Part shown: positions 1-64,000 of the stretch, in pieces
Numbering within the stretch: position 1 is the stretch's first letter
How the letters are laid out: each line of letters begins with the position of its first letter
Virus record (IMG/VR): IMGVR_UViG_3300028299_000002
Coordinates: 21,970-85,969 of that record
From: a virus
Length of the DNA stretch: 64,000 nt
Reading direction: 5' to 3' (one strand)
Translations under genes and position numbers: made by a program
Notes under the pieces: generated by a model
What the model saw: only the letters and a program-made list of their open reading frames with translations
Database searches by the model: none
What the model was told of the DNA's origin: nothing

Positions 1-168
1 TTCGAGTCCATCGCCAAACAGTATTCAGATAAACTTGGATATGAAGCAACCCCGGAAGGATTCGAATCATTTTTACGAGAATGTCGGGGGCAATATCAAA
101 CTCTACATAATATTAAGCGGCTACTATCTGGTAGTCAGAGTGATGAACAGTCAAGTGCTAACAATTAA
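1..168 (+). CDS. 3' end of an unknown protein (partial)
   Basis: Frame 1 is open from base 1 (FESIAKQYSDKLGYEATPEGFESFLRECRGQYQTLHNIKRLLSGSQSDEQSSANN) to TAA at 166-168; no recognisable motif. Confidence 0.4.
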   Translation, partial: FESIAKQYSDKLGYEATPEGFESFLRECRGQYQTLHNIKRLLSGSQSDEQSSANN

Positions 169-339
169 TGAGAAATATGCTTATATAATTGCACTGTTAT
201 ATGTTATAAATAACGTCACATAGTCGTTCAAAATTTGGTACGTCATAAGGATTTGAAAACCACTATCCATTATAATCATACAACACCATCATATTTAGTT
301 TCAGCAATCGATAAAACCACCGAATCCGCCATGGATATA

Positions 340-594
340 TTAACTGAAGCTCAAAAAAAAGAGGATGATAATAAAAAGGATAATAAAAAAGAAGATGAGT
401 AAATTTAAGTTTATCGGATTGATAATTTCTTTATGTGGGCATGGTGATGATGATGTACTCTCTACTCTCTTCTTCTCTTTTCTTTTCTTCTCTTCTCTTC
501 TTTGTGGATTATCCCCTTCAAAATCATCGTTATTTGGTTTTTCCAACTCTGGAAACTCAGTTTCCGGCTCTGTAAATTCAGTTTCCCGCACCAT
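340..594 (-). pseudogene. Possible remnant of a phage replication-initiator linker region
   Basis: ETEFPELEKP...DNPQRREEKKRKEKKRVES resembles charged linkers of phage replisome organisers; the frame is closed ~14 codons upstream. Confidence 0.2.
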
Positions 595-699
595 ATTGTG
601 TTTTTTAGATATTATCAGTTGAAACTGTAAATATATTCAAATTAGTTTTATTATACGCAGCAGCTACGAATCAATTTTAAAATATTGCGGACACTAAAT

Positions 700-785
700 T
701 CCTGACACATATTTCACTGAATTTCTTTGACATAAACCTGACACTGTATGACACAGTATGACACTATCTGACAAAATACTGTCAA
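700..785. repeat. Helically phased TGACA repeats, candidate integrase arm-type sites
   Basis: TGACA at 728, 739, 749, 759, 769 (10-11 bp spacing), another near 702, inverted copy at 780-784; beside the att core. Confidence 0.55.
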
Positions 786-802
786 AAAAGTGGTTTTTGA
801 AC

Positions 803-831
803 AAAAAAAGGGATGCTTTAAAACATCCCTT
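803..831 (-). terminator. Rho-independent terminator downstream of the tRNA 3' half
   Basis: AAGGGATG-N8-CATCCCTT hairpin with a U-tract on the minus strand. Confidence 0.7.
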
Positions 832-860
832 AACTATCTGTATATCAGTAACTTATATTG

Positions 861-908
861 TCGGAGCGAGAGGATTTGAACCTCCGACCCCCTGAACCCC
901 ATTCAGGT
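861..908 (-). tRNA. 3' half of tRNA-Pro(GGG); att core (not an intact tRNA)
   Basis: Minus strand ACCTGA-ATGGGGT-TCAGG-GGGTC-GGAGG-TTCAAAT-CCTCT-CGCTCCGA gives the anticodon arm, T-arm and acceptor 3' strand; D-arm and 5' strand absent; CAA instead of CCA. Confidence 0.85.
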
Positions 909-1209
909 TGCCCCCGTCGATAAATATACCGACTTTGACATTTATTAGACAAAACATGTCAACCGCCACCTGAATTATTTCACAATTTCAATTAATTTGC
1001 GGACATAGTTTAACCATAATTCATATATCTTGCTACAAATATTTAATTCCCGGATTGACTCGCGGCACTGGTTAATATGGTTGTAAAACCAGACAATCCA
1101 TAAAATTTAGCGGATTGATCATCGTATAATCCAAAATCACAATAAAATATATAGGTATCAGATACCGTAAACGGGAAACAAATTCCAAGCCGCCATAGTG
1201 GAATTATTC

Positions 1210-1482
1210 TCATTGTCCGTTGACCTTTTCAAATATCAATACTTTGACAGTACCGACAATTGTAATAGTTGAAGGCTTGACAGCATAGGGAACCTGTTTG
1301 AGCAGATAATCTTTACAATTCACCGCCGCCCCCTGTTTCCCGGTCAATGTGATATAATTTGCTCCATCCTGAGTAGTCCCTAATACGATCCCCACAACAT
1401 TCGGACTCATAGTATGACTACCGGCGGCGCTCTTTTCGTACCAAAAATCAGCACTGAATAATTGACTAAAATTCATCTTCAA
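1210..1482 (-). CDS. Hypothetical protein at the end of the tail module
   Basis: 90-aa ORF directly after the fibre gene, GGAG RBS. Confidence 0.6.
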   Translation of the reverse strand: MKMNFSQLFSADFWYEKSAAGSHTMSPNVVGIVLGTTQDGANYITLTGKQGAAVNCKDYLLKQVPYAVKPSTITIVGTVKVLIFEKVNGQ

Positions 1483-1488
1483 CTCCTA

Positions 1489-3087
1489 CTATAAAATTAA
1501 ATGACCATTAAAAACAGAATTATAGTTGCTTGTCAATATATAAATTGACGATCCTGTATTCTGAATAATTCTTGAATATACCGTATCTGCTACTGTTAGT
1601 GCAACATCTAAGCTAAAACCAGCCGTCCAATAGAACGCACTACCATTACCATAATATCTTCTTTGAACAACTGGCACTGCATTGACATATAGATAGATAT
1701 AAATATATTTATCTACTGCAAACGTAAACGTATCAAAAGTTAAATTCATATCAAAATGATAATGGCCTGTTCTTGGTACAGTAAATACACCGGTTGCAAT
1801 GTCGTAATTATTACCAATATCATAATTTTCTGCATTTAGAATAAATGTTGTCAATGTGGCATGAGGAATTTCAAAATTAGTTCCTGATCTATATGCAGAA
1901 TACTTATGTTGGGAAATTACATTTAACTTAGTTCCACTCCCTCCGGCAATTGTTGCTCCATCTCCAGTGCCAGTTATTATTTTATTTTCATCCACACTTT
2001 CGGCAGCCATCATCGCCAGGGCGACACCAAGATTTTTAATATTAACAATGGCTCCACTGCCACTACCCTCTAATGCACCACCAACAAAGGCCGTATTCTT
2101 TAATTTGTTATGATCAACGCTTTCGGCGGCCATCATAGCCAATACCACACCCAGATCACTGATTTTAGGTTTAACACCACTACCACCTTCTAATCCGGCC
2201 CCAAATGTTGTATTGATTATCTTATTCTCATCAACACTATTATTAGCCATTTTAGCTAGTGTAATAATGGTGTCCATTAATTCTACTGTCCGTAACCCCG
2301 ATATTGCAAATTGATTGCTGCTGCGTAAATCGGTTGCCGTCCACACGCCAAGCGCGTAATCACACTTCGCCAATACATATTCACCATCGGCCAATACCGG
2401 TGTGACGGTCGTTGTTCGGAATGTAAATGAATTATAGGAATAGAGGCTCTTGTCACCGCCCGGAGGATAACCCTCAAAATATGTACCCTTGACTGTAAAT
2501 CTCAACCCGGATTCATTTGCCACAAAATCTTCTACGGTATGTAAATGAGTATCATCGCCAACCGATTGTATGATATAATCACCATCATTGCCAAATGCGC
2601 TGCCGGACACGGTGATAGTCTGTCCTACCTTGACATATTTCGTGAACCATGTCTCTGTTCCCTGAACGCTATTAGACCCCGCAGTTACGGTGATATCTCC
2701 TATATCGATACTGTGGGTCAACTCCGATGTTGAAATAACAATCCATTGCTCGATGCCTGCCGTAAAATCCAATGGATTGTCACCGGTCAATCCGCCAGGA
2801 ACCAATCCCGGTACAGGGACCAATCGGTCTGTTGCCGTTCTGACACCATTTGTATTAATAACGATCTCATTATCACTATTGATAATATATCCCGGCGCAA
2901 CCCGCCAGTCACCGGCAGGATCAAGGTCGATTAAAAAACTCCTGTCGGAATCGGTTTTCATTACCACGCCCGGCACTGACATTCGCAAACCGATATATTC
3001 ACGGATTGTATCTTCAATTAATAATCTAAAAATCGACAGGCTATCAGCCGTCAATTTCAAACCATTACCAAGAATTACTTCATTCAT
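1489..3087 (-). CDS. Tail fibre / receptor-binding protein with C-terminal C1q-like domain
   Basis: Three AxMAxxSVDxNKI fibre repeats; C-terminal ..NYDIATGVFTVPRTGHYHFDMNL.. C1q signature; follows the baseplate genes. Confidence 0.75.
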   Translation of the reverse strand: MNEVILGNGLKLTADSLSIFRLLIEDTIREYIGLRMSVPGVVMKTDSDRSFLIDLDPAGDWRVAPGYIINSDNEIVINTNGVRTATDRLVPVPGLVPGGLTGDNPLDFTAGIEQWIVISTSELTHSIDIGDITVTAGSNSVQGTETWFTKYVKVGQTITVSGSAFGNDGDYIIQSVGDDTHLHTVEDFVANESGLRFTVKGTYFEGYPPGGDKSLYSYNSFTFRTTTVTPVLADGEYVLAKCDYALGVWTATDLRSSNQFAISGLRTVELMDTIITLAKMANNSVDENKIINTTFGAGLEGGSGVKPKISDLGVVLAMMAAESVDHNKLKNTAFVGGALEGSGSGAIVNIKNLGVALAMMAAESVDENKIITGTGDGATIAGGSGTKLNVISQHKYSAYRSGTNFEIPHATLTTFILNAENYDIGNNYDIATGVFTVPRTGHYHFDMNLTFDTFTFAVDKYIYIYLYVNAVPVVQRRYYGNGSAFYWTAGFSLDVALTVADTVYSRIIQNTGSSIYILTSNYNSVFNGHLIL

Positions 3088-3109
3088 ACTATTACCTATT
3101 AGTTATTTA

Positions 3110-3562
3110 TTAATCGTCCGCTTCGGCCAATCGCCATCCTTTTATTATAAATGTAATCGTACCGGCGGTTATTACTCCCACGTCACCATCCGTATGCTCA
3201 ATATTCAGCGTTTCACCCCCACTGTCAGTTAATTTTAATGGTGGTTTAGGTTTGAGTTTTCCGACGATTACGGTTGCATCGATATATAGATCATTCAGCA
3301 ATGCCATCAATTCTTCGATTGTATGTACTTCAAATGCCGTTGTACCATCCGATTCGTTTAAACCAGTAAATACGATGTTTTTACCGGCTGGCATCGTAAA
3401 TCCCAGGCTACATTGAATCCCGATTTCCTCAATAAATATTTCCTCATTGGCTTCCGGTGCAATCAGGATATGTGGTGTAGCGCCCGTAGCCCAGCTTTCA
3501 GTCATTATAAATGCCGTTCCCCGTGGCATATTTACACGATAGAAATAACTTGTGTTTGGCAT
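3110..3562 (-). CDS. Hypothetical tail-associated protein
   Basis: 150-aa beta-rich ORF between baseplate and fibre genes. Confidence 0.6.
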   Translation of the reverse strand: MPNTSYFYRVNMPRGTAFIMTESWATGATPHILIAPEANEEIFIEEIGIQCSLGFTMPAGKNIVFTGLNESDGTTAFEVHTIEELMALLNDLYIDATVIVGKLKPKPPLKLTDSGGETLNIEHTDGDVGVITAGTITFIIKGWRLAEADD

Positions 3563-3577
3563 AATAAAGCTCCTTTT

Positions 3578-4279
3578 TTAAATCCAGTTCATGTTTTGTT
3601 CTAGCATTAAATAATTAAATGTGTCTTCGACTACATCAAGTAGAACGTCAAGATGTATCGGTAAACTATTTTTTCTAATGATTTCTTTAATTTCAGATTC
3701 CGTAAGCATCGTATTGTCAATTGCAAAGCGTATCGCAATACCCAGGGTAATTAAATAGCCGAAACAGGCATCTGTAAAATCCAATGGCGAATCCACCGAC
3801 TCCGCATAAAAACCAGTGAACCCTGTCATTCCGTAATAAAATTCCTCTTTGTCATCAAAAGACGCAAAATCAAAATATGTTGCCAGAATATCATCGCTCC
3901 AAAATGGATAAGTAATATCAACGTACCATTCTAATACCGGAGGAGTTGTATATATGTTTGCTCCGCTATTGCATAGTAAATCAATATCATCCAATATCCC
4001 ATATTCCGATCCTCTTAGTGAATGATAATCATAGCGGTGTCTCAATATATTTTGTAAATTCTCGACCGTACATACCGGCGATGCTAATAAATTCCACTCT
4101 GAAAGGATCTGTCGTAATTTCTTTTTCGGCTGGTTGACCTCACTGGCTGATTGAATTTCAGTATTTAACTCGTCTATTTTATCAGCTATCACAGTTAATA
4201 TACTCTGCAATACTGCGCTGGTATTGTCTATAAATCCCTGCAGTCGTTTTATCAGATTGTCGTATGTGCTTATTGCCAT
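3578..4279 (-). CDS. Baseplate wedge protein (gpI/gp48-like)
   Basis: Follows baseplate J; LRHRYDYHSLRGSEYGI motif; ends ...LPIH. Confidence 0.6.
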   Translation of the reverse strand: MAISTYDNLIKRLQGFIDNTSAVLQSILTVIADKIDELNTEIQSASEVNQPKKKLRQILSEWNLLASPVCTVENLQNILRHRYDYHSLRGSEYGILDDIDLLCNSGANIYTTPPVLEWYVDITYPFWSDDILATYFDFASFDDKEEFYYGMTGFTGFYAESVDSPLDFTDACFGYLITLGIAIRFAIDNTMLTESEIKEIIRKNSLPIHLDVLLDVVEDTFNYLMLEQNMNWI

Positions 4280-4285
4280 ATTATC

Positions 4286-5419
4286 TCACAATGATGGATG
4301 TAAATCCAGATTTATAGATATAGAACTATTATCCATGTGGACCAGGGTAATATTTTCCAACAATGGAATTGAGTTATAGGCCACTTCAATATCAGCAGAC
4401 GGTGTGAAATTCGGAACGTCCACATCATCAATTAATTCATCATTCAAAAATATTTGGAGTATATCATCGCTATCAACATCCGTTCCCAGTACCCATGTTC
4501 TAAAATCCAGATATTCCATGATTGAATCAGCAACGGAAATGAATACATCATTTAGAGTATTACCAGCCACCGGCCTCACAATTGCATATATATCAACTAT
4601 CGTCGTCGGTAAATCAAGCATAGTGATTTGTGGTAGAATTATCCAATTATCATTCAAATACTTTTTAACGTATGCTTTTTGCGCTGTCGATAGATACGTG
4701 CAACTTCTGGTAATCGTATAGATATTGATAATATTTTCACCAATTGCTTTTTCAACAAAAACCCGGTTTATATCCGAAATGGCCTCCTTACATGCTTCAC
4801 GAACAAAAGCCTCAGTAGATTTATTAAGAATGCTAATCTGGTTTTTGATCCGGTATCGATATTCTTCATCACTTTCAATGTCTGTACCGTAATAAGCCGG
4901 TAATGGATTGGAAACGCTATCAACCCCAACAATCGCAACAACCAATTTATTGACCGTATTTTCAGCCACATTGGTAGCGGCTCCGGTTGCCGTACAATTA
5001 GCAAGTACCGATGCTCCCAATGCCTCACTTCCAAATGTATAACCACCATCCGTATTGATTGTTATTTCGTTCTGTGTTTCAAATACATAGCCATGATCAC
5101 CGGTTATTTGTGTTTTTTCCGGTATAACTGTCGTATTTATACCCTGAAAGACCAATAATACCTGAGAAGCCGATGTACTTAACCGCGCAATTCCTCTATT
5201 TAACCCGTATATATCCAAATCATCATCAGACGATGTACTAAGAAACAGGTTTTTTATTTTCTGGCCGTAATCATACCACAATTCGGCCAATCTACGGGCA
5301 ATAGAAATAAACAATGCTCTGATCACACTGCCCGATCCAAAATAGGTTACTGTATCCTGGGCAACGGTAAAATCCTGTATTAACTCTTTTTCAATATCTT
5401 TTTCGGTTTTGATTGACAT
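4286..5419 (-). CDS. Baseplate J-like protein
   Basis: GSVIRALF, LDIYGLNRGIAR, GTDIESDEEYRYRI motifs. Confidence 0.9.
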   Translation of the reverse strand: MSIKTEKDIEKELIQDFTVAQDTVTYFGSGSVIRALFISIARRLAELWYDYGQKIKNLFLSTSSDDDLDIYGLNRGIARLSTSASQVLLVFQGINTTVIPEKTQITGDHGYVFETQNEITINTDGGYTFGSEALGASVLANCTATGAATNVAENTVNKLVVAIVGVDSVSNPLPAYYGTDIESDEEYRYRIKNQISILNKSTEAFVREACKEAISDINRVFVEKAIGENIINIYTITRSCTYLSTAQKAYVKKYLNDNWIILPQITMLDLPTTIVDIYAIVRPVAGNTLNDVFISVADSIMEYLDFRTWVLGTDVDSDDILQIFLNDELIDDVDVPNFTPSADIEVAYNSIPLLENITLVHMDNSSISINLDLHPSL

Positions 5420-5428
5420 CTTTTGCCC

Positions 5429-5680
5429 CTATACTTCAATTATTTCGTTTGAATTGACCGCCCGGATTTCCGAAGATACACTATAAGATTCATCGTCTTC
5501 GGTAATTTCAATATTTATGATCTCTGAAATACGCTGATCATTTGAATAGGCCGCCGATAATCTTGCTTTGATTACCGATGGAATAATCTCCGGCTCATAA
5601 CCTCCGGTCATAATTTCCTCTAATATAGGAAGTGTGTAATTTTGAATACTCTGTTTTAATGTATCGGTATATTCACTCAT
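5429..5680 (-). CDS. gp25/gpW-like baseplate wedge subunit (C-terminal part)
   Basis: DQRISEIINIEI motif; immediately upstream of J. Confidence 0.6.
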   Translation of the reverse strand: MSEYTDTLKQSIQNYTLPILEEIMTGGYEPEIIPSVIKARLSAAYSNDQRISEIINIEITEDDESYSVSSEIRAVNSNEIIEV

Positions 5681-6273
5681 GGTTTCCCAACGACTTTTAT
5701 ATCACCATTATAGCTTGCAACTAATTTATTCTCCAAATCTAATCCCATGGCCATCTCACCATCCTGACTACCCATTACAGACAAGTTGACATTTGAAATA
5801 TCATACATTCTGGATATCGGAATATTGATCACCAGTCCGCCAACTACCTCATCACTTTTCAAGTCATTGACTCTTAATATTTCCATCCAATCGGTATCAA
5901 AATATTCTGCAATGGTTTGTATATCCTCATATTCTTTAACCGTATAAGGTGCCGTTACCTGTAAATAATAATCCTCACCATTTCCAACCGCTTCAAGATA
6001 TTCCAACCATCGTTGACGTGTCAGCCGGGCAAACTTCGGAGCATTTTTAAGCATTTTAAGGTTTGCAAGTATGGTCAATGTCCCGTTTATTTCATCATCA
6101 TAATCCGTTACGGATGTAAACTGATCAATATCGACCTCTGTTTGTGTTGATTTCTTATATAAATAATCGTTATACAATTGTTCAAATAATCCGATGAGTT
6201 CATTTAATAATCCGAAATAGTCTTCCATATTAGGCCCTGAATATTGTTTTGAATTTTTCCCAAACCGGATCAA
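5677..6273 (-). CDS. LysM-containing baseplate protein
   Basis: YTVKEYEDIQTIAEYFDTDWMEILRVNDL...GLVINIP LysM-like segment. Confidence 0.7.
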   Translation of the reverse strand: MIRFGKNSKQYSGPNMEDYFGLLNELIGLFEQLYNDYLYKKSTQTEVDIDQFTSVTDYDDEINGTLTILANLKMLKNAPKFARLTRQRWLEYLEAVGNGEDYYLQVTAPYTVKEYEDIQTIAEYFDTDWMEILRVNDLKSDEVVGGLVINIPISRMYDISNVNLSVMGSQDGEMAMGLDLENKLVASYNGDIKVVGKP

Positions 6274-6961
6274 TCTGGGTTTTGAATCTTTCTTGAATCG
6301 CCATAGTGCCCATTATCTGATCTATAGCCAATGCCGCATTTCTTATATCCAATGTTTTCTGCAATATATCATCAACAACACCGCCCAACGGTTTTCCTAT
6401 GGCTTGCATCCGTAAATCATAACGTGGTAAATTGGACTGAGAACGTGCCGATTCACTGATATCAAAGCTTGTCGGATCAATCAACCAGACTTCGCTATTA
6501 ATGAAATCGTACATAGTCAATACGTATACTTCAGTATCAGATAATTTATACTTACCCAATAAGGCATTTTTAATTTTGTAATTGAATTCATTGGTGTAAG
6601 GAATCTTTTTAGTTTCGACTTTATGATATTGTTTAATGATCAGTTCTTTGAATAATTGTAACCTGGTAAGACCATCAAAATACATCAGCCCCCGGCGTTC
6701 TTTTCCGAATGTCCCGGACATCTTTATTTTGGGTAATCCCATCGGGAATTTATCTAAAAACCCACCTTCCATTGTCTGTGTAAATTTATTTCTTGATGGA
6801 TAGGTATAATTGATTTCGGTCGGTAAAGTATATAGCAATGTCGCATACAGAAATGTATTTTCACCCTTTTCATTATCATATTTTGAAAATTCAAAAAAGA
6901 TAATATTCGATAAGTCCCGGAGAACCGTTGCTATATTTCCCAATACCGAAGTATAACTCAT
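6230..6961 (-). CDS. Tail tube initiator / baseplate protein
   Basis: PTEINYTYPSR..TQTMEGGFLD..PKIKMSGTFG pattern; baseplate context. Confidence 0.6.
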   Translation of the reverse strand: MSYTSVLGNIATVLRDLSNIIFFEFSKYDNEKGENTFLYATLLYTLPTEINYTYPSRNKFTQTMEGGFLDKFPMGLPKIKMSGTFGKERRGLMYFDGLTRLQLFKELIIKQYHKVETKKIPYTNEFNYKIKNALLGKYKLSDTEVYVLTMYDFINSEVWLIDPTSFDISESARSQSNLPRYDLRMQAIGKPLGGVVDDILQKTLDIRNAALAIDQIMGTMAIQERFKTQIDPVWEKFKTIFRA

Positions 6962-7284
6962 TGAATCAATCCTGTTCCATCATTGTTTTGTGTCGCATTA
7001 TCGGCCAATCCACCGGCAGTTATCGCTTTCCAAGCCAACTGCAATACAGCCCCACCGTCCATTGGTACAGGTACACCGGCACCGAAGATGTCCGCCAAAC
7101 TCATATCCAAAGTAACTTTCAACCCATTTATTTCCATATTATTTACTAAATGTGCCACGATTGCCGTACCTATCTTTTCCCATGTAGTTTTAACCGCATC
7201 CTTTGTGGCCGCATCGGGCAATGTGCTATCCAGACCCAAAGCAGCGTATATTTCATCTCCCAAACCATTTCCATTTAAAGCCAT
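6958..7284 (-). CDS. Small baseplate/spike-tip-associated protein
   Basis: Likely start MALNGNGLGDEI at 7284, just after the spike gene stop. Confidence 0.55.
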   Translation of the reverse strand: MALNGNGLGDEIYAALGLDSTLPDAATKDAVKTTWEKIGTAIVAHLVNNMEINGLKVTLDMSLADIFGAGVPVPMDGGAVLQLAWKAITAGGLADNATQNNDGTGLIQ

Positions 7285-7286
7285 AT

Positions 7287-8291
7287 TTATGCCTTTACAT
7301 CTGCTGACGTTGAATGTGGAGCTCCGGTAAATAAGCAAGCCGGAAAGTTATTGATTGCTATGGCCGCCGCTTTCCCCAGATTCAGCATCGTTTTTGGTAA
7401 ACAACTCAATGTTGCACCCTTGAATTCGATGATATTACCGTCCTTATCCTCTAATTTTATCCCATCGGCACTGTTCGTATAAGTATTGCCGTTTACGTCG
7501 GTGAATACAGTACCATCTTTGGTACTATTGTATTTATTTCCGTGTTTATCTTCAATCGATATGGATTCCTCACCATCAGTATTATCGATAACTATTTTAT
7601 TCCCGTTCGCCACTCCCTCATCGTCGGTATTGATCAGACTAAGTTTGCCATTGAAATTAACATTTATATTACCGTTTGTCTGGCCGTCATTTCCCTTTAG
7701 GTTTAATGTAATATTCCCGGTACCGGTCATTTCGGCTATTTCGGCAATATCTAGGACAATCTCTCCATCCTTGCCGATTGTCAATTTACATGATCCTCGT
7801 TCTTCCTGTGGATCACGTTCATTTTCTATATCTTCATAGGTGGTGATGGTTTTCTCGAAATTACCGGATTTGTCTTCAGTCAGTTCTATTTTACGCTTAA
7901 TGTTTTCTTTGATCAGATGCCTTGCTTCCTGCATATCCAGAAAACCGGCGAATTCTGACCGGTATTTATCACCGAATAGATTCAACTGTGATATTGATCC
8001 GAATATTACAGGAAAGTTTACCCTGCCGCCTATAAAACCAAATAATACAATATCACCCTCTTTGGGTTCTGTTTTCCCGGTTGTTTCTTTAATTGTTTCG
8101 GTACTATCCTCCCAGATACGCGGATATTCAACATCACCTTCCTGGCCATTGAAATATTTATTTATAAATGACAGTGATTTTACGGGATAAACATTTTGCG
8201 ATTCGTCGATCATATAGACATTATTATTGTTTTTAAATATTCTGCCGATATGCAGACTGAATGTATTAACGCCCTGTTTATTTTTTACCAT
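7287..8291 (-). CDS. Baseplate central spike (gp45/gpV/gp5-like)
   Basis: PKEGDIVLFGFIGG..PVIFG OB-fold motif followed by beta-helix repeats (DKHGN, DVNGN, DKDGN). Confidence 0.8.
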   Translation of the reverse strand: MVKNKQGVNTFSLHIGRIFKNNNNVYMIDESQNVYPVKSLSFINKYFNGQEGDVEYPRIWEDSTETIKETTGKTEPKEGDIVLFGFIGGRVNFPVIFGSISQLNLFGDKYRSEFAGFLDMQEARHLIKENIKRKIELTEDKSGNFEKTITTYEDIENERDPQEERGSCKLTIGKDGEIVLDIAEIAEMTGTGNITLNLKGNDGQTNGNINVNFNGKLSLINTDDEGVANGNKIVIDNTDGEESISIEDKHGNKYNSTKDGTVFTDVNGNTYTNSADGIKLEDKDGNIIEFKGATLSCLPKTMLNLGKAAAIAINNFPACLFTGAPHSTSADVKA

Positions 8292-9922
8292 TCTTCAAAC
8301 TGACTCATTTTTTTGTATAAATTCTCTACGTTATTCGATATATATTCCAGCGTCCGTTTTCTCTCATCGATATATTCTGCCAGTATTTTCTTGTTCAATC
8401 CCCGGTCTAAAGTAAGAGTAGTTATATAAGCCGATCCGATTTCCCACCGGTTTTTTACACCCGTAACATAGAATTCGTATCCGTCGCCAACCGTTATGTC
8501 TTCAATAGTGTATGATTTCTCTTTAGATATATACTCACGTTTATACCAGGGTAGATAAATTTTATCACCAATATGAATGTCCTCACGTCCCCGGATTACA
8601 ATAGTCCCTTCTTCAAATATCGGGCAATAGATATTCCAGTTTTTCAGGCGATCACGACATTCGATAAATAGTTGGTCGATAATATCAACATGCCCGGCGT
8701 ATGTTACATGAACATCAGATTCAATTTTTTTAAATCCGTACCTGAGCATATTATAAAGATCAACCGCCGACCGGTTTAGAGTAAAGCCGTATAATTCGTT
8801 AAAATCGTTTAAGGCTCCCGGCGTGATCCTGAAAACACTATAAGCCCGGTTTTTACTCCGATGTAAATTTAATTCGATTATTTCTGTTTTTTCAATAACA
8901 TGGTAATCTTTATCACTAACAAAGGTTTTTAGATTATCCCAACAAAAAGGATCGTCATTCGCAATTATCTGTTGATTAACGGAATCGCCAACCCGGTCAA
9001 ATGGTTTAGGCCGCACCCGCAAATAACTCACACCGTCCTTTGTATCTACCATCAATTCATTGAAATCAGCATCCAATACCTGGCGGATGAAATTCAGTAA
9101 ATTACCCTGATAGCTGCTTAAAGCGGCTGTCTGCATACAGACATATTCAGGACGTTGTACCACATAATCCTGGTAATTGATCAGGTTGTGGACCAGTGTT
9201 TTTTCAGTTTCACCCTTCGGAGCAATATAAACAAGATTCCGAATAGATGTTGTATTGTCCATGATGAATTTTATCGCATCGATAACCGGAGCGTCCATGA
9301 AAGAGAATACCGGCGCAGCTGTAGAAAATACCGGCCCGATTCCTACCAAACATTCCGGTGTAAAACAAGGGTGCCTGCCCCTCAGTTTTTCGGCAATATC
9401 TTTTTCTATTCCGTTATATGCCGGAGATATGAAATAATTTTTACCTATTTTTGATGTTTCACCTTCAAGTCCGGCAGGGACACCGTTTTCTTTTGGTTGC
9501 AGAAAGATTTCACGAATATTGATCAGATCGTCGTCTAATAATAATGACCCAAAATCACGACCGGAGATAGAAACTGTCCGGGATGGGTTTTCATCAGAAT
9601 ATTTATTGGACTTTTGGGGGACATCTACTATTCCTAAGAATTGTGAACCTTTATCCTTGCCCTTTTCGTCTTTATTGCCAGCCGTATCAAATGTGATCCC
9701 GATTACGTCCTGTGGATCGAACCGATCATAAAACCAATCACTATTTTTACCAAACATCCCCTCATTGGGTCTTAATTGGATAGTAAATGTTCCGGCAATG
9801 TCATTGACGCTTTTGTTTGTTTCGACAGATAACAATGAGTTGGTAATATCCTTACCAACAAAGAAATCATTCCACATCTGAATTCGTGGTCTAATGGATC
9901 TGATTTTATATTGTTCTACCAT
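8285..9922 (-). CDS. Baseplate hub protein (gp44/gp27-like)
   Basis: SVETNKSVNDIAGTFTI, ISGRDFG, FYVTGVKNRW..YITTLTLDRG motifs; follows TMP. Confidence 0.75.
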   Translation of the reverse strand: MVEQYKIRSIRPRIQMWNDFFVGKDITNSLLSVETNKSVNDIAGTFTIQLRPNEGMFGKNSDWFYDRFDPQDVIGITFDTAGNKDEKGKDKGSQFLGIVDVPQKSNKYSDENPSRTVSISGRDFGSLLLDDDLINIREIFLQPKENGVPAGLEGETSKIGKNYFISPAYNGIEKDIAEKLRGRHPCFTPECLVGIGPVFSTAAPVFSFMDAPVIDAIKFIMDNTTSIRNLVYIAPKGETEKTLVHNLINYQDYVVQRPEYVCMQTAALSSYQGNLLNFIRQVLDADFNELMVDTKDGVSYLRVRPKPFDRVGDSVNQQIIANDDPFCWDNLKTFVSDKDYHVIEKTEIIELNLHRSKNRAYSVFRITPGALNDFNELYGFTLNRSAVDLYNMLRYGFKKIESDVHVTYAGHVDIIDQLFIECRDRLKNWNIYCPIFEEGTIVIRGREDIHIGDKIYLPWYKREYISKEKSYTIEDITVGDGYEFYVTGVKNRWEIGSAYITTLTLDRGLNKKILAEYIDERKRTLEYISNNVENLYKKMSQFEEW

Positions 9923-9930
9923 AAATTATC

Positions 9931-12549
9931 CTAATTAGCATTGTCCCGTGGTGGTAAATAATCAGGCGGGGTTATTGTAACTTCTTTTGTAACCGGATTA
10001 ACATGATAGCCAACCTTTTCACCGTCTATCGATATATTATAATTATTTGTAATGTTAGGTTGAGATGGTTTCATTATCTCTGTAAATGCTTGCAAATCTT
10101 TTGCCTCTCCGGTAGATTTAATCATCTTCCACCAATCGGCAAAACCACCCAAATACGATTTACTTTCCATGTTTGCTTTTGCGGTATATGCTTCGTCTTG
10201 CTTTTTCTGAATCCGGTTAGCATCATCAAGGATTTGATTGTCTTTAATTATCGCTTTCTCTACATTTTTCAAATATCCAAGTGCGTCACTTTCTGTCATA
10301 TTCCCATATTGAGACATCAAATATTCAACCGCTTTATTTTTGGATGTCCTGTATTCATAATTGCCAGAAGATGATACGTAGTCATGTGGACCCCGGCCCC
10401 TGACCATATTTCTGAATACGCCCATCGGATCATCGGCCCCAACAGTATTATCTTGCTCTTTTTGTTCGTCTTGCTTGGGGAATAGAGGATTAGCCAGCCA
10501 CCCTAAATTCTTATCTACCCATTGAAGCGCGGGACTTTCCTTCTTCACCATTAAATCCTCTTGCTCTTTTTCCAGTGCTTTTATAGATGATTCTGCCAGA
10601 TAATCTTTTTCACCCTCTTTTTTACCCCTGGCCAATTCCTTTATTTTATCTATTTCCGTGATACGCTTATCTATCCCCTCCATCTCATTTTTTAATGGTT
10701 TTTTGTATTCACCAAATATTTGGTCGAAAAGAGCCGCCTGTGATTCATACCCGTATTTTTCTCCAAATCTGGTTGCAATGGCATCAACACCTCTTGCTAG
10801 GCCGGTCATTAATTCGATAACAGTAGGTCCGAATATGCCACCTATCGAATATTGCATACTCTCAATCTGCATTTTCCATCTTTCACCGGCAGATACCTTG
10901 CTCTTTCCCGCCCACAGTTCTGTAAATTCCGGGATTGTCAGCAGCGTTTTCATATCTTTTTCACCAAGTCCCGTAAATCCCTTCTTTGTTTCTCCTTGCT
11001 CGTTTACAAATTCGCCGTATTTCAACCCTTTCGCTTCTAATTCTTCTTTTCTTTTGGCTTTTAGTTCGCCTGTTTCCAGGTTCCATGTACCGGCTTTCAG
11101 CCCCGCTTCCATTTTAAACATCTGTTCTATCTCTACAGCGCTCATATTGGGCATTGCGGCTTTCATAGCCGCCATTCCTCTTGCGCCGCCGCCAAACATA
11201 TCCTGGAAGCTTTTAATAAGCCCCATGATCAGTGGTTCGCCGCCCGGTTCGAGTGTGCCGAATGGTCCCTGTTCACGTACTTTCTTTAAACTCCACATTT
11301 GTTCCCAGCTCTTTGGTAATCCGATAGTCCGGTACAACATCAGGTTTGCCAAATCGCCGCCGCCGGTCATTCCCTCGTTCAGCCGTTGCATAAATGACAA
11401 ACCCCTCTGTCCTCTCCCTCTGTCTGATCCGCCAAATACCATTGATGGGAACAGAATATTTCTGAATATGTCCTGTTCGTCAACTTTAATGAATGTTTTC
11501 TCCATTGTTTTGGTCAAGTCTATCGCGGTATCTATAAATTCCGTCATACGGCCTTCACGCATATTCATCATCCGTGCCATTGCCGTAAATTGAGTTAGAA
11601 AATACTTGTCTTGACCCTCTTGCGCTCCCGGCTTAACTCCTTCACCACCCCATCGTTGTATTTCCCTCATTTGCAAAGCGGCTGGTCCAACCCCCATCGC
11701 TCTCCCCCAGTCAAGAAATTTACGCATTCCGGTTTCTTCAAATTTGTCTTTGTCTATCTTGCCGCTTATTGATGTGAGGGTCTCAATAAAAGCCAGTGAT
11801 TCCGATTTGGTATATCCAAACGCCTTGCCGATTCCCATCAAGTCTTCTACGCTTTTCTTACTCATATCGTCCAGTGATGCACCCGTTTTTACAATGGCGG
11901 TATCAACTTCTGCCCATTTCTTCATAGCCTGAACAGCTACGGCGACAATTGATCCTCCGACAACCACACCCAAAGCTTGCTTACCATATTGTTTTATTGT
12001 CTGCCCCGCACCACCCAATCCGGCACGTTTCGCTTGTTCGTCCTGGGTTTGCAAATCTTTCTGTAATTTATTGAGATGAGCATCTTCTAAATCAAGCTTG
12101 GCCTTATTGTACTTTTCAAGATATGCCAATCCTTTTTCAACTTCTTTGATATGGTCTTTTTCGGCATTCGTCAATGCTCTTTTATTTTTCAGTTGATCCA
12201 GGTACATCCGGGCAGTTTGCTCCATTGATCCGTAATCATCCGCTTTAATTTTCTGTAATTGCTTTAATTCTTTGATTTTTGTCCGAATATCATCTATTTC
12301 GCCCTTAGCCTGTTTTCGCTCTTTATCTGATATACCAGGCTGCTGTATCTTCTTCTGTAGTTTATCAATTTCCTGCGCTAGGTTATTTACATCCGTACCG
12401 GCACTATCCTTTAACGAATCCACAAGTTGACGTACTTGTGATGATACACGCTTAGATGCTCCGCCAAAATTCTCGAGCTTTCTGGCGGCCGCGTCAACCT
12501 CCGATAAATTCGCTCGTGCCCTGATGTGGATTCCAATCTCGTCGCTCAT
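9931..12549 (-). CDS. Tape measure protein
   Basis: 872 aa, coiled-coil and Gly/Ala-rich; follows tube and chaperones. Confidence 0.8.
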   Translation of the reverse strand: MSDEIGIHIRARANLSEVDAAARKLENFGGASKRVSSQVRQLVDSLKDSAGTDVNNLAQEIDKLQKKIQQPGISDKERKQAKGEIDDIRTKIKELKQLQKIKADDYGSMEQTARMYLDQLKNKRALTNAEKDHIKEVEKGLAYLEKYNKAKLDLEDAHLNKLQKDLQTQDEQAKRAGLGGAGQTIKQYGKQALGVVVGGSIVAVAVQAMKKWAEVDTAIVKTGASLDDMSKKSVEDLMGIGKAFGYTKSESLAFIETLTSISGKIDKDKFEETGMRKFLDWGRAMGVGPAALQMREIQRWGGEGVKPGAQEGQDKYFLTQFTAMARMMNMREGRMTEFIDTAIDLTKTMEKTFIKVDEQDIFRNILFPSMVFGGSDRGRGQRGLSFMQRLNEGMTGGGDLANLMLYRTIGLPKSWEQMWSLKKVREQGPFGTLEPGGEPLIMGLIKSFQDMFGGGARGMAAMKAAMPNMSAVEIEQMFKMEAGLKAGTWNLETGELKAKRKEELEAKGLKYGEFVNEQGETKKGFTGLGEKDMKTLLTIPEFTELWAGKSKVSAGERWKMQIESMQYSIGGIFGPTVIELMTGLARGVDAIATRFGEKYGYESQAALFDQIFGEYKKPLKNEMEGIDKRITEIDKIKELARGKKEGEKDYLAESSIKALEKEQEDLMVKKESPALQWVDKNLGWLANPLFPKQDEQKEQDNTVGADDPMGVFRNMVRGRGPHDYVSSSGNYEYRTSKNKAVEYLMSQYGNMTESDALGYLKNVEKAIIKDNQILDDANRIQKKQDEAYTAKANMESKSYLGGFADWWKMIKSTGEAKDLQAFTEIMKPSQPNITNNYNISIDGEKVGYHVNPVTKEVTITPPDYLPPRDNAN

Positions 12550-12648
12550 GCACCCCCCACTAATAAAACACCTGAATATACCGTCAATTTTAAAGCCTGT
12601 GAAGCGATCTTAGGCTTATCCGTACATTGCCATTCATTTACTATTAAA

Positions 12649-13035
12649 TCACGCATCAGGCTTCTTATCCGTATTTTTTAATGTAATTGTTTTACCTGGT
12701 AGTTTAATTGCCTGCTGACCATGTTTTATCGTATGCTGTGCTTGCCATTCAGCAAATTTGTCCGGGTTACTCATCTCGTTTTCCCATTCCTCTTGTGCCT
12801 TTTTACCCGTTCTTTCTTTCTCATTGTCAACAGCCGCAAGATGTATCAAATAATCATCCAATATGTCGGTCATCGTGGCTTGGGCATAACGTGGATCAGT
12901 GCTTGAATATTCGTAGAACTGTTTCCACCAACCCTTTATCGAATTATCAAATTTTTTATACTCTGACCATTTTGGAAGTGAATCACGTTCTGAACCTTGT
13001 GAGTTTATTATTTCATAGATCAGCTTTTTTTTTGC
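12649..13035 (-). CDS. Tail assembly chaperone C-terminal extension (-1 frameshift product)
   Basis: The -1 frame is open from the A9 run at 13025-13033 (KKLIYEIINSQGSERDSLPKWSEYKKFDNSIKGWWKQFYEYSSTDPRYAQAT) into the 12649..12873 ORF. Confidence 0.75.
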   Translation of the reverse strand, partial: AKKKLIYEIINSQGSERDSLPKWSEYKKFDNSIKGWWKQFYEYSSTDPRYAQATMTDILDDYLIHLAAVDNEKERTGKKAQEEWENEMSNPDKFAEWQAQHTIKHGQQAIKLPGKTITLKNTDKKPDA

Positions 13036-13487
13036 TCGACAGGTTCTATGGCCTTGTTAAATTCAGCCATAATATTGAAAAACAAACTGTCTTTTGATTT
13101 GTCAATTTTTAAAAAATCAAATCCATCCGGGACACGTACTTTCAGAATGTTTAATTTGAATGGTTCTTCAATCAACCGGATTTCCCAAAATAGTCGTTTT
13201 GCAATGACCGCCTCATTACTGGCATCCATTTTATACAACTGGTTAAATTCGGCCTTTTCAGATTCATTCAATTCGGATTGTTCCCGGCTACCAAACTTAT
13301 TTTTGAGAATTCTATCGACTGCCAATGATTGATAATGAAATGCGTCTTTCCTTATCTCATTCAGTTTATAGTCCATAAACTTGTCTATAATCATCTCAAG
13401 TTTGGTTTCTTCAACGTGAGTTAATTGGGATCGGAACTCGAAAGTCCCGACCCCATCTATGGTAAATTCAACGGTATTGTTCATCAT
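13020..13487 (-). CDS. Tail assembly chaperone
   Basis: Between tube and TMP; ends in a slippery A-run. Confidence 0.75.
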   Translation of the reverse strand: MMNNTVEFTIDGVGTFEFRSQLTHVEETKLEMIIDKFMDYKLNEIRKDAFHYQSLAVDRILKNKFGSREQSELNESEKAEFNQLYKMDASNEAVIAKRLFWEIRLIEEPFKLNILKVRVPDGFDFLKIDKSKDSLFFNIMAEFNKAIEPVEQKKS

Positions 13488-13509
13488 CTGCCTCTACCGG
13501 TTTAATTGT

Positions 13510-14070
13510 TTACAGTGTATCGATCTGCTGATCAACTTCGTCGCCGGAAAATTCACGGCTTGCTACGAACGGAACATTGACACCAATCAATCCTCGACTG
13601 CTCTGATTAACGCCCTTACCGGTTAATTTCACACCTCTCCAGCGTTTCAATACCGTTCCATCCAAAGCAATTACATCACCAGCTGCCAACACCTTGTCGT
13701 TACCGTCCTGGTCCTTATAGGTATATCCTTCCAGTAATTTTGCATTGACATTACCGGCGCATACCATGTCAACGACATATTCTTTGTCCCTGAAATTCTG
13801 GGTATTTGGCATCATGTCTTCCTGTGCAGGAATGAAGAAAGATTCAAAACGTCCGGCAATCGTATATTTACCGTCCGCATATTCACGGACAATCTCAACA
13901 CCGTATTCCTCAACCGGTATCTGTTCAATTGTACCATCGGCATTGAATCCCGATCCACGCCCGATAGGTTTCAGTTCGGTATCGGTATTCAGGTATATGA
14001 TATACCCAGCTTCTGATCCGCTAAATACCTTTAGGTATTTGCTTGTTTTTTTAAAGGCTTTGTAGTCCAT
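13510..14070 (-). CDS. Tail tube protein
   Basis: 186 aa directly after the sheath; IGRGSGFNAD..IPVEEYG..REY pattern. Confidence 0.75.
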   Translation of the reverse strand: MDYKAFKKTSKYLKVFSGSEAGYIIYLNTDTELKPIGRGSGFNADGTIEQIPVEEYGVEIVREYADGKYTIAGRFESFFIPAQEDMMPNTQNFRDKEYVVDMVCAGNVNAKLLEGYTYKDQDGNDKVLAAGDVIALDGTVLKRWRGVKLTGKGVNQSSRGLIGVNVPFVASREFSGDEVDQQIDTL

Positions 14071-14084
14071 TATTAATTAACTCC

Positions 14085-15974
14085 TTATACTAAGATTTGG
14101 GTTACAATACCGATATAATTCCGTTCTTTCGGTAGTTTTGCCAGCCATTTGATTGTCCATCCCTCATCTTCATCGATAATTTCATCTACCTGACCGGATG
14201 TGATGATTCCCTTGGCAACCATCGAAGAAATTGTGGCCTTTGCAAACCGGTCAACATCGGCTTCGGTCAAATTATCATTACCGACAAACTGGGATTCATA
14301 ACCTTCGACCATGATCTTTGAAGAATAATCGGAAAGATCACGCTGCATAACCAGGTAGGTTGTATTATCCAGATTCCACGGTGTGCTATTTGCCAGTAAG
14401 GTGTTCTGACCTTTGGCCCAGACATAGCCCATACCCTTTGCATGTTTCGGAATGGTGATGATCGTTGCCCCGCCGCTAATCAGTGCCACGCCAATAGCCG
14501 ATTCTTCATTGTACCAGGCTTCAACCTTTGCAGCCGGTACCTTATCAAAGGTCTGATTATGAGCAACGGCATTCGCCAGTCTGTTTCCAAACAATAAAGC
14601 GGCATGAGATTTATACGATGGCAGATCATCCACACCACCAACCGCATACTGGACATCCTGACTGTTAATAGCCTTGATTTCATCCAATGCTGTCCGGTCG
14701 ATATCATTATCACCACCGCCAACAATACCGGAAATTGGTTTTCCGATTGATACCCGGCGTTCAGTGGCAAACGCTTTCAGATAGCCGTGAACGGTTGCAT
14801 TATCGGTTACAGGATAAATAACCCGGATATCTTTGGCATAGACCTGTGAGAATTCCGTGAATAAATCCGGAAACAGTGCAAAAGCGTTCTGATAATCGGT
14901 AACTGTCGCAGCTGGAATTGTACCCGGCGTACTGGTTACAAATTCAGATACATAAGTACCTTCGATCTGTGCCGGTACATCCTTATCAGCCGCCGCTTCT
15001 TCACCGATCAATAGACGGTCTTCATCATCGGCGTAATATGCCACAACTTCATCCTGGCTATACAGTACATCGGATTCCTCGATATTATCCGTATCATTCT
15101 GGAAAATCCGGGCATATTTGGTTATATCAAATCCGGCGGCTGTGGCAATCGCAGACTCCAGGGTAATTACATTGGTTACAGTATTAACACTTAACACCGT
15201 AATATCTTCGTAAGTACCGTCATTGTCCGTCAAAATGTAGTCCTGACCGGCACTGATCCCATCAACACTCTGAACACTGATCTGGGTATCGGCTAAGGTT
15301 ACATTGGCCTCTAAAAATTGACTGTTTTTCGGTGGAGTAGTCATAATCACACAGCCAACTGCGGCACCGGCAATCAGCAATGTTGCGGTTGCGGCGGATG
15401 TTACACCTTCAATAGCCTCAGCTCCAATTATAACCGCACTGGTTGTCCGGATAACCATGTGAGTAGCATCGGGTTTAGAAATAACGGTACCGGTTTTCAG
15501 TCCCGTAGCAGTATCGGCAACGGTTTCGCCCAATATGAAGTTGGTAGATGCTCCGACACCCAATGTCCGGTTATGTACACCGTCGATTTCAATTGAATGA
15601 TCATTGGCATGTGCCCCATAGTCCCGGACCGTAAATGTTACGGTATCAACCGGCGTTTCGTCCAATACAGTGAGTTCCGGTTGCGTAGAGGGATTTATAC
15701 CAACGCAAAAACAGGCTGACATCCCCATTTTCTTTGCATATTCAAATGCTTCGGCAATTTCGCTATTCTTGCCATAATAGTCCCATATATCGGACAGTTT
15801 TGAAAATCCGACAAACGGATCATCATCGGTATATGGTTTTCCCTGGTCCTGTTTCCCCATGATCAAACCAACCTGAAAATCGGGTATGGCCGCACCAGCG
15901 CCGGAAACAACTTTTATTTCCCCGAATGCCCCAGGGAAATAATTGATTCTCCCATTAAAATAAAATCCTGCCAT
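14085..15974 (-). CDS. Contractile tail sheath protein
   Basis: FNGRINYFPGAF start, TFTVRDYGAHAND, C-terminal LPKERNYIGI; 629 aa. Confidence 0.9.
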   Translation of the reverse strand: MAGFYFNGRINYFPGAFGEIKVVSGAGAAIPDFQVGLIMGKQDQGKPYTDDDPFVGFSKLSDIWDYYGKNSEIAEAFEYAKKMGMSACFCVGINPSTQPELTVLDETPVDTVTFTVRDYGAHANDHSIEIDGVHNRTLGVGASTNFILGETVADTATGLKTGTVISKPDATHMVIRTTSAVIIGAEAIEGVTSAATATLLIAGAAVGCVIMTTPPKNSQFLEANVTLADTQISVQSVDGISAGQDYILTDNDGTYEDITVLSVNTVTNVITLESAIATAAGFDITKYARIFQNDTDNIEESDVLYSQDEVVAYYADDEDRLLIGEEAAADKDVPAQIEGTYVSEFVTSTPGTIPAATVTDYQNAFALFPDLFTEFSQVYAKDIRVIYPVTDNATVHGYLKAFATERRVSIGKPISGIVGGGDNDIDRTALDEIKAINSQDVQYAVGGVDDLPSYKSHAALLFGNRLANAVAHNQTFDKVPAAKVEAWYNEESAIGVALISGGATIITIPKHAKGMGYVWAKGQNTLLANSTPWNLDNTTYLVMQRDLSDYSSKIMVEGYESQFVGNDNLTEADVDRFAKATISSMVAKGIITSGQVDEIIDEDEGWTIKWLAKLPKERNYIGIVTQILV

Positions 15975-15985
15975 AATTAGCTCCT

Positions 15986-16435
15986 TTACGTTATTACAAT
16001 GTTATTGGTTATCTTAGCACTAATAAGCCCCGTGTCCATATCCCTTATTATCAGGGCATAATACACGGTGCAATCGTGACTTATTCGTTCTCTGTCAAAT
16101 CTTTTTCGCGGTAATACACTATAGATATCCGGCGTTATGATCCATATTTCTTCCGGCACTGTGTCGGTCGGCGCACCGAAAAAATATCCGTTAATATCAT
16201 CATCAGTAATTGGACTCCCGATCCGACGGAATAAATACATTCTTGAATTGGATGGAATAAAATATTCTTCGCTGTTTAAATAGGTGCCATAAAGACCATA
16301 ATAGCCAGCCGCTAAAGCATCATCGCTAAACAAAAAATCGGTAATATTTTCAACTTTATAGAAATCCCATCGCAGCGTACAGCCTAACGGGACATCTTTT
16401 TGTCTCAAATCCAGTAGTTTAACGGGCAATACCAT
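15986..16435 (-). CDS. Hypothetical structural-region protein
   Basis: 149-aa ORF tightly packed before the sheath. Confidence 0.6.
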   Translation of the reverse strand: MVLPVKLLDLRQKDVPLGCTLRWDFYKVENITDFLFSDDALAAGYYGLYGTYLNSEEYFIPSNSRMYLFRRIGSPITDDDINGYFFGAPTDTVPEEIWIITPDIYSVLPRKRFDRERISHDCTVYYALIIRDMDTGLISAKITNNIVIT

Positions 16436-16437
16436 TT

Positions 16438-16662
16438 TTATGCCTTTTCATTGTTCATTTTTAAACACACAGCATCCCACTCCAATATTGTCCGTACAAC
16501 AGTCTTGGGAAATCCCTCATGTTCGGATTTATTGATGTAATTACACAATATATCATTCATATAAAGCGGTAGTTTCCTGGCCTTGACAAACTGCTTTATC
16601 GTAACAACTTTATCTGTATTTATACCCGTTTTCTTTTTTGAAATGACTTTTTTCGTTGCCAT
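16438..16662 (-). CDS. Hypothetical protein
   Basis: 74-aa basic ORF, GGAGG RBS. Confidence 0.55.
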   Translation of the reverse strand: MATKKVISKKKTGINTDKVVTIKQFVKARKLPLYMNDILCNYINKSEHEGFPKTVVRTILEWDAVCLKMNNEKA

Positions 16663-16675
16663 GGCGCCCTCCTAT

Positions 16676-17530
16676 TTATTCGTTTGGTTGAACAACTAAT
16701 TCTTGGCTATAAATAGCATTCGTAACCTGATCTTGAAATAATTCCTGAACTTCAAATTGGCAATGAACCAACATTGACGCTGCGGGTTCTATTCTGTCGT
16801 GGTTTGTTACATCCACCGCATCTCCGCCCATGACTATTTCAATATCAAGTATATCCTCAGTCTTCATATACCGCTTGAATTGCGATTTTGAGTAGCGAAA
16901 CAGGTTTGTAAACGTGTCAATTCGCTTATGATTCGGATCTTGCCAAATGACTTCAATATTATCCTGATCAATCTGTCCCAATCCTCCGGGTATCATTTCA
17001 CCCAAATACCGTTGAACTACCTGGTTCGGCGCACGAAGTACATAGATAGTTGAATTTTTTGTTGTTGGTGCTGTCCATTGACGCTTTATCTCGTACTCTT
17101 TCCATTCAGTCATCTGGTAATTGTTTAATATCCGCTTAATGGCCGATATGACCAATTCCTTGCAATCAACTGCATCTGCCGTGAAAGTGGACGTGACAAC
17201 CGCATCAACATCTACAGTAGTGGACAGTTCTTCGCTATCTGTATCCCGAATAAGAAGCCGGTAATAATAGTGCTTCCCGGTATCCACATTCATATCAAGT
17301 ATTCCGTCAACAATTACACCATCTGAATCCGGCTCAATGTATGTAACCGGTACTTTTGTTTCTTCACCGGCGAAATAGGCAGTTATCTGTTCATCAGTGA
17401 TGACCGCTATGTTTTTGAATATGTATAGGCGGTAATTAGTCGGTAAAACGGCTGGTACAACCCACTCCAGTTTTAATTCATTCCCAAGCGGATGATTAGT
17501 TGCTTTTATACTTGTCAATGGATTAACCAT
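16676..17530 (-). CDS. FN3-like domain plus probable tail terminator/completion protein
   Basis: N-terminal LKLEW..YRLY..GKHYYYRL FN3 pattern; position before the sheath. Confidence 0.55.
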   Translation of the reverse strand: MVNPLTSIKATNHPLGNELKLEWVVPAVLPTNYRLYIFKNIAVITDEQITAYFAGEETKVPVTYIEPDSDGVIVDGILDMNVDTGKHYYYRLLIRDTDSEELSTTVDVDAVVTSTFTADAVDCKELVISAIKRILNNYQMTEWKEYEIKRQWTAPTTKNSTIYVLRAPNQVVQRYLGEMIPGGLGQIDQDNIEVIWQDPNHKRIDTFTNLFRYSKSQFKRYMKTEDILDIEIVMGGDAVDVTNHDRIEPAASMLVHCQFEVQELFQDQVTNAIYSQELVVQPNE

Positions 17531-18288
17531 TACGCATCCAGTTCCTTTAAACTTTTAACAAAATATTTATCGGACAGATATTCATAGGTATAATTACGAA
17601 TATCTCCATGTATCCAAGTTGGAGCAATCCGGGACGGTTCAAGAGATTTCTGATTAGTAGTCGCCCATCCAATCTGAAATATCCCAAATTCAACCATCTT
17701 ATTACGAAAGGAATTACACCGTTCCATATCATCTTTTTTATCATCACCTGTTTGCATTGGGAAATCAAAATCAATGGCTTTACCAAAATGATTGGTGCTT
17801 TTACGGTCTTTTTGTCGGTTATTTTCCGTGCAGCGATATCCACAGGTCGGAAACGGGACCGGATAACCATACTTTACCGCATAAAACATACATGCCCGGA
17901 AAGCATGTAATATCGCCTTATGAATGCCCGGATATTCATATTGACAATATGCTTCGCACCGTGGTTTCCCTTCCAGGTAAACACCAAAATTTAAACCATT
18001 CCCAAAACCATCACATTTACCGCAAGGACATTTCAACATCTCAAAATCAATTGGATATTCATTGGCAAAGTCAAATATTGCCCGAATAGTATTTGGTCCC
18101 ACAATCCCATCAGGGGACTTATCATTCATATAATCTCGTTGGAATGCAATAACCTGTCTTTCAGTACCATGCCCATAGATACCATCCCAGACAGTACCGT
18201 TGAATCCGGCCAGACGCAGCTGTAATTCAGCTACATCTTCGCCATGGCATCCATGTTGTAATATTGATTTACCAAATATCTCATTCAT
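17530..18288 (-). CDS. Endolysin: peptidoglycan-binding domain plus M15-type peptidase
   Basis: GEDVAELQLRL..DGIYG..FQRDY..DGIVGPNT; CGYRC..NHFGKAIDF..WIHGD zinc motifs. Confidence 0.85.
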   Translation of the reverse strand: MNEIFGKSILQHGCHGEDVAELQLRLAGFNGTVWDGIYGHGTERQVIAFQRDYMNDKSPDGIVGPNTIRAIFDFANEYPIDFEMLKCPCGKCDGFGNGLNFGVYLEGKPRCEAYCQYEYPGIHKAILHAFRACMFYAVKYGYPVPFPTCGYRCTENNRQKDRKSTNHFGKAIDFDFPMQTGDDKKDDMERCNSFRNKMVEFGIFQIGWATTNQKSLEPSRIAPTWIHGDIRNYTYEYLSDKYFVKSLKELDA

Positions 18289-18292
18289 AAAA

Positions 18293-18814
18293 TCACCTAG
18301 TTATTAATGCCCCGGTTATAAATCCAGCGCCAATACCGACATAATACCACGGATTTTTATACAATGGTGTTTTATCAACGGTGGTTGTTACATGTATTGT
18401 AAAATCTCTCAATACTGCTTCATTTTTAATTACAGAAATCGGCGGTAGAAATGCCGTAGTATGCAAATCCATAAAAAATTTGTATCTCCACGTATCGGTT
18501 GAATCTGTAAAATGAAAGGTTGAATCTGACCAGATCGCCGGTAAATAATAATGATGAATAACCGTTGAATCCTTTAGAATCAATGAATCAACAGGTATTT
18601 TTTCAAATGTTGTGTCCTTAAAGATATTACCGAATTCTTTTACCAAAGCATCGTAATCATATAGTATCATACCTTCGGTTGCTTTTTGAATAATTGCCTG
18701 GCTGTCAACCGGCATATATAGTGTTGTTTCAACAATTTCCGGCTTTTTAGTAATCGTTAGAATAAATAATCCTGCCGCCGCCAATAATATAATTGTTTCA
18801 ATATATTTTCTCAT
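18293..18814 (-). CDS. Spanin-like membrane-anchored lysis protein
   Basis: N-terminal TM, C-terminal WYYVGIGAGFITGAL; in the lysis cluster. Confidence 0.5.
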   Translation of the reverse strand: MRKYIETIILLAAAGLFILTITKKPEIVETTLYMPVDSQAIIQKATEGMILYDYDALVKEFGNIFKDTTFEKIPVDSLILKDSTVIHHYYLPAIWSDSTFHFTDSTDTWRYKFFMDLHTTAFLPPISVIKNEAVLRDFTIHVTTTVDKTPLYKNPWYYVGIGAGFITGALITR

Positions 18815-19026
18815 GTACTTGCCTCTGTCTTTTTTTGGATAACTTTACCAGTTACACCAATACCAATCATCAAAGAAGCCATTGCAACATGATCCGGATG
18901 TATAAAAGCGAAAATAATACCTGAGATAACTAAAATGAATGATATAAGACGTGCCATTGAATTTTCAGTATTCTGCTTAAAGAAATCACCAATATAATTA
19001 AATGCTTTTTTTACTTCTTCTTTCAT
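18811..19026 (-). CDS. Putative holin (2 TM)
   Basis: SMARLISF motif, two hydrophobic helices, basic C-terminus. Confidence 0.6.
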   Translation of the reverse strand: MKEEVKKAFNYIGDFFKQNTENSMARLISFILVISGIIFAFIHPDHVAMASLMIGIGVTGKVIQKKTEAST

Positions 19027-19027
19027 T

Positions 19028-19312
19028 TCAATCACTTTTTGGTGTTTTATTCTCAACAACTACAAGATGTATTTCATTTACTTGTTTAATCATGTCTTTA
19101 ATATCCTTGCGATTTTCTGCGACACCTTCTTTGTTGTGGCCTATTTCTGTATCGTGTTGAGCAACTTTTTCACGAATAGGCTGAGCTGATAATGTTGTTA
19201 TTAATATACCAACGACCACACCTATTATTGCCATAAAACCACCAACAATACTTACCAATGTTGCAACTTTTAGTGTTATTGTTGATTCTGTTTTTTCTTT
19301 ACCGTCAGGCAT
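19028..19312 (-). CDS. Holin-like/XhlA-like single-TM coiled-coil protein
   Basis: Likely start MPDGKEK at 19312; one TM then a coiled coil. Confidence 0.55.
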   Translation of the reverse strand: MPDGKEKTESTITLKVATLVSIVGGFMAIIGVVVGILITTLSAQPIREKVAQHDTEIGHNKEGVAENRKDIKDMIKQVNEIHLVVVENKTPKSD

Positions 19313-19340
19313 TAGACATCTCCGAATTGTAAATAATCGA

Positions 19341-19688
19341 TTATAGCAATCCCGCTTTTTCCAGTCTTGTAATAAATTCAGCCCGCGTTTCCACCGACTC
19401 GTCCCACTGATAATCGGCCCATATATCCATATCATCTGCGGCCTGCTCTTTTTGAGTTTTACCCCAATCAATGCATCCCTGGCGATATGCCAGATATTCC
19501 TGAAATTTCTCATCATTGGGATCAATCATGCCACGGCTGTGCACCTCTAGTTCGTTCGGCTTGCCGTCGTCTTCGCCGCTTGGACTGTACTTTTCACGTA
19601 TTTTTAATTTAATCTGCCTATCAATCTGAGAATCGATAGGAATTGCAATGTTTTGTACCTCGCTGCCAATTCTTACATACTTATACAT
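19341..19688 (-). CDS. Hypothetical protein downstream of the DGR RT (possible fibre-associated chaperone)
   Basis: IREKYS..EKFQEYLAYRQGCID pattern; GGAGG RBS. Confidence 0.55.
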   Translation of the reverse strand: MYKYVRIGSEVQNIAIPIDSQIDRQIKLKIREKYSPSGEDDGKPNELEVHSRGMIDPNDEKFQEYLAYRQGCIDWGKTQKEQAADDMDIWADYQWDESVETRAEFITRLEKAGLL

Positions 19689-19692
19689 TTAT

Positions 19693-20703
19693 TTATCCTC
19701 CAATTAAAATAATATTACCTAATATCTTATTGCGTATCCGCCAGCTGTTTGCCCATTTAGAATGTCCGATAAAACTTTGTATAGACTGGTTAATTTTATC
19801 GAAGCTAATTTTGCCTGAATTATATAATTTGCTTAGTTTTAATAAGTTTAGTTTATTTTTAATAATGCATCTTTTTCTAAGTAAACTAAATTCATAAAAT
19901 TGTCTGTAACCAAGAAAATCTATTCCTTGTGATAATGGAAATAATTTGGTCTTTCCGTTAAATACAATATGAAGATCGTTATTTATATATTGTTTTATTT
20001 GTTCAAATATATCCCATAGTTCAGATTTATTATTACCAAGTATGACAATGTCGTCCATGTATCTGACATAATACTTAATACCCAAATCCTGTTTCACAAA
20101 ATAGTCAATTTCATTGAGATAAATATTAGCAAACAATTGGGATGTTAAATTTCCTATTGGAATCCCTCTATCTGATCCATCAGAATCAATTATATGGTCT
20201 ATTAACCATAATGTATCTTCACATTTGATTTTTTTACGGATTATCTGTTTTAACTGCGAATGATCTATATTATAGAAATACTTTGCTACATCACATTTCA
20301 ATACATGGATATTATCGCCAAGACTATTGATGAATTTTCTTACTCTCTGTATTCCCCGGTGTGCGCCTTTATTTAATCTACAGGCATAGGAATCAAATAT
20401 AAACCCTTTATCAAATATTGGTTCAATAACATTACACAAGGCATGTTGTACTATTCTATCTCTGAACGGCAGTGACATTATTAATCGTTTTTTGGGATCA
20501 TATACATGAAATTTTTTATATTCGCCGGTACAATAGGTTTTATTAATTAGTTCGTCTTGGATTTGGAATAGTCTGGATTCGTAATCGAACATATACTCCA
20601 ATATCTCTCCATTTTCCTTATGCCCTAGGGATGCCTTGCGATAGGCCAAATACAGGTTCTCAAATTCTGTTATTTTGTTATACAGATTGCCGTAACGTTT
20701 CAT
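19693..20703 (-). CDS. DGR reverse transcriptase
   Basis: Likely start MKRYGNLY at 20703; FRDRIVQHAL, SYACR..KGAH, GIPIGNLTSQLFANIYL, YVRYMDD, GIDFLGY. Confidence 0.95.
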   Translation of the reverse strand: MKRYGNLYNKITEFENLYLAYRKASLGHKENGEILEYMFDYESRLFQIQDELINKTYCTGEYKKFHVYDPKKRLIMSLPFRDRIVQHALCNVIEPIFDKGFIFDSYACRLNKGAHRGIQRVRKFINSLGDNIHVLKCDVAKYFYNIDHSQLKQIIRKKIKCEDTLWLIDHIIDSDGSDRGIPIGNLTSQLFANIYLNEIDYFVKQDLGIKYYVRYMDDIVILGNNKSELWDIFEQIKQYINNDLHIVFNGKTKLFPLSQGIDFLGYRQFYEFSLLRKRCIIKNKLNLLKLSKLYNSGKISFDKINQSIQSFIGHSKWANSWRIRNKILGNIILIGG

Positions 20704-20881
20704 TGTGCAATCTCCATCGGGAGTTTCATCCGTCTTAGAATTACTACCCCCGATTTTGAAGTTTCCATTTGTTTTGCCGTTGCACCGGCAATGCCGGATA
20801 CTATTTTGTCGGCAAGGGCTAATATTCCTTTTGATATTGCGCTGATTACACTTCCTTGAAAATGTAATATCCGGCATTTTC

Positions 20882-20995
20882 CAAAAGCGGAACGCAAGCC
20901 GATATTGTTGTTCACATTGCTTACCAGATTATTGATGTTAAGATTGAACAAACCGGCCTTGACCCCATTATTCCAATTGCCGCCACGTAGCGGAA
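20882..20995 (-). repeat. DGR template repeat (TR)
   Basis: AAY-rich copy of 21402-21515 (offset 520 bp). Confidence 0.95.
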
Positions 20996-21010
20996 ACAGA
21001 CGCTTCAACA

Positions 21011-21352
21011 TTAGCCCTTCTGAGTTTTTATCCAACCGCCAAGCATTCTACCGATTTCACTTAACTTCTCAGATAAAATCTCATATTTTTTAAACGGTAT
21101 ATATGCAAAATCTTTTGCCAGCCTGACTTTGTATTGAAGCCCATTCAAATGAACATCCAATTGAAACAATTCATGCATTTTATTCCGTTTCTTATTTGCT
21201 ATTATCATTAACTCGATCATTTTATAAAAATCCTGCCGGATATCCGCCGCCAGAACATGCTTCTCACTCTTCGGAAAATACTTCAATGCAATATAGGCGT
21301 ATTTTGTGGCCTCGTATGCCCGATCTAAAATTAGTAGCGTATTACATTGCAT
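21011..21352 (-). CDS. avd: DGR accessory variability determinant (four-helix bundle)
   Basis: FPKSEKHVLAADIR...EIGRMLGGW motif; between VR and TR. Confidence 0.9.
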   Translation of the reverse strand: MQCNTLLILDRAYEATKYAYIALKYFPKSEKHVLAADIRQDFYKMIELMIIANKKRNKMHELFQLDVHLNGLQYKVRLAKDFAYIPFKKYEILSEKLSEIGRMLGGWIKTQKG

Positions 21353-21375
21353 TTGCGATATTCCCTTTCAGATTA

Positions 21376-22602
21376 TCAGGTTACAGAACTCAGATCACCA
21401 ACAAAAGCGGAACGCAAGCCGATACCGCCGTCCACACCGCCCCCCAGATACCCGATGTGAAGAGCGAACAAACCGGCCTTGACCCCATTACTCCAAGGGC
21501 CGCCACGTCGCGGAACATTGTTCTCACCGACATCTGGTTTATAAAAGTAATCGTTCCCGTAATCGGCGGTAACATCGCTATGGGCAATCAACGCCAGTAT
21601 TTCCGCATCATCATCAGAATATGCTCCGGCAGGGGTAAAATTGGCAGCATTCTCTTTGCTGAAATCTTCGTCGGTAGTGCTGTTCCATTCACCTATCTGT
21701 GCCCACGGTGCGCCTGGTGCGGTTGCGATGTCTTTGAGTTGAGCAGGTGTCGCAATGGCCGCCTCGTTGTCAGGAATGATCCAGGCTTGTTTTGCAGTCC
21801 CCGCATCCGGTGATTGTAGCCCGACTATCCACTCCCAAATATTGCCATTCATATCAAATATACCCGATGGGTCAAAGTTGTGAGATGATAAAACTCCGCC
21901 GCTTCCGGTTCTCCATCTGCCATAATAAGGCGCTCCGTAAGAACCTCCGTTACTCCCGATTGTAAGCGTTTCGTTAAGCGGCAATCCTGTAATTCCTTTA
22001 TTGTCAATGTCCCGGCAGTAGTCATTATTGCCCCGACAATATGATGCAAATATGCTATCCTTATACATCTGTTTACACCACAATGCAACTGCCGCCCATT
22101 CAGCGTTTGTCATTAGATGGAATATATTGCCAGCCGCCCGCATCGCCGCAGAGTTTTTGGCTTCGCAAATATCAATCGCAGCATTGAAATTCAAATATAC
22201 CGCCGGGTCTTGATAGGGCAACGATGCTGCCACATGACCGGCAACCGATCCTGACCAATCCGCAATTTGAGTCGCCTTGATTGCACCCGTAGCAGCTATG
22301 ATGGCGGAAGCCTGGTATTTTGCGACCCAGAATCCGGCATGTTCCACACCTCCCCAGATGAAAGCCGGGTGAACCAGTGCCGAAGCAAAGCCGTTCGTAG
22401 GGTCCCAATTGAACTTCGGGATGAAGACATAAACCCCTGGAAAACCATATTGGTCAAACAATACCTTATTATTTGGTAATGAGTTAAATATTGACATGAA
22501 TTCGGCACCGGGACGACTTAGATCGCCCGCTATAGGCCAGCCAAGTTCTTTGATTAATAATTTCTGATATACATTTTGCCATTGATCGTTTAGTCCAGCC
22601 AT
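21376..22602 (-). CDS. DGR target protein, FGE-sulfatase/C-type-lectin fold
   Basis: FIPKF..HPAF..KYQAS, HLMTNAEWAA, GIFDMNGNIWEW, RRGGPWSNG..GLF..IGLRSA; VR at the C-terminus. Confidence 0.9.
   Translation of the reverse strand: MAGLNDQWQNVYQKLLIKELGWPIAGDLSRPGAEFMSIFNSLPNNKVLFDQYGFPGVYVFIPKFNWDPTNGFASALVHPAFIWGGVEHAGFWVAKYQASAIIAATGAIKATQIADWSGSVAGHVAASLPYQDPAVYLNFNAAIDICEAKNSAAMRAAGNIFHLMTNAEWAAVALWCKQMYKDSIFASYCRGNNDYCRDIDNKGITGLPLNETLTIGSNGGSYGAPYYGRWRTGSGGVLSSHNFDPSGIFDMNGNIWEWIVGLQSPDAGTAKQAWIIPDNEAAIATPAQLKDIATAPGAPWAQIGEWNSTTDEDFSKENAANFTPAGAYSDDDAEILALIAHSDVTADYGNDYFYKPDVGENNVPRRGGPWSNGVKAGLFALHIGYLGGGVDGGIGLRSAFVGDLSSVT
21402..21515 (-). repeat. DGR variable repeat (VR)
   Basis: Manual alignment to TR: 18 substitutions at TR adenines, plus 2 internal and 1 boundary T>G; followed by TCTG-type repeats (candidate IMH region). 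Confidence 0.95.
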
Positions 22603-22614
22603 TTTATTGCTCCT

Positions 22615-23775
22615 TTATCTTATTATTACTCTATCTATTTCAATATTCCCCGCCGCAGCATACAAAGCATGTATAATTTGCTCCTGCACTGCTGCCGATA
22701 TTTCGTTCTTACGAATGACCAGAAGACACATTTCGCCGTCAAATATCACAGAAGGTATTTCTGCCGAAGTGGTCGGATTTTCTGCCGAAGTGGTCGGATT
22801 TGCACTATTTCCGGCATTGCCAAATACCTGTACTTCACCGGACAATGCTCCGGCCCCTGTTTGTATATCACATACCCATTTATCTATCTCTGCCCCGGCC
22901 ACAGAGAATACATCGCTGCCGATTTTCAGATAGGATTCATTTGCCGTTCCCGGTTTTATCAATGCAATAATCGAATACCCGGTTTCACTCAAACTGGGTA
23001 TTTTGAATGTTCCGCTATTAAGCAGTCCTGAACCGATCAATCCCGGCTTGCAATTTGCATCTAAGTTTGACCGTACCCATTCAATTGTATAATTACCGGT
23101 CAGATCAACTTGATTCCCATAACTAAATGCAATTTGTAATAATGTATTAGCATCCAGTACTGGTATGAACCCCCATCCATAAAATTTTAATCCAGTAGGA
23201 TCATATCCCGCCGGTTTATTGACATATTCACCTGCATGACCATCAACGGTTATGCTAAATTGAATACCGTTATATCCTATTTGAATTGAATAATCTGTAT
23301 CATCGGATAATGCCGTATCATATAATACTGTTTCAGACAGAGAATTTGTCCCGTCCGATGCTACGATATAGAGCTTATTATCTGCTTTTTGATAAACACA
23401 TACAAAATTACCGGTAGATAATTCCATGTCCTCGGTTAAAAACAGTATCACTCTTTTGACCGTTGCAAGGTCAGGTTCGACGGATACAATATTAAGATCA
23501 ACATAAAACAACCAATCGGAAGGACTGAATGGCGCAGCGCTCAGATCATACGGTAATTCCGTACCCCGAATGTTGTCCGACCCGCTAACATAACCTTGTT
23601 TTATTAATATTTTACCGGTCGGTTTAACAACGTTCAAACCGCCCTTATCACTCAAAGTATCCTGTTTGTCGGTAATGCTTACCATATTACGATCACCGCC
23701 ACAAATCAGGTATTTACCATCACTCATTAAAGTTTTATATACATGTCCCGTAGATTCTACTGGATTTATTTGCAT
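22615..23775 (-). CDS. Structural protein (possible collar/appendage, beta-sandwich)
   Basis: 386 aa directly upstream of the DGR target; contains a 21-bp tandem duplication. Confidence 0.5.
   Translation of the reverse strand: MQINPVESTGHVYKTLMSDGKYLICGGDRNMVSITDKQDTLSDKGGLNVVKPTGKILIKQGYVSGSDNIRGTELPYDLSAAPFSPSDWLFYVDLNIVSVEPDLATVKRVILFLTEDMELSTGNFVCVYQKADNKLYIVASDGTNSLSETVLYDTALSDDTDYSIQIGYNGIQFSITVDGHAGEYVNKPAGYDPTGLKFYGWGFIPVLDANTLLQIAFSYGNQVDLTGNYTIEWVRSNLDANCKPGLIGSGLLNSGTFKIPSLSETGYSIIALIKPGTANESYLKIGSDVFSVAGAEIDKWVCDIQTGAGALSGEVQVFGNAGNSANPTTSAENPTTSAEIPSVIFDGEMCLLVIRKNEISAAVQEQIIHALYAAAGNIEIDRVIIR
22758..22799. repeat. Perfect 21-bp in-frame tandem duplication
   Basis: TTTCTGCCGAAGTGGTCGGAT x2 (NPTTSAE repeat). 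Confidence 0.9.
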
Positions 23776-23776
23776 T

Positions 23777-24817
23777 TTATTCCCCTAAATTGTCAATTGT
23801 CAAACTCTGGGCATTGATATAATTCCGCAATGCTACCATAACCTTTTTCGCCGGTTGATCGTCATCACCGCCCCTGTCCGATCCCATATCGCTGTGCATG
23901 ATATACTGCAATGGTAAACGATGCTCAACGCTGTAATAATTACCGTCTTCCGGTGAATTACCACCATCAATCCATGTAATTATATTACCACTGACAGAAT
24001 AATCAACACCAGGCTTATAAATAGTGGATTTTTGAGATATTTGTTCAATGTTCTCAATATCAAATGCCTTAATCGTATCATTCACGGATCTCTGACATAA
24101 AGCAGAATCCCTAAAAAACCGATTTTTCATTACAAAAACATCACCCACCGACAGAGTATTATAAATCGGTAAGTATATCTGTCCGCTATTTAACCATGTA
24201 TAATCATAAGGATATCCGCTTTCACTCAATCCAAGTATATCATAAGTAGCATCATTGGCCGACGGTTTTAATATTTTTACTTTGGATGATTCACCGGCAG
24301 TCAATGACCGAATTGTAATATACCCGGTCCCAATATTACCGTTCACATCGGTTTCAAAAGCACATGTATCATGCAATGCGGTATTAATATTTGCAATAAT
24401 TGTTTGGATTTTGACATTTTCAGGATCACCGGCATCCGTTGAACAGTCAATTTCAACCGCCGCATTACCGTCAATGCCAATATTTAAATTATATTCACTT
24501 GAAAGATTAATCCCAGCACTCAGATTAATTTTACCTGTGATCTGGGCATTATTTTTATCAAGCATATAGGGAACAGTCATTAAACGTCCGCCCTGCAGTA
24601 TTGTACCAGCCTTTTCGGTAATTTTATCATACCGGATATTGGTACTGATCAACCGGTATTCAATCGGAGAATGATATCGAAAACCACCAAAACAACCACA
24701 TTTAGGATCATAGGAACCATTATATGACCCGTAGCAGCTGCACAGATAACCGGAATAATATTTCACTATTACTCCGAAGTCATCCATTAGGTCTTGTGGT
24801 ATTGTGTTCAGATTCAC
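23777..24817 (-). CDS. Head closure/neck protein
   Basis: N-terminal CSC..DPKCGC..GFRY motif; position after the connector and neck genes. Confidence 0.6.
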   Translation of the reverse strand: MNLNTIPQDLMDDFGVIVKYYSGYLCSCYGSYNGSYDPKCGCFGGFRYHSPIEYRLISTNIRYDKITEKAGTILQGGRLMTVPYMLDKNNAQITGKINLSAGINLSSEYNLNIGIDGNAAVEIDCSTDAGDPENVKIQTIIANINTALHDTCAFETDVNGNIGTGYITIRSLTAGESSKVKILKPSANDATYDILGLSESGYPYDYTWLNSGQIYLPIYNTLSVGDVFVMKNRFFRDSALCQRSVNDTIKAFDIENIEQISQKSTIYKPGVDYSVSGNIITWIDGGNSPEDGNYYSVEHRLPLQYIMHSDMGSDRGGDDDQPAKKVMVALRNYINAQSLTIDNLGE

Positions 24818-25662
24818 AGATACATCTCCAGGAACATTTTTTTATCAGCCTCAAATCCCTCTGTAATTATTCTCTGAATGACAAACGAACTGGCATTTTT
24901 AGCCTTGTTCGCAAGGTGCATACCGGGCATTGCAGGACGTATCCAACCGCTTGATCCCTCTTTCATAACCCGGAATGTCATATATTTTGTCCCCACCGTA
25001 CTATCATCCCTCGGAAATCGTACCATACCCTCATTATTTTTATTCATACCGGGCACATCGTTTTTACTTAATCGTCCGCCCCACTGATAACTTGAACGTG
25101 TCACCATTTTACCCTGGGGATGTCCCTGGGATAGAAATAATTGTGCCTCTTTATAGGATTTTGCGCCCTGTTGACTTGGTTCGCTGAATACAGCCGTTCT
25201 TCGGCTCGGTGTCATTTCTTTTGCCGCCTGATGAACTGCTTTTGGCATCGGATTAAATTCGACCGATCCGGGAGTTCCATGCCTGAACGGGATGATCAGA
25301 TATCGTTTACCATCCTTTTTTGATACCCTGACCTTATTGGATGTATTCAGGATATTTTTCATGTCATAAGACCCTGAACCATTTTCGATATACTTTGCAT
25401 ACGGCAAATTATTTATAACAGCTGAGTGAAAACGATCATTGTTGTAAGGATATATTTTACCGTTTTCAATGGCATGAAGATATCTACCGGACGCATGTTT
25501 GAATGCTCCACTGGCAATCTGTGACCAAACCCCGACTACTACGTTGGCTGAACGCTCCACCGCCTGAGCGGTGTTTGGCAGCGTAGAACTACCAAACACC
25601 TCAAGCGCATAAATAATGTCGTTCAACCGACGATCAATTACATAGTCGAGATTCAACTGCAT
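24814..25662 (-). CDS. Neck protein (A511/SPO1-type)
   Basis: YAKYIENGSGSYDMK..YLIIPFRHGTP..YMTFRVM..GWIRP. Confidence 0.65.
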   Translation of the reverse strand: MQLNLDYVIDRRLNDIIYALEVFGSSTLPNTAQAVERSANVVVGVWSQIASGAFKHASGRYLHAIENGKIYPYNNDRFHSAVINNLPYAKYIENGSGSYDMKNILNTSNKVRVSKKDGKRYLIIPFRHGTPGSVEFNPMPKAVHQAAKEMTPSRRTAVFSEPSQQGAKSYKEAQLFLSQGHPQGKMVTRSSYQWGGRLSKNDVPGMNKNNEGMVRFPRDDSTVGTKYMTFRVMKEGSSGWIRPAMPGMHLANKAKNASSFVIQRIITEGFEADKKMFLEMYL

Positions 25663-25666
25663 CGAT

Positions 25667-26887
25667 TTAGTCCACCGTTGTTATAGCCGCAGCCGATACA
25701 GACGGTGCTACTCGCGCTGAAACGGACACGTCAACAGCCTCATCCGAACCTGAATTAACCATTGCCAGGTCATAATAGGTGACTGTAATATCGGCATCAT
25801 CCAGTAGTGTCGTATCAGGAACGAATGTACCAGCTGCACCCGTGACAACCTTAATTGCTCCAATGGCGGCCTTACTGGCCGGGACAGCCGGTAATACACA
25901 ACCGGCGGCGGCGGCTACAATAGCGCCCTCAACAGTCGTTAATGCTCCGGCACTATCCAAACAGATCAGATAGAATGCTTCTTCGCTGTTTCCTAATCCG
26001 GTATGTCCTACCGTCCAGGCCCCTAGAGGATCGGCGGCTACTGCCGTATAAATTACACCGTCAATAATGTAGGTTACGATATTATCTGAACCGGAATCCA
26101 CAAATGCCGACGCATCAGCTGCAAAACTGGCCCCTTCAGTAATCATTCCCATATCAAGATATGTAACAGTAATATCGGCATCATCCAACAGTGTCGTATC
26201 GGGTACAAATGTTCCACCTGCACCTGTGACAACCTTCAAAGCTCCGATCACACAAACATCGGCAGGAACAGCAGGCATGACACAACCGGCGGCGGCGGCC
26301 ACAATAGCACCCTCAACGGTTGATAAAGTACCACCACTATCCAGACATATCAGGTAATAGGCTTCTTCGCTATTACCAAGCCCGGTATGTCCGACTGTCC
26401 ATGCACCCAAAGGATCGGCGGCTGTTTTGGCATACGGAATACCATTAATCAGATAATTGATATTATTGACAGATTTGACCTGATCTTTTGTTCCGGCACT
26501 CATTGCCAATCCAGCAGCAACAGAGCATTGGTTCATCAGCATCTTTTTAATCAGGTTAAAATTGTCATAATGGGTATTCACATTTGTGGTAATACCGGTT
26601 AATTTTGACAAATTCCCAACTGTTTTCAGCTGGTCTTTCGTACCGCCACTCATCGCCAGTCCAACCGGGAATAGCCCCATGTTCATCAGCATCTTTTTCA
26701 TCTTGTTATAATTGCCGATCTGAGTATTCAAATCAGTAACAAGACCGTCAAATTGGGTTTTCATCGCCGTTGATACCAATGATGCCCTGGCCTCGTTCAA
26801 TAATGTGATCATGGCAACCAGGCGATCACCAAATCCCATTTCTCCCAACACCGGGCACATTAAGTTAAGTTTATCTTGGTTTTTCAT
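25667..26887 (-). CDS. Putative head decoration/structural protein with internal duplications
   Basis: Tandem ~128-aa repeat (ADPLGAWTVGHTGLGNSEEA..DDADITVTY) and ~50-aa repeat (KKMLMN..GLAMS.GTKDQ). Confidence 0.55.
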   Translation of the reverse strand: MKNQDKLNLMCPVLGEMGFGDRLVAMITLLNEARASLVSTAMKTQFDGLVTDLNTQIGNYNKMKKMLMNMGLFPVGLAMSGGTKDQLKTVGNLSKLTGITTNVNTHYDNFNLIKKMLMNQCSVAAGLAMSAGTKDQVKSVNNINYLINGIPYAKTAADPLGAWTVGHTGLGNSEEAYYLICLDSGGTLSTVEGAIVAAAAGCVMPAVPADVCVIGALKVVTGAGGTFVPDTTLLDDADITVTYLDMGMITEGASFAADASAFVDSGSDNIVTYIIDGVIYTAVAADPLGAWTVGHTGLGNSEEAFYLICLDSAGALTTVEGAIVAAAAGCVLPAVPASKAAIGAIKVVTGAAGTFVPDTTLLDDADITVTYYDLAMVNSGSDEAVDVSVSARVAPSVSAAAITTVD

Positions 26888-26896
26888 AATTTCCTC

Positions 26897-27967
26897 CTAA
26901 CCAACTTTTAAACGTGTTAAATATTTTTTCTTAAATGATTGAATCCATGCGGCATCTTCTTTCCGATAATTCTCAATCGCCGCACTATGTTCACCAAAGG
27001 TTGCACTGGATGTATAAGACGTTGATTTACTGGCGCCATCAATGGATTTTGATTCTGAACTTAATCCACGATGAACATCCAGGTTTGGCAGCATGTTAAT
27101 TGCCACACGGCGACTAATTGCATACCGAATCATTTCCTTTTCATTGGCCTCAATATTATCCCAATCCAACCCTGCATAATAATCGTATGAAAAGAAATCC
27201 GGGATATAACTGGACCCGGCCAGAAGAATTGCAATACCAACTCCCACGGTATAAATGAACATCAATCCATTATAACTGCCGGAATAAGGCATTATTTTGA
27301 TCACACCCTCTAAAGCATTGCCAATTTGAACCCAACCAGACGGTATTTCGGCTATTACCTCAATTTCATTCAACTTTAAGCCCACTTTTTCAATCGAATA
27401 AATCGGCGTATGATATAATGTATTCGTCCAATATTTTTCATAAATCGGAGTCATATCATAATCATGGCGTTCATTCTCAATCAATTTCTTTTGAAAATAT
27501 ACCTCTGTTGCAGTTTCAAGCTGATCAGTGGCCGCTTTAATTTGCTGTCTGATTGTTGTTCGGTAGGATGTTTGATAATATGATTCAATGGTACTGATTT
27601 CGATTCCCCGTAAACATTGATCCATAACATAGCTAACCGGGACCAGGAGATTCTCTACAGGCGAATTCGCCTGTATCGATATATCTTCCGGTGTTAATTC
27701 ATCTTCGAGATTGACATTAATTCCGGCGTAACTGGCAGACCAATAAATGAAATAATAATCCGGGACAGTATCAGCATGAAGATTTACATCATAATAATAT
27801 TTCCCGGACTCAGCATCTAATGAACACGTTAAATCCTTGATCTCAGTGTCACCAACAAGCTTTACATAAGTCCCATTGTTATTGACAATGGTAATTAAAA
27901 CGGCATTTACCGTTCTTTCGGTTTCAAGATATATTCTGTTAGTGACACCAATTCGGATTATTTTCAT
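26897..27967 (-). CDS. Head-tail connector/adaptor
   Basis: IKAATDQLETATEV, SKSIDGASKSTSYTSSATFGEHSAAI; after MCP. Confidence 0.65.
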   Translation of the reverse strand: MKIIRIGVTNRIYLETERTVNAVLITIVNNNGTYVKLVGDTEIKDLTCSLDAESGKYYYDVNLHADTVPDYYFIYWSASYAGINVNLEDELTPEDISIQANSPVENLLVPVSYVMDQCLRGIEISTIESYYQTSYRTTIRQQIKAATDQLETATEVYFQKKLIENERHDYDMTPIYEKYWTNTLYHTPIYSIEKVGLKLNEIEVIAEIPSGWVQIGNALEGVIKIMPYSGSYNGLMFIYTVGVGIAILLAGSSYIPDFFSYDYYAGLDWDNIEANEKEMIRYAISRRVAINMLPNLDVHRGLSSESKSIDGASKSTSYTSSATFGEHSAAIENYRKEDAAWIQSFKKKYLTRLKVG

Positions 27968-28476
27968 TTGAGTTCAAAATGCTTGCTGATCTCTCTCAAC
28001 ATTTCTATTTTGGTTCTGGCTTTGCCCAAATCAATTACCGGATTTTGTCTGGCCGCAAATTCACGGATTTCCCTGGATGTGTTTTCCATCGTCGGCATTT
28101 CACCGATCATACTTGGTCCGGTCTTTTCAGGTTCAGGTTCAATAATCTTTTCCGGTTCTTTGGTAATGATAGGTTCAGGCTCCGGTTCAGGAATAACAGG
28201 TTCAGGGACTTCTTCAGTGACTTCAGGAACGATTTCCTCTATCACATCCGAGACAATCACTATTTCCGGTTCTTTGGTAATGACAGGTTTGATAACTTCA
28301 GGAACAACCGGGACATAACCTTTTATGCCCTTGACCGCTTCATATTGAGCTTCGGTCAATTCAGCTACACCGTCTTTCCATTCGACCGGTTTGCCAATAA
28401 TAATTGATTTGTGATTTTTTAGGCTCCCATCCCTGCATTTTGGAGCTCTTACTAATATACCCATGATTTCCTCCAT
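27964..28476 (-). CDS. Glu/Pro-rich protein with C-terminal Rho-N-like helical domain
   Basis: EPE linker; REIREFAARQNPVIDLGKARTKIEMLREI. Confidence 0.55.
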   Translation of the reverse strand: MEEIMGILVRAPKCRDGSLKNHKSIIIGKPVEWKDGVAELTEAQYEAVKGIKGYVPVVPEVIKPVITKEPEIVIVSDVIEEIVPEVTEEVPEPVIPEPEPEPIITKEPEKIIEPEPEKTGPSMIGEMPTMENTSREIREFAARQNPVIDLGKARTKIEMLREISKHFELK

Positions 28477-28488
28477 TGAGTCAGAGTA

Positions 28489-28512
28489 GGGAGCATAATT
28501 GCTTATGCCCCC
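28489..28512 (-). promoter_or_regulatory. Stem-loop after the MCP gene (mRNA stability or partial termination)
   Basis: GGGGGCATAA-GCAA-TTATGCTCCC, no U-tract. Confidence 0.5.
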
Positions 28513-28528
28513 GACCCTATTTAATTAG

Positions 28529-30118
28529 TTAGAATGTGGACTTTGAATAACGGATATTCTTGAACAGAATATGATAACCGAATCCTGTCTGTTCATTCTC
28601 CATTTTCGAAACACGGAGATAATGATACAGCATGTAGAGATACGGCCATCCCACGATTGAATTTAGGCCAAATGCAAGCGGGATACGCACGAACGGCAGC
28701 AACTGACGATAATCAATTGCCCCAAATTCCGGTGCATTTGTCATCAGGATACCGATAGATGTACCAGGCAGAACAGAATTAAGGTCATGCGCAACGGTAT
28801 CGCCTACCGCAAGCGTAACAGCCACATCCATGATCCAACGGCAATCCGAAGCATCGGCAGCACCCAACGCAGACCGGAAAATACGATATCCGCTAATCAG
28901 TGCATCGGCACCGGTGATTGTTATTCTGACTTTGTTACCGGCCACAGTGGTTATTGCTCCTGCATTTGCGGCCACGGCAATCGATTCACCATTTGCATTC
29001 AAGGCACTGACCATATAGAAATAGTCACCCAGATCACCGGCACTAAATTCAGTAGCAGGATCAGCAACATTTGCCAATACGATATTTGCCGCCAAAAGAG
29101 CAGCCGGAGCTGTACCAACAGCTACTGTCGGTGCTTTTGAACTGGCTGATTCACCGGAAGGTAGGTATTTGTCAATCTGCGGTACGAATTTGAAATGCGG
29201 TACAGATCCATCGCCCCAACCGTTATAAGCAAAATCGCTCATAAAACCGGCCATTGGTAAACCACCCATCAGCTGTTTTACATCTAATGACTGTCCACCA
29301 CCTAAATTCACACGACGGCTCATTGGCAGAATTTCATTCAAATCCTGTTTTACCATATTTGGCATGAGCATGTGTGTAGCGGCTCCCAAACCCTGCATGA
29401 TGTTATTGGCACCCAAATCCAACTGACCTTCGGAAATCTGACTACCTTCCGATCCACTGGCGGCACCGGTTTTACGACAATCAATTACGACATCATAACC
29501 GGCTACTTTTGCATCCGTAATTTTCTTATACATACCGTCAAATTCATTGGGGATCACATCACTATTCCCAAATACGGAACATTTTTCATTGGCTTCGAGA
29601 ACAGTCATTGCACCGGCTTTGTTCAGAATGGTATGGGCATCTGCAAATGTCTTGGAAACATCCAAAACATGAGTCAGATCGCGCATATCACGCAGGAACT
29701 TTGTGGTGTCAACTTTCCGTGCCAGAGTTACATTTTTGGAAGTCGGGAAAGATGATTCATTGGTGAATACACCATAGGAATGATGTCCGCCTAACTGTCC
29801 CTGACTACTCAGTAACATGTACTGGTCCAGAACGGCATAAATCGGACTGTGTGGGAAAAGATTCCACAATCGCAGCTGCTTTTGTTCGGCAACAGTGGAT
29901 TTCAGGTCGGTGTCGATGTTTTCAATGGTAATCGCACGACCACCGGTTAATTGGGAAAGATCAGTCATACTGGTTGTCGTTGTGGCATCCAGTGCTTTTT
30001 GCATGTCCATAGACTTCATCATACCGCGTTCAGGCGTATAGTACATTGTACCTTCGTCTAAAAGCGATTTTGCGACTTCCTGGACAGCATCATAATCTTT
30101 GTGAGCAAGAATATTCAT
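28529..30118 (-). CDS. Major capsid protein (A511/SPO1-like), probably N-terminally processed
   Basis: LTGGRAITIENID, CSVFGNSDVIPNEFDG, LLPFVRIPLA; leader with VAKS/MMKS/MQKA; GGAGG RBS. Confidence 0.9.
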   Translation of the reverse strand: MNILAHKDYDAVQEVAKSLLDEGTMYYTPERGMMKSMDMQKALDATTTTSMTDLSQLTGGRAITIENIDTDLKSTVAEQKQLRLWNLFPHSPIYAVLDQYMLLSSQGQLGGHHSYGVFTNESSFPTSKNVTLARKVDTTKFLRDMRDLTHVLDVSKTFADAHTILNKAGAMTVLEANEKCSVFGNSDVIPNEFDGMYKKITDAKVAGYDVVIDCRKTGAASGSEGSQISEGQLDLGANNIMQGLGAATHMLMPNMVKQDLNEILPMSRRVNLGGGQSLDVKQLMGGLPMAGFMSDFAYNGWGDGSVPHFKFVPQIDKYLPSGESASSKAPTVAVGTAPAALLAANIVLANVADPATEFSAGDLGDYFYMVSALNANGESIAVAANAGAITTVAGNKVRITITGADALISGYRIFRSALGAADASDCRWIMDVAVTLAVGDTVAHDLNSVLPGTSIGILMTNAPEFGAIDYRQLLPFVRIPLAFGLNSIVGWPYLYMLYHYLRVSKMENEQTGFGYHILFKNIRYSKSTF

Positions 30119-30152
30119 AATTTATTTCCTCCTTGTTTGCTTTATTTGCACA

Positions 30153-31694
30153 CTAAGAACATTTATCGAGAATTGTCTTTATAGTAATGAAATCCCGAAG
30201 CCGGAAAGACGTTTCGGCCTTTGCCATCTCGTTCAAATTGATTTTCTTTTCAGAAACACCTTTTTCAAGTTTGGCATGGAGTTCACTGTAATTTCCGATT
30301 TCAGCATCGGTTATTTCGGCCGCCTGCCCACCACCATCGGTTTTCGGAATAAATCTCTGCATATCGGCTATGCTTACTCCGGAACGTGATTTCATTAATA
30401 CCTGGACCGCTTCGGCAATCGGATGACCTTCGATAGTCAATGATTTTTCCAGATTTTCGACATATCCGGCAACCTTTTCAATCATATCACAAACACCAGT
30501 GAGGGACTTTTCCAGACCATCGCCCTGGGATTCGAGGGACTTCATTATGGAATTATTTTTTTCCTGAATGTCACTGGTAATCGAATGCAATTCACGCATG
30601 AACTGAGTAGCATCAATGACCACTTCATCATCATCGCCGATAAGACCTTTTTCAAGATCATCGGGATCGGCATCGGGGTCGGCATCAGGATCATCATCAG
30701 GATCATCATCAGGATCAGGATCGTCGTCACCGGCACCAGATTTGAATAATTTCATCATAAAACCTTTAATCAAACCGACATCTTCCTTAATGTCTTTCGC
30801 CAGACCTTCAATATCATCGCCGGTTTCATCTTCCACTTCGGCAGGACTCAGATCAAGAGATTTGGCTAATTCCTCAGCCTCATCCTGGGATTTACCAAGT
30901 TCCACGAAATGCGCTACCGCCTCTTCGTAAGTATTAAACGATTTCATAATAAAATCCTCCTTGTTTTTCTTATCGTTTTTTAACTTTTTTTTCTTTTTAT
31001 CGTTGGATTTATCGTCAATATCACCACCGGGAGCAGTGACTTTAACATTTGTATCAATATTATCTTTCACTATTACATCGCCACCGGTTTTAGTGGTTAT
31101 TTCCGTTTCTACTGGAGTCGCACTCAAACTTTTGAATATCGGTGCATTGTGTTGTTCAACCAGTTTCAGATAAGTGGATTTAAGTATCGGATTGGGGGTA
31201 ATGACTACATTGACAATCTTGGCACTTTTAACTAAACCGGTAGGTGTCCGTTTATTGCCATAACTTCCCTCAACGCTCCAGCCAACAGTCTTTTGATGGT
31301 CCGGGAATTCTTTATTATGTTGCTCAATGGCTTTTAGCATTTTCCATGTCTGATCGGCCATATCGTGATTTTTAAATAAAGCACCTTTAATTACGGTGCT
31401 GTTTTCATTGGTAAAGCGTTCATGGGGAAAACCGATAACATTTACCGGTGAATTTTTTGGAAGATGTTCATATTTGATTACACCATTTGAATCGAAATAA
31501 GAGAAGTCAAGCGATTTTTGCATAAGACGCTCGCCCTGTTCATCTCTCTGGGTATTGCTGATCTCACCTAATACAATCCGCTTTTCATCATTCTCAGGTG
31601 ATGTTGATTTCTCAAGATCAATCATCCCTAATAAACTGAAATCAGGCTCATAAGCCATGACTTCTTGCATATTTAGATCAGATAGTTCTCTCAT
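30153..31694 (-). CDS. Prohead protease fused to scaffold
   Basis: GEISNTQRDEQGE, IKYEH, GWSVEG, VITPNPI protease motifs; acidic coiled C-terminus with DPDDD repeats; likely ATG at 31694 after GGAG. Confidence 0.85.
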   Translation of the reverse strand: MRELSDLNMQEVMAYEPDFSLLGMIDLEKSTSPENDEKRIVLGEISNTQRDEQGERLMQKSLDFSYFDSNGVIKYEHLPKNSPVNVIGFPHERFTNENSTVIKGALFKNHDMADQTWKMLKAIEQHNKEFPDHQKTVGWSVEGSYGNKRTPTGLVKSAKIVNVVITPNPILKSTYLKLVEQHNAPIFKSLSATPVETEITTKTGGDVIVKDNIDTNVKVTAPGGDIDDKSNDKKKKKLKNDKKNKEDFIMKSFNTYEEAVAHFVELGKSQDEAEELAKSLDLSPAEVEDETGDDIEGLAKDIKEDVGLIKGFMMKLFKSGAGDDDPDPDDDPDDDPDADPDADPDDLEKGLIGDDDEVVIDATQFMRELHSITSDIQEKNNSIMKSLESQGDGLEKSLTGVCDMIEKVAGYVENLEKSLTIEGHPIAEAVQVLMKSRSGVSIADMQRFIPKTDGGGQAAEITDAEIGNYSELHAKLEKGVSEKKINLNEMAKAETSFRLRDFITIKTILDKCS

Positions 31695-31704
31695 ACATTT
31701 CTCC

Positions 31705-31749
31705 AAAAAAATAGCCCATAATCATTGGTGAGTTCCAACAATTACGGGC
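31705..31749 (-). terminator. Intrinsic terminator/attenuator immediately before the protease RBS
   Basis: 15-bp stem GCCCGTAATTGTTGG/CCAATGATTATGGGC (3 G-U pairs), 6-nt loop, then UAUUUUUUU. Confidence 0.75.
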
Positions 31750-31823
31750 CACATGAGGGGTTCAGTGAAAATAATTACATAGACATTTCCTTAGACACAG
31801 AATAATTCTCAATAAGCATCTTC

Positions 31824-31853
31824 AATATACATACCACCTGAATATAATGTCAA
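31824..31853 (-). promoter_or_regulatory. Sigma70-like promoter for the head operon leader
   Basis: TTGACA-18 nt-TATATT; spacer contains ATTCAGGTGG. Confidence 0.6.
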
Positions 31854-31989
31854 TAATTATGACAAATATTTCAGATGTTTGTTTACTGACGAGGAATTAG
31901 ATACTTATTAAATTATTAGCAGTATTTTGAAGGGATAAATTAGAGATTCAATGTTATTTGGCATGTTTCCGTATATTTGATTTTATCAT

Positions 31990-32769
31990 TCATCTATTCA
32001 ATTGTCTTCCCCCGGCAATTTCATTGATTTTTTGAACCAGGTCCATCCGCTTGAACGTAATATGGAATGATCCCTTTTTATACCATTTACACTTAAAATA
32101 GTCAGTTTCACATTCAAATATCTTTTTGCTTGTGGCTTCTTTAATAACCGTCAGCAGATCATTTGGATATTTCACTATCCCCTTACCATCCAATAAATGA
32201 AATACATTATCGATAGACCGGATTTCCTGCTCATAGTAATGATTAACGCCAAGATAATATTCGCTGCATTCAATCCACCGATCCATGATAACTTTTTTAC
32301 CAACCATGAACTGTGAATTAGTCTTATAATTGTTTCGTCTTGGCCGGAACAGGTCAAATACCTCTCTGACCGACTCATCCATAAAATCGCCCAGGTTGTG
32401 AGTAAGGTCATTCAGAAACGACATAACATTTTCAATCGTTAATTCCGGCATACCATCATTATTATAGAGATTCCGGCTCAGATCACGTTCCCGTTTAACG
32501 GTAATCATTTTGCGTATTTCGGTCCTGTCAACAATTGATCTCCAGGCTTGGGAATTCAGATGCTTTTGGATTATCTTATAGTCCATCGTATAATCACTGA
32601 CACTTTGATTAAATATGGTACAATGACTATCCCCAAATACATTCCGCAAACGACTTTTGGCACTATCAACTAAATTTACGGCCTGTTGAATTTCACCACA
32701 TACAATATTGAATGTATTAATCATTTCGGTGATAGTGTTCGGTTTAATGATATCTCTTGTGTTATTCAT
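31990..32769 (-). CDS. DUF4942-like protein (resembles the C-terminal domain of phage methyltransferases)
   Basis: Likely start MNNTRD at 32769; YFKCKWYKKGSFHITFKRMDLVQKINEIAG. Confidence 0.7.
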   Translation of the reverse strand: MNNTRDIIKPNTITEMINTFNIVCGEIQQAVNLVDSAKSRLRNVFGDSHCTIFNQSVSDYTMDYKIIQKHLNSQAWRSIVDRTEIRKMITVKRERDLSRNLYNNDGMPELTIENVMSFLNDLTHNLGDFMDESVREVFDLFRPRRNNYKTNSQFMVGKKVIMDRWIECSEYYLGVNHYYEQEIRSIDNVFHLLDGKGIVKYPNDLLTVIKEATSKKIFECETDYFKCKWYKKGSFHITFKRMDLVQKINEIAGGRQLNR

Positions 32770-33409
32770 TGTTATGACTTCCCCTATAATCCAAACAAAC
32801 CTGTCTGGCCTCCAATAATTCCCGGATTTGTTCATTCGTTCCACCATGATCGGGATGCCGTTGAATAGCAAGTTTTTTGAATTCCCGGTTTATTTCATCG
32901 GCTGTTGCAGTATTATCAAGCCCCAAGACTTCGAAACTTTTCCCCACCTTATTATTGGATGAACTAAATGCTAATTCGTTGATCCAACTGCCAAATAGAC
33001 GGTAGAACCAATCAAAATTATTAAAATTCCGATCCTGGTTAAACCAATCATAATGGTTGAATTCTCGTTCCTGTTCCCTCTGCTGCTCTCGTTCCCTTTT
33101 CTCACGTTCTTTTTGCCTGAAATATTCAGGGAACAGTTCTTTTTTCAATGTGATTATCTCTGTAGCGTAGAAATAATTCCACAGTTTATCAGGCAATCCA
33201 CCAACGGTTTTATTGTGAATGCCATCCCATTTTGCCCGAATAGCATGTACGGCATTATTAAATCCCTTGATTGTTCCCCTGGCATTCCCAACTATCAATA
33301 ATTCATTAAAATCGTTTCGAAATTCCTTTATGAATTCCTGGTGATTGAACTTATTATCAATATCCAGTTTATACTTTTTCACATAGTATTTTGTGGGATT
33401 AATACTCAT
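32762..33409 (-). CDS. DnaJ (J-domain) protein
   Basis: C-terminal FEVLGL..EINREFKKLAIQRHPDHGG. Confidence 0.8.
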   Translation of the reverse strand: MSINPTKYYVKKYKLDIDNKFNHQEFIKEFRNDFNELLIVGNARGTIKGFNNAVHAIRAKWDGIHNKTVGGLPDKLWNYFYATEIITLKKELFPEYFRQKEREKREREQQREQEREFNHYDWFNQDRNFNNFDWFYRLFGSWINELAFSSSNNKVGKSFEVLGLDNTATADEINREFKKLAIQRHPDHGGTNEQIRELLEARQVCLDYRGSHNNE

Positions 33410-33411
33410 TG

Positions 33412-33603
33412 CTATTCTTTATCCCCATTATTTTTAACCCATTCATCACGTTTTTGTCTGGCATCACGAAGCGTATTTGCAATACACGAAAATAGCGTTC
33501 CGCCTGGTGTACGGTAATCGTATTGAACTTTCCGCTTTCTGTTTGTCAATTTGTACCATTTATATTGTTCCGTACCGGGTTTGCAGTTTGCAGGATTTAA
33601 CAT
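33412..33603 (-). CDS. Small phage protein (DUF3873-like)
   Basis: QYDYRTPGGTLFSCIANTLRDARQKRDEW. Confidence 0.65.
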   Translation of the reverse strand: MLNPANCKPGTEQYKWYKLTNRKRKVQYDYRTPGGTLFSCIANTLRDARQKRDEWVKNNGDKE

Positions 33604-33836
33604 GATACATTCTCCCGTTTTATTCTTTTAAATATTTGGAAACATGTAGATATCTTCCCCAGATCATTAAGCGTATCAATTGCCATATCGACATTTTTAT
33701 AATTCCCGGTTAATACCTTTCTTATGTATTTCTCAGAAACACGCTTTTCAGATCCATTTTGTTTACTGATTGCTATATAATTACGCTTTGGCATCTTACT
33801 CCCCCTATGGTTATCGACCATTGGTTTCTCATGCAT
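33597..33836 (-). CDS. Hypothetical protein
   Basis: Tightly packed ORF; probable start at MPKRNY. Confidence 0.5.
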   Translation of the reverse strand: MHEKPMVDNHRGSKMPKRNYIAISKQNGSEKRVSEKYIRKVLTGNYKNVDMAIDTLNDLGKISTCFQIFKRIKRENVSC

Positions 33837-33842
33837 TTCAGA

Positions 33843-34127
33843 TTAACCTATTTCGGGATGAAAACCAAACCCATCATTCCAATCCACCAATATCTCTGTG
33901 CAACCAGCATCATTCATCGCCCAATCAAGTAGTTTCTGCTGCATATCACAAGCACAATTATCGGTTAATGCCCCGGAATAATACAAATTATCATCATCAT
34001 CATAAAGTTTGAATTTACCTTCATATTCAGGCTTACCATTTATCTCAAAGGTTTTACCGGCCCGGTATGTCCGTTCTCCCTTTTTGGAAATGTTGTCTCT
34101 TTTTATTGTTGCCGTGAGATGTGTCAT
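33843..34127 (-). CDS. Small phage protein
   Basis: FKLYDDDDNLYYSG..AGCTEI; GAGG RBS; follows a promoter repeat. Confidence 0.7.
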   Translation of the reverse strand: MTHLTATIKRDNISKKGERTYRAGKTFEINGKPEYEGKFKLYDDDDNLYYSGALTDNCACDMQQKLLDWAMNDAGCTEILVDWNDGFGFHPEIG

Positions 34128-34164
34128 CTTGTCCTCTGTTTTTAATTACCGTTTCTCTCTATCC

Positions 34165-34193
34165 TATAATACATGCAATTCCAGATTTGTCCT
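34165..34193 (-). promoter_or_regulatory. Conserved early-type promoter motif, copy 1
   Basis: AGGACAAATCTGGAATTGCATGTATTATA; also at 35644 and 61820. Confidence 0.7.
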
Positions 34194-34360
34194 ATTAATA
34201 ACTCCCACCATAACACCGGCATCTATTATTCAATTTGTGTTTGCTCAGTACGGCATCTTCGTCAATTTGGTTTGTTTTAACGATCCGGTCTATCTGTCTG
34301 CTAATCCGGTTATAATCGGCCTCCAATTTATAAATTATCTCCCACGGTGTGTTTTTCTGA

Positions 34361-34648
34361 TCATAGTGTAAAACTCACTTTGTAAGGTGTTATTAATTGA
34401 CTCTCATCAGTATATGATATCAGCTCACCAATCATTTCTCTGGTATTAAATATCGAAGTACCGGCAATTTTCTCTTTGATTTCAAACTGGACTTTCCCGG
34501 ATGTTTTTACAATGTTTCTCATTGTTTCAATATCTTTGAAAAATATGGATATAACCTTGCCGAATTCAGAATGGGAATACAAAACAGCATCATAGATATC
34601 ATCGTTGACCACGACCAGTATTTTCTTTAATTGTTCCCAGATTTTCAT
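34361..34648 (-). CDS. Hypothetical protein
   Basis: 95-aa ORF with GAGG RBS. Confidence 0.6.
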   Translation of the reverse strand: MKIWEQLKKILVVVNDDIYDAVLYSHSEFGKVISIFFKDIETMRNIVKTSGKVQFEIKEKIAGTSIFNTREMIGELISYTDESQLITPYKVSFTL

Positions 34649-34801
34649 TTGTTACCTCTTATAATATTACGACAATAATTATTAAGATCATCACCCAGGC
34701 TAATCAAACCAACCCCTATAATACCGTTGATTTCCACTACGACATCAATCAAATCGGTAATGGTCAAACCCTTTTCCAAAACCAATTTTTTAATTTCTTC
34801 G

Positions 34802-35170
34802 TCAGTCATTTGATACTCCTAATAATTTTTCACGTATGGCCTGAGCTGTGATACATGTGTCAGTTTCTTTTCCATGAGTTTTAAATACATATCCAAGATC
34901 ACGACAGGCTAAAGCTGCCTGCCAAAGAGTTCTGCCCGTACCGGTAATGATGATATCTCTTATATCATTCCATATTGGTGCTTTCTTTTCAGCCAAATTT
35001 AATAATTGCTGACATTTACGATGGAATACCGGCGGTGCCTGGCCCATCGGTGATATCTGGTATATTGCATTTATATGAGATAACAGGTCTTCCTGTATCT
35101 TATCCAACCGTTCAAGTTGTTTCATCTTCCGCCAGAATCGCTTATCCATTGATGGTAATTGATTATTCAA
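34802..35170 (-). CDS. Hypothetical protein
   Basis: 122 aa, ATGA-coupled to the upstream ORF. Confidence 0.6.
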   Translation of the reverse strand: MNNQLPSMDKRFWRKMKQLERLDKIQEDLLSHINAIYQISPMGQAPPVFHRKCQQLLNLAEKKAPIWNDIRDIIITGTGRTLWQAALACRDLGYVFKTHGKETDTCITAQAIREKLLGVSND

Positions 35171-35412
35171 ACCCGGTCCCTTCCATTATGAAAATACTGG
35201 ATTGCTTCAACTAACTCCGCCTGATTTTCCGGGTATGTCACAAACTTAGGATCAGCCGTGATACCACCTGACCGGTCCGATAAGCTGGCAAGATCAACCC
35301 GGCCATATTTATCCGTTAGTCCGGTATCATACCAATATTGGCCTTTATAGTATGCTACTTTCATAAACTTGCGGTTTTTCTCAGACTGCCCGTTATACCC
35401 TGCGGATAGCAT
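35167..35412 (-). CDS. Hypothetical protein
   Basis: Probable start MKVAYYKGQ; coupled ORFs. Confidence 0.55.
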   Translation of the reverse strand: MLSAGYNGQSEKNRKFMKVAYYKGQYWYDTGLTDKYGRVDLASLSDRSGGITADPKFVTYPENQAELVEAIQYFHNGRDRV

Positions 35413-35576
35413 TCAGGATGAGATTCAATTTGTCGTATTCTGATTCCGGCAAGTTTCCCACGTTGGTTCCGTTGCTGATCAGGCGACATCTTTTCAAATA
35501 TCTCTTTATCAACCTTCGCCAAACCGTATTCAATTTCATCAACCGCCTTTTGATGCTGCACATTTAGACTATCCAT
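35361..35576 (-). CDS. Hypothetical protein
   Basis: GGGGAG RBS; first gene after promoter copy 2. Confidence 0.6.
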   Translation of the reverse strand: MDSLNVQHQKAVDEIEYGLAKVDKEIFEKMSPDQQRNQRGKLAGIRIRQIESHPECYPQGITGSLRKTASL

Positions 35577-35589
35577 TTTTTAACTCCCC

Positions 35590-35617
35590 GCCCTGCCGGT
35601 TAAGACAGGGCTTTTTT
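35590..35617 (+). terminator. Hairpin plus T-tract (plus-strand terminator; 5'-UTR hairpin on minus)
   Basis: GCCCTG-N10-CAGGGC-TTTTTT. Confidence 0.5.
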
Positions 35618-35643
35618 GTTCGGTTGTCAATTCTCTCTCACTA

Positions 35644-35672
35644 TATAATACATGCAATTCTGAAATTGTCCT
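35644..35672 (-). promoter_or_regulatory. Conserved early-type promoter motif, copy 2
   Basis: AGGACAATTTCAGAATTGCATGTATTATA. Confidence 0.7.
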
Positions 35673-35909
35673 TATATGGAATAAATTCCCAAATATTCCA
35701 ACTATTTTACATAAATAATTCTCCTCTATAAAAACAAATATTCTATTGGAACTTTATTGGAACTTTGATTTTATAAATGTTCAAACGGAATTAACTGGTT
35801 TAACGGTATCGGAATGGGATTTATTGTATTACCCTTTTTGTAGATAAAAACTAACTATTTACTTACAAATTGTTAGTGTTAGTATTCTTTGTTACTATTT
35901 AATGATTAC

Positions 35910-36863
35910 TTATTCTAATATTAACCGAATGAAATCCAATATATGTTGATCTTCGGATGTCATTGACTTTTCAAGTAATGACCTGTATTTCTCAAAATAT
36001 GGTTTCAATATTGGTTTGATCAGACTGATTCGATTACTGGCATAACGTCGATCCTTACCAAGTTTTTTACTGATTTCGTCCAATGTCTGCGGCGTTTTAT
36101 ATTTACCTATCCCCAGGTACATTTGAATTATTTGATAATCAACGTTTTTAATCTTCCCCTGTTTCTGGAGTTTCTTTATCGGTATCATTAGCCTTTCAAT
36201 TTGTGGTATATCAGAATTTAACTGAATATCATCACTGGATGAGACATTATCATCTATTGGTTCAATTGTATTTGCCTTATTAGTCTCAATCCGATTGACA
36301 ATCTCTAATGTTTTTTTAGCATCGTACATTTCACCGGTTTTATTGTATTTCAATTTAATATTGTTGGCAATTGTCTCAGCATCCGGATAGTTCCCATGGA
36401 TTTTATAATACTTATCTTTAAATTTATCAATTACCCGTCTATGCCGAAGATCATAGTACGATAAATTAACCTGTGATTGCAACTTTATTCCAACGCCCCA
36501 CATAGCACCGGATATTCGTTTGTTCATAATGATTTTCAGTTCATTCTTATTTATTTTCCGTTTGATATTATCATTATACGTCTTAATACAGGCCATACGA
36601 CCGGCGGCCAACATATCCGCAAATGTTCCGATCGGCTGACCATCATAATATTCCACTCCGACATTGAGTTTATTCGCTATGTTTTTCGCCATCCCAACAT
36701 AATATCTGATATTATCCGTAAAATAGTCTGCCCCGGCCTCACTAACTTTTCTAAGTCGGTCCATGCCTTTTTCACCATATTGGATATTACCATGTTTATC
36801 AACCCAATATTGTCCACCCCTGATACCGGGATTTTTAATATTAACTGCTTTTATTATTATCAT
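35910..36863 (-). CDS. Sigma70-family sigma factor-like protein with N-terminal PGxRGG tag
   Basis: Region 2-like DMLAAGRMACIK, region 3-like HGNYPDAETIA, region 4-like TLDEISKKLGKDRRYASNRI. Confidence 0.7.
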   Translation of the reverse strand: MIIIKAVNIKNPGIRGGQYWVDKHGNIQYGEKGMDRLRKVSEAGADYFTDNIRYYVGMAKNIANKLNVGVEYYDGQPIGTFADMLAAGRMACIKTYNDNIKRKINKNELKIIMNKRISGAMWGVGIKLQSQVNLSYYDLRHRRVIDKFKDKYYKIHGNYPDAETIANNIKLKYNKTGEMYDAKKTLEIVNRIETNKANTIEPIDDNVSSSDDIQLNSDIPQIERLMIPIKKLQKQGKIKNVDYQIIQMYLGIGKYKTPQTLDEISKKLGKDRRYASNRISLIKPILKPYFEKYRSLLEKSMTSEDQHILDFIRLILE

Positions 36864-37098
36864 GTTCGCCCCTGGATATTTTTTTTATAACATATTTAAA
36901 TGTCATAAAATTTGTTGGTAAATTGAACTCATTATTACATTTAGCACACATTCCCCACACTTTATTCCGATCACGTAGAATATACATTTGATAGTACATT
37001 GTTATCGATGGGTCTTGTTTAAATGGCCGAACTATTCGATAACCGCAATTACTACATTTGCCATTATCTAATGTCCCCTTTATCCGTGGTCTACTCAT
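36841..37098 (-). CDS. Zinc-ribbon protein (Com-like)
   Basis: CSNC...CAKC. Confidence 0.55.
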   Translation of the reverse strand: MSRPRIKGTLDNGKCSNCGYRIVRPFKQDPSITMYYQMYILRDRNKVWGMCAKCNNEFNLPTNFMTFKYVIKKISRGEHDNNKSS

Positions 37099-37348
37099 GC
37101 GATGCCAATATATTAGTCATCATATAATAGGCTTTTTCTGCCTCTGCCCGAACTGTTTTAATCTCTGCATATTCCTGTTTCTCTCTGTCTGACAGGATTG
37201 TTTTTTGAGATAGTATTTTGATTCTTGACGTTGCATTATCATGGATAGATTTTGCCTCTTTAATCAACTCCCGTGTTTCTGCCAATGTCTGAGATAATAC
37301 CTTATCGGTGCTTTTAAGTCGCTCTGAAATAACTGACGCTGCTCCCAT
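37091..37348 (-). CDS. Hypothetical coiled-coil protein
   Basis: 85 aa, GGAG RBS. Confidence 0.55.
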   Translation of the reverse strand: MGAASVISERLKSTDKVLSQTLAETRELIKEAKSIHDNATSRIKILSQKTILSDREKQEYAEIKTVRAEAEKAYYMMTNILASHE

Positions 37349-37356
37349 GATCTCTC

Positions 37357-40300
37357 CTATATCACAAATACAATTTTATTGGATTTCATTAACACACCCT
37401 GATCATCGGTACGTTTAGCATTATCGACTAAACTCATTACCGATTTCTTATCCTCAAGCCTGGTTTCGGTTCGAATATCATGTGGTGTATCTGTCAATAC
37501 TAAATGACCGTCAACTGTCATTTCTTTGGGTACGCCTGTCCGGTTCGAACGGCTGAAGAACTGGTCTATTGTCGAATAACTATTTGCTCCACTTGCCATT
37601 GCAATAGCGGTCGTTGCCCCCATTTCGCCAGGCTTGCCGGTATATTGCAGATTCAATCCCTCTGTACCGGCATCGGTATGGATGGCGAACCGGACATTCT
37701 TATCGGTTCTGAAACTGGTTTTGTTTTTATCAATATCATCCAACTTCGTTTTTCCGTCAAATCTGACAATCCCGGACCCTGGATAATTTTTCTTTAAATA
37801 GCGTTCGATCTCGTTTACTGTACCGTATTGCTGTGCATAGATCAGTACCTTTTCGTCCGGCCCCTTTGTTTTGATATGCTCATTAATGATATCGCCCATT
37901 TTGGTAAACTTCTCATTATTTTCAAACTTGGTAGAGTTCAATACCCGGTTTAATTTCTGGTCCCGTTGCAGTACATCAAACTTTTTCGCTTTATAGTCTT
38001 CCATTGTCTTTTTATACTGTGTTTTTTGAATATCTGACAACCCGGCGTTATGAATATGCTGATTGAATGTATGTTGGAGATCCTTGCGAACTGTAAAAAC
38101 CCTGTCATCAATCTCTCGATGCAGTATTTCAGTCAGTTTATCCTTCATTCCTGCGCCACGATGAAGATTTTTGTACTTTTCCATAAAGGCTTTTTGATTC
38201 CCATATTTTTCTGGATCAATGGTCTTCAGATAGAAATAGAGTTCAGACAGATCGTTGGGAGTCGGTGAACCGGTACCCGCAACGAAATACGGCATTGACG
38301 CTGCCAGATCAGACAATCCTTTGCTCATCCCGGATGATCCACGACCTTCCCGTTGTGTTGATTTATGCGCTTCATCGACAATCATCATATCAAAACCGGC
38401 ACCTTTAATAATGTCATTATCAAACAGGTACTTTTCTTTATTGACCAATACAATCGTATTCGGATCACTATTATAGAGTTTTTGACGTGCATTTTTATTC
38501 GATGAATCAACGATTATAACATTAAAATCAGAGAATTTCTTAACCTCATCGCTGAAATTCGGCATCAGTTTCTTTGGCATAGAAATAATAGTTTTCGGCA
38601 TCTTACCCGTCTGTTCTCTGATCTCTGCGATGGCAGACAGGTAGGCCGCGCTCTTGCCGGTCCCGGCCTCGAAATTCAGATATGCCCGTTTTTCCTTAGC
38701 GATTAGTCGTGCTGCTGATTGTTGATGTGGAGTAATTACCAATTTCTGCGATACCCCGTTTTTATCCGGCGGTAAATATGCGTTCAGTCCTTCAGGCAGA
38801 TAATCACTAATATTCGCTTTACCGGCCTTAATATCTGATGTAGTCATTTCACCAATCTGTTGCTTGGTAACTATCGGACGTTCTTTGATCATTTTCTCAA
38901 ATGCGGCTGGCCGGATAGTCATTTTATAACTACCTTCGCCCAACATTGTAATATTGACATCGGACTTATTTAATTTCAGTTTATCCCTTATAGAATTGAG
39001 TCTCGAACGGCTCGAAGATGAGAATTCCATATTTCTCTTTTTATTCTCGAATTGATATAACAATTCCGCCGCCTGGTTTAATGATCCCTCAGCCTGGCCA
39101 TAACTCTCATAGGCTCTCTGAATATACTGCAATGCTGTTGCATTGGCCTGTACCCGATCGCCAAACAAGGCACCTTCGCCATGACCAAAATTCTTTGTCC
39201 TTTGCGCCCTGTCCAGATATTTATCTCCATTCTGCATTCCATTTTTAGCAACATTCTGGCCGTGTTTTTCAATGTACTTTTTAAGATTACTTATCTCATT
39301 GCCGTATTTATCGGCTCCCATGCTGTTTTCAAGATAGTAATTCATTAACATGGCAGCATTGCTCGATCCCAATGTCTTGTAAGTGTCCAGGTCCATAATA
39401 CTATTCCCGGAAGACTCACCGGTTATCCCGATCATGGCCTCAAATCCACCTTTGGTAATATTTCGGGCAATTGTTGTTGATCCCGTCCCCTTACCTGTAA
39501 TTTCCTCACCTTGCTTATTTATTCCGCCCCTGGTGTTGATAATCAGTCGGTAATGATCATCTATCTCCATTTCAACCGCTTTTTCGTTTTTCAATACTTC
39601 CAGAATTTCATCATTACTCATTGGTTTGATTTCCATGATATCACTACCACCGGTATACTTCACCTTATTCTGCAATATTTTTGAAACGGCTGACTTTTCA
39701 CGTTGATAGGCTTTGATCTGGTAATGAAATTTCAGAAATTCCTCTGCATTTTCTTTGATGATCTCCCGAAGATGTTTCTTTTCGTCCGGTAAATCCGTTG
39801 TATCTGATCCAAGCATAGCCTCTTTAGCCTCAGATATAACCTCGTCAATGGCCTTATCACGCTCAGATTTAATTTTATGGAGCTGTTTTAACCGTTCAAT
39901 ATTCCGTTCCTTTGTATCGGCTATTTTGGATATGTCTTTTTCGATTTTATCCCGTTCCTCTTTGCTTATATCGGTTTGAACGCCCAATTTCTCACGGATT
40001 TTACTATGCAATTCCTCTTTTGTCTGTTTTTGGGCAGTCTCAATCTCTTTTTTACGGTTTACGGCCTCGTCACGTTCATCTTCACTTAATTCCGGCTTTT
40101 TGTTATCGGTTTCCTCTTTTTTGGCCTCATCATTTTTAGCACTCTTTGGCTGTAATACTTTGTGAGTTAGTCCCGATTTACCAGGTGCCCAGGCAATTGT
40201 TGCGGTACCATCACTATGGGGAACAATAAATATATGTCGCCCGTGCATCGGACTTGATTTGTCGGTAATTGTGATCCACTTACCACCCGGATATTTCTGT

Positions 40301-43300
40301 TGCATCGAACCACTGAAAGACTTGATGATATAACGGATGGATTTCTTGATCTTCGTTTGTTCTACAAGTTTATATTTTCCATCGTCAATATTTTTAAGAA
40401 ATTCTGTTGGTGATTCATACGATTTATCAACTATTTCACCATTCTCATCTAATTTTTCTACGGCTACATATATTCTACCGGAATTATTTTTATCAATAGA
40501 GACATTGGCCTTGTAATCGTCAAAATAATATATCTGTGATTTGTTGTATTTTTCTAATTCAGTGACCGGCGATAACTCATAACTGTCATATTCTTCTTTT
40601 GGTAATGGCTTCGAATAAACTACTAACCCATATCTGCTTCCATCATCTTCCCAACGGACGTAACCAAATTGTTTATCGCTTGGATAGGTGCCTATACTGA
40701 ATGGCCGATAGCATAATTGATATTTGTATTCTAAAGTCTTTTTATCATCCTGTTTAGTTTTCCGGTTCTGATAATCATGTACCGTAGATATTTTTCCAGA
40801 TTTGGTTTTCCGGGTATGTTGTTTGACGTGAGACTTAAATATGAAACGGTAATTCATCTTTGCTCCAATTGGTTGCGATTTATAAATATCAATTGTCTTA
40901 TTATTAAATGTCCCACGATTATCCACCGCTTTGATTTGATTGGCTTTTAAGGTAATCCATACCCTGTGCTTTATATCAGAATTGGTTGCAATACCACCAA
41001 TATGAGTTATCCCATCATATCCATTTTCTTTGACAATTTTCTTTATGATTACATCGTTTAGATACTCTTTATCAACACTATCGCCAAACATCCCCATTTT
41101 AACGGCTGTTAATTCTTTTAATGCAGCATAAAAATTAAGGTACGTTTTGGCATCTAATAATTTGTCTTTATACAGTTTTTTATATTTATTTTCATTCCAT
41201 GTGAATCCATACGGTGCATGTTTAGACTGTTCATCATGGAAATTTTTTAAACCCTCTTTTATTTCAGGTGTATCTAATACTTTTTGTTTCAAGGATTCTG
41301 GTATCGGATCATCCATATTCAGCGGATTTTTGATATTCAGATACACCGAATATGTCATAGGTTCTAATGGCTTTAAATTCTTTTTCAGGCGACTATAAAA
41401 CTCCCGGTCTGTTGGCATGTGTTCTTTGTGCATGTATTTAGAGCTATCAATATATTGATTTAATTCAACATCACTCATATTGGGAACGCTTTTCAGACTG
41501 GCTATTCTTTTCTTTAGTGCAGCTCGTCGGCTTATCAACCAACCAGGTGATATTGATCCATAACCATATTTACTGCCAAGTTTATAATATTCCCGATAAT
41601 CCTTTAGTCCCTCTGACTCTTTTATCATTTTCAGAACATCAGCCAGTTTCTTTTCATTTTCCTTAACACATTGGGACGCAATATTATTGATCGTCTTTCT
41701 TACTTCTTTATCCTGAAGATTATATAATTCATCATAGGACGTGCCTAATAATGGTATATCCAATCCCTTTTCTTTGTATGAATCGGCAACTTCCTTATTT
41801 TCGGTAAAATAGAATCCTTTACCCATTAATCCCGGCAATAGAGTATTGGGATCAAATGCTTTAAATCCACCATAATGAGTACCATGAAATACAATAAGCG
41901 GTTTACCGGTTTTATCGATAACCTTACTGGATTTATCCGGTTCATTTTCCCAATCCCCAAACCATGCTTTAAATTCAGGGCTTTTTATATTTAATGATTT
42001 ATAATTTTCTATCCCCCTATTGATAAGATAATTTGGCAAATCCTTTTGGGTTTGTTGAGCATATATACCCTCTTTTACCTGCACGAACTTTCCGATATTC
42101 AATCCGGTGCGCAACTTGAATATTTCTTCCATCCTCTTTTTACGTTCTTTCATCCCGGAAGTAAGCAGGGGACGACTTATTAATGTCCTGTAATCATCAA
42201 TATATTTTTGCCGCCATTTTTTTGACTTCCATTTTGGATTTTTTTGAACACTATTATCGTATGATTTCACCCGTACTATTTTACCCCGACTGCTTGCTCT
42301 TACATGCTGCTTTACATGCGATTTGAAGATGAATCTTACCGACTTCGTTATATCCGGGTCTTTCGGGTCGAATGTACCTCGATTACCGATTGCTGATTTG
42401 ATCTGATTCGGATTGAATGCTATCCAGTTATCATAATTCAATTCAGGATATTTGGTTTTACCAGATTTAATATAAACTCCGTCATATCCATTTTTTATCC
42501 CCCATTCTCTCATTGATAAGAAATAATTCCTACTGCTTTCATATTGGCCCTTGTCGTATTTCGCTCCCTCTACGCCTCTCCAAAAATCAAGGTCTTCCGC
42601 AAAATCTTCCGCCTCTAATTCAATTGGATTTGTGATCTTGAGATATACAGGGATAATATTTCCGCCCTCTTTGTCCGCAAATTCATTGGCAAGTTTTATA
42701 TCCGTTGCAAAATAAAATCCATAATGAGCAGATGGATGAGCTGATCTACCAAGCATCATTTCATCAAATATTTTGAAATTCTCATTCGTCCCGTGATAAA
42801 CCACCAATGGCTTTCCATCCTTATCCACAACCTTAGAATTACCGAACCACTTTTCGAATTCCGGCGTATCGGTTACGGGTATTTTATTCCTCAATTCATT
42901 CTGTTTTGCAAGTTTCAGAATTGCTTCATTGCCATGCTGAAAATCCTTTGTGCTGGCTGCCTTTGTTAATAAACCCGGTTTGAATGTCGTATATCCATCA
43001 GTCAATGCTTTATCAACTGCCTCTAATTTTGTTTTGCAATAGGATTCACCACTGAATCCCTTTTTATCGAACCATGTAATTTGCCATTTATAATTCTCAT
43101 CGGAACTTTTCCTGATCAATGCTCCAAGCCAATAACCATCACCATTGGCCATTAATTCCATTGGTTTATTGCCGTATTTATGATTCCAGTATTTTAAGGC
43201 CAAATGTGCTTGTAATTTTGTCGTTATCGGCAGTGCATGATATTTTGAGATTTCATTCAAGTCCAGTATGTGCTTAGAATAAAGAATTCTCTTATGAACT

Positions 43301-45831
43301 TTAATATCTCTATCTGTAATACTGGAAGATGATCTGAGTAGATAAGTATATTTGAATCCATCGCCCCTCAGATTGTCTCTTATGTCGTTATCCGGCTTTT
43401 CTTTTAAGTATATTTCAGCATAATCCACACCCTTTTGCTGAATAGCATCCATGATATTTGCATCATTCAATTTGATTATCTTATTATCGTAATCAGAGAC
43501 ATGCACTACTTTACCTGTCTTTGTAGCTCTGAAATGCGATTTTACATGAGATTTCGTTATATCCGGGTCTTTCGGATTAAATTCACCGCTATTACCAGTT
43601 GCCGATTTGATTTGAGTAGGTGAGAATACAGCATAATTACATGTACTATTCTCTTGCATTTTTATCCCATCGTAACCCAAATCATTTATTATTTTGAAAA
43701 TATCTTCTTTGGTAAGTTCAAATAGTGTCCAGTTATCTTGTTTTTTTAAATATGTTACCTTTTTCGAAGCCCTATACGAATGTATTGTGCTATGTACGTG
43801 ATCAAATATTGCTCTCCGATATTCATTATCACTAACATCCCCATTTATTCTGGCTTGTTTTAACTGATCGGCTGTATAGATATCATTATAAAGTCTATAT
43901 CCGTTTACTTCTACTGGTTTGCCGTCCATTAATAATGCTTTTTGTTCGTCGGTGATGTGATTTATTACATCGTATCTGCTATGTGTGGTATATATTACTT
44001 CGTCCTTCGTTTCTCCAATAAATAGATCATTATTGTAACCAAAATGATCCTCTCCAATTACTTTGCCAAATTTGGCATTATCAATCTGTTTTTGTTTCCA
44101 TTTTGGTGGTACTGATACATTACCATGCAATCTTCTTATAAAGCCTTTTTTGGTTAATATTTTACCCGCAAATCCATAATGAATTTTATCGGGTAAGGCA
44201 CTCATTAAGTTATCCAAATCAGGCTTATTATTCGGATTAAACAATTTCTCAGATTTTAAATATACCGGTAAAACAATTGCACTATTATCTATACCCCGAT
44301 CAATTGCTTTTGTCTCAGCATAATCTCTGGCAAAATTCTGATCGTCGGAAAAAAAGAAGTTGTTACCCCTAAAAGCCTTGAATTTATATAATGTCCCGTG
44401 ATAAACCACCAATGGCTTTCCATTTTTATCCACAACTTTAGAATCACCAAACCACTTCTTGAATTCCGGTGTCTCGGTGATAGGTGTCTGTTTCTTCGTT
44501 TTCCGGTTCTGATAATTCCTGACCTGGACGATTTTACCTTTAGAAGATACTCGTTGATGTGCTATGACTTGCGATTTATTTAATGATGAGAATCTATTTA
44601 TGGCATAATCTATCAGTTCATTGAATTTGCGCTTTGCATCCATTGACGCATATTGTTTTTTCTCGTTTAAATTATCCGACATTTCAACAAATGCCTGTTT
44701 CATTTTCTTAATATCATTGGTTTTAGCAACTACATCAAATTTGGATTTTTGCTCACTGATTATCTTTGCCTCACTTATATCCCGGTAAAGTTTGTCAATT
44801 ATACCCCAGATATTAAAATTGCTTCGATAACTTGCTTTTGATAAAATGTTGCCAGTATTTTGAACATAACTTTCAATAATTCGTTGTTCTTTGTCTGTCG
44901 GAGAAAAACCCTCAAAAGACATTCCTAATTGTTTTAACGGTACATTTTCAGAAACAAATTTCTCCCATTCCTGATCATTCATTGTTCGTCGCATTGAATA
45001 AAGTATCGTCAGCTCTTTATTTCCCGCCGCCTCTTTTTGTATCTGTACCCACATTTCAGGCATATATCTACGGATATATCCATGATAGGTCATTTTCGTA
45101 CCGTCTTTTAATTCAACTCCCCATCGAAAATAGTGATTTGATTCATCACTTTTATACCAGTAATCTTCTTTGTTTTCATACACTTCGTTTGCAAAAGCAA
45201 GTCGGTCATTCCCATAATTATCGACATAATCCATTTTCGGAGCATTCAGGTCTTTAAAACTATTCAACCGCCTGGCAATAACAGGTGGTTTACCACTTTT
45301 GGTTTTCTTATTCTCGTAATCCTTAACACTAATCATCTTGCCGGTTTTGCTCGTTTTAGTGTGGGACTTTACGTGCGATTTCTCGATCTTCTTACCCTTC
45401 TTCTCAATCCTCTTTTTGAATGTTTCCATATCCAGTATATCATAACTCTGGAGATACTTTTTATAGTCATCATAATGCTCTTTGAAGGTTTTCAAAGCAT
45501 CCGGCAATGTATCAAATCCCAGAAATACCTTATCCTCATCATATTTATTATTATCGGGATGTTTGATGTGAATGACATAGACCTTATCCGATTCTTTATT
45601 TGGTCCAACAAAGCAATCCAAATGATCACCATCAGTTCCCAATGTCCCCCGGATATAACCATAAGGGATTTTCATTTTCGTTTGCCATTCGCCGTTTTTA
45701 TCCTCTCCACGGCGGATTGATCCCTTACGGTTCTCGACACTTATAGGTAGTCCCTGGAATACTGTTTTATAATGAAGTTTGCGGCTCTTGAATATAAACC
45801 GCACATTACTGAGTATTCTCAAATCATTCAT
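37357..45831 (-). CDS. Giant polyvalent protein: InPase-like, 3x ART-PolyVal-like, DarA_C-like, SNF2 helicase
   Basis: GDHLDCFVG/DEDKVFLGF; three PEFxxWFG..YHGT..GYDG..QIKS domains; YRPFSIGTYP..YELSP; AGTGKS, DEAH, TEGLNLQ. Confidence 0.85.
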   Translation of the reverse strand: MNDLRILSNVRFIFKSRKLHYKTVFQGLPISVENRKGSIRRGEDKNGEWQTKMKIPYGYIRGTLGTDGDHLDCFVGPNKESDKVYVIHIKHPDNNKYDEDKVFLGFDTLPDALKTFKEHYDDYKKYLQSYDILDMETFKKRIEKKGKKIEKSHVKSHTKTSKTGKMISVKDYENKKTKSGKPPVIARRLNSFKDLNAPKMDYVDNYGNDRLAFANEVYENKEDYWYKSDESNHYFRWGVELKDGTKMTYHGYIRRYMPEMWVQIQKEAAGNKELTILYSMRRTMNDQEWEKFVSENVPLKQLGMSFEGFSPTDKEQRIIESYVQNTGNILSKASYRSNFNIWGIIDKLYRDISEAKIISEQKSKFDVVAKTNDIKKMKQAFVEMSDNLNEKKQYASMDAKRKFNELIDYAINRFSSLNKSQVIAHQRVSSKGKIVQVRNYQNRKTKKQTPITETPEFKKWFGDSKVVDKNGKPLVVYHGTLYKFKAFRGNNFFFSDDQNFARDYAETKAIDRGIDNSAIVLPVYLKSEKLFNPNNKPDLDNLMSALPDKIHYGFAGKILTKKGFIRRLHGNVSVPPKWKQKQIDNAKFGKVIGEDHFGYNNDLFIGETKDEVIYTTHSRYDVINHITDEQKALLMDGKPVEVNGYRLYNDIYTADQLKQARINGDVSDNEYRRAIFDHVHSTIHSYRASKKVTYLKKQDNWTLFELTKEDIFKIINDLGYDGIKMQENSTCNYAVFSPTQIKSATGNSGEFNPKDPDITKSHVKSHFRATKTGKVVHVSDYDNKIIKLNDANIMDAIQQKGVDYAEIYLKEKPDNDIRDNLRGDGFKYTYLLRSSSSITDRDIKVHKRILYSKHILDLNEISKYHALPITTKLQAHLALKYWNHKYGNKPMELMANGDGYWLGALIRKSSDENYKWQITWFDKKGFSGESYCKTKLEAVDKALTDGYTTFKPGLLTKAASTKDFQHGNEAILKLAKQNELRNKIPVTDTPEFEKWFGNSKVVDKDGKPLVVYHGTNENFKIFDEMMLGRSAHPSAHYGFYFATDIKLANEFADKEGGNIIPVYLKITNPIELEAEDFAEDLDFWRGVEGAKYDKGQYESSRNYFLSMREWGIKNGYDGVYIKSGKTKYPELNYDNWIAFNPNQIKSAIGNRGTFDPKDPDITKSVRFIFKSHVKQHVRASSRGKIVRVKSYDNSVQKNPKWKSKKWRQKYIDDYRTLISRPLLTSGMKERKKRMEEIFKLRTGLNIGKFVQVKEGIYAQQTQKDLPNYLINRGIENYKSLNIKSPEFKAWFGDWENEPDKSSKVIDKTGKPLIVFHGTHYGGFKAFDPNTLLPGLMGKGFYFTENKEVADSYKEKGLDIPLLGTSYDELYNLQDKEVRKTINNIASQCVKENEKKLADVLKMIKESEGLKDYREYYKLGSKYGYGSISPGWLISRRAALKKRIASLKSVPNMSDVELNQYIDSSKYMHKEHMPTDREFYSRLKKNLKPLEPMTYSVYLNIKNPLNMDDPIPESLKQKVLDTPEIKEGLKNFHDEQSKHAPYGFTWNENKYKKLYKDKLLDAKTYLNFYAALKELTAVKMGMFGDSVDKEYLNDVIIKKIVKENGYDGITHIGGIATNSDIKHRVWITLKANQIKAVDNRGTFNNKTIDIYKSQPIGAKMNYRFIFKSHVKQHTRKTKSGKISTVHDYQNRKTKQDDKKTLEYKYQLCYRPFSIGTYPSDKQFGYVRWEDDGSRYGLVVYSKPLPKEEYDSYELSPVTELEKYNKSQIYYFDDYKANVSIDKNNSGRIYVAVEKLDENGEIVDKSYESPTEFLKNIDDGKYKLVEQTKIKKSIRYIIKSFSGSMQQKYPGGKWITITDKSSPMHGRHIFIVPHSDGTATIAWAPGKSGLTHKVLQPKSAKNDEAKKEETDNKKPELSEDERDEAVNRKKEIETAQKQTKEELHSKIREKLGVQTDISKEERDKIEKDISKIADTKERNIERLKQLHKIKSERDKAIDEVISEAKEAMLGSDTTDLPDEKKHLREIIKENAEEFLKFHYQIKAYQREKSAVSKILQNKVKYTGGSDIMEIKPMSNDEILEVLKNEKAVEMEIDDHYRLIINTRGGINKQGEEITGKGTGSTTIARNITKGGFEAMIGITGESSGNSIMDLDTYKTLGSSNAAMLMNYYLENSMGADKYGNEISNLKKYIEKHGQNVAKNGMQNGDKYLDRAQRTKNFGHGEGALFGDRVQANATALQYIQRAYESYGQAEGSLNQAAELLYQFENKKRNMEFSSSSRSRLNSIRDKLKLNKSDVNITMLGEGSYKMTIRPAAFEKMIKERPIVTKQQIGEMTTSDIKAGKANISDYLPEGLNAYLPPDKNGVSQKLVITPHQQSAARLIAKEKRAYLNFEAGTGKSAAYLSAIAEIREQTGKMPKTIISMPKKLMPNFSDEVKKFSDFNVIIVDSSNKNARQKLYNSDPNTIVLVNKEKYLFDNDIIKGAGFDMMIVDEAHKSTQREGRGSSGMSKGLSDLAASMPYFVAGTGSPTPNDLSELYFYLKTIDPEKYGNQKAFMEKYKNLHRGAGMKDKLTEILHREIDDRVFTVRKDLQHTFNQHIHNAGLSDIQKTQYKKTMEDYKAKKFDVLQRDQKLNRVLNSTKFENNEKFTKMGDIINEHIKTKGPDEKVLIYAQQYGTVNEIERYLKKNYPGSGIVRFDGKTKLDDIDKNKTSFRTDKNVRFAIHTDAGTEGLNLQYTGKPGEMGATTAIAMASGANSYSTIDQFFSRSNRTGVPKEMTVDGHLVLTDTPHDIRTETRLEDKKSVMSLVDNAKRTDDQGVLMKSNKIVFVI

Positions 45832-48800
45832 TTATTCACCACCGAATACTGATTTCCGTAGTTCTTTCTGTTTGCGAATGACCTTAAACATCTTGTCAAA
45901 TTCTTTATTTATAGTTGTTCTTTCCTCTTTTTCCGGATATGGTATTGCGATAAAACCATCTATCATAGGCACTATAATTTCTCCATGAGCTCGATAAACA
46001 AGAAAATCACTCTGGTTTCCTTTACCCTTGATCTTATCCTCTATATAGGCCGCAAATGCTCTGGCTGCCATCTCATGTGGTTCGCTCCAATAATCACCAA
46101 CCCGCGCTTGGTCCAACTTTTTCGCTTCAATCGCATAGGATGTCGGGACAGATTTTGTCTTTACAGTTGATTTCTTTGCATCATTAACCATTTGTAAACG
46201 ACCATCATATATTTTCATTGCAGCTGCAAGTTCATCCATACATCCATACCTGTTTTGATTATCAAAACCAGATCGTCCTCTAACATCTTTATATATTTTG
46301 CTAATAGATTCAAGCGTATCAGAGGAAAAATGACCGGAACCATATCTGCTTTTACTATTAGTGGATGGATAGTATTTTAATTTCAGGTCTTTCCCTTTTA
46401 TCAGTAGTTTGGTCAATTTGTCAAATTCGGCAAGTTGTTCCTTTGACGCTGGTAATAATCCCCTCGTATTACTTCGCCAGGTATATGTTTTAGTCAGATC
46501 GGATTTAAGGTCTTTTCTAATTGAATCAATAGAACTTTTTATTTGTTCCCGCGCTTTATTGACAAATATATCGACCTTTTCCCTGTCTTCGACATATTTC
46601 ACAGGCTTTTTATAAATATTATCCATTAGACTTTTAAAAGTAGCAATCATTTCCGGTTTTAATTGGGAATGATAACCTTCACCATGACTAATAAAATTCC
46701 TATCGATGTTCGTTTTCCTAAATACCTTATCGCCATTGTCATTTATTATCTTTTCGGATGGTGACTTTGAATCTTTACGTGCAAAATAGTGATCCAGGGC
46801 GTGAAAATACTCGTGCCCTAATGCCCCCGCACCCTTCATTTTAGTCAAGTTGATTACACCATAATCCAGTTCATAATGAGCTTTTGCACCGGACAATCCT
46901 GCGCCCCTTGCCCCAAATGCAATTGCCAATTCACCACCAAGCATTAATTCACTCGGAGTTACACCTAATACATCCGCAAGGTCTAATAATCCATCATAGG
47001 CGTGATTCAATACCTGTTGACGTTCAGATTGATTATTCCAATTACCAAATTCAATGCCTCTTGGTTTGAACTTTTTCATAAACATTTCAGGAGTGGCATC
47101 TTGATTCCTTCTTACGGTTCCTCTTCTAATCGCTATTTCGGGAGCGGGTAATATTTCTTCCCCAAAAGTAGTTTTCGTTTCCAATAATTCTTCAGCATGT
47201 TTTACCATGTATAATTTTGCCTCTTCTTCAGTTGCAAATGTCCGATCTACAATTTTCAGAAACTTCCTGTCTGTTATCCTTTTTAATATTGAATATCTGT
47301 CCTTTTCATTTCGATCTTGGAATACCCTGAATTTTTCCGCAACTGCATATAATGGTATCGCCTTTTCAGCCTCTTTTTCTGAATTATATACGGAATCCCG
47401 CCTGGTTGCTAATCCATATTTATCACCCTTTTTGCCAATTACCCAACCACTCCCATCAACTCTTTTCAATACTATATATTTATCCCGCCACGGTGACAGA
47501 GTATTCTTTTTTGTCGTCCGTTTATTTCTGGAATAGCCAAATTGCGCCGTATCCTTTCTTGCCCCACCTATCTTTTTACCAAAATCAATGATATTGCCCT
47601 CTTTGCGTCGTGCCAATACTTTCTTTTTCGCCGCTCCGGTTACTTCTTTCCAATCTTCAGGCTTGCCGGTACTTTTAATCTTCTTCCACATGGTCCCGTC
47701 TTTATGAACCGACACATGTCCAACCGGGAACACTTTACCCCTGATTAGAAAATGAACAGATTTTAATAACTTACCGAAATCAAATTTCAGACTGAATTTT
47801 ACTTTACCCCCCGTAGTATCTATTTCAGTGTAATAATCCATTGCACTGTTGTTCAATAGTTCAAATCCACTGCCAGGATAATATTGCCCGTCGTTCTTTC
47901 CCGTTGTATATATCATTTTGTTCTTATTGTGATCGCAGTAGATAACACTGTCTTGATTATACTGCTTCCCAAGTTCAACGAGTTCTTTGTCCTTGACATT
48001 CGGGACCATAACCATATAACTGTCTTCAATTTCGCCATATTTACCGGTGACTTTTACAAATTTCAATCCCTTTTTAATAAGGTCTTCCCGTAGTTTCTTC
48101 TCACGGTTTTTTATATCCGGTTCCGTTAGTTTTTTATCATCGGGATCATTGGGATTAATCCCGGCGCTGATAAAGCCTACAATGCCATATTTTAATAACG
48201 TAGTGACTTCCTTTTTGGATAAATGTATTTCACCGCCTTTACCAGGCATATCTTGTTTACATTTCTCAGATAGCGATTCAGGTATTTTGGCATTGTGATT
48301 GTTTTTCGAATCCTCTTTAGGCAATTCCCATGACCGATTTATTGGATGCCCGGAACTTACCGGACTCTTTTTAGTCTTCTTATTCGTATATTGATTTACG
48401 GTTACTAATTTCCCGCTTGCACTCATTTTCGTATGTTGCCTGACTATCGATTTGAATAGTTCAAAGGATTTTCTTACCCATCTTTTCTTCCGTGTTTCCT
48501 TCTTCACATTCTGTTTTGTTAGATATTGTTGTACCGAGCCACCGCTATGAAAAAATGCGTCTGCCGTTTCCAGCTCTTTCACGATGGTCGATAAATAATT
48601 CTGGAGTAATTTCAACTCCTCTTTGGTTTTGCCAAGTTTCCCCTGCTGCTTCAGTATCGCCGGTGCCAGTTTGTAATTCTTATTGTCAATGATCCTTTCC
48701 GCCGCTTTGACCACATTACCCAATAATCCGGCTAATTGACGTTTAACCGCCTCAACCTTGTTATTATTGATCTGGCTTATACCGGTTATGACATTACTGG

Positions 48801-51414
48801 ATTCCGGTGATCCGAAGAATGATGTTTGGTTCTGTGCCTGTTTATATCGTGATACAATCCCATCCAGTTCATCTTTACTGATCTTCTTTTTCGAGTCGGT
48901 GATCTTTTTCAATACCTCAAACTGGAATTGTGATCTCAATCCGGCCAATCCGATTAATATACCGTGAGATTCCGCCAAATCACCATGTCTGATCAGATTG
49001 CTTATTTCCGGGATCAATGTGGTAAGTGATAATTTTCGTTGTACGGTTAATGGAGATACGCCCACACGTTCGGCAATTTCTTCATAACTCATATCAACGT
49101 CTTTGAGTTTTTTATAGGCATTGGCCGTTTCAATCGGATTCATCTCTTGACGGGCAAGATTTTCCGCAACCTGGATGGCATAAAGTTCTTTTTTATCCTT
49201 GACATCTAATATCTGTGCCGGGATAGTTGGTAATCCGGCCAGTTTAGATGCTCTCCAACGCCGTTCACCAAATATAATTTTATGTGTACCGTTTTCAATC
49301 GGTCGTACTCCAATCGGCTGCATCAATCCGATTTTACGGATGGAGTCACCCAATTCTTTTAATTTCTGCTGATCAAAATCAACCCGTGGCTGGTCCTCGT
49401 CCCGGACAATCATATTAACACTAATTTCCTGAACATTGGCCTTGCTTTTTGGGATCTCCCCTGATGATCCAAATAGGGATGTCTGACTTGGTTCTTCCGG
49501 CTTTTTGACTTTAGAGTTCTCATACGGATTAATAAGTACCATCTTTCCGGTTTCTGTAGTCCGGAAATGACCAGATACGTGGGATTTGAATAGGAGGCGG
49601 ATGGATTTATGCAATTTGACAATTTCTTTATCATTTACCCATGTTCTATTATCATTACCTTTTTCATCCTGATATTGAATACAATATATTGGTTTACCTT
49701 TATCCGTTTTATCCAATTGACATACTTTGCCGGTCAATGTTCTTGATTTATGACCGTATAATGCCCCAATATCCTTCTGATGGATAGTTACTTGATCATA
49801 TAATCGGATTTTTGTTTTTATTTGATTTTTGATCTCATTATTACTTTTTTTTGAATAGTAATTGTATATCTCATCATAATTCATATATTTTTTAGAACGT
49901 GATCCGATTTCTTGATTAATAAATTTGCAAAAATGATCTGGCAGTATATCGACTATATAATCATAAGAAACATTTTTATTATTCCTATTTGCTTCATATA
50001 ATTTGAACCAGAATGAACCGTCAGAAAAATATGGTGGTTCGCCCATTATAAAACGCCTTAAATCATCTCCCGATTTTCTTGATTTAATTTCTTTAATAAA
50101 TACCGGAAGGATAATCTTTTGATTCTTTTCAATATCTGATGTTAGCAATGGATATTTGATATTTGTCGCACCCGGTATTTTAGTTTTGGAGTTACTATAC
50201 TCTCTCACACTCGCAATCTTACCCAAGGCCGTTACCCGTGTATGTGCCTTTACATGGGATTTCTCTATTTTACCACCCTTTTCATCCTTCGCTGGTTCGA
50301 TCCGTTTGCCCTTATCGTTTTCCGGTGTCAGTTCGCTCCATACCTCAATGAAGTTCTGCTCATCTTCAGTAAATAGTTCATCATAATCATCCGGTGTATA
50401 CTTACCGCCCGGTTCATTCTTTTTATTTACCTTTGGCAATTCAAACGTATCGCCCTTACTTTTCGCTAAGGCAAATTTCCGGGACAGTTTACCTTCCAGG
50501 TATCCGTTTAACAGTTCCGGTGATATATAATTAGTTCTGCATACGTTTGGTGTATTACCCAGATGTTCAGAAACAAATTTCAATGCTTCCGCAACAACCT
50601 TTTTACGCTCGTTATCTTCACCCTTGTTTCCTGCATTAAGCAGCTGTTTTGTGAATTCAGCATTGGCCCTGAATGTCCGTAAATCCTTCGCCGTTAATCC
50701 GTATATACCAAGATATTTATTCACTCCATCGGAATTGACATTGCCCTTTGCGTCAATCTCAAATAACCGTTCCCCAGGCAATTGCTGTAATTGTCTTAAT
50801 GATTCTACCACAACCGGATCGGTGATCTCATGGGATTGCTCAACACTTTTTTTACCGATATAATTCAGAGTAACCGAATTCTCATTGAATATCACATGTT
50901 TTTTCAACAATGTGGTTATTCCATGAGTATCATTGCTTTCGGTATATTTTTCATTACCAACACGACCACCCGTTAAATCAATAATACGAACGGCCAAAGC
51001 AGTATATTTCTTAACCATATTGCTGCCGTTGATATCGTTATTTACGGCTTCCCGGAGTTCCGGGAGTCGATGGATCGCATTGGTGATCCGTTTATATTTT
51101 TCGCCTTGTTTTTGATCTACAAACTGCTGCTGATATCGCCGTTGTAACCTGCCCTTACTATCACGCCATTCATGGGTATATTTATCGTGCTTATCATAAG
51201 CATAGGCATGTTTAGCGTCTTCCGGGATGCCATGTTTTTTATATTCCGATGGATCAATAGCCTGGCGTTTAGCGGCCTTATTTTCCTTTGGTTTGGCTTT
51301 TCGCCCTGTCGGACGTTCACCATATTGAACATCGCCCTTTTTATCAATCCAATATTTGCCGCCTCTGGCTCCCGGTCGTTTGATTTTCGATGTCGATTTG
51401 AATATAAATTTCAT
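45832..51414 (-). CDS. Giant polyvalent protein: topoisomerase IB, ParB, DUF3293-like, LPD5/zincin/LPD1
   Basis: DSKGRLQRRY, GGRVGN, KDLRTF, LGNT..NY; QPIGVR..GERRWRA..ENLARQ; NQDSV; FGKKIGGARKD, HEYFHALDH, EMAARAF. Confidence 0.85.
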   Translation of the reverse strand: MKFIFKSTSKIKRPGARGGKYWIDKKGDVQYGERPTGRKAKPKENKAAKRQAIDPSEYKKHGIPEDAKHAYAYDKHDKYTHEWRDSKGRLQRRYQQQFVDQKQGEKYKRITNAIHRLPELREAVNNDINGSNMVKKYTALAVRIIDLTGGRVGNEKYTESNDTHGITTLLKKHVIFNENSVTLNYIGKKSVEQSHEITDPVVVESLRQLQQLPGERLFEIDAKGNVNSDGVNKYLGIYGLTAKDLRTFRANAEFTKQLLNAGNKGEDNERKKVVAEALKFVSEHLGNTPNVCRTNYISPELLNGYLEGKLSRKFALAKSKGDTFELPKVNKKNEPGGKYTPDDYDELFTEDEQNFIEVWSELTPENDKGKRIEPAKDEKGGKIEKSHVKAHTRVTALGKIASVREYSNSKTKIPGATNIKYPLLTSDIEKNQKIILPVFIKEIKSRKSGDDLRRFIMGEPPYFSDGSFWFKLYEANRNNKNVSYDYIVDILPDHFCKFINQEIGSRSKKYMNYDEIYNYYSKKSNNEIKNQIKTKIRLYDQVTIHQKDIGALYGHKSRTLTGKVCQLDKTDKGKPIYCIQYQDEKGNDNRTWVNDKEIVKLHKSIRLLFKSHVSGHFRTTETGKMVLINPYENSKVKKPEEPSQTSLFGSSGEIPKSKANVQEISVNMIVRDEDQPRVDFDQQKLKELGDSIRKIGLMQPIGVRPIENGTHKIIFGERRWRASKLAGLPTIPAQILDVKDKKELYAIQVAENLARQEMNPIETANAYKKLKDVDMSYEEIAERVGVSPLTVQRKLSLTTLIPEISNLIRHGDLAESHGILIGLAGLRSQFQFEVLKKITDSKKKISKDELDGIVSRYKQAQNQTSFFGSPESSNVITGISQINNNKVEAVKRQLAGLLGNVVKAAERIIDNKNYKLAPAILKQQGKLGKTKEELKLLQNYLSTIVKELETADAFFHSGGSVQQYLTKQNVKKETRKKRWVRKSFELFKSIVRQHTKMSASGKLVTVNQYTNKKTKKSPVSSGHPINRSWELPKEDSKNNHNAKIPESLSEKCKQDMPGKGGEIHLSKKEVTTLLKYGIVGFISAGINPNDPDDKKLTEPDIKNREKKLREDLIKKGLKFVKVTGKYGEIEDSYMVMVPNVKDKELVELGKQYNQDSVIYCDHNKNKMIYTTGKNDGQYYPGSGFELLNNSAMDYYTEIDTTGGKVKFSLKFDFGKLLKSVHFLIRGKVFPVGHVSVHKDGTMWKKIKSTGKPEDWKEVTGAAKKKVLARRKEGNIIDFGKKIGGARKDTAQFGYSRNKRTTKKNTLSPWRDKYIVLKRVDGSGWVIGKKGDKYGLATRRDSVYNSEKEAEKAIPLYAVAEKFRVFQDRNEKDRYSILKRITDRKFLKIVDRTFATEEEAKLYMVKHAEELLETKTTFGEEILPAPEIAIRRGTVRRNQDATPEMFMKKFKPRGIEFGNWNNQSERQQVLNHAYDGLLDLADVLGVTPSELMLGGELAIAFGARGAGLSGAKAHYELDYGVINLTKMKGAGALGHEYFHALDHYFARKDSKSPSEKIINDNGDKVFRKTNIDRNFISHGEGYHSQLKPEMIATFKSLMDNIYKKPVKYVEDREKVDIFVNKAREQIKSSIDSIRKDLKSDLTKTYTWRSNTRGLLPASKEQLAEFDKLTKLLIKGKDLKLKYYPSTNSKSRYGSGHFSSDTLESISKIYKDVRGRSGFDNQNRYGCMDELAAAMKIYDGRLQMVNDAKKSTVKTKSVPTSYAIEAKKLDQARVGDYWSEPHEMAARAFAAYIEDKIKGKGNQSDFLVYRAHGEIIVPMIDGFIAIPYPEKEERTTINKEFDKMFKVIRKQKELRKSVFGGE

Positions 51415-51608
51415 TTTTGTTCATCATTCCCCGGCTCCTCTGCTTCATGCCAATTTTTAATTGTTATATCGGTGATTTCTTCTTCTGTCACCTTATAAAT
51501 CTCTTTATTTTTCCTGATTACAGGATGCAAATAAATAACACCATGCGTATCAGTGCAAGCTACAATACATTCCTCTCCGGTTTTATTATATAAGACGTGA
51601 CGTGCCAC
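51411..51608 (-). CDS. Hypothetical protein
   Basis: 65 aa, ATGA-coupled to the polyvalent gene. Confidence 0.55.
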   Translation of the reverse strand: MARHVLYNKTGEECIVACTDTHGVIYLHPVIRKNKEIYKVTEEEITDITIKNWHEAEEPGNDEQK

Positions 51609-51976
51609 TATATCCTTTTTACCAGTTCAATCATTAATCCGGCAACCAACGCCCCGCCTATATCCCAGATGAGAAAATACTGCAAACTGAATTTCCGACC
51701 GTAAAACGCCAAACGTCTAATAACATTACTCAATAATGATTTGTCCGGATTAACGGTGAATTTATAATGCCATATTTTAAATCCGTCAATAATATTGAAT
51801 AATGTCATAATCCCATAAGCAATCAGTATTCCATAATGGTATAATGACCCCAAAATAATTGATAATACAAACGTCGCCGCCATCCGTCTGCAATACCGAT
51901 ATTCCCGGATTAGTTTACCGTTCCGTTGAATATGACTGTAACCGATAAATCTCAGATCATAATTGATTTCAAACAT
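51608..51976 (-). CDS. Membrane protein
   Basis: 2-3 hydrophobic segments. Confidence 0.55.
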   Translation of the reverse strand: MFEINYDLRFIGYSHIQRNGKLIREYRYCRRMAATFVLSIILGSLYHYGILIAYGIMTLFNIIDGFKIWHYKFTVNPDKSLLSNVIRRLAFYGRKFSLQYFLIWDIGGALVAGLMIELVKRI

Positions 51977-51991
51977 ACGACCCCCAAATAG

Positions 51992-52288
51992 TTATAATAC
52001 AACCACCGTGGCAAACAGGATTGCCAATATTATATCACCAAATGTATCATACCAGTATTTTTCAATTGTACCATATATTTTCTTAACTATTTCCCAATCA
52101 CCCTTGCATTCAATTTTAAATTCTATTCGCTCCCAAATAATAGCGACCAATAAAACAATAAGCACCGATAGCCATCCGGCAAACCAGATATTAGCAAACT
52201 TGGCAATAGTTCCTCCTGCAATAGCATGGAACCATCCCCAATAATTCCCGCAAAATCCCCAATACAATAATTTTTTGTACCATTTCAT
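51992..52288 (-). CDS. Membrane protein
   Basis: WFHAIAGG, WERIE, DTFGDIILA; three TM-like segments. Confidence 0.6.
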   Translation of the reverse strand: MKWYKKLLYWGFCGNYWGWFHAIAGGTIAKFANIWFAGWLSVLIVLLVAIIWERIEFKIECKGDWEIVKKIYGTIEKYWYDTFGDIILAILFATVVVL

Positions 52289-52495
52289 TTAATCATCTCC
52301 CCTGCCACGTTTCAGATCGGCAATTTTGGGTTTTTTAATATATTCAACACAATCTTTGTATGAATTTTCATCGTCTGGTTCCGGTTCTTCACATGACTCG
52401 TCCGGTTCGATGTCGTCCTCTGATTCATCGTCTAACTCAATATTATCCGGCGCAGCTATATTCCTGATTCTTAATATTTCATCGGTAATTGTCAT
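52289..52495 (-). CDS. Small acidic protein
   Basis: Asp/Glu-rich core. Confidence 0.5.
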   Translation of the reverse strand: MTITDEILRIRNIAAPDNIELDDESEDDIEPDESCEEPEPDDENSYKDCVEYIKKPKIADLKRGRGDD

Positions 52496-52503
52496 TTAAT
52501 TGT

Positions 52504-53535
52504 CTACAATCCATAAGTTTTTAAATCATACGAACTTAATTTGAATTTCTTTTTGACATCAATATTTCGCGCCTCGCGCTCCAACTCCGCAATAGTTCTC
52601 TCAAGAGACTCAATTTCCCATTTTGTCGTCGCATTTTTTGCGATATCTGCCGGTACCGGATTGGCATCAATGACATCCCCTGTCTGATTTGTGTTATTAA
52701 CCGGTTTCTGGTTATTGAACAGTTCTCTCATCGTTTCCAGTTTATTCCGCAATTCGGAAACTTTAAGAATAATACTGTCCTTGATACGCTGGCCGGATAT
52801 ATCGAATTCAAGGGATTTGGATAAACCACTGTTATAAGAGTAGTTTTGACTTTTAAGGTCTTTTATAAAAGCATCCCTTTTCTTAATATTCCCAAAAAGC
52901 CGAATACCCCAGAATGGACTGCCATCCCTATTCTTCGTTTTGCCATCGTGGTAACTAACAACATATTTTGCTTTTCCGACATTGTATTGGAGATCATACA
53001 GTTTTTTACTCTTTTTCCCTGCCGGTTTTTTGTCGTCCCTATCGGCCTTGACTTTATTATATACATCAGCAAGTACATTTTTATCAACTGTCCCTGGTTT
53101 TCCGTTGGACACTTTATTTATAAATTCTTCCAAGCTATTTGCATGTTTTGCCTTTTTGTACAGTATGGCATTTACTCGTTTCCATTCTGGACTGAGATTT
53201 TGGGTTTTCTTCGTCTTCACATTTTGATACTGTGAGACATTCGCAATCTTGCCGGTCTTTGTTTTTCGGGTGTGCGCCTTCACCGTCGATTTACTCAGCC
53301 CCGCACCGCGTTCCGGTAATAGTTCCTCTACCGATTTTGTAGCCAGCATCTTCTTTGCTGTCTTTTCATCCACATCATAATGCGTCATCACCCGTTCAAT
53401 ATCAGTCTTCGGTTGCCCCTGTTTTCTTGTCGATTTAATCAGTATCCAACCATCGTCTGTTTGCACAAAACGGCTCATTGCCACCGGTTCATCTTCACGA
53501 TGAAGATTTCCATTTTTGTCTGCTACGTATATCAT
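52504..53535 (-). CDS. Multi-module protein with KS sites and one basic tag
   Basis: ILIKS, GLSKS-TVKAHTRKTKTGKIANVSQYQNVKTKK, GLSKS. Confidence 0.7.
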   Translation of the reverse strand: MIYVADKNGNLHREDEPVAMSRFVQTDDGWILIKSTRKQGQPKTDIERVMTHYDVDEKTAKKMLATKSVEELLPERGAGLSKSTVKAHTRKTKTGKIANVSQYQNVKTKKTQNLSPEWKRVNAILYKKAKHANSLEEFINKVSNGKPGTVDKNVLADVYNKVKADRDDKKPAGKKSKKLYDLQYNVGKAKYVVSYHDGKTKNRDGSPFWGIRLFGNIKKRDAFIKDLKSQNYSYNSGLSKSLEFDISGQRIKDSIILKVSELRNKLETMRELFNNQKPVNNTNQTGDVIDANPVPADIAKNATTKWEIESLERTIAELEREARNIDVKKKFKLSSYDLKTYGL

Positions 53536-53930
53536 AACTCTATCTCCTTTTTCTCTCGTTTTATTTCGTTAATGAATTCTTTTACCCGGTTGATCACAAC
53601 ATCGTACTGTTCGCCGTTGTTTCTTTCGGTCAATACCGATGATAGTAACGCTATTGCTATATCCAACTTCGAATCCTCATAATCCGGATTAATTATGACA
53701 TTAATTGAATCTCTGAATTGAATCAAATCCCGCATACTGAATTCGTGTATATTCATCTCACCATCTAATATTATTGTCTGCTTGGCAATATCCGGTGATA
53801 TTTTATTCAGTTTTGCCATGATCTGAATCATGGTTGTCTGGTCCATCCCCGGCAATTCGATAATATTGATCTTATTGGGATCAAGCTGCTTGATTATGTC
53901 TTTGGTTATTTTCATTATTTCCATTCCCAA
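53532..53930 (-). CDS. Hypothetical protein
   Basis: Coupled ORF. Confidence 0.6.
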   Translation of the reverse strand: MGMEIMKITKDIIKQLDPNKINIIELPGMDQTTMIQIMAKLNKISPDIAKQTIILDGEMNIHEFSMRDLIQFRDSINVIINPDYEDSKLDIAIALLSSVLTERNNGEQYDVVINRVKEFINEIKREKKEIEL

Positions 53931-54133
53931 TGATTTTCGTTTAATATTTCACCCGCCTCGTCACAAATACATTTACCTTCCAGTTGATTTTCACCAACAC
54001 ACCCTTTTTCCGGCCATTTCTTAGCGACACTTGTTGATATGCGTCTAAAAGAAATCCCCGATTTTCTCCACAACTTTATTATATTTGCCTCATATTCGGT
54101 GAATACTACTTCGTGATTATAACTCTTGGCCAT
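53915..54133 (-). CDS. Hypothetical protein
   Basis: 72-aa ORF. Confidence 0.55.
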   Translation of the reverse strand: MAKSYNHEVVFTEYEANIIKLWRKSGISFRRISTSVAKKWPEKGCVGENQLEGKCICDEAGEILNENHWEWK

Positions 54134-54138
54134 TTATA

Positions 54139-55269
54139 TCATCTCAATTCTGGATTTTTATCAAGCCATTTACGTCGTTCAGCGTCTTCTTCATCACTGC
54201 TGACATATTTTATTTCACCGTCCTTGATATACATATATTCACTGTAGAATCTGACCCACCGGCACCTCCCACTCACATGACACAATACCCCCGGACTTGC
54301 CAATTCGTGATGTTCACGGTTTACATATCCCTTATCTACCTTTTTACGTTTCGCCGTAGACCTTCCTATATTCGTTTTGGTTGACCAAATACAGGTATCC
54401 CATATCTTTGCTATGCTTTGGTACTTATCGCTTGCCACGGGCAAATTAGCGTACTCCGGCGGTGGATTATCAATTACTTTCATCACCTTACCATGAATAT
54501 TATCCAAACACCATCCGCAAGCATCTATATGACTAACGCCTACCACATATTCACCGGATCGGACACCACTGATAAAACCGGCATTAACTAAAGTATTCAT
54601 TTCAGTAATGGCAATTCGCTCCATATCCCGGTTTAACATACTGTCATCACCAAATTGCTCAAATAAACGCTGTGCAAGGGTTTCAGGGCTTATACCATCT
54701 ATATTTGCATTGATCAATAATTGTCTAAGCCGATGCTGTGACGCTTCGCTAATACCTTTTATGTGTTCGGCGGCTAAATGTTCTGCCATATTAATATATC
54801 TGACCTGTTCCCAGGTTAATTTCCCCTGATTTATGGCATCCCGGACAGATTTAGGTAAATTTGCAAGGTCTAATGCAATCTCTTTTTCACCCAATTCCAC
54901 CATGGCTCCCACCAGGAACGATTTCAGGACCAGTTCAGTGATACGTTCGATCGGAATACCAAATAATTTTGCTAAGAATTCCTGAAATTTATCAATGTCT
55001 TTATCAGACATTTTCTTTTTTAACAGGTTTTTTTCGGTAATGTACTTTAGGACACTTTCATTCAGATCCTTGCGTTTCCACAATTGACCGTAATATTTGT
55101 TCTCAAGTTCGGCAATTATCTTATTTTCACCATCGCCGGGTTTCAACCGGTGTGCGTGCTTGGACTTATTCAGTCCCAATACTTCAATCAAACCATCTAT
55201 GACAATGGATTTCTCAAATCTCGTTGCATTCATTAACTGTTCAGGAATTTGGATATTTATCTCTGACAT
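54139..55269 (-). CDS. Head morphogenesis protein (SPP1 gp7 / Mu gpF-like)
   Basis: DMERIAITEMNTLVNAG, DACGWC, CHVSGRCRW. Confidence 0.85.
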   Translation of the reverse strand: MSEINIQIPEQLMNATRFEKSIVIDGLIEVLGLNKSKHAHRLKPGDGENKIIAELENKYYGQLWKRKDLNESVLKYITEKNLLKKKMSDKDIDKFQEFLAKLFGIPIERITELVLKSFLVGAMVELGEKEIALDLANLPKSVRDAINQGKLTWEQVRYINMAEHLAAEHIKGISEASQHRLRQLLINANIDGISPETLAQRLFEQFGDDSMLNRDMERIAITEMNTLVNAGFISGVRSGEYVVGVSHIDACGWCLDNIHGKVMKVIDNPPPEYANLPVASDKYQSIAKIWDTCIWSTKTNIGRSTAKRKKVDKGYVNREHHELASPGVLCHVSGRCRWVRFYSEYMYIKDGEIKYVSSDEEDAERRKWLDKNPELR

Positions 55270-55270
55270 A

Positions 55271-55621
55271 TCAATTCCCGTTATCCCTTATTACCTTAAA
55301 TCCCTCTTTGGCCGAATATTGCAACATTCTGAAATGAAAATAAGGATACATCTCACATACCATTTTCCATTTCACCGTTGAATCTTCCATGATATAACCG
55401 CCCTTGATTTCCTCAAAACTGACCACGCCAGTATTATCGATGATCATAAAATCCGGAGTATAATAGCACTTATCACCCAGGCGAAATTTCACACCCTCAA
55501 ATTTATAATCTCTGATCTCACCATTCCGTTTTAACGCTTCAAGGCTCCAGGCATATTTTGCCTCAGTCTTGTTCATTGTGCCTTTTGGTAATCGCCCGGC
55601 TCGTGCAAACTGTTTTATCAT
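55271..55621 (-). CDS. PD-(D/E)XK endonuclease (DUF1064-like)
   Basis: MNKTEAKY..YTPDF..EIKGG; probable ATG at 55621. Confidence 0.75.
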   Translation of the reverse strand: MIKQFARAGRLPKGTMNKTEAKYAWSLEALKRNGEIRDYKFEGVKFRLGDKCYYTPDFMIIDNTGVVSFEEIKGGYIMEDSTVKWKMVCEMYPYFHFRMLQYSAKEGFKVIRDNGN

Positions 55622-55731
55622 TACCCGCACCTGTCAAATAAATATGTTCCAACCATTAGAAGAACGATAAATAGAAACACCATTGCTATCTGAAATGAAT
55701 CCCCGATTTTCCGCCTTGTTTTATACTTCAT
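55621..55731 (-). CDS. 36-aa single-TM protein missing from the ORF track
   Basis: MKYKTRRKIGDSFQIAMVFLFIVLLMVGTYLFDRCG*; TAATG overlap with the next gene. Confidence 0.55.
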   Translation of the reverse strand: MKYKTRRKIGDSFQIAMVFLFIVLLMVGTYLFDRCG

Positions 55732-55742
55732 CGCAGCACCTA

Positions 55743-57599
55743 TTATTTATATTTGATAATTAGGTTTACGGCACCATTATTTGATTTCTTTAATTGCTTG
55801 GTTCGCTTGATGGATTTAAGTAAACTTTTGCCAATATTCTCCGGCTCCTCATCGGTTTCATCCCAATTCGGGTATTCGTTATATTCGGTTTCTTCTTCCT
55901 CGCCATTAGGATTTTCGCCGCCATTATTACCCTCTTGTTCCTGCTGTGCCTCTTGGGATTTTGTCATCAGTGCATTACTGACCAGTTGGATTACCTGTGG
56001 ATTACAGATTCCCGGAAGATCGTAAATATTGACATCCCCATACTTCAACTCAAATTTCTTTTTATCATTTTCAACCAGCAGATCATTGATACTGCATGTC
56101 GTCGCCAAACGGTCTTTATCAATTACCAGTTTCTTAGTCTGGTCCTCGACATCCAAACCACTCCAAACAATCCCGACTCCCTCAATACCGGTTATTTCCT
56201 CAAAAATGCCGCAATTATTGAGCAAGTCCGCAATGTTGTTCAGAAATCGCCGTAGCCCTGGGTCTTGACTGCGAACCATTGGGCCTTCTTCTTCCTCTTT
56301 ACCAAACAAACGTTGTTTGCCAATAGAGTTTTTATTGCTCGACATACTGACATCTTCAGGATCAAGCCCCTCAAATACACATAACCATGAAAACAGTGTT
56401 GACATCCAGAGAAAATCTTCCATTTCCTTACTTGTTTCATGGAATTTGATAAACTTGGGATCAACACCTTTGGGTAATCCAACAACCGGGTATTTCCATT
56501 TATCGTTACGGCCAGCCGATATTCCCCAGATCAATTTCCTGAATAATGTCATTTCCTGTTTTGAAAACCCGTCTTCCGTGGCACCGATAACCGCAATCAT
56601 ACCCTTTGGCATTGTATTGGCCGAACGCCTGGTCACGTTATAAGTCACTGAATCAACAATATAGCGCATAACACTGATAGCTCGTTCTGCGACACTGTAA
56701 CCCTTAAATTGATGCTCAATATCTGTTGTCCCGTAAAAATGACTGAATATCAATCTTTCCGGTGTAAACAGGGCAACCAGTTTCAATTGACGGTCAACCA
56801 TTCCGTAACGGTACTCATCCTGGTAATAGGTTTTATATCCTAACAGTTGTTCTTCAGATTGACGCTTTGTTACCGGCTGATAAAAATCCATGTAGTTTGA
56901 TGTCTGCTCCAACCCCTCAACTTTAGGAACAATGGGATAGATAATGCCAGAATCAACAATACACATAGCCGATGGCTTGCCACGATTATTATATTTTTTA
57001 TTGAAACTGGCATTCTCTCTTACAACCTCAATTGCCACTTTATCTAAATCGAATATGTCATTATAGCAATAGTAAAGAAATGAACTCATAGATGGCATTT
57101 CAACATTGGGAACATAAAAGAATCTTCGGCTTATCTGATTTTCAACCTGTTCACATGTTTTCTTTTGAGCTGCCGTCAAACTCTTTTGCCGGTCAAGTAG
57201 AGTAAGATTAAATCCCGGATTTTTACCATCACTGATCTTGGCAAATTCCATTATCTGATTATAGCGATATGACTTGATCAGCTGGGCAGGCATGGATCGC
57301 CCGGCGTTTCTTAATGTCCGATAATTCGTAGACTCTGGCAAGAAATCATAATTGTTGATTGAATTTCGGCTGGTTTCAACATCAAACATCAATGACATTA
57401 AATGTTGAATTGTGGATTGGTCATCCGCCATTTTTTCAGATACGTAAGAATTGTACGCTTTCAACATTTCCGGGTCTTTTAAAGCTTCGTCGATTTCGGA
57501 CAGAATACCTTCTTTCTGCGCCTTTGATAACCATAACTTAGATTGCTTTAAAAAACCTTCCTTTAAATCATTTTCGATTTCAGGTGATGGATCGGCCAT
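55743..57599 (-). CDS. Portal protein
   Basis: KGYSVAE..YN..R..PKGMI, FLWMSTLFSWLCVFEGLDPEDV, DPGLRRFL; acidic tail. Confidence 0.9.
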   Translation of the reverse strand: MADPSPEIENDLKEGFLKQSKLWLSKAQKEGILSEIDEALKDPEMLKAYNSYVSEKMADDQSTIQHLMSLMFDVETSRNSINNYDFLPESTNYRTLRNAGRSMPAQLIKSYRYNQIMEFAKISDGKNPGFNLTLLDRQKSLTAAQKKTCEQVENQISRRFFYVPNVEMPSMSSFLYYCYNDIFDLDKVAIEVVRENASFNKKYNNRGKPSAMCIVDSGIIYPIVPKVEGLEQTSNYMDFYQPVTKRQSEEQLLGYKTYYQDEYRYGMVDRQLKLVALFTPERLIFSHFYGTTDIEHQFKGYSVAERAISVMRYIVDSVTYNVTRRSANTMPKGMIAVIGATEDGFSKQEMTLFRKLIWGISAGRNDKWKYPVVGLPKGVDPKFIKFHETSKEMEDFLWMSTLFSWLCVFEGLDPEDVSMSSNKNSIGKQRLFGKEEEEGPMVRSQDPGLRRFLNNIADLLNNCGIFEEITGIEGVGIVWSGLDVEDQTKKLVIDKDRLATTCSINDLLVENDKKKFELKYGDVNIYDLPGICNPQVIQLVSNALMTKSQEAQQEQEGNNGGENPNGEEEETEYNEYPNWDETDEEPENIGKSLLKSIKRTKQLKKSNNGAVNLIIKYK

Positions 57600-57609
57600 A
57601 TATTTTCCT

Positions 57610-57813
57610 CTAACGGTTTGATTTTTTATGGATATGATGGATTGTAGAATCTATTCTGTCTGCAATGACACCATTTTTAATTGAAACACTAATGTTGACT
57701 TCGCAATAATCAGACGTTTCAATTTTTAACAGTTCGAAAAGTGAATTTAGGTGAGTATTTATCTGGGTTTGCTCGTGTGGAGAATAGTCTTTGTTTTTAT
57801 GACTGTTTACCAT
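57610..57813 (-). CDS. Hypothetical protein
   Basis: 67 aa directly upstream of the portal gene. Confidence 0.55.
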   Translation of the reverse strand: MVNSHKNKDYSPHEQTQINTHLNSLFELLKIETSDYCEVNISVSIKNGVIADRIDSTIHHIHKKSNR

Positions 57814-57855
57814 AAGTCAAATTATATTAATATATATATATTTAACAAGAAAAAT

Positions 57856-57886
57856 TTGACATTTAATTCAGGTGGTAACTGAATTA
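57856..57886. promoter_or_regulatory. Operator-like element shared with the head-operon promoter
   Basis: TTGACATTTAATTCAGGTGGTA vs TTGACATTATATTCAGGTGGTA at 31832-31853 (minus); includes palindrome TAATTCAG-N7-CTGAATTA. Confidence 0.6.
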
Positions 57887-57912
57887 TGGTGTATTATTTT
57901 AATAGTCTCTAA

Positions 57913-58155
57913 TTATTTGCGTATTTGGTGGGTAAGTTGTAGGTATTTGGTATAGTGATAACCCGGAGGTGATCGGGCGTTCCTAAATATGATTGTTAAT
58001 ATATCTATGGACCGCAATGGCACAATTAGAATATTATGCCATATTTCATTATTGATATTGTGGGGAATGTAATCATCGAAAAATCCTTTAGAAAAGGTAT
58101 CGCTACTATAATATAGACTGCTGCAATATAATACTATTACTGGAAATTGGTTCAT
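57913..58155 (-). CDS. Hypothetical protein
   Basis: ATGA overlap with the upstream ORF; composition unconvincing. Confidence 0.3.
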   Translation of the reverse strand: MNQFPVIVLYCSSLYYSSDTFSKGFFDDYIPHNINNEIWHNILIVPLRSIDILTIIFRNARSPPGYHYTKYLQLTHQIRK

Positions 58156-58505
58156 CGTAATTGTGCCCGGACAGGTTTAAATTTTAATCGTAGGTATTCA
58201 AGAACTTTCGACCAGCCGATTCTTTCATTAACAACTTTGGGATTTTCAATTAATGTAAATAGATGTTTTATTATTTTTATGATATCAGGATCGTCTATAA
58301 TCCCTTCGGTAAGACGATAACAATTAATCCAATTACTCGAATCACATTTCATCAATATAGCATATTCATCAAAATCAAGATTAACAGCAATAACACCACG
58401 CCTAAATCCTTTTAATTCTTTGGGATATTCTGGTGGCGGGGACTCAAGACGATGTATTTCCTTGAATTTCCGTGCTTTTGCATATTTATCTTTATAATAA
58501 TTCAT
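58152..58505 (-). CDS. Hypothetical protein
   Basis: 117-aa ORF. Confidence 0.6.
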   Translation of the reverse strand: MNYYKDKYAKARKFKEIHRLESPPPEYPKELKGFRRGVIAVNLDFDEYAILMKCDSSNWINCYRLTEGIIDDPDIIKIIKHLFTLIENPKVVNERIGWSKVLEYLRLKFKPVRAQLR

Positions 58506-58535
58506 TCAACCTTGCAAGGATAGCATATACACTGG

Positions 58536-59339
58536 TTATGTTGCTTCAATTCGTTTTTTTGCAATCTCAAAGTATTTCTCGTCTTTTTCTATACCAATAA
58601 ATTTTCGATTTAAATTTTTACAGGCAACACCTGTTGTCCCAGAACCAGCGGCAAAATCAAGTACCGTTTCGCCCTCGTTCGTGTAGGTCTTGATTAGGTA
58701 TTCCATTAGCGCTACTGGTTTTTGAGTTGGGTGGGTACTTTTATGACGAGGTACACTTTTGAAAAGTTTCACACTCGTTGGGTATCTACCATCTTTATAT
58801 TTATCCCAACTTCCTTGTATTATTTTTTTTGTATGATGCTCTGTATTATACTCTCTTGTTCCACCCTTTCCTGTACTATGGGCGTTTTCTCTTTTCTCCA
58901 TTATTGGATTGTAGGTAGTCCTTTCCTTGGCAAAAATTAACACATTTTCATGTTTCTTAGTAGGCATATATTTTGCTGAAAAAACTCCTGTGGGAATTGA
59001 TTTCTCCCAAATCCACTCATATCTAAACATCTTCATATTGCTTGAAATAAGCGTCGTGGTAAACGGCTGAGAAGCAGTTAATACAATGGCTCCGTTCGGC
59101 TTAATAACTCGCTTCAGATGCTCCCACATCGACTCTAAGGGTATAACCGAATCCCACTTACACGCAGTCGTACCGTAAGGTGGATCAGTAATTATAGCGT
59201 CTATACTTTGGTCTGGAATCATCGGCATAATATCAAGACAATCGCCAAGATGCAATCTAACCATTGTCTGGAGATAACGACCAGAGCTGTTCGCCGTTTC
59301 CGGTTTTGCTATCTCAATATTGGTTTGTACGTCATTCAT
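58536..59339 (-). CDS. DNA N6-adenine/N4-cytosine methyltransferase (beta class), cassette 4
   Basis: LHLGDCL, ITDPPYG, HPTQKPVALMEYLIKTYTNEGETVLDFAAGSGTT. Confidence 0.9.
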   Translation of the reverse strand: MNDVQTNIEIAKPETANSSGRYLQTMVRLHLGDCLDIMPMIPDQSIDAIITDPPYGTTACKWDSVIPLESMWEHLKRVIKPNGAIVLTASQPFTTTLISSNMKMFRYEWIWEKSIPTGVFSAKYMPTKKHENVLIFAKERTTYNPIMEKRENAHSTGKGGTREYNTEHHTKKIIQGSWDKYKDGRYPTSVKLFKSVPRHKSTHPTQKPVALMEYLIKTYTNEGETVLDFAAGSGTTGVACKNLNRKFIGIEKDEKYFEIAKKRIEAT

Positions 59340-59366
59340 GGTCGTATCTCAGACTGATCGTTCGGC
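59255..59366 (-). repeat. attC-like site D
   Basis: GCCGAAC-GATCA-GTCT-GAGATA-CGACC ... GGTCG-T-TATCTC-C-AGAC-AATG-GTTAGAT. Confidence 0.8.
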
Positions 59367-59714
59367 TTCATAAACGCGATCCAGTGTGTTTGATTCTGCT
59401 TGCCGCTTTTATGCCCAAACAGCGGACGGTGCGGAGTCAGTGGTAGGATTTCTTTGACCGGCACATCTTTATCGTTCCATTTGAAGATTAGTGTCCCATT
59501 TGGACGTAGCACGCGAAAACATTCAGCGAAGCCCATTGCCAGCATGTTGCGCCAGTCTCCCATTAGCACGCCATATTGGTTCGCCATCACCGCGCCGCTC
59601 AATGTAGTGCGGTGTGGAGGGTCAAATACCACGAGCGCAAACGTGTCGGACGGAAACGGTAGATTTGAGAAGTCTGCCTGCACATCTGGTTGTACCAGGT
59701 ATCCAACACAGGCG
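59336..59714 (-). pseudogene. SAM-dependent methyltransferase (DPPH type), internally deleted/frameshifted, cassette 3
   Basis: PPVLD (motif I start) in one frame, then LVQPDVQADFSNLPF..VFDPPH..CFRVLRPNGTLIFKW in another; most of motif I missing. Confidence 0.65.
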
Positions 59715-59970
59715 GAAATGAATCCGAACCCGCGTTTGCAGATAACGAGGCGAGCTGTTCACCTTGCTCTGCTGGCTCACCAAATAAAGCATGTTCAAGT
59801 TTTAATCTTATTCCGTAGTGTAATAGTTGTCGTCCAAGATTCTTCGTGACAATATTATTTTCATGTTCGTAAAAAACATCCCATTCAAGAATATAGTTTA
59901 TCTCTTTGTCTGTAAGTATTATGGGATGTTCGCCAGCGAGATTTTTCGATTTTGTCATAGTCCCATTCAT
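59599..59970 (-). CDS. ORF starting in the attC C loop and reading into cassette 3
   Basis: GAGGTG RBS inside the left arm; MNGTMTK..GEQLASLSANAGSDSFPPVLD. Confidence 0.5.
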   Translation of the reverse strand: MNGTMTKSKNLAGEHPIILTDKEINYILEWDVFYEHENNIVTKNLGRQLLHYGIRLKLEHALFGEPAEQGEQLASLSANAGSDSFPPVLDTWYNQMCRQTSQIYRFRPTRLRSWYLTLHTALH

Positions 59971-60004
59971 ATTTCACCTCGTATCTGATACGCCATCGTT
60001 CTGT
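59723..60004 (-). repeat. attC-like site C with an enlarged loop containing an ORF start
   Basis: ACAGAAC-GATG-GCGTAT-CAGATA-CGAGG ... CCTCG-T-TATCTG-C-AAACGC-GG-GTTCGGA. Confidence 0.7.
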
Positions 60005-60005
60005 A

Positions 60006-60215
60006 TCAGAGCGGATTTTGCAACAATTCCCATATTTTTTGAGTACTTATTTGTACCGCATTGAGTTGCGGTTTTTTATTATCAGTATCAGCGGTAAATT
60101 TTACAAGACAGGCAATTTTACGTTCACCCAACATTTTCCATAAATTAAAAATATCGTCATCGTTTTCGGGTACAAAAACAATATCATTCTCTTTTTCATT
60201 ACACGTTACTTTCAT
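60006..60215 (-). CDS. Hypothetical protein, cassette 2
   Basis: MKVTCNEKEN...; stop TGA followed directly by TACAGAAC. Confidence 0.65.
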   Translation of the reverse strand: MKVTCNEKENDIVFVPENDDDIFNLWKMLGERKIACLVKFTADTDNKKPQLNAVQISTQKIWELLQNPL

Positions 60216-60252
60216 CTTTTTCTCTCTTTCTGCTCTGACCAGCCCTTCGGGT

Positions 60253-60346
60253 ACAGAACCAGAGCGTGGACGCAACGCCTTATGCCGTTGCGTGGTTGTT
60301 AGTTTTTTCAAATATCATCGGCGTGTGTCACGCTTGGTCGTTAGGG
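60253..60346 (-). repeat. attC-like site B
   Basis: CCCTAAC-GACCA-AGCGT-GACAC-ACGCC ... GGCGT-T-GCGTC-C-ACGCT-CTG-GTTCTGT. Confidence 0.8.
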
Positions 60347-60347
60347 G

Positions 60348-61193
60348 CTATTCATCAAGACAAATAAACTTGTTGGCGGCATTTTCCCAATCATCCCCCG
60401 GTTCTGCATTTACCGCAAATTCATGCAAAAAATCACCGTTCCAATCCTGGTCATTTTCAAGACTTAATATATCCTCGGCGGTCATTTTGCTTGTAAACCC
60501 ACGACCAGACTTGTCTTTCCACATAAAGTTTTTCATCTCTAACTCCTCTAAATTATTCGCGTTAAAAAAAGCATAAGCAAAACCCATTGGAGTTTCACTT
60601 CGTAATTCTTTTGTAGCACTGCTTTTGCCACCATATTTCTGTGTTTTACTTCCGTATGAATATCTTACAGGCTTTACAACGTTTGTTGGTTTTGGCTTGT
60701 TAAATTTTCCGAACAGTGCGGTTTTTTTTGAATATTCGTCGCCGTACCAATATGGCTGGAAATACCAGGGATTTCCCAACTCGGGTATCAGTTTTTTTAT
60801 CCTGCCAACAGGATTTTCAATAGCATAAAATAGTGGCTGACATAAATCAATAATCCTTAGCGTTTGATATGTTAGTTCAATAAAATGCTCCAGACGGTTA
60901 AATTTTCCGAACAAAGTGTCTTGCGTTTTATCTTTATATTCCCAGTGTTTTGCCCCTGAAACAGCAAAATCTGTGCATGGTGGAGCCGCCAATATACCGT
61001 CAACTGTTTCGTAATTATCAAATATATTTTCATACATCCAGTCGGTATTTATATCCAAAATATTTTTACAAAAAATCGAATAATTATCATCATCTTTATT
61101 TTTCAAATCTATTCTAATCACGTTCCAACCCTTTTCGGCGTATGGTAATGACCAATTTCCGGTAAAGTCAAATAAGGATAAAAGCGTACTCAT
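60348..61193 (-). CDS. C5-cytosine methyltransferase-like protein with a C-terminal extra module, cassette 1
   Basis: LLSLFDFTG, ILAAPPCTDFAVSG, IENPVGR; tail MKNFMWKDKSGRG looks like a fused small ORF. Confidence 0.8.
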   Translation of the reverse strand: MSTLLSLFDFTGNWSLPYAEKGWNVIRIDLKNKDDDNYSIFCKNILDINTDWMYENIFDNYETVDGILAAPPCTDFAVSGAKHWEYKDKTQDTLFGKFNRLEHFIELTYQTLRIIDLCQPLFYAIENPVGRIKKLIPELGNPWYFQPYWYGDEYSKKTALFGKFNKPKPTNVVKPVRYSYGSKTQKYGGKSSATKELRSETPMGFAYAFFNANNLEELEMKNFMWKDKSGRGFTSKMTAEDILSLENDQDWNGDFLHEFAVNAEPGDDWENAANKFICLDE

Positions 61194-61200
61194 TTATAGC

Positions 61201-61310
61201 CCCTAACCCACACATGGATTTAACGCCGTGAGCTGTTCTATGTTTGGTGATTCATTCATTTGCTTTAGACCTTCTTTTATTTCGGCGTACATCATGCGTC
61301 ATCGTTATAG
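61201..61310 (-). repeat. attC-like site A
   Basis: CTATAAC-GATGA-CGCAT-GATGT-ACGCCG ... CGGCGT-T-AAATC-C-ATGTG-TGG-GTTAGGG. Confidence 0.8.
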
Positions 61311-61571
61311 CCCGCTGGCTCGCTATTCTACTAATTCAAAAGAATATGGTGATTTCACGGCAGTAGTATCATCATCTTGTTCACAATCAGCAGTCGGCTG
61401 TATTTCATTTATTCTTATCACCCTGTTGTCAATTTCAAGAAGTTTTGTCAGATTTATTAACATCATTCGCCTTCCTTTCGCTCGCCAGCGATTTTTGAGT
61501 TTTCAAACAATTCCGGTAAAATCATGTTTTTCATAGTTGATTTCCCTTATAAAGGTTTATTGGTTTTTCAT

Positions 61572-61613
61572 TCGGCGTGAGTGAGCCTTGTCGTTATAGC
61601 CCACTGGCTCGCT
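61572..61613 (-). repeat. Orphan left arm of an attC-like site; 22-bp near-duplicate of 61302-61323
   Basis: AGCGAGCCAG(T/C)GGGCTATAACGA followed by CAAGGCTCACTCACGCCG; no matching right arm found. Confidence 0.6.
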
Positions 61614-61639
61614 TGTTAATAGTATAGCCAGTTATTATT

Positions 61640-61789
61640 TCATAACCATTTATCATCTTGTTTTGATTTAAATACCTTCCGGTAATTCTTAATTGTGGAT
61701 GGCTTACAGTTCACGTATCGAAGAATCTCCATATCCGATTTACCCTCAAGGATCATTTTACGTAACTGTTGTTTGTCGTAATTTGTCAT
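61640..61789 (-). CDS. 49-aa HTH-like protein missing from the ORF track
   Basis: MTNYDKQQLRKMILEGKSDMEILRYVNCKPSTIKNYRKVFKSKQDDKWL*; first gene after promoter copy 3. Confidence 0.5.
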   Translation of the reverse strand: MTNYDKQQLRKMILEGKSDMEILRYVNCKPSTIKNYRKVFKSKQDDKWL

Positions 61790-61819
61790 ATTATTTAATC
61801 CTGTTTATTCCTTCTATCC

Positions 61820-61848
61820 CGTAATACATGCAATTTTAGAATTGTCCC
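61820..61848 (-). promoter_or_regulatory. Conserved early-type promoter motif, copy 3 (overlaps terminase stop)
   Basis: GGGACAATTCTAAAATTGCATGTATTACG. Confidence 0.65.
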
Positions 61849-63965
61849 TTTATATCTAATTCATCGCCAATATCCAATCCTGAATTATTGCCAACGTATG
61901 CGTTTTGACCGATCATGCTAATTGCTATTTTATCGTCAATGTATTCAAATTCCATCTCACATATTTGAACATCGTATTCCTCAAACTTATATCCGATCTC
62001 ACGCATAAAGTCACAGAATTCCTTATCGTCGTTATAAATCCGATTGTACTTTTGCTGAAATCTCTTAATCCCAATCCGATACATCTCCATCCGTTTTCTG
62101 TCTTCATCGACCTCATTATCACCCTCGTAAGTTCCATCGATATCCAATGCAGTCATATTTATCCCCGATTCTATGATCTGACAAACACAGTTCGCCAATG
62201 AATCATATATATCTTTACTTTCACCGTCGGGATGATCAATCTTATTATTGTTTATCATCAATAGCATCATCATTTCCCTGATCAGTGTGGCATCATCCAG
62301 GTATTCAATTGCATTATTCCATACAAGGTGACGGACTATTTTACCCATCCGAACCTGAACCGGATTAGAGAAAAACATAGCCTCTGAACCACGTATTCCA
62401 ATATCCAACATTTTTTGACGAAGACTCTCTGATTGATAATGATCTGACCGTATTCCCCGGCTCCCCCTATATTCTGATCCCAATAGTTTTACCATGTTGT
62501 TTTCGACATTCACGTAATCAACCGGGAATTCTTTGCTTGGCTTATATTTGATAATAATATCAATCACCGGTTTGCAATTGAAGGCTATTTTTTCAACAAC
62601 CTTATTTCCGTCACTCTTATAATGTTCCAATTCAAGAGTAACAACCTCATGGCTCAATACATCCGGATAACCGCCAACTATGATAAAACTGTCACCGGTT
62701 TTACTTGGATCATACCCCCAATACCGGCGGCGATCATCTCTCAGTGTCTTAATTATTTCAATGGCCGTGAATCTACGAATACCGTCCTCACCACGGACAT
62801 TGACCAGGCGTTCGGTTAATGCACTTTTATATTGTACCGGATTTACCAATTTCGGATTTGCACACTCATGTATTTTATCCATATAGGGCATGAAGAATCC
62901 AAACCTGTTCGGCGGTACTTCGGCTTTCCATCGCCTGTTGACATCAATGGTATCAGCTCCGGGTTTATTTAATGCCTTTTGGTAATCTGCTTCACTCAGT
63001 TTCGGATTGAATACATGAGCATAAAACCACGCAACTAAAATATGGTCATTGATCTCTATTGTATTTGCCATTGCCTTTTTAGCATGATTTAGATACTGCT
63101 CAACCAATAGATCATTTACTTCCTGTTCAGGGTATGCGAACATCATGCCCAACTTAAATCCAACAATAAATCGTGTGTTCTGATTACCGTTTGCAGTTTC
63201 ATATTGGTGCTTTGCCGTAGCATATTTAATCGGTGTGTTCGCCCGGCTCGGTTCATCGGTGATCCTCATCCAGATTGCATATCCTTCAACACTCTTGGCC
63301 GTTGTGTCCATTACATAAATACTGATCCCGCCGTATATCCGATTTCTGTGTGGAATATTAATACTTTCAGTCTTGACATCTTTCTGTCCATATTCCCTGA
63401 TCTTTAATCCAATATTTTGAGAATACCAGTTATGACCGGTTGCCGGATCAATGGTATTAATCATAACCCTTGTTAAACGACCAAAAAATACACGCCTAGC
63501 CTGTTGTAAATTGACTTGGGAATAAATAAGCACGTCGAAATCCTCATCCTTCTGAAGATCAAAATGTTCGTGTGGGTCTTCGAGACAGCACCATAGATAA
63601 AAAGCATAATTACAGACAATCAACATAACGGTATTCTTACCACCACCCTGCCCGATCCTCAGTATTATTTCCTCAACTCCAAAAAACCAGCCGTCCTCAG
63701 TCGGTATTTCTGGAAATACACCCTTAATAACTTTCCATTGTTCAGGGGATGGCTCAACCGACCGCATATATTTCCGGACAAATATTTCAACCGTAACCGG
63801 CATGATCTGCCAGAATGGTTTGTCTATATTTTCTTCCTCTGTTTTTCTTATATAATCATTCCGTTCAGCTATAGATACAAATCGACCGAAATCCGTATTA
63901 TTAATATCATCGTTTAGCGTATATATGCTTTTTCTTAAATCCGGTTCAATAAAATGTTTATTCAT
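61836..63965 (-). CDS. terL: Terminase large subunit
   Basis: Walker A LRIGQGGGKN, ITDEP, nuclease WGYDPSKTGDS and DHP..SKDIYDSLA. Confidence 0.9.
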   Translation of the reverse strand: MNKHFIEPDLRKSIYTLNDDINNTDFGRFVSIAERNDYIRKTEEENIDKPFWQIMPVTVEIFVRKYMRSVEPSPEQWKVIKGVFPEIPTEDGWFFGVEEIILRIGQGGGKNTVMLIVCNYAFYLWCCLEDPHEHFDLQKDEDFDVLIYSQVNLQQARRVFFGRLTRVMINTIDPATGHNWYSQNIGLKIREYGQKDVKTESINIPHRNRIYGGISIYVMDTTAKSVEGYAIWMRITDEPSRANTPIKYATAKHQYETANGNQNTRFIVGFKLGMMFAYPEQEVNDLLVEQYLNHAKKAMANTIEINDHILVAWFYAHVFNPKLSEADYQKALNKPGADTIDVNRRWKAEVPPNRFGFFMPYMDKIHECANPKLVNPVQYKSALTERLVNVRGEDGIRRFTAIEIIKTLRDDRRRYWGYDPSKTGDSFIIVGGYPDVLSHEVVTLELEHYKSDGNKVVEKIAFNCKPVIDIIIKYKPSKEFPVDYVNVENNMVKLLGSEYRGSRGIRSDHYQSESLRQKMLDIGIRGSEAMFFSNPVQVRMGKIVRHLVWNNAIEYLDDATLIREMMMLLMINNNKIDHPDGESKDIYDSLANCVCQIIESGINMTALDIDGTYEGDNEVDEDRKRMEMYRIGIKRFQQKYNRIYNDDKEFCDFMREIGYKFEEYDVQICEMEFEYIDDKIAISMIGQNAYVGNNSGLDIGDELDIKGQF

Positions 63966-64000
63966 TCTTATCCTATTTGTCTGATTCTCTGTTTCTCAAT

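Follow-up and report, generated by a model that had tools for sequence, protein, structure and literature searches.

Giant polyvalent proteins in a myophage head module as probable polyprotein substrates of the prohead protease

The two giant polyvalent proteins encoded in the head module of an uncultured myophage are probably cut, inside the head, into about a dozen separate injected enzymes. The window, that is, the whole stretch of 64,000 nucleotides analysed here (IMGVR_UViG_3300028299_000002:21970-85969), holds the head module of this relative of SPO1 and A511 (IMG/VR record, about 58% complete). [quoted passage not shown] Considered as a whole, the observations are best explained by cargo polyproteins cut by the capsid protease, an explanation in which we have slightly more than moderate confidence. 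The same interpretation had been offered in the original prediction, each in-silico-testable part of which is supported, having turned out as predicted; cleavage, packaging and injection we infer here from sequence alone. The protease gene lies directly upstream of the MCP gene:

31131-31694, minus strand: prohead serine protease domain (aa 5-192 of the ORF at 30153-31706; phrog_1028, head maturation protease, E 1e-20)
30153-31130, minus strand: scaffold part of the protease-scaffold fusion (aa 193-517; nine Φ-x-K↓S sites and EMAKA)
29996-30118, minus strand: MCP N-terminal leader (aa 1-41; sites VAK17↓S, MMK35↓S and MQK41↓A)
28529-29995, minus strand: mature MCP (HK97 fold family; phrog_752, E 2.3e-48)

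The phrog_1028 match of the protease covers aa 28-173. His81 (KYEH) and Ser144 (GWSVEG) are candidate catalytic residues, judged by their position; the two motifs correspond to NFDH and GFSVEG of SPO1, and among 26 homologues Ser144 was invariant and His81 at least 90% conserved. The AF2 model reached a pLDDT of 70-90 over aa 10-195. When it was searched with Foldseek, T4 gp21 (5JBL) was the best match (probability 0.99-1.0, E 6.5e-4, with a modest TM score of 0.4-0.46 on the target), followed by the proteases of EBV, KSHV and HCMV. Family, fold, the conserved His and Ser, and gene position thus place the enzyme among the assemblin-like/gp21-HK97-type proteases; its C-terminal 325 aa are scaffold-like. 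The ATG at 31694, which had been taken as the start of the gene, agrees with the starts in relatives; the longest ORF begins with a TTG at 31706.

The scaffold part opens, at K192↓S193, with a sequence that copies the N-arm of the mature MCP (42% identity), and this linker site aligns residue for residue with K41↓A42 of the MCP, whose predicted mature N-terminus is A42 (LDATTTTS...). The MCP leader in turn aligns with ALNK23↓A24 of the SPO1 MCP and with the start of the A511 Cps mat_peptide, S24 after K23. Every motif previously listed was found in the sequence: FIMKS, ELAKS, KLFKS, SIMKS, GLEKS, NLEKS, VLMKS and EMAKA in the scaffold, and VAKS17, MMKS35 and MQKA41 in the leader. The scaffold sites are kept in six relatives, down to 51% MCP identity, and all scaffold homologues (24/24) carried 7-16 sites vs about one expected.

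That the protease cuts after Lys in hydrophobic-x-K↓S/A is proposed from homology with A511, in whose record the mature Cps starts at Ser24, after Lys23, an experimentally annotated maturation site. On such comparisons, K↓S/A specificity is a predicted trait of the protease clade. SPO1 gp3.2 matches phrog_1028, the PHROG of the window protease, at 1.8e-112, and phrog_752 is common to the MCPs of the window, SPO1 and ST4. There are 11 sites in the 244 aa of the SPO1 scaffold and K23↓A24 in the SPO1 MCP; ST4 has the same motif pattern, its portal ending in DMAK↓SFGF.... Enrichment is weak in the scaffold of A511 (4 vs 1.6), which counts against cleavage. The window resembles these Herelleviridae (A511, SPO1) in its PHROGs, in the homologous cut predicted after Lys before Ser/Ala, and in the motif-studded scaffold. 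It differs in that identity is as low as 23-27% and its protease is fused to the scaffold, and in that the SPO1 and A511 head regions examined are without polyvalent cargo genes or junction cassettes.

The giants lie between the portal (55743-57599) and the protease and MCP genes (28529-31706), on the same strand. Pfam was run on both whole proteins and on their fragments, and their sites were listed:

37357-45831, minus strand: polyvalent protein, 2824 aa
45787-45831 and 37360-37404, minus strand: its N- and C-terminal tags
42241-42363, minus strand: example of a complete junction in it, aa 1157-1197 (...DITK↓S-VRFIFK↓S-HVKQHVRASSRGKIVRVKSYDN)
45298-45399, 44494-44595, 43471-43572, 40753-40899 and 40321-40362, minus strand: its other junctions
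45832-51414, minus strand: polyvalent protein, 1860 aa
51316-51414, minus strand: its N-terminal tag with an RGGKYW module
45835-45873, minus strand: its C-terminal tag
50179-50280, 49504-49626, 48370-48489 and 47680-47781, minus strand: its junctions
46780-46839, minus strand: its HExxH zincin motif GHEYFHALDH (aa about 1534), of a rival processing enzyme

The predicted products of the 2824-aa protein are InPase (aa 16-151), a piece without a named domain (152-419), an ART (420-760), a region without a named domain plus an ART (761-1163), another ART (1171-1651), DarA_C (1667-1830), and a coiled coil with the SNF2 helicase (1838-2816); the small peptides 1-15, 1164-1170, 1652-1666, 1831-1837 and 2817-2824 would also be released. 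Those of the 1860-aa protein are topoisomerase IB (7-385), a piece without a named domain (386-603), ParB (611-982), a SAM-lyase-like product (989-1218) and LPD5/zincin/LPD1 (1219-1854). One polypeptide therefore combines InPase, three ART-PolyVal domains, DarA_C and SNF2 (E 1.4e-34 for InPase, 1.8e-53 for ART-PolyVal and 5.6e-9 for DarA_C), and the other TopoIB, ParB, SAM lyase, LPD5/zincin and LPD1 (E 1e-19 for LPD1; LPD5, at 8e-4, is below the cutoff). As in polyvalent proteins, unrelated effector domains are joined, LPD/polyvalent-specific domains are present, and the genes have a head gene neighbourhood.

Three further proteins of the head module carry the motif:

52504-53535, minus strand: 343-aa head protein, with junction GLSK82↓S and an HVK module (53209-53310)
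52801-52836, minus strand: its second site, GLSK240↓S-LEF, conserved
54139-55269, minus strand: 376-aa protein at the MuF/gp7 position, with LGLNK35↓S and a predicted N-terminal propeptide (55165-55269)
55743-57599, minus strand: portal (phrog_11117), whose tail (55746-55847) contains NIGK↓S, LLK↓S and QLKK↓S, then a short hydrophobic end

Orthologues of the 343-aa protein in two relatives (G001 and G003) retain both sites. The site of the 376-aa protein, which matched no Pfam or PHROG family, is likewise conserved (LGLEKS in G001, FQLKKA in G003), and the last portal-tail site is found in G001, G003 and L020.

Motif excess was assessed for [LIVMF]-x-K-S by shuffling residues, which preserves the composition of each protein. 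The eight proteins of the head-module set contained 52 instances vs 14.0 ± 3.6 expected (z 10.7), a count matched by 0/1000 shuffles, and 58 non-head proteins contained 15 vs 13.8, that is, no excess. The corresponding values were 49 vs 12.9 (z 10.5) and, for other proteins, 5 vs 5.4 in G001, and 35 vs 10.9 (z 7.7) and 4 vs 3.7 in G003. Individually, the scaffold had 13 vs 1.0, the 2824-aa protein 14 vs 5.8, the 1860-aa protein 10 vs 3.9, the portal 5 vs 1.0, the 376-aa protein 4 vs 0.6 and the 343-aa protein 3 vs 0.8. The motif is thus enriched solely in head-interior proteins and conserved in relatives. None of the 24 sites of the two giants lies within a Pfam envelope (P = 2.4e-6 under random placement), the envelopes making up 46% of the 2824-aa and 34% of the 1860-aa protein. 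This agrees with the claim that the motif sits at domain borders and protein ends, which would have had to be given up if no boundary excess over composition had been found. Also present were the doubled junctions DITKSVRFIFKS (aa 1163/1170) and KIKKSIRYIIKS (1830/1837) of the 2824-aa protein and KLHKSIRLLFKS (603/610) and WVRKSFELFKS (982/988) of the 1860-aa protein, and the end motifs MKFIFKS, VRFIFKS, ELRKS and VLMKS. The motif of the giants is that of the accepted protease substrates, the scaffold and the MCP leader, and of A511 Cps (K23↓S24); in the giants it falls in non-domain segments, as is fitting for prohead-protease substrates.

A frequent junction layout is that of two sites flanking a short spacer, followed by a 25-aa basic β-module; in the example at aa 1157-1197, the two predicted cut sites are separated by a 7-aa spacer. 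Each inter-site fragment of the giants holds one complete domain, and relatives gain or lose whole modules at junctions: in G003, InPase directly adjoins SNF2, and a single ART is retained in G001. In a relative at 35-40% identity, K↓S is kept before the SNF2 block and near the C-terminus, with differing flanks. K and S are invariant in nine of nine cassette copies. The module, which belongs to no Pfam or PHROG family and has no homologue in 50,697 deposited phage records, was found in 257 metagenomic protein clusters. Among 220 copies from 142 diverse proteins, the preceding residues were KS in 103, KA in 87 and KG in 7, although the K-S columns belonged to the profile used in the wide search, so that part of this K-[SA] dominance is selection bias; P3 was L/I/M/F/V in 201/220. 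A module started within 25 aa of the N-terminus in 56 of the 220 copies, and a site lay within 20 aa of the C-terminus in 37 of the 142 proteins vs 13.7 ± 3.5. N-terminal tags ending in a site were MKFIFK↓S, MNDLRILSNVRFIFK↓S and MIIIK↓A in the window and MRFIIK↓S, MNRVRFIIK↓S and MMMIRYFIRK↓S in relatives. Like T4-type targeting sequences, these are short N-terminal cargo peptides that end in a protease site; their packaging role is putative.

Under the preferred reading, both giants, the 343-aa protein, the protein at the MuF position and the portal tail would be co-assembled into the prohead, where the protease would cut cassettes consisting of a domain, K↓S, a short hydrophobic spacer, K↓S, the 25-aa basic β-module and the next domain. 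About 12 enzymes would be released (pyrophosphatase, three ADP-ribosyltransferases, DarA_C, SNF2 helicase, topoisomerase IB, ParB, SAM-lyase-like, zincin/LPD), most of which would begin with the basic module or, at the 1860-aa N-terminus, with an RGGKYW-type module. Like the T4 targeting sequence, the spacers and the matching tags at both termini (MKFIFK↓S... and ...K↓SNKIVFVI) may serve as strands for capsid targeting or docking and then be trimmed away. The basic module might hold the product on DNA and so lead to co-ejection, which is the most speculative step. We have moderate confidence that the giants are cleaved at the junctions. Since the cuts would fall after Lys, they would be invisible to ordinary tryptic proteomics. 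Chance probably accounts for a few sites (IRK908↓S, and AHK2490↓S, which lies in helicase motif II).

Not all features of the junctions speak for cleavage. They mostly read K↓S-H-V-K, and scaffold sites K↓S-L-[DET]; the junctions escape a position matrix that was trained on the scaffold sites of SPO1 and ST4. In the AF2 model of a junction, the module is a four-strand β-meander (pLDDT 94) that starts at the P1′ Ser, with the spacer unstructured, an arrangement that favours cleavage; yet its modelled place at the very start of the first strand of a folded module means that the P1′ Ser could hinder cutting. Some giant cargo is packaged uncut, namely the N4 virion RNA polymerase and P1 DarB. The cassette might accordingly be a packaging or docking tag with a DNA-binding handle, the giants being essentially full length in the virion with at most their terminal tags trimmed. 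In favour of this, spacer and module show peptide-level conservation and form a defined mini-domain, and the same tags occur at the N- and C-termini of stand-alone proteins, as a targeting signal predicts. We nevertheless consider this unlikely. It leaves unexplained why the residues that do not vary are precisely those of the protease's P3-P1-P1′ signature (9/9; K-[SA] in 190/220) and why S/A usage tracks the scaffold of the same lineage: the window has K↓S in both scaffold and junctions, and the L017/L018 lineage, with a protease of the same family (E 1e-36), has K↓A at 12/13 scaffold sites and at module-proximal junctions, a covariation that rests on two lineages, SPO1 mixing S and A. Moreover, the T4 targeting sequence and cut site coincide, so that targeting and cleavage are not exclusive.

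Less probable still is that the junctions are cut by the zincin-like metallopeptidase of the 1860-aa protein, either inside the head or once injected. Ser at P1′ is unusual for zincins, and a small Ser/Ala there is typical of assemblin-like proteases. The window, G001 and G003 all retain the HExxH motif beside LPD5/LPD1, which counts against the prohead protease. PMC5512222 proposes such processing for polyvalent proteins generally, crediting it to embedded zincins and rarely to a C-terminally fused assemblin-like peptidase. However, the motif is also that of two prohead-protease substrates, the scaffold and the MCP leader, including those of SPO1, ST4 and A511, whose head regions, as examined, contained no polyvalent protein. 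In addition, no HExxH ORF was found in five cassette-rich partial loci (L015-L018 and L020; 11-25 kb each), of which L017 and L018 carry a phrog_1028 protease.

The repeats might instead be mainly recombination or fusion scars of tagged genes, with junction DNA promoting shuffling and no present proteolytic role. A junction does resemble a C tag joined to an N tag (KKSIRYFIKSRIAL-stop next to MMMIRYFIRKS...), and relatives shuffle modules at junctions. However, Lys and Ser codons at the sites vary (AAA/AAG; TCG/TCC/TCT/TCA/AGT/AGC), which indicates selection on the peptide, and K-[SA] persists in distant lineages whose spacers are unrelated, which together with the differing codons points to peptide-level conservation. 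We regard scars as very improbable as the whole explanation; they would account for the origin of junctions, not their maintenance, and are compatible with cleavage. Chance or composition, suggested by the Lys-richness of the proteins and the few probably fortuitous sites, is refuted by the z scores in three genomes, the lack of a non-head excess and the positional test, and has practically no chance of being correct.

The principle of cargo cut by a capsid protease is already known from T4/phiKZ processing and from the 2017 proposal on polyvalent proteins; what is new is the junction cassette, together with its connection to the prohead protease. T4 gp21, of the same fold, degrades the scaffold, trims the MCP and strips short N-terminal targeting peptides from injected cargo (IPI-III and Alt), including an ADP-ribosyltransferase. 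It cuts after L/I-x-E (x-x-E), unlike the Φ-x-K↓S/A predicted in the window, and T4 cargo consists of single units cut once, whereas the window encodes multi-enzyme polyproteins with internal cassettes, double sites and a basic module. Φ-x-K↓S has a parallel in (V/L/I)-x-A↓S, the consensus of herpesvirus assemblin; the assemblins share a related fold and the site logic of a hydrophobic P3 and a small P1′ Ser. Large dsDNA viruses (ASFV pp220/pp62, adenovirus) share the core-polyprotein principle. All of these, herpesviruses included, differ in being eukaryotic viruses whose polyproteins give structural core proteins, not injected enzymes. PhiKZ, 201phi2-1 and SPN3US proteases cut at S/A/G-x-E and process many ejection proteins (PMC5694885, PMC10052503, PMC7411985). 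There, too, one consensus motif occurs in scaffold-like, shell and ejection proteins and cargo is processed in the prohead, but motif and lineage differ and most cuts remove propeptides of separately encoded proteins, whereas the window sites separate unrelated catalytic domains.

The giants have the same domain set (InPase, ART-PolyVal, DarA_C, SNF2, ParB, LPD1, LPD5, zincin) as the polyvalent proteins for which processing into functional units was proposed (Iyer, Burroughs, Anand, de Souza & Aravind, 2017; PMC5512222). Term searches of that paper returned no junction motif, trans-acting prohead protease or basic module. A polyvalent protein, gp47, was detected in virions of phi24B, a phage unrelated to the window (bioRxiv 10.64898/2026.04.10.717836). 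In the P1 Dar system, DarA and DdrB are processed and packaged and DarB is packaged (PMC12810830, PMC5512222). Anti-restriction cargo likewise enters during head morphogenesis there, with some of it proteolysed, and DarA_C also occurs in the window, but the Dar proteins are separate gene products with no known repeated junction cassette.

We suggest, tentatively and with some doubt, that the cassette is a portable 'load, cut and carry' device, widespread among uncultured phages (257 protein clusters from at least three lineages), by which arbitrary effector domains would be loaded into the prohead, separated by the protease and kept attached to DNA for co-injection. If this is true, tailed phages encode true enzyme polyproteins matured by a capsid protease, and metagenomes could be searched with the cassette, used as a sequence rule, for anti-defence effectors that are injected. 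The window may encode one more cargo protein, a sigma-like factor:

35910-36863, minus strand: sigma-like factor (phrog_351, E 8e-7)

It has an N tag (MIIIK5↓A) with an RGGQYW-type basic module (36765-36863) and SLLEK299↓S near its C-terminus, and the tag is also present in the G001 and G003 orthologues.

The window lies within a virus record of 90.6 kb in IMG/VR (~58% complete according to CheckV), and all of its genes are carried by the minus strand. The head module spans 28.5-57.6 kb and is laid out as follows.

Head-module features, in gene order
55743-57599, minus strand: portal (phrog_11117)
Next after the portal, minus strand: 376-aa protein, in the MuF/gp7 position
After the 376-aa protein, minus strand: 343-aa protein
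45832-51414, minus strand: 1860-aa protein, following the 343-aa protein
37357-45831, minus strand: 2824-aa protein, following the 1860-aa protein
Between the 2824-aa protein and the protease-scaffold fusion, minus strand: a few small genes and a sigma-like factor
30153-31706, minus strand: protease-scaffold fusion, 517 aa (phrog_1028, E 1e-20, aa 28-173)
31038-31136, minus strand: copy of the MCP N-arm, after the protease domain
28529-30118, minus strand: MCP (phrog_752, E 2e-48)
29894-30001, minus strand: mature MCP N-arm

The longest ORF for the protease starts at TTG 31706; as relatives start at the equivalent of ATG 31694, the latter is the more likely start. InPase, three ART-PolyVal, DarA_C and SNF2 domains were found in the 2824-aa protein, and topoisomerase IB, ParB, SAM-lyase-like, HExxH zincin with LPD5, and LPD1 domains in the 1860-aa protein. 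In domain content, both giants are textbook examples of the polyvalent proteins described by Iyer et al. 2017. The nearest deposited phages by MCP (the ~90-kb myophages ST4, Jeremy and PHB04, SPO1-like Herelleviridae and Bacteroides DAC phages) share only 23-29% MCP identity, and a distant-mode blastn search of deposited phages with the protease-MCP region as query gave zero matches.

Several independent lines of evidence point to φ-x-K↓S/A (hydrophobic P3, any residue, Lys at P1, Ser or Ala at P1′) as the site of the prohead protease encoded in the window. Six relatives, with MCP identity as low as 51%, keep the scaffold sites at the same alignment columns, within sequence that is otherwise poorly conserved. 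All 24 protease-scaffold homologues (31-99% identity; search space, 5.8 billion proteins) contain 7-16 sites, compared with ~1 expected. The protease and MCP PHROGs of the window are common to SPO1 and ST4; in SPO1, 11 sites occur within the 244-aa scaffold and the MCP has ALNK23↓A24-LEAGH, and in ST4 the motif is located in the scaffold, the C-terminal region of the protease, the MCP leader (LSK↓A-LQAS) and the end of the portal. In the RefSeq record of A511, mature Cps is annotated from codon 24 (EDALK23↓S24FTTG); N-terminal sequencing by Loessner and Scherer (1995) reportedly agrees with a start after K23. The protease linker following K192↓S193 (LSATPVE..TGGDVIVKDNIDTNVK) is 42% identical to the MCP following K41↓A42 (LDATTTTS..TGGRAITIENIDTDLK), and the Lys-Ser and Lys-Ala pairs align with each other. 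This mimicry is also found in SPO1 and ST4, where protease and MCP match each other's PHROGs; through the N-arm copy, protease or scaffold may be positioned within the shell lattice as an MCP N-arm would be. The best match for the model of the protease domain was T4 gp21 (5JBL, probability 0.99-1.0), followed by herpesvirus proteases, and among the homologues S144 is invariant and H81 nearly so. The consensus of herpesvirus assemblin, (V/L/I)-x-A↓S, follows a logic like that of φ-x-K↓S. An AF2 model of the scaffold was of low confidence, placed several sites within predicted helices and carried no information on their accessibility. A ten-column position matrix built from SPO1 and ST4 scaffold sites was dominated by the acidic scaffold context and had almost no matches, the window scaffold included; the core P3-P1-P1′ pattern was used in its place.

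The giants had originally been predicted to be head-packaged polyproteins cut by this protease, and all motif instances named in that prediction were located in window proteins. The frequency of the motif was compared with that in shuffles preserving the composition of each protein.

Occurrence of [LIVMF]-x-K-S in head-module proteins
Scaffold fusion: 13 observed, 1.0 expected
2824-aa protein: 14 observed, 5.8 expected
1860-aa protein: 10 observed, 3.9 expected
Portal: 5 observed, 1.0 expected
376-aa protein: 4 observed, 0.6 expected
343-aa protein: 3 observed, 0.8 expected

When the head set was pooled, 52 sites were counted versus 14.0 ± 3.6 expected (z 10.7), and the remaining 58 proteins had 15 versus 13.8 (z 0.3), tail, baseplate and early proteins being at expectation. 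The enrichment is confined to the head set. Two related IMG/VR genomes retrieved via MCP (73-75% MCP identity) behaved likewise, with 49 versus 12.9 expected in the head set and 5 versus 5.4 in other proteins of G001, and 35 versus 10.9 and 4 versus 3.7, respectively, in G003. Of the 51 head-set sites, 44 use a TCN codon for Ser, though AGY accounts for 38% of the Ser codons in these genes.

Within the giants, none of the 24 sites falls inside a Pfam envelope, despite envelope coverage of 46% and 34% (P 2.4e-6), which bears out the predicted position at domain borders. Cutting at the junctions in silico left exactly one domain per fragment, and the fragments mostly match Pfam models end to end (InPase 13-134/135, two ARTs 1-140/140); the others hold DarA_C, SNF2, TopoIB, ParB, SAM lyase and LPD5...LPD1. 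The ends of homology blocks lay a median of 28 aa from sites versus 69 at random (P ~0.05), a weak signal because the module repeat blurs the ends. Often, a junction consists of two sites 6-15 aa apart with a hydrophobic spacer between (K↓S-VRFIFK↓S, K↓S-IRLLFK↓S, K↓S-FELFK↓S, K↓S-IRYIIK↓S). At eight junctions in the giants and one in the 343-aa protein, the site is followed by a 25-aa basic module, S-HVKxHxRxxKxGKxxxVxxYxNxKTK, in whose nine copies K, S, V, H, G, K, Y, N and K are invariant. Spacer-like strands form the N-termini of the giants (MKFIFK↓S, ...VRFIFK↓S), and short hydrophobic tails extend past the last site (VLMK↓S-NKIVFVI, ELRK↓S-VFGGE); the tags of relatives are alike (gene end ...KKS-IRYFIKS-RIAL, gene start MMMIRYFIRK↓S). 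Codons at the sites vary (AAA/AAG for Lys, six for Ser), so that conservation acts at the peptide level, and a nucleotide-level repeat as explanation of the junctions is ruled out.

The junctions are also the exact places where module content differs among relatives. In G003 (L009/L002), InPase is joined directly to the SNF2 block, and window aa 152-1830 (coordinates 40321-45399), comprising three ARTs, DarA_C and one unit without assigned domain, has no counterpart; G001 retains one ART only. Among orthologues of the 1860-aa protein, units are gained and lost between the same junctions. Phages at 73-75% MCP identity differ greatly in effector load. In a more distant relative, whose protease is 39-41% identical, one K↓S is retained immediately ahead of the conserved start of the SNF2 block and a second near the C-terminus, with differing flanking residues.

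Searching 1.84 billion cluster representatives with a profile built from the nine junctions retrieved 257 proteins (E <= 1e-3), among which a profile of the module core alone identified 220 copies in 142 proteins. The core is preceded by KS in 103 copies, KA in 87 and KG in 7, counts in which some selection bias toward Lys remains; since the query had K-S only, the large number with K-A does not stem from it. P3 is L, I, M, F or V in 201 of the 220. The module starts within 25 aa of the N-terminus in 56 copies, has a second site within 25 aa upstream in 75, and a site lies within 20 aa of the C-terminus in 37 of the 142 proteins (13.7 ± 3.5 expected). At double sites of proteins P0028-P0175, bond-to-bond distances peak at 7, 14 and 21 residues (17, 9 and 8 cases), which may reflect lineage-specific spacers only. 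The attached domains (InPase, ART-PolyVal, SAM lyase, zeta-toxin kinase, RadC, LPD1, TopoIB, ParB, an exotoxin-type ART and a 2′-5′ RNA-ligase-superfamily [2H-type] domain) are phage-type effectors, and no conjugation-machinery family was among the 25 families listed with the module. No Pfam or PHROG family covering it was found, and tblastn with two different queries against 50,697 deposited phage records gave zero matches.

According to AF2 (119 copies), the module is a confident four-strand β-meander (pLDDT 94) starting at the P1′ Ser, directly after the unstructured spacer; Foldseek against the PDB returned only short β-hairpin matches (E > 1), none convincing. At least three basic modules follow K↓S/A sites (window 51316-51414; relatives L008/L009), all Gly-Lys-rich with aromatic ends, and these may be variants of one function.

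Basic module types
First: HVKxHxRxxKxGKxxxVxxYxN
Second: xxPGxRGGKYWxDKKGxxxYGE
Third: xKGxxKPGHKYIRRxGxxGxYxYEY

In the separate lineage of loci L016-L018, the junction architecture is the same with a different spacer (x-S-N-D-L-x-x-x-Y-x-D-I-x-K), next to a phrog_1028 protease (E 1e-36) and an acidic scaffold. There, 12 of 13 sites of protease and scaffold are K↓A and the module-proximal junction site is likewise K↓A, whereas scaffold and junctions of the window lineage have K↓S, a covariation drawn from two lineages only. In L017 (GCA_016276955.3 contig, 24.6-kb locus), at least seven separate module proteins (253, 473, 1538, 944, 232, 301 and 198 aa) adjoin the portal and the phrog_1028 protease in one head locus; cargo of this lineage is mostly split into single genes, not fused. 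The module copies of P0043, on a 6.4-kb contig without head genes, have Leu in place of Lys at P1.

Processing of the giants by the prohead protease is the most likely reading of these data. Precursors would enter the prohead core, with the hydrophobic strand tags, and possibly also the basic modules, as candidate targeting signals. The activated protease would then cleave φ-x-K↓S/A after Lys, shredding the scaffold to pieces of 65 aa or fewer, removing the 41-aa MCP leader, trimming the portal tail and the MuF-position protein, and converting the polyvalent chains to ~12 enzymes of 136-979 aa while freeing small spacer peptides able to leave the shell. Most speculatively, the products would stay with the DNA, perhaps via the basic module, and then be ejected.

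The main alternative is that the motif is a targeting tag and the giants are not cleaved internally, as some giant cargo proteins are packaged whole and the P′ residues at junctions (S-H-V-K) are unlike those of the scaffold (S-L-D/E); the exact coincidence of the invariant residues with the protease signature would then be left unexplained. Cleavage by the embedded zincin, as proposed by Iyer, fits its conservation in the window, G001 and G003, but does not account for a motif common to scaffold, MCP and giants, and cassette-rich loci without a HExxH ORF (partial loci) do hold the protease. Fusion or recombination scars could explain the origin of the junctions, but not their maintenance. Chance as the source of the motif excess is excluded.

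Prohead protease processing of the giants would extend what is described for T4, phiKZ and SPN3US, whose prohead proteases process injected proteins at a consensus common to scaffold and shell, and disassembly of polyvalent proteins into units has already been proposed (PMC5512222). In the literature searched, no paper ties polyvalent proteins to a trans-acting prohead protease, and none describes the junction cassette, its spread in uncultured phages or the basic module; within that literature, these four elements are new. To the question, standing since 2017, of whether polyvalent chains (2-3000 aa, unrelated enzymes) work intact or are dismantled, and by which agent, the window locus offers a concrete, testable answer with defined scissile bonds, a named protease with candidate catalytic residues, and predicted product sizes. 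If true, tailed phages produce injected enzymes by way of polyproteins, and the cassette would be both a naturally occurring tag with which proteins could be loaded into phage heads and a metagenome sequence marker of virion-delivered effectors, here including InPase, ARTs, SAM lyase, zeta-toxin kinase, RadC, TopoIB and ParB. Since peptides cut after Lys look fully tryptic, the search for semi-specific peptides suggested with the original prediction would fail with trypsin. Such cuts are invisible to standard tryptic virion proteomics, so that in cultured SPO1-like phages this kind of processing may have escaped notice; its detection requires labelling of N-termini, digestion with a different protease or measurement of intact masses.

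The sigma-like factor (phrog_351; 35910-36863, minus strand; tag 36765-36863) starts MIIIK↓A-VNIKNPGIRGGQYWVDKHGNIQYGEKG. Its tag and second-type basic module are those at the N-terminus of the topoisomerase IB polyvalent protein, and the tag is kept in the G001 and G003 orthologues. The factor is possibly virion-delivered and may travel with the products of the giants. A 252-aa protein (17530-18288, minus strand) with a peptidoglycan-binding-like N-terminus has φ-x-K-S at both ends (MNEIFGK↓S... and ...YFVK↓S-LKELDA; two sites versus 0.12 expected, 0/500 shuffles), which may be due to chance or mark a trimmed virion-associated lysin.

Follow-up and report, generated by a model that had tools for sequence, protein, structure and literature searches.

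Polyvalent proteins of phages are capsid-internal proteins that are thought to be ejected along with the DNA. How such cargo reaches the capsid is known from a few systems. In T4, a head-protease site comes after the short N-terminal signal (CTS), and Alt is processed at its two termini (PMC9026906); in P1, the first 30 residues of DarB suffice for capsid targeting (PMC9024508). Sigma factors have 0 occurrences in the account of polyvalent proteins by Iyer, Burroughs, Anand, de Souza, and Aravind (2017; PMC5512222). Here we analyze a lake phage in which a sigma-like protein shares its N-terminus with one of two polyvalent proteins. Coordinates refer to the window, the whole 64,000-nt stretch analyzed (positions 21,970 to 85,969 of record IMGVR_UViG_3300028299_000002). 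The full record has 90,580 bases (90.6 kb) and an estimated completeness of only 58%, so a further sigma factor or polymerase may exist. The genes of the locus are:

35910-36863, minus strand: sigma-like protein, 317 amino acids
35967..36758, minus strand: sigma-70-like body of this protein, with sigma2, sigma3-like, and sigma4 (phrog_351, Foldseek, VIA-align)
36841..37348, minus strand: two 85 amino acid genes, one for a coiled coil and one for a CxxC...CxxC zinc ribbon ending in F-K-Y-V-I-K-K
37357..45831, minus strand: polyvalent protein 2, with InPase, three ART-PolyVal, DarA_C, and SNF2 helicase (Pfam)
45832..51414, minus strand: polyvalent protein 1, 1860 amino acids, with TopoIB, ParB, SAM-lyase-like, and LPD1 (Pfam)

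The two giant proteins share the hallmarks of the described class (LPD1, InPase, ART-PolyVal, ParB, DarA_C, SNF2; PMC5512222), and their genes adjoin portal and MuF-like genes. In at least three lineages, the sigma gene comes last in this portal-MuF-polyvalent string, where reading frames overlap. The two 85 amino acid genes overlap one another and the start of the sigma gene, and are syntenic in related phages; the zinc-ribbon product has a weak match to Zn_ribbon_RPAB4, under the cut-off. The sigma-like protein here is stand-alone and single-domain, not itself polyvalent. Neither P0002 nor the tag described below has a match among 50,697 phage records, and there is no cultured relative.

The original prediction called the 317 amino acid protein sigma70-like, and the fold is real though very divergent. 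The protein matches phrog_351 with an E-value of 8.4e-7, and its top 50 Foldseek matches are all sigma factors. By VIA-align, sigma2 is aligned to 8b3z_C over 74/74 residues (Z 7.6) and sigma4 to the DNA-bound sigma4 of 1rio_H over 61/61 (Z 6.8, rmsd 1.8-2.3). The protein stays below the threshold of all curated sigma models in Pfam and NCBIfam, the latter giving weak sigma matches only. Taken as profile and model comparisons, these results support a divergent sigma-70-family fold, for which sigma activity is predicted. A different role can be imagined, in which the protein is a packaged decoy rather than an initiation factor, binding the host core RNA polymerase or its beta flap and, like an inhibitor, shutting off or re-targeting host transcription. 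The extreme divergence, with no curated model passing, would suit such a decoy, as would the retention of region 2 and region 4 folds, enough for core binding, and the company of cargo made up mostly of host-takeover enzymes (ARTs, SNF2, TopoIB). We nevertheless judge it quite unlikely, because sigma4 fits a DNA-bound structure so well, a region 4.2-like sequence is recognizable, and a family-specific promoter-like motif accompanies the gene in three lineages.

The N-termini of the sigma-like protein and of polyvalent protein 1 (the TopoIB protein) read exactly as had been reported, and the proposal that they are one module on two otherwise unrelated proteins is borne out by BLASTP of the first 40 residues (18/36 identities, E 3e-14). 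When the whole proteins are compared, residues 1-45 against 3-47 form the sole significant segment (E 1e-9), all remaining segments having E > 0.1; the likeness is confined to the first approximately 35 residues. Both N-termini consist of M-hydrophobic-K-[A/S] and then a basic, glycine-rich hairpin, PGxRGGxYWxDKxGxxQYG, which we call tag2. The core motif occurs in exactly two copies in the 90,580 bases (six-frame regex scan), each immediately following the earliest start codon available in its reading frame:

36846..36863, minus strand: prefix M-I-I-I-K-A of the sigma-like protein, predicted cut K5/A6
36768..36845, minus strand: tag2 basic hairpin of the sigma-like protein, residues 7-32
51394..51414, minus strand: prefix M-K-F-I-F-K-S of the TopoIB polyvalent protein, predicted cut K6/S7
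51310..51393, minus strand: tag2 basic hairpin of the TopoIB polyvalent protein, residues 8-35

An M-h-h-h-K-[A/S] prefix is found in all homologues of the sigma-like protein and in many proteins with an N-terminal tag2. The tag is the best-conserved part of the sigma-like family, with near-invariant P, G, GG, YW, D, G, and Y against an overall identity of 41-49%. Its consensus of approximately 28 residues is V-[KQ]-x-P-G-S-R-G-G-K-[YF]-[WY]-I-D-x-x-G-x-V-R-Y-G-E-[KR]-P. The tag is basic, with a charge of +4.9 per 38 residues; two AF2 models of the sigma-like protein show it as a low-confidence beta hairpin (pLDDT below 50).

The profile search for this motif that had been proposed reveals a widespread, portable module. 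Among 1.84e9 proteins there are 122 matches at E<=1e-3 (28 at E<=1e-10), many with two to four copies, and the total comes to 155 copies from 115 protein clusters, located at N-termini or domain junctions of phage polyvalent proteins. The partner domains are LPD1, InPase, TopoIB, ParB, LigT, ART-PolyVal, SNF2, NUDIX, ddrB-ParB, RadC, and RelA_SpoT, and there are portal-tag-MuF, portal-tag-LigT, and portal-tag-X fusions. The tag is almost confined to such proteins, its partners being overwhelmingly polyvalent or head proteins, which supports a strong tie, at the level of sequence, between tag2 and polyvalent or head-internal cargo. The sigma module itself also occurs inside polyproteins. In other phages it is one segment behind tag2, followed by K-S and a short helix; in P0013 and P0021 it is fused downstream to a segment with K-S and tag1, the distinct tag that, with K-S, marks the junctions of polyvalent protein 2. 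In a ParB-RadC protein of at least 1787 amino acids, whose gene adjoins a tail-adaptor gene, it is the last segment, again behind tag2.

Tag2 is not in Pfam and stays under the Pfam thresholds of PF08789 and DUF4124; this junction tag is none of the Pfam LPD families. It resembles PF08789 in being a short basic hairpin, G-x-R-G-G-x-Y-[YW]-x-[DN]-x-x-G-x-x-x-Y, fused to diverse enzymes, and hhalign aligns the tag2 profile with a PF08789 protein at a probability of 89.5% (E 2e-6). In chlorovirus PBCV-1, this domain is carried by A278L and A282L, virion proteins that are abundant and associated with DNA (PMC3281028). However, no tag2 protein reaches the PF08789 model at E<=10, and the flanks V-Q-x-P-G-S and Y-G-E-R-P, like the upstream K-[A/S] strand, are conserved features particular to tag2. 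Its resemblance to the PBCV basic adaptor domain is a distant one.

The K-[A/S] strand recurs with the tag: a hydrophobic..K[AS] sequence lies within 30 residues upstream of 60% of the 155 tags, compared with 9.8% at random positions. The same motif marks two head genes:

30153..31706, minus strand: fusion of a head maturation protease with a scaffold-like region in which x-x-K-S sites abound (phrog_1028, E 1e-20)
28529..30118, minus strand: major capsid protein with a propeptide of approximately 35 residues ending in G-M-M-K-S (phrog_752)

The scaffold-protease contains 14 KS where 3.8 would be expected (P 4e-5) and no SK, and polyvalent protein 2 contains 39 against 23 expected. In the capsid protein, homology to phrog_752 begins at residue 37, and tblastn alignments to cultured phages begin at residues 32-39. 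Both K-[A/S] sites of the sigma-like protein match the motif found repeatedly in the scaffold-protease and at the end of the capsid propeptide, so the strand is most likely a head-protease cleavage site, and possibly a targeting peptide like the T4 CTS. The head protease has no family assignment, and cleavage at K/S is therefore predicted from motif statistics. Could the strands and hairpins instead be linker cassettes, recombination joints for domain shuffling, the tag on the sigma-like protein being a scar? Three unrelated tag types do fill one slot (tag1 and tag2 have no profile similarity, and tag3 alternates with tag2 within one protein), and the order of polyvalent domains varies between relatives. 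Yet the exceptional conservation of the tag in the sigma family points to selection acting directly on the tag, and no shuffling occurs in the scaffold-protease or capsid propeptide, where the K-S sites are also found. We consider this origin improbable.

The carboxyl end of the sigma-like protein has the LLEKS and tail that had been pointed out, and K-S is invariant in 10/10 aligned homologues:

35964..35978, minus strand: L-L-E-K-S, predicted head-protease site K299/S300
35913..35963, minus strand: 17-residue C-terminal tail helix (VIA-align of two independent models)

In both models the top five VIA matches are sigma4/flap-tip-helix chimeras (Z 8.7-10.6), aligned through the last model residue. 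The tail helix is thus predicted to lie on sigma4 at the site of the RNA polymerase beta-flap-tip helix, a packing read from aligned ranges of AF2 models built on shallow alignments (8-10 sequences). If a C-terminal cut frees this masking helix, the gene product would be a pro-sigma, and the models suggest activation by the head protease.

Three conserved, non-canonical promoters had been proposed as targets. The motif is real, with six copies rather than three, and is not clearly non-canonical:

35646..35671, minus strand: GGACAA-N8-TTGCATGTATTA, a promoter-like motif just downstream of the sigma gene
34167..34192, minus strand: second copy
61822..61847, minus strand: third copy in the window
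Genome positions 19380, 15253, and 10596: three further copies, left of the window

All six copies, of the form GGACA-N16-TATTAT/TTGCATG, are on the gene strand, 30-60 nt ahead of start codons of DnaD/DnaC (replication), exonuclease (recombination), and blocks of small genes. L001 and L002 have degenerate copies at syntenic positions, and the motif co-occurs with the sigma gene in three lineages. Written as AGGACA-16-TATTAT, it scores 9/12 as an ordinary sigma70-type site, so the host housekeeping sigma could read it. The copy directly behind the sigma gene also speaks for a rival reading, that of an ordinary middle or late phage sigma that is never packaged and that uses its hairpin inside the infected cell as a general module for nucleic-acid binding or as an adaptor, for example to grip phage DNA, the shared tag reflecting only the mobility of the module. 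The protein is indeed stand-alone, its basic tag resembles domains of many kinds of proteins (PF08789, DUF4124), and free sigmas, among them phiEco32 gp36, do their work in a single infection, on a motif, tAATGTATAtA, similar to the ATGTAT(T/A)A core here (PMC4281155). But in such a sigma neither the N-terminal K-[A/S] strand nor the invariant K-S preceding the tail would have a role, and the place of the gene at the end of the portal-MuF-polyvalent string, the fusion of the sigma segment into polyproteins with the same junctions, and the partners of the tag all speak against it. We find this reading unlikely, although less so than a decoy.

On balance, we favor the explanation that the N-terminus common to both proteins is an address label in two parts, used by polyvalent proteins, and that it places the sigma in their cargo class. 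The first part would be the short hydrophobic strand ending in K-[S/A], removed by the head protease; the second, the basic hairpin of approximately 28 residues, would be kept on the mature protein and tether it to packaged DNA, by analogy to the PBCV adaptor domain, which is carried by virion kinases bound to DNA. We infer that the sigma would be made late, sharing an operon with the polyvalent proteins, enter the procapsid, be trimmed at K5/A6 and K299/S300, the latter cut relieving autoinhibition by the predicted masking helix, be ejected together with the DNA, and steer host core RNA polymerase to the six promoters. The 317 amino acid protein probably belongs to the cargo class; its physical packaging is a closer call, leaning toward yes, and the entire chain through to early transcription is rather doubtful. 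The original interpretation, a packaged and injected sigma redirecting the host polymerase, is in part supported: the portable tag, the sigma-70 fold, and the ties to the cargo class stand, and the motif is not clearly non-canonical.

Like the T4 CTS and the DarB signal, the label is a short N-terminal signal on unrelated cargo. It has no sequence similarity to them, recurs inside polyproteins, and has its predicted cut after Lys and before Ser/Ala, so that only approximately six residues would be lost and the hairpin would stay. Polyvalent proteins have been proposed to undergo zincin-domain autoproteolysis (PMC5512222), whereas here head-protease sites are predicted at every junction. The protein modeled here is a predicted inactive sigma whose flap-tip-binding surface on sigma4 is masked, which recalls two kinds of regulators. 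Bacillus pro-sigmaE and pro-sigmaK are inactive until a protease removes the pro-sequence, and T4 AsiA and Rsd bind sigma4 in competition with the beta flap. In contrast to pro-sigmaE and pro-sigmaK, the pro-sequence here is predicted to be C-terminal and intramolecular, and the protease to be that of capsid maturation. Free phage sigmas (phiEco32 gp36, SPO1 gp28, T4 gp55) redirect the host core to phage promoters but are made after infection, while delivery in the virion is proposed here; in SU10, a single sigma peptide was found among many non-structural proteins, which does not amount to evidence of packaging. The virion RNA polymerases of N4, crAss-like, and phiKZ-like phages share the idea of importing transcription capacity with the DNA. 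These known injected machines are complete polymerases rather than sigma subunits, whereas this phage, if our explanation is true, may bring in its own promoter-recognition subunit, a predicted sigma.

Two proteins of the window open with the same short module, a basic, glycine-rich hairpin that we call tag2. The genes that concern us are the following (all genes of the window are on the minus strand):

28529-30118, minus strand: major capsid protein (phrog_752, E 2e-48)
30153-31706, minus strand: head maturation protease fused to a scaffold-like region (phrog_1028, E 1e-20)
35910-36863, minus strand: sigma-like protein (P0002, 317 amino acids)
37357-45831, minus strand: polyvalent protein 2 (2824 amino acids; Pfam: InPase, three ART-PolyVal, DarA_C, SNF2 helicase)
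45832-51414, minus strand: polyvalent protein 1 (1860 amino acids; Pfam: TopoIB-ParB-SAM-lyase-like-LPD1)
54139-55269, minus strand: MuF-like gene
55743-57599, minus strand: portal

The sigma-like protein begins M-I-I-I-K-A, followed by V-N-I-K-N-P-G-I-R-G-G-Q-Y-W-V-D-K-H-G-N-I-Q-Y-G-E-K, and the 1860 amino acid protein begins M-K-F-I-F-K-S, followed by T-S-K-I-K-R-P-G-A-R-G-G-K-Y-W-I-D-K-K-G-D-V-Q-Y-G-E-R-P. These N-termini align with 18 of 36 residues identical (E 3e-14), whole-protein BLASTP finds no significant similarity between the two proteins outside them, and a six-frame scan of the 90,580-base record, of which positions 21970-85969 make up the window, finds the core motif at only two sites, both directly after the first possible start codon of the frame. 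The shared tag on two otherwise unrelated proteins, as claimed in the original prediction, is therefore correct and not a chance likeness. The claimed L-L-E-K-S ending with a tail is likewise present in the sigma-like protein, and its K-S is invariant. The tag and its prefix occur in every full-length homolog of the sigma-like protein and form the most conserved stretch there. A tag2-like string, G-G-K-W-x-x-x-x-D, is found without the rest of the module in polyvalent protein 2 (40270-40335, minus strand), where the SNF2-bearing segment opens with Y-P-G-G-K-W-I-T-I-T-D after K-S-I-R-Y-I-I-K-S.

Curated sequence families do not identify P0002 as a sigma factor. The protein matches no Pfam family at E ≤ 0.1, genome-wide scans with Sigma70_r2 (PF04542) and Sigma70_r4 (PF04545) give no match at its gene, and the NCBIfam sigma models score 12-23 bits, far below their cut-offs. 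In PHROGs, residues 139-291 match the RNA polymerase sigma factor family phrog_351 (E 8.4e-7). The only two matches of the family profile in the PDB are both to sigma region 4 (E 0.19 and 0.47), with a convincing alignment of region 4.2. With the AF2 model (mean pLDDT 69), the top 50 Foldseek matches are all sigma-70-family chains (E from 2e-4, probability about 1.0, 250-310 columns). VIA-align places sigma2 (regions 2.1-2.4) at model residues 39-129, on 8b3z_C, the SigE N-terminal domain (Z 7.6, rmsd 2.5, 74/74 aligned), and sigma4 (regions 4.1-4.2, helix-turn-helix) on 1rio_H (Z 6.8, rmsd 2.3, 61/61 aligned). A second model, of a homolog 41% identical, reproduces both matches (8b3z_C: Z 7.2, rmsd 2.2; 1rio_H: Z 7.7, rmsd 1.8, 61/61 aligned), and sigma2 matches 9wsf_A sigma28 with Z 7.9 and 7.4 in the two models; the sigma2 match, from AF2 models of mean pLDDT 69, holds at the level of the fold only. 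On this evidence, the 317 amino acid protein has a genuine, though highly divergent, sigma-70 fold and a putative sigma function; the predicted sigma70 likeness is borne out at the fold level and misses the curated Pfam and NCBIfam thresholds.

How widespread is the tag? A 43-column profile of tag2, searched against 1.84 billion (1.84e9) representative proteins, gives 122 matches at E ≤ 1e-3 and 28 at E ≤ 1e-10, in proteins of up to 2375 amino acids, many of them with two to four copies. We counted 155 copies in 115 proteins (clusters), of which 73 lie in the first 45 residues and the other 82 are internal. Their consensus is basic-basic-x-V-[KQ]-x-P-G-S-R-G-G-K-[YF]-[WY]-[IY]-D-x-x-G-x-V-R-Y-G-E-[KR]-P, with a net charge of +4.9 per 38 residues (whole proteins, +1.3). 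Within 30 residues upstream, 60% of the copies have a hydrophobic run that ends in K-[A/S], compared to 9.8% of random positions in the same proteins, and the spacing from it to the P-G of the tag is mostly 6-9 residues. The partner domains (LPD1, InPase, TopoIB, ParB, LigT, ART-PolyVal, SNF2, NUDIX, ddrB-ParB, RadC, RelA_SpoT and zeta toxin) are the polyvalent repertoire. In three proteins the tag directly follows a portal domain (portal-tag-MuF, portal-tag-LigT and portal-tag-X). Portal C-termini point into the capsid interior, so no other architecture hints as strongly as these fusions at tag2 being a label of capsid-internal cargo. As far as sequence can tell, tag2 is a genuine, undescribed and widespread junction or address module of capsid cargo that is absent from Pfam. 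A tblastn search of 50,697 phage records with the sigma-like protein and the tag gave no match, and no cultured carrier was found.

Other tags occupy similar positions. Tag1 (K-S-H-V-K-x-H-T-R...G-K...V..Y) was considered as a homolog of tag2 and rejected (hhalign probability 0.4%); the two are positional analogs only. A third, tag3, reads P-G-H-K-Y-I-[KR]-R-x(4-6)-G-x-[YW]-x-Y-x-Y, stands behind the same h-h-h-K-[S/A] strand and can alternate with tag2 within one giant protein. It is found in two related viral contigs (L001 2615-2740; L002 1529-1650), in the metagenome contig L009 (1386-1500 and 5430-5520) and at residues 128-165 of P0081, a distant sigma relative. Three unrelated hairpin-like junction tags thus share one architectural slot. 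In addition, 23 of the 155 tag2 copies have Q-[LIMVF]-x-[LIMF]-[FL] between the K|A site and the tag (e.g., A-E-Q-L-G-L-F-G), against 1.7% at random positions; carriers include P0007, P0008, P0017, P0030, P0043, P0066 and others, and the window has S-Q-T-S-L-F-G at 49400-49480 in the 1860 amino acid protein. The pentapeptide that binds the bacterial sliding clamp is Q-L-[SD]-L-F. The motif looks like this pentapeptide, and after the predicted cleavage the new N-terminus would carry it.

Two known domains come close to tag2. In an hmmsearch of 1.84e9 proteins the profile matches P0120 at E 4.2e-4; this HNH protein carries the PBCV-specific basic adaptor domain (PF08789, E 5.8e-20) four times. 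With hhalign, the tag2 profile and P0120 align with a probability of 89.5% (E 2e-6, 26 columns, 50% identity), over a motif so short that convergence is possible. In the reverse direction, the PF08789 model finds no match at E ≤ 10 in the tag (P0001) or in six tag2 proteins, while P0120 scores 71.6 bits. The hairpin core (profile positions 17-41) also repeatedly scores 14-19 bits with DUF4124 (PF13511), below the gathering score of 22 bits, and tag2 reaches no Pfam threshold. Both AF2 models predict a beta hairpin for the tag, with pLDDT under 50. The chlorovirus PBCV-1 has two kinases with a basic adaptor domain, at roughly 400-530 copies per virion, and these remain on the ejected DNA until it is treated with DNase (PMC3281028). 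By analogy, we propose that the hairpin might tether every cargo segment, once released, to the packaged DNA, so that the segment leaves together with the DNA. It is equally possible that the hairpin acts as a capsid-targeting signal, like the first 30 residues of P1 DarB (PMC9024508). The N-terminal position and a K-[A/S] motif shared by unrelated cargo would fit a T4-type capsid targeting sequence, in which a head-protease site follows a short N-terminal peptide; cleavage and targeting are here predictions.

The K-[S/A] sites themselves are candidates for cleavage by the head protease. The protease-scaffold protein contains 14 K-S where its own composition predicts 3.8 (P 4e-5), and S-K does not occur in it. 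The 2824 amino acid protein has 39 against 23 expected (P 2e-3), the 1860 amino acid protein 24 against 15, and an invariant K-S precedes 10 of 10 tag1 copies. In the capsid protein, G-M-M-K-S lies at residues 32-36 and homology to other capsid proteins starts at residues 32-39, as expected for a propeptide. In the HK97 capsid protein, the residue before Ser104 is a lysine. Maturation of that protein leaves a Ser N-terminus, Ser104 (PMC5701804). From these patterns we infer that K-[S/A] is the head-protease cleavage site, and the sigma-like protein would then be cut at K5|A6 and K299|S300. Trimming at both ends is known for T4 Alt, which is injected and modifies transcription (PMC9026906); the likeness lies in this two-ended processing, the cuts in the sigma-like protein being predicted ones. 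Outside the head block, such K-S enrichment is seen in a single protein, the product of a 252 amino acid ORF in the tail region (17530-18288, minus strand; 5 K-S against 0.5 expected, P 2e-4), which may be another protease substrate.

What would a cut near the C-terminus do? For the last 100 or so residues, the best structural matches of both models are engineered chimeras of sigma4 and the beta-flap-tip helix, not plain sigma4 (Z in the two models: 8d5v 9.5 and 10.6; 8cyf 9.1 and 10.3; 7kug 9.2 and 9.9; 7kuf 9.0 and 9.7; 6ido 8.7 and 8.9). These alignments (rmsd 2.8-3.4) cover nearly all chain residues (up to 77/77 and 92/96) and run through the last model residue, whereas sigma4 alone aligns only to model residue 289 or 295. 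The aligned ranges suggest that the 17-residue tail helix occupies the site of sigma4 for the flap-tip helix of RNA polymerase, a hypothesis predicted from shallow alignments. In the models, the invariant K-S falls in the loop that leads into this helix. It is tempting to hypothesize that the masked sigma would be silent in the cell that produces it, and that a cut at K-S would unmask the flap-binding surface of sigma4 and make it active in the next cell. A shared targeting helix between the tail and the C-terminus of the protease-scaffold protein was also considered; the likeness is weak by eye and not conserved in L001 or L002, so the idea was dropped.

The genomic neighborhood points to the polyvalent class. 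By their domain content, the two giants are classic examples of the polyvalent proteins described by Iyer et al. 2017, a paper in which sigma factors are never mentioned (PMC5512222). The portal, the MuF-like gene and a 343 amino acid gene lie upstream of them, and the order runs portal, MuF-like, polyvalent 1, polyvalent 2, two small genes and sigma, with frames that overlap or abut. Downstream of the sigma-like gene follow a small-gene block and then the head maturation protease and capsid genes. The sigma-like gene thus lies where polyvalent genes do, among late/head genes and beside portal and MuF; the three related viral contigs (L001-L003) keep this order. P0002 itself consists of the tag and one sigma module, unlike the multi-domain polyvalent proteins. 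Its ORF overlaps the end of an 85 amino acid zinc-ribbon ORF, which overlaps an 85 amino acid coiled-coil ORF just after the 2824 amino acid gene; all of these therefore appear to belong to one translationally coupled string. The two 85 amino acid genes (36841-37348, minus strand; syntenic in L001-L003) encode a coiled coil and a CxxC...CxxC zinc ribbon. The latter ends in F-K-Y-V-I-K-K, like the polyprotein junction strands, and weakly matches the zinc ribbon of the RNA polymerase 7-kDa subunit (18.4 bits, below threshold), and may be an anti-sigma or a partner packaged along with the sigma. The 2824 amino acid gene starts immediately behind the stop codon of the 1860 amino acid gene (45832/45831; 45828-45835), and its product opens with another R-F-I-F-K-S junction; the two giants may behave as one cargo unit of 4,700 residues.

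Pfam gives no family for the head protease, portal, MuF-like or capsid protein. Between portal and protease, a polyvalent/sigma block is lacking in the nearest cultured relatives by capsid protein (Pseudomonas phage Dolphis and others, 25-31% identity). The record is linear (IMG/VR), an estimated 58% complete (CheckV, 90.6 kb) and without terminal repeats, and claims of absence, of another sigma or of an RNA polymerase, are therefore unsafe; a PF00940 scan for a T7-like RNA polymerase found no match, but its control likewise matched nowhere.

Elsewhere the sigma module is found inside polyproteins. Both P0013, which belongs to the L001/L003 phage, and P0021, which shares 49% identity with P0002, have the order sigma module, L-L-E-K-S, short tail, a junction of the K-S-I-K-Y-I-L-K-S type, tag1 and a domain of about 200 amino acids, with segments joined exactly as in the two giants of the window. 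P0081, of an unrelated lineage (21% identity), has tag2 at residue 461, followed by a Sigma70_r3 segment (26.7 bits against the Pfam cut-off of 25.3) that ends in L-Y-K-S and a short amphipathic tail. It was found in metagenome contigs and not among viral contigs. On contig L009 it forms the C-terminus of a longer ORF (at least 1787 amino acids), tag3-ParB-tag2-RadC-tag3-?-tag2-sigma, which adjoins a Gp77 tail-adaptor gene. Given these arrangements, the combination of tag2, sigma, K-S and tail therefore recurs, whether as a stand-alone unit or as the first or last segment of a polyvalent protein. No longer fused forms of the sigma family (572-2000 amino acids) were found, a weak negative, as word sharing crowds out relatives.

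Which promoters might such a sigma read? Three conserved non-canonical promoters had been predicted. The repeats are genuine: in the window there are three exact copies of the 14-mer A-A-T-T-G-C-A-T-G-T-A-T-T-A, and in the record six of the more complete motif GGACAA-N8-TTGCATGTA[CT]TA, always on the gene strand and 30-60 nt before a start codon. The predicted non-canonical status is not clear: in a consensus scan the motif reads AGGACA-16-TATTAT (9/12), which host sigma could use. The copies precede small-gene blocks (at 61.8, 35.6 and 34.2 kb), an exonuclease-bearing operon, a 610 amino acid gene and a DnaD-like/DnaC-like replication pair; none of the six precedes a structural gene. A degenerate copy directly follows the sigma gene in L001 and L002. 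The phage sigma of phiEco32 reads a tAATGTATAtA element (PMC4281155), which the invariant A-T-G-T-A-T core resembles. This likeness is a lead, and the only link of the motif to the sigma-like protein is co-occurrence. In the leader behind the copy at 35646-35671, a G-C-C-C-T-G / C-A-G-G-G-C hairpin (35580-35615, minus strand) runs up to the ribosome-binding site (G-G-G-G-A-G) of the first small gene; this hairpin may be a translational or attenuation element.

Taken together, the sigma-like protein probably belongs to the capsid-cargo class, and we lean slightly towards its being physically packaged. That it is injected and drives early transcription is doubtful. More tentative still is a packaged pro-sigma, in which the bipartite label (K|S/A strand and basic adaptor hairpin) would load the sigma into the procapsid, the maturation protease would cut off the C-terminal helix, which as a mimic of the beta-flap tip would mask sigma4, and the activated sigma, injected with the DNA, would start the first transcription, of the replication and small-gene blocks, from six phage-specific promoters, with no need for host sigma or new protein synthesis. 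The same label would then be a general, transplantable address that loads any protein into such capsids. Were this true, capsid-maturation proteolysis would be a switch that turns a regulator on not for the ongoing infection but for the next. Separately, tag2 offers a sequence handle on likely capsid-cargo proteins and their predicted cut sites and, if sufficient for loading, could be used in phage engineering as a tag for protein delivery.

Our literature searches for a virion-packaged sigma found no report; for phage SU10 there is a single sigma peptide, obtained from a preparation in which non-structural proteins were also numerous. To our knowledge, the transcription machines delivered by virions are all complete RNA polymerases (N4, crAss-like and phiKZ-like phages), and phage sigmas are all made after entry. 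An injected sigma, if true, would be a third route, and a cheaper one, to the control of host transcription at time zero.

Follow-up and report, generated by a model that had tools for sequence, protein, structure and literature searches.

What does a short basic peptide do when it recurs at the head of one unrelated enzyme domain after another? The question is raised by a 64,000-nucleotide stretch of DNA from a lake-water phage (positions 21,970 to 85,969 of IMG/VR record IMGVR_UViG_3300028299_000002; hereafter the window, in whose numbering all coordinates are given), where nine short basic tags, modelled as beta-hairpins, are distributed across three proteins that are linked to the head genes and encoded on the minus strand. 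Judged from the sequence, a likely head-protease cut site lies directly before each tag and a different enzyme domain behind it.

Nine tag copies in three proteins

All nine copies reported by the first-pass annotation were recovered in the same three ORFs, within ∼10 nt of where it had placed them. A family HMM scored 49–60 bits for each copy, with no other part of the window, whichever of the six frames was read, above 2 bits, and exactly nine copies were found in the whole 90.6-kb virus record. The consensus is phi-x-K-S-H-V-K-x-H-x-R-x-T-K-x-G-K-x-x-x-V-x-x-Y-x-N-x-K-x-K. Nine residues are invariant in all nine copies (K2, S3, V5, H8, G15, K16, Y23, N25 and K29), and I or L stands three residues ahead of the tag Ser in each. 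The adjacency of K-S to the tag thus stands in 9/9 copies; what does not stand is its description as a mere neighbour, since phi-x-K-[S/A] belongs to the family signature.

Five of the copies are found in a polyvalent protein of 2824 aa (37357..45831, minus strand, as are all features below), in which Pfam searches identified InPase, ART-PolyVal in four stretches (three or four domains), DarA_C and, at the C-terminus, an SNF2 helicase whose region gave SNF2, DEAD and Helicase_C matches. Residues 1-15 form a hydrophobic leader with F-I-F-K↓S at its end (the arrow marks the predicted cut, here and below). The 32-residue core of copy 1 (residues 150-181; 45289..45384; 52 bits) follows InPase and heads a domain without a family match, copy 2 (residues 418-449; 44485..44580) heads an ART-PolyVal module, and copy 3 (residues 759-790; 43462..43557) comes after ...D-P-D-I-T-K↓S and introduces a module that ends in ART-PolyVal. 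Copy 4 (residues 1169-1200; 42232..42327) is preceded by a double-site spacer, K↓S-V-R-F-I-F-K↓S (42322-42342), while copy 5 (residues 1665-1696; 40744..40839) heads a DarA_C-like module. A spacer without a tag, K↓S-I-R-Y-I-I-K↓S, is located at residues 1830-1837, and the protein terminates in ...L-M-K↓S-N-K-I-V-F-V-I.

The adjoining polyvalent protein of 1860 aa (45832..51414) begins with the leader M-K-F-I-F-K↓S and contains Topoisom_I (topoisomerase IB), ParB_N, S-AdoMet_lyase/DUF3293-like and LPD1 domains (Pfam). Its first tag (residues 384-415; 50170..50265) lies after the topoisomerase IB module; the second (residues 609-640; 49495..49590) introduces the ParB module and has the spacer K↓S-I-R-L-L-F-K↓S (49585-49605) in front of it; and the third (residues 987-1018; 48361..48456) follows K↓S-F-E-L-F-K↓S (48451-48468) and heads the S-AdoMet-lyase/DUF3293-like module. 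This protein also carries a second tag type (R-G-G-K-Y-W-I-D...), as well as the hexapeptides Q-T-S-L-F-G and Q-T-S-F-F-G on either side of the ParB module. The ninth copy (residues 81-112; 53200..53295) is the sole tag of a protein of 343 aa (52504..53535) without a family match. The Pfam assignments behind the tags (ART-PolyVal, DarA_C, ParB_N, S-AdoMet lyase/DUF3293 and domains without a match) agree with the earlier claim that the domains following the tags are unrelated.

The tag-bearing genes are situated just downstream of the gene for the portal protein (55743..57599), between it and the protease and capsid genes (28529-31706), with one strand used throughout. The latter comprise a prohead protease-scaffold fusion of the SPO1/Herelleviridae type (30153..31706; phrog_1028, E 1e-20) and a major capsid protein (MCP; 28529..30118; phrog_752) homologous to that of SPO1 (E 1e-26). 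By domain content and gene position, the carriers are phage-type polyvalent proteins, i.e. several unrelated effector domains per polypeptide, linked to head genes.

Conservation and predicted fold

The nine copies share a mean identity of 52% at the nucleotide level and 48% at the amino acid level. Only 43% of identical tag residues use the same codon, which indicates that selection acts on the tag peptide. The longest DNA word common to two copies had a median of 8 nt, with one pair sharing an exact word of 19 nt. The hairpin of ∼28 residues carries a net charge of +3 to +9. AlphaFold2, supplied with 135 family copies, gave a beta-hairpin with a core pLDDT of about 95, and, supplied with 18 double-site copies, a leader helix followed by the same hairpin; the earlier guess of a beta-hairpin is thus matched by a confident model.

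The first-pass annotation had not recognised the tag as a named domain, and Pfam, NCBIfam, PHROGs, PDB sequences and Foldseek likewise produced no match. No family covered the tag in Pfam at E≤10 (tag segments and small tag-bearing proteins) or in NCBIfam, the 343-aa protein had no match in PHROGs, Foldseek returned nothing below E 1.8 for the hairpin model against the PDB, and no description of the tag was found in the literature. A weak match of the nine-copy profile to the N-terminal hairpin of bL35 (E 0.3) was lost with the 135-copy profile, whose own best match, a C2H2 zinc-finger helix (E 0.7), was attributed to chance. Structural neighbours in the Atlas, including an HU arm, were generic hairpins and do not count as evidence.

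Distribution of the tag family

The tag is widespread among uncultured phages. A profile search of 1.84 billion representatives recovered 166 protein clusters at E≤1e-3, many of them multi-copy and nearly all phage-type polyvalent proteins; 288 tag copies were extracted from 153 proteins. Tag-to-tag spacing had a median of 223 residues, or about one domain. While the window copies are all internal (starting at residues 81 to 1665), 45 of the 153 family proteins have a tag that begins no later than residue 12. No phage protein has the tag at its C-terminus, the last copy being followed by a median of 210 residues (153 proteins). The idea that the tag heads modules is upheld by this arrangement, in which a domain always lies behind it. 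Partner domains among the 87 proteins scanned included InPase (13), ART-PolyVal (9), S-AdoMet lyase (9), Zeta toxin (5) and LPD1 (3). One record, L001, contains 16 tags in seven consecutive genes immediately after the portal.

Hairpin-like tandem repeats were also observed in small signal-peptide proteins of bacterial chromosomes, and the bare hairpin is therefore not intrinsically a capsid signal. Among cultured phages, a tblastn search of 50,697 records, queried with a single tag and with a protein bearing two, gave no convincing copy; a match in Chryseobacterium phage MA9V-2 (E 4) proved false by HMM. The portal-proximal genes of CP-51 that were examined contained no hairpin tag of the family.

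The leader and the prohead protease

The motif phi-x-K-[S/A] was present in ∼80% of 283 family copies, a frequency biased upward because the search profile contained K-S columns. It is kept in extreme N-terminal tags (M-phi-phi-phi-K-S...), where there is no module to separate. Within the window, phi-x-K-S was enriched in the protease-scaffold fusion (13 vs. 0.9 expected), the portal (5 vs. 1.1 expected), the MuF-like protein and all three tag carriers; tail and other genes had almost none. Given the 13 sites, we infer that the fusion is probably both the cutting enzyme and its main substrate.

The same bias was seen well beyond this phage. Scaffolds of the window phage, of seven other tag-bearing contigs, and of SPO1 and CP-51 contained phi-x-K-[S/A] at ∼10-fold over the shuffled expectation. 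Counts in the protease/scaffold ORFs of five tag-bearing IMG/VR records were 19 vs. 2.7, 14 vs. 1.6, 14 vs. 1.5, 11 vs. 1.0 and 5 vs. 0.6 expected, and the annotated scaffolds of the cultured phages SPO1 and CP-51 had 11 vs. 1.1 expected each. Records L002 and L047 combine the same phrog_1028 protease family with enrichment of the motif in their protease/scaffold ORFs. Three such sites, V-A-K↓S, M-M-K↓S and M-Q-K↓A, stand at the N-terminus of the window MCP, and the last of them aligns with L-N-K↓A in the MCPs of SPO1 (residue 23) and CP-51 (residue 26). Herelleviridae MCPs lose ∼23 N-terminal residues. A tblastn search with the window protease domain matched 634 cultured phage records, most of them from phages that infect Staphylococcus, Bacillus, Enterococcus, Listeria and Lactobacillus, with the best matches being SPO1- and CP-51-like Herelleviridae (E 1e-14 to 5e-17). 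In the literature collection that was searched, no published cleavage specificity for SPO1-, A511- or K-type proteases was found.

The link between leader and protease was also evident among records retrieved by a degenerate DNA pattern. The phrog_1028 family was present in 5/5 leader-bearing records that were at least 60% complete, and in 0/5 records where the pattern match was due to chance or to a leaderless hairpin. The HMM search and co-occurrence check proposed in the first-pass annotation thus had a positive outcome: tags led by K-[S/A] co-occur with the phrog_1028 family and with scaffolds rich in phi-x-K-[S/A]. Hairpin cores without the leader were seen in phage records where the phrog_1028 protease was not found, and leader and hairpin are consequently separable elements. 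Taken as a whole, the first-pass interpretation is supported in part. The motif phi-x-K-S is absent inside and just after the hairpin and the predicted K↓S cut lies upstream, so the hairpin would remain on the product, with only a leader of 4-15 residues lost.

A proposed two-part header for cargo modules

The reading we prefer, and which we judge to be evenly poised between right and wrong, is that the tag heads a cargo module within a polyvalent protein packaged in the virion, and that this header has two parts, a cut-site leader and a retained basic handle. Motif statistics and gene position suggest that the carrier proteins are packaged and cleaved. The first part would be the short hydrophobic leader, with phi-x-K↓[S/A] at its end, where the prohead protease of the SPO1/Herelleviridae type would recognise and cut its substrate; at some junctions two such sites flank a heptapeptide such as S-V-R-F-I-F-K, in a region predicted to be helical by AlphaFold2. 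The leader may also dock like scaffold and then be removed, as the T4 capsid-targeting propeptide is. The second part would be the basic hairpin, which after the cut would form the new N-terminus (Ser-His-Val-Lys...) of each freed enzyme module. As a common handle, the hairpin would keep the modules in the head by binding first to acidic scaffold and then to packaged DNA, such binding being a proposed property of the hairpin; the modules would exit with the DNA and work beside it. A polyprotein needs just one targeting signal; the presence of a header at each module would suit a function exercised once cleavage has occurred, and other functions at that stage fit equally well.

Two known systems offer the closest comparisons. 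In T4, proteins reach the core by means of propeptides that gp21 cleaves off, and the internal proteins, which are basic, are ejected (PMC9026906). IPI-III and Alt of T4 carry a capsid-targeting sequence (CTS) that is described as ∼10 residues long, confined to N-termini and removed at L/I-x-E (Mullaney & Black 1996, as summarised in PMC9026906). As in the window, a short peptide that ends in a prohead-protease motif is attached to unrelated cargo that includes an ADP-ribosyltransferase, and the T4 cargo is injected with the DNA. Unlike the CTS, the window hairpin of 28 residues comes after the predicted cut and would stay on the product, occurs in up to five internal copies per protein and is associated with a different motif, phi-x-K↓[S/A]; only the short window leader could be CTS-like. 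In P1, residues 1-30 of DarB are sufficient for loading into the capsid (Gonzales et al. 2022, PMC9024508), and the Dar proteins have no common consensus (PMC9024508). DarB resembles the window carriers in having an N-terminal signal of ∼30 residues on a giant, helicase-containing anti-restriction protein encoded beside the portal, and the 2824-aa protein likewise has DarA_C and an SNF2 helicase. The DarB signal, in contrast, is single, is not known to recur or to be coupled to a cut site, and has no sequence relation to the tag: homology was rejected, as the tag HMM had no match in DarB (L048) even at E≤100.

The polyvalent proteins as a class were described by Iyer, Burroughs, Anand, de Souza and Aravind (2017; PMC5512222), where InPase is treated as a domain of phage-type polyvalent proteins only and processing is ascribed to an MPTase domain, a zincin-like metallopeptidase intrinsic to the proteins. 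The text of that paper that was searched mentions neither a repeated inter-domain hairpin nor prohead-protease sites. The window carriers conform to the class in bearing InPase, ART-PolyVal, DarA_C, ParB, SNF2 and LPD1 near head genes, but differ in that their junctions bear a head-protease motif. SPO1 (gp3.2/gp3.3) and CP-51 (gp32/gp33) share with the window phage a homologous protease (phrog_1028), scaffolds rich in phi-x-K-[S/A] and the aligned MCP site, whereas in the window phage protease and scaffold are fused.

Alternative explanations

The hairpin might instead be an exosite that engages the prohead protease and offers it the upstream bond, so that polyproteins are cut precisely at the module boundaries, with no later role. 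Such a role is suggested by the zero spacing between K↓S and hairpin in 9/9 window copies, by the fixed register in ∼80% of the 283 family copies (the upward-biased figure given above) and by the co-occurrence of leader and protease type. It is at odds with the 13 scaffold sites, none of which has a hairpin, so that the motif alone seems sufficient, and with junction sites that also lack one, such as residues 1830-1837 of the 2824-aa protein. At the N-terminal tags of 45/153 proteins, moreover, a cut would remove only 4-12 residues and separate nothing, and leaderless hairpin cores exist in records where the phrog_1028 protease was not found. We regard the exosite as unlikely. A further reading, which we hold to be rather doubtful, is that the hairpin works only after injection, as an arm targeting nucleic acid or the nucleoid, with capsid loading left to the leader or to MuF-like or portal contacts. 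The strongly positive charge of the hairpin suits this, as does the fact that many partners have nucleic acids or nucleotides as their targets (ParB, topoisomerase IB, SNF2 helicase, S-AdoMet lyase and InPase). In lineage L006 the hairpin directly follows Q-x-x-L-F-G, which resembles a sliding-clamp-binding motif, and the two hexapeptides flanking the window ParB module are clamp-like too. Clamp-like motifs nevertheless follow only 5/288 tags (background 0.7% per window), a count on which a general association with the tag is rejected; the hairpin has no likeness to any solved nucleic-acid-binding hairpin; and an arm of this kind does not require a strict header position or coupling to a cut site.

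It is very improbable, in our estimate, that the tag lacks a signal function and serves only as a structured, passive linker or as a cassette for recombination that helps domains to shuffle. Tags do lie between swapped unrelated domains and one pair of copies shares the 19-nt exact word, but a median shared word of 8 nt and scrambled synonymous sites leave too little for homologous recombination, and a repeat or cassette acting at the DNA level is ruled out by the short words and differing codons. Nor would a linker be expected to hold nine residues invariant at only 48% overall identity or to keep the same residues in 283 copies from unrelated phages, and N-terminal copies link nothing.

Significance

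To our knowledge, the loading and release of injected enzymes by phages are understood for T4 only and partly for P1, and the sole published processing idea for polyvalent proteins that we know of is the intrinsic metallopeptidase. If its proposed function is true, the conserved header would provide a sequence rule by which virion cargo and mature fragments could be predicted in metagenomic phages, and it would account for the swapping of unrelated effector domains in polyvalent proteins. The putative phi-x-K↓[S/A] specificity of the SPO1-type protease is directly checkable in cultured phages, and the header, once its function is confirmed, would be a compact tag for putting foreign proteins into capsids.

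More tentatively, the two-part header could be a portable, two-step address label of many uncultured phages: the helical leader would load the enzyme and be clipped along with the scaffold, and the retained hairpin would tether the enzyme to the packaged genome, so that the arsenal would be co-injected and act in cis on the incoming DNA. Were this possibility borne out, any new effector domain would be deliverable once placed behind the label.

Tag copies, fold and relatives

All nine copies of the ∼30-residue peptide reported by the first-pass annotation were found, within about 10 nt of where it had placed them, in the 2824-aa (37357-45831), 1860-aa (45832-51414) and 343-aa (52504-53535) proteins, all on the minus strand. 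Nine residues (K, S, V, H, G, K, Y, N and K) do not vary among the nine, and I or L stands three positions upstream of the Ser in every copy. The family profile gives each copy 49–60 bits and the best other six-frame stretch of the window 2 bits; no tenth copy was found in the whole 90.6-kb record. Identity among the copies is 48% at the protein level and 52% at the DNA level, the codon is shared at only 43% of identical residues, and the longest DNA word common to two copies has a median length of 8 nt. The conserved entity is the tag peptide, not the tag DNA.

The earlier guess of a beta-hairpin agrees with an AlphaFold2 model built with 135 family copies, in which the core is predicted as a two-stranded hairpin (pLDDT about 95 over the core). 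The view that the tag is not a named domain also held, as no significant match was obtained in Pfam, NCBIfam, PDB sequence profiles or Foldseek. A faint resemblance to bL35 was lost with a larger profile, and the packaging signal of P1 DarB did not match the tag profile.

Distribution of the tag family

When 1.84 billion representative proteins were searched with the nine-copy profile, 166 matched at E≤1e-3, 22 of them reaching E≤1e-10, and many of the matches carried 2–5 copies; 288 copies (283 distinct) were extracted from 153 proteins. With the invariant Gly as position 0, the consensus has a leader with a hydrophobic residue at -15 (80%), K at -13 (80%) and S or A at -12 (79%), followed by V at -10, H or Y at -7, R at -5 and K at -2, then K at +1, V at +5 (96%), Y or H at +8, D or N at +10 and R/K-x-K-K. 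Of the 153 proteins, 45 have a tag beginning no later than residue 12, each time in the form M-(hydrophobic)n-K-[S/A], and in these 153 proteins with 288 copies it was never found at the C-terminal end of a phage protein. A median of 210 residues lies beyond the last copy and 223 between successive tags, about one domain.

Recurrent Pfam partners among 87 matched proteins scanned were InPase (13), ART-PolyVal (9), S-AdoMet lyase (9), DUF3293 (7) and Zeta toxin (5), along with LPD1, DUF5661 and RadC, a set corresponding to the phage-type polyvalent repertoire described by Iyer et al. 2017 (PMC5512222). One contig carries 16 tags over seven consecutive genes directly downstream of the portal, another phage contig has tag-bearing genes within the head region, and a leader-agnostic DNA pattern recovered 33 IMG/VR loci, in most of which the tag-bearing ORFs are clustered. 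All family members are metagenomic; tblastn against cultured phages, with a single tag and a two-tag protein as queries, gave no convincing copy. Two bacterial metagenome contigs, L004 (6001-6312) and L005 (226-537), encode ∼100-residue proteins with signal-peptide-like N-termini, in a bacterial chromosomal context adjoining an ECF-type sigma factor gene. These consist of tandem hairpin-like repeats (V-K-G-Y-T-R-K-T-K-S-G-K-x-V-x-V-K-G-Y-T-R) and may be a non-phage use of the same hairpin, either convergent or distantly related.

Genome setting

The virus record (90.6 kb; IMG/VR, estimated completeness 58%) carries every relevant gene from portal to major capsid protein (MCP) on the minus strand, in the order portal (55743-57599), small resolvase-like gene, 376-aa protein, 132-aa ORF, 343-aa protein, two small ORFs, 1860-aa protein, 2824-aa protein, sigma-like gene and, further on, protease-scaffold fusion (30153-31706; phrog_1028) and MCP (28529-30118; phrog_752). 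Pfam domains of the 2824-aa protein (InPase, ART-PolyVal in four stretches, DarA_C, SNF2 helicase) and of the 1860-aa protein (topoisomerase IB, ParB, S-AdoMet lyase/DUF3293-like, LPD1) identify both as polyvalent proteins of typical phage type.

The 119-aa gene between the portal and the MuF-like 376-aa gene (55271-55630, minus; phrog_190, E 9e-18) resembles a Holliday-junction resolvase or endonuclease. The 376-aa protein (54139-55269, minus), in the portal neighbourhood, has no family match; its C-terminal end bears Cys/His-rich motifs (C-G-W-C ... C-H-V-S-G-R-C-R-W), which are reminiscent of MuF/SPP1 gp7-type minor head proteins. Amid the structural genes lies a reverse transcriptase gene (19693-20877, minus; phrog_1423, E 2e-128), consistent with the diversity-generating retroelement noted previously.

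The K-S motif and the head protease

Relative to shuffled expectations, the leader motif phi-x-K-S (phi, a hydrophobic residue) is enriched in the protease-scaffold protein (13 observed vs 0.9 expected), portal (5 vs 1.1), 376-aa protein (4 vs 0.5), 2824-aa protein (14 vs 5.9), 1860-aa protein (10 vs 3.7) and 343-aa protein (3 vs 0.8), and is essentially absent from the tail and other genes of the window. In the 376-aa protein the sites read in translation (F-E-K↓S and L-N-K↓S; ↓, predicted cut) lie near the N-terminus. Homologues of the protease domain include the prohead proteases of SPO1, of CP-51 and of the Staphylococcus and Listeria phages matched. The annotated scaffolding proteins of SPO1 and CP-51 have 11 phi-x-K-[S/A] each vs 1.1 expected, and their proteases 5–6 vs 1.0. 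Their MCPs contain L-N-K↓A at residue 23 (SPO1) and 26 (CP-51), with which M-Q-K↓A (K41) of the window MCP, an SPO1 MCP homologue (E 1e-26), aligns.

Co-occurrence of the tag profile with this protease type, raised in the first-pass annotation, was seen in 5 of 5 leader-bearing IMG/VR records at least 60% complete, all of which encode a phrog_1028 protease, with phi-x-K-[S/A] in their protease/scaffold ORFs at 19 vs 2.7, 14 vs 1.6, 14 vs 1.5, 11 vs 1.0 and 5 vs 0.6 (observed vs expected). Two more contigs (L002 and L047) have the same protease and motif enrichment. The phrog_1028-type protease was not found in five records with a chance pattern match or leaderless hairpins; four of five small fragments checked for it were uninformative. 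Because of the motif enrichment, protease homology and co-occurrence in records, we infer that phi-x-K↓[S/A] is the predicted cleavage motif of the phrog_1028-type protease family; literature searches yielded no experimental report of such cleavage by an SPO1-type protease.

Leader and hairpin as separate elements

Leader and hairpin can be separated, each being found without the other. A leaderless hairpin core is present in other records: in phage L006, where it directly follows Q-x-x-L-F-G, and in L032 and L037, where M-K-K-E-K immediately precedes it. A leader lacking this hairpin is seen at the N-terminus and residues 1830-1837 of the 2824-aa protein and at the N-termini of the 1860-aa and sigma-like proteins, where a second, different hairpin-like tag follows. 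Double sites around a hydrophobic heptapeptide, K↓[S/A]-phi-x-phi-phi-x-K↓[S/A], are present in 18 family copies, three of them in the window, and from these 18 AlphaFold2 predicts a leader helix followed by the same hairpin.

The second tag reads M-K-F-I-F-K-S...R-G-G-K-Y-W-I-D-K-K-G-D-V-Q-Y-G-E in the 1860-aa protein (51319-51414, minus) and M-I-I-I-K-A...R-G-G-Q-Y-W-V-D-K-H-G-N-I-Q-Y-G-E in the sigma-factor-like 317-aa protein (36768-36863, minus); the same hydrophobic leader, with K-[S/A] at its end, opens both proteins. Since this tag and leader are common to the two, the sequences suggest that the sigma-like protein is putative head cargo too.

At the C-terminus of the 2824-aa protein (37357-37383, minus; ...L-M-K↓S-N-K-I-V-F-V-I), a phi-x-K-S lies eight residues before the end and precedes a hydrophobic strand resembling the internal spacers; the last residues of the 1860-aa protein are ...L-R-K↓S-V-F-G-G-E. 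The ParB module of the latter has Q-T-S-L-F-G and Q-T-S-F-F-G on either side (49471-49485 and 48814-48828, minus; residues 644-648 and 863-867), resembling beta-sliding-clamp-binding motifs. Across the family the association of clamp-like motifs with the tag is weak (5 of 288 tags).

Interpretation

That the tag heads modules, recurs at protein N-termini and is followed by such varied domains speaks for a shared signal and against a linker. Candidate binding partners of the hairpin are the acidic scaffold, DNA, the protease or a host target. The scaffold part of the protease-scaffold gene contains a strongly acidic Asp/Pro tract (30600-30750, minus), roughly D-D-D-P-D-P-D-D-D-P-D-D-D-P-D-A-D-P-D-A-D-P-D-D, a possible electrostatic partner of the basic hairpins.

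In T4, propeptides direct cargo to the core, gp21 removes the propeptides, and internal proteins, which are basic, leave the head together with the DNA (PMC9026906). T4 capsid targeting would be the closest functional parallel to the tag header (PMC9026906), and the P1 DarB packaging signal another (PMC9024508). The best-supported reading of these sequences is that the tag is a two-part module header, in which a leader with a cut site suited to the phage's own protease would be removed and the basic hairpin would be left on the module.
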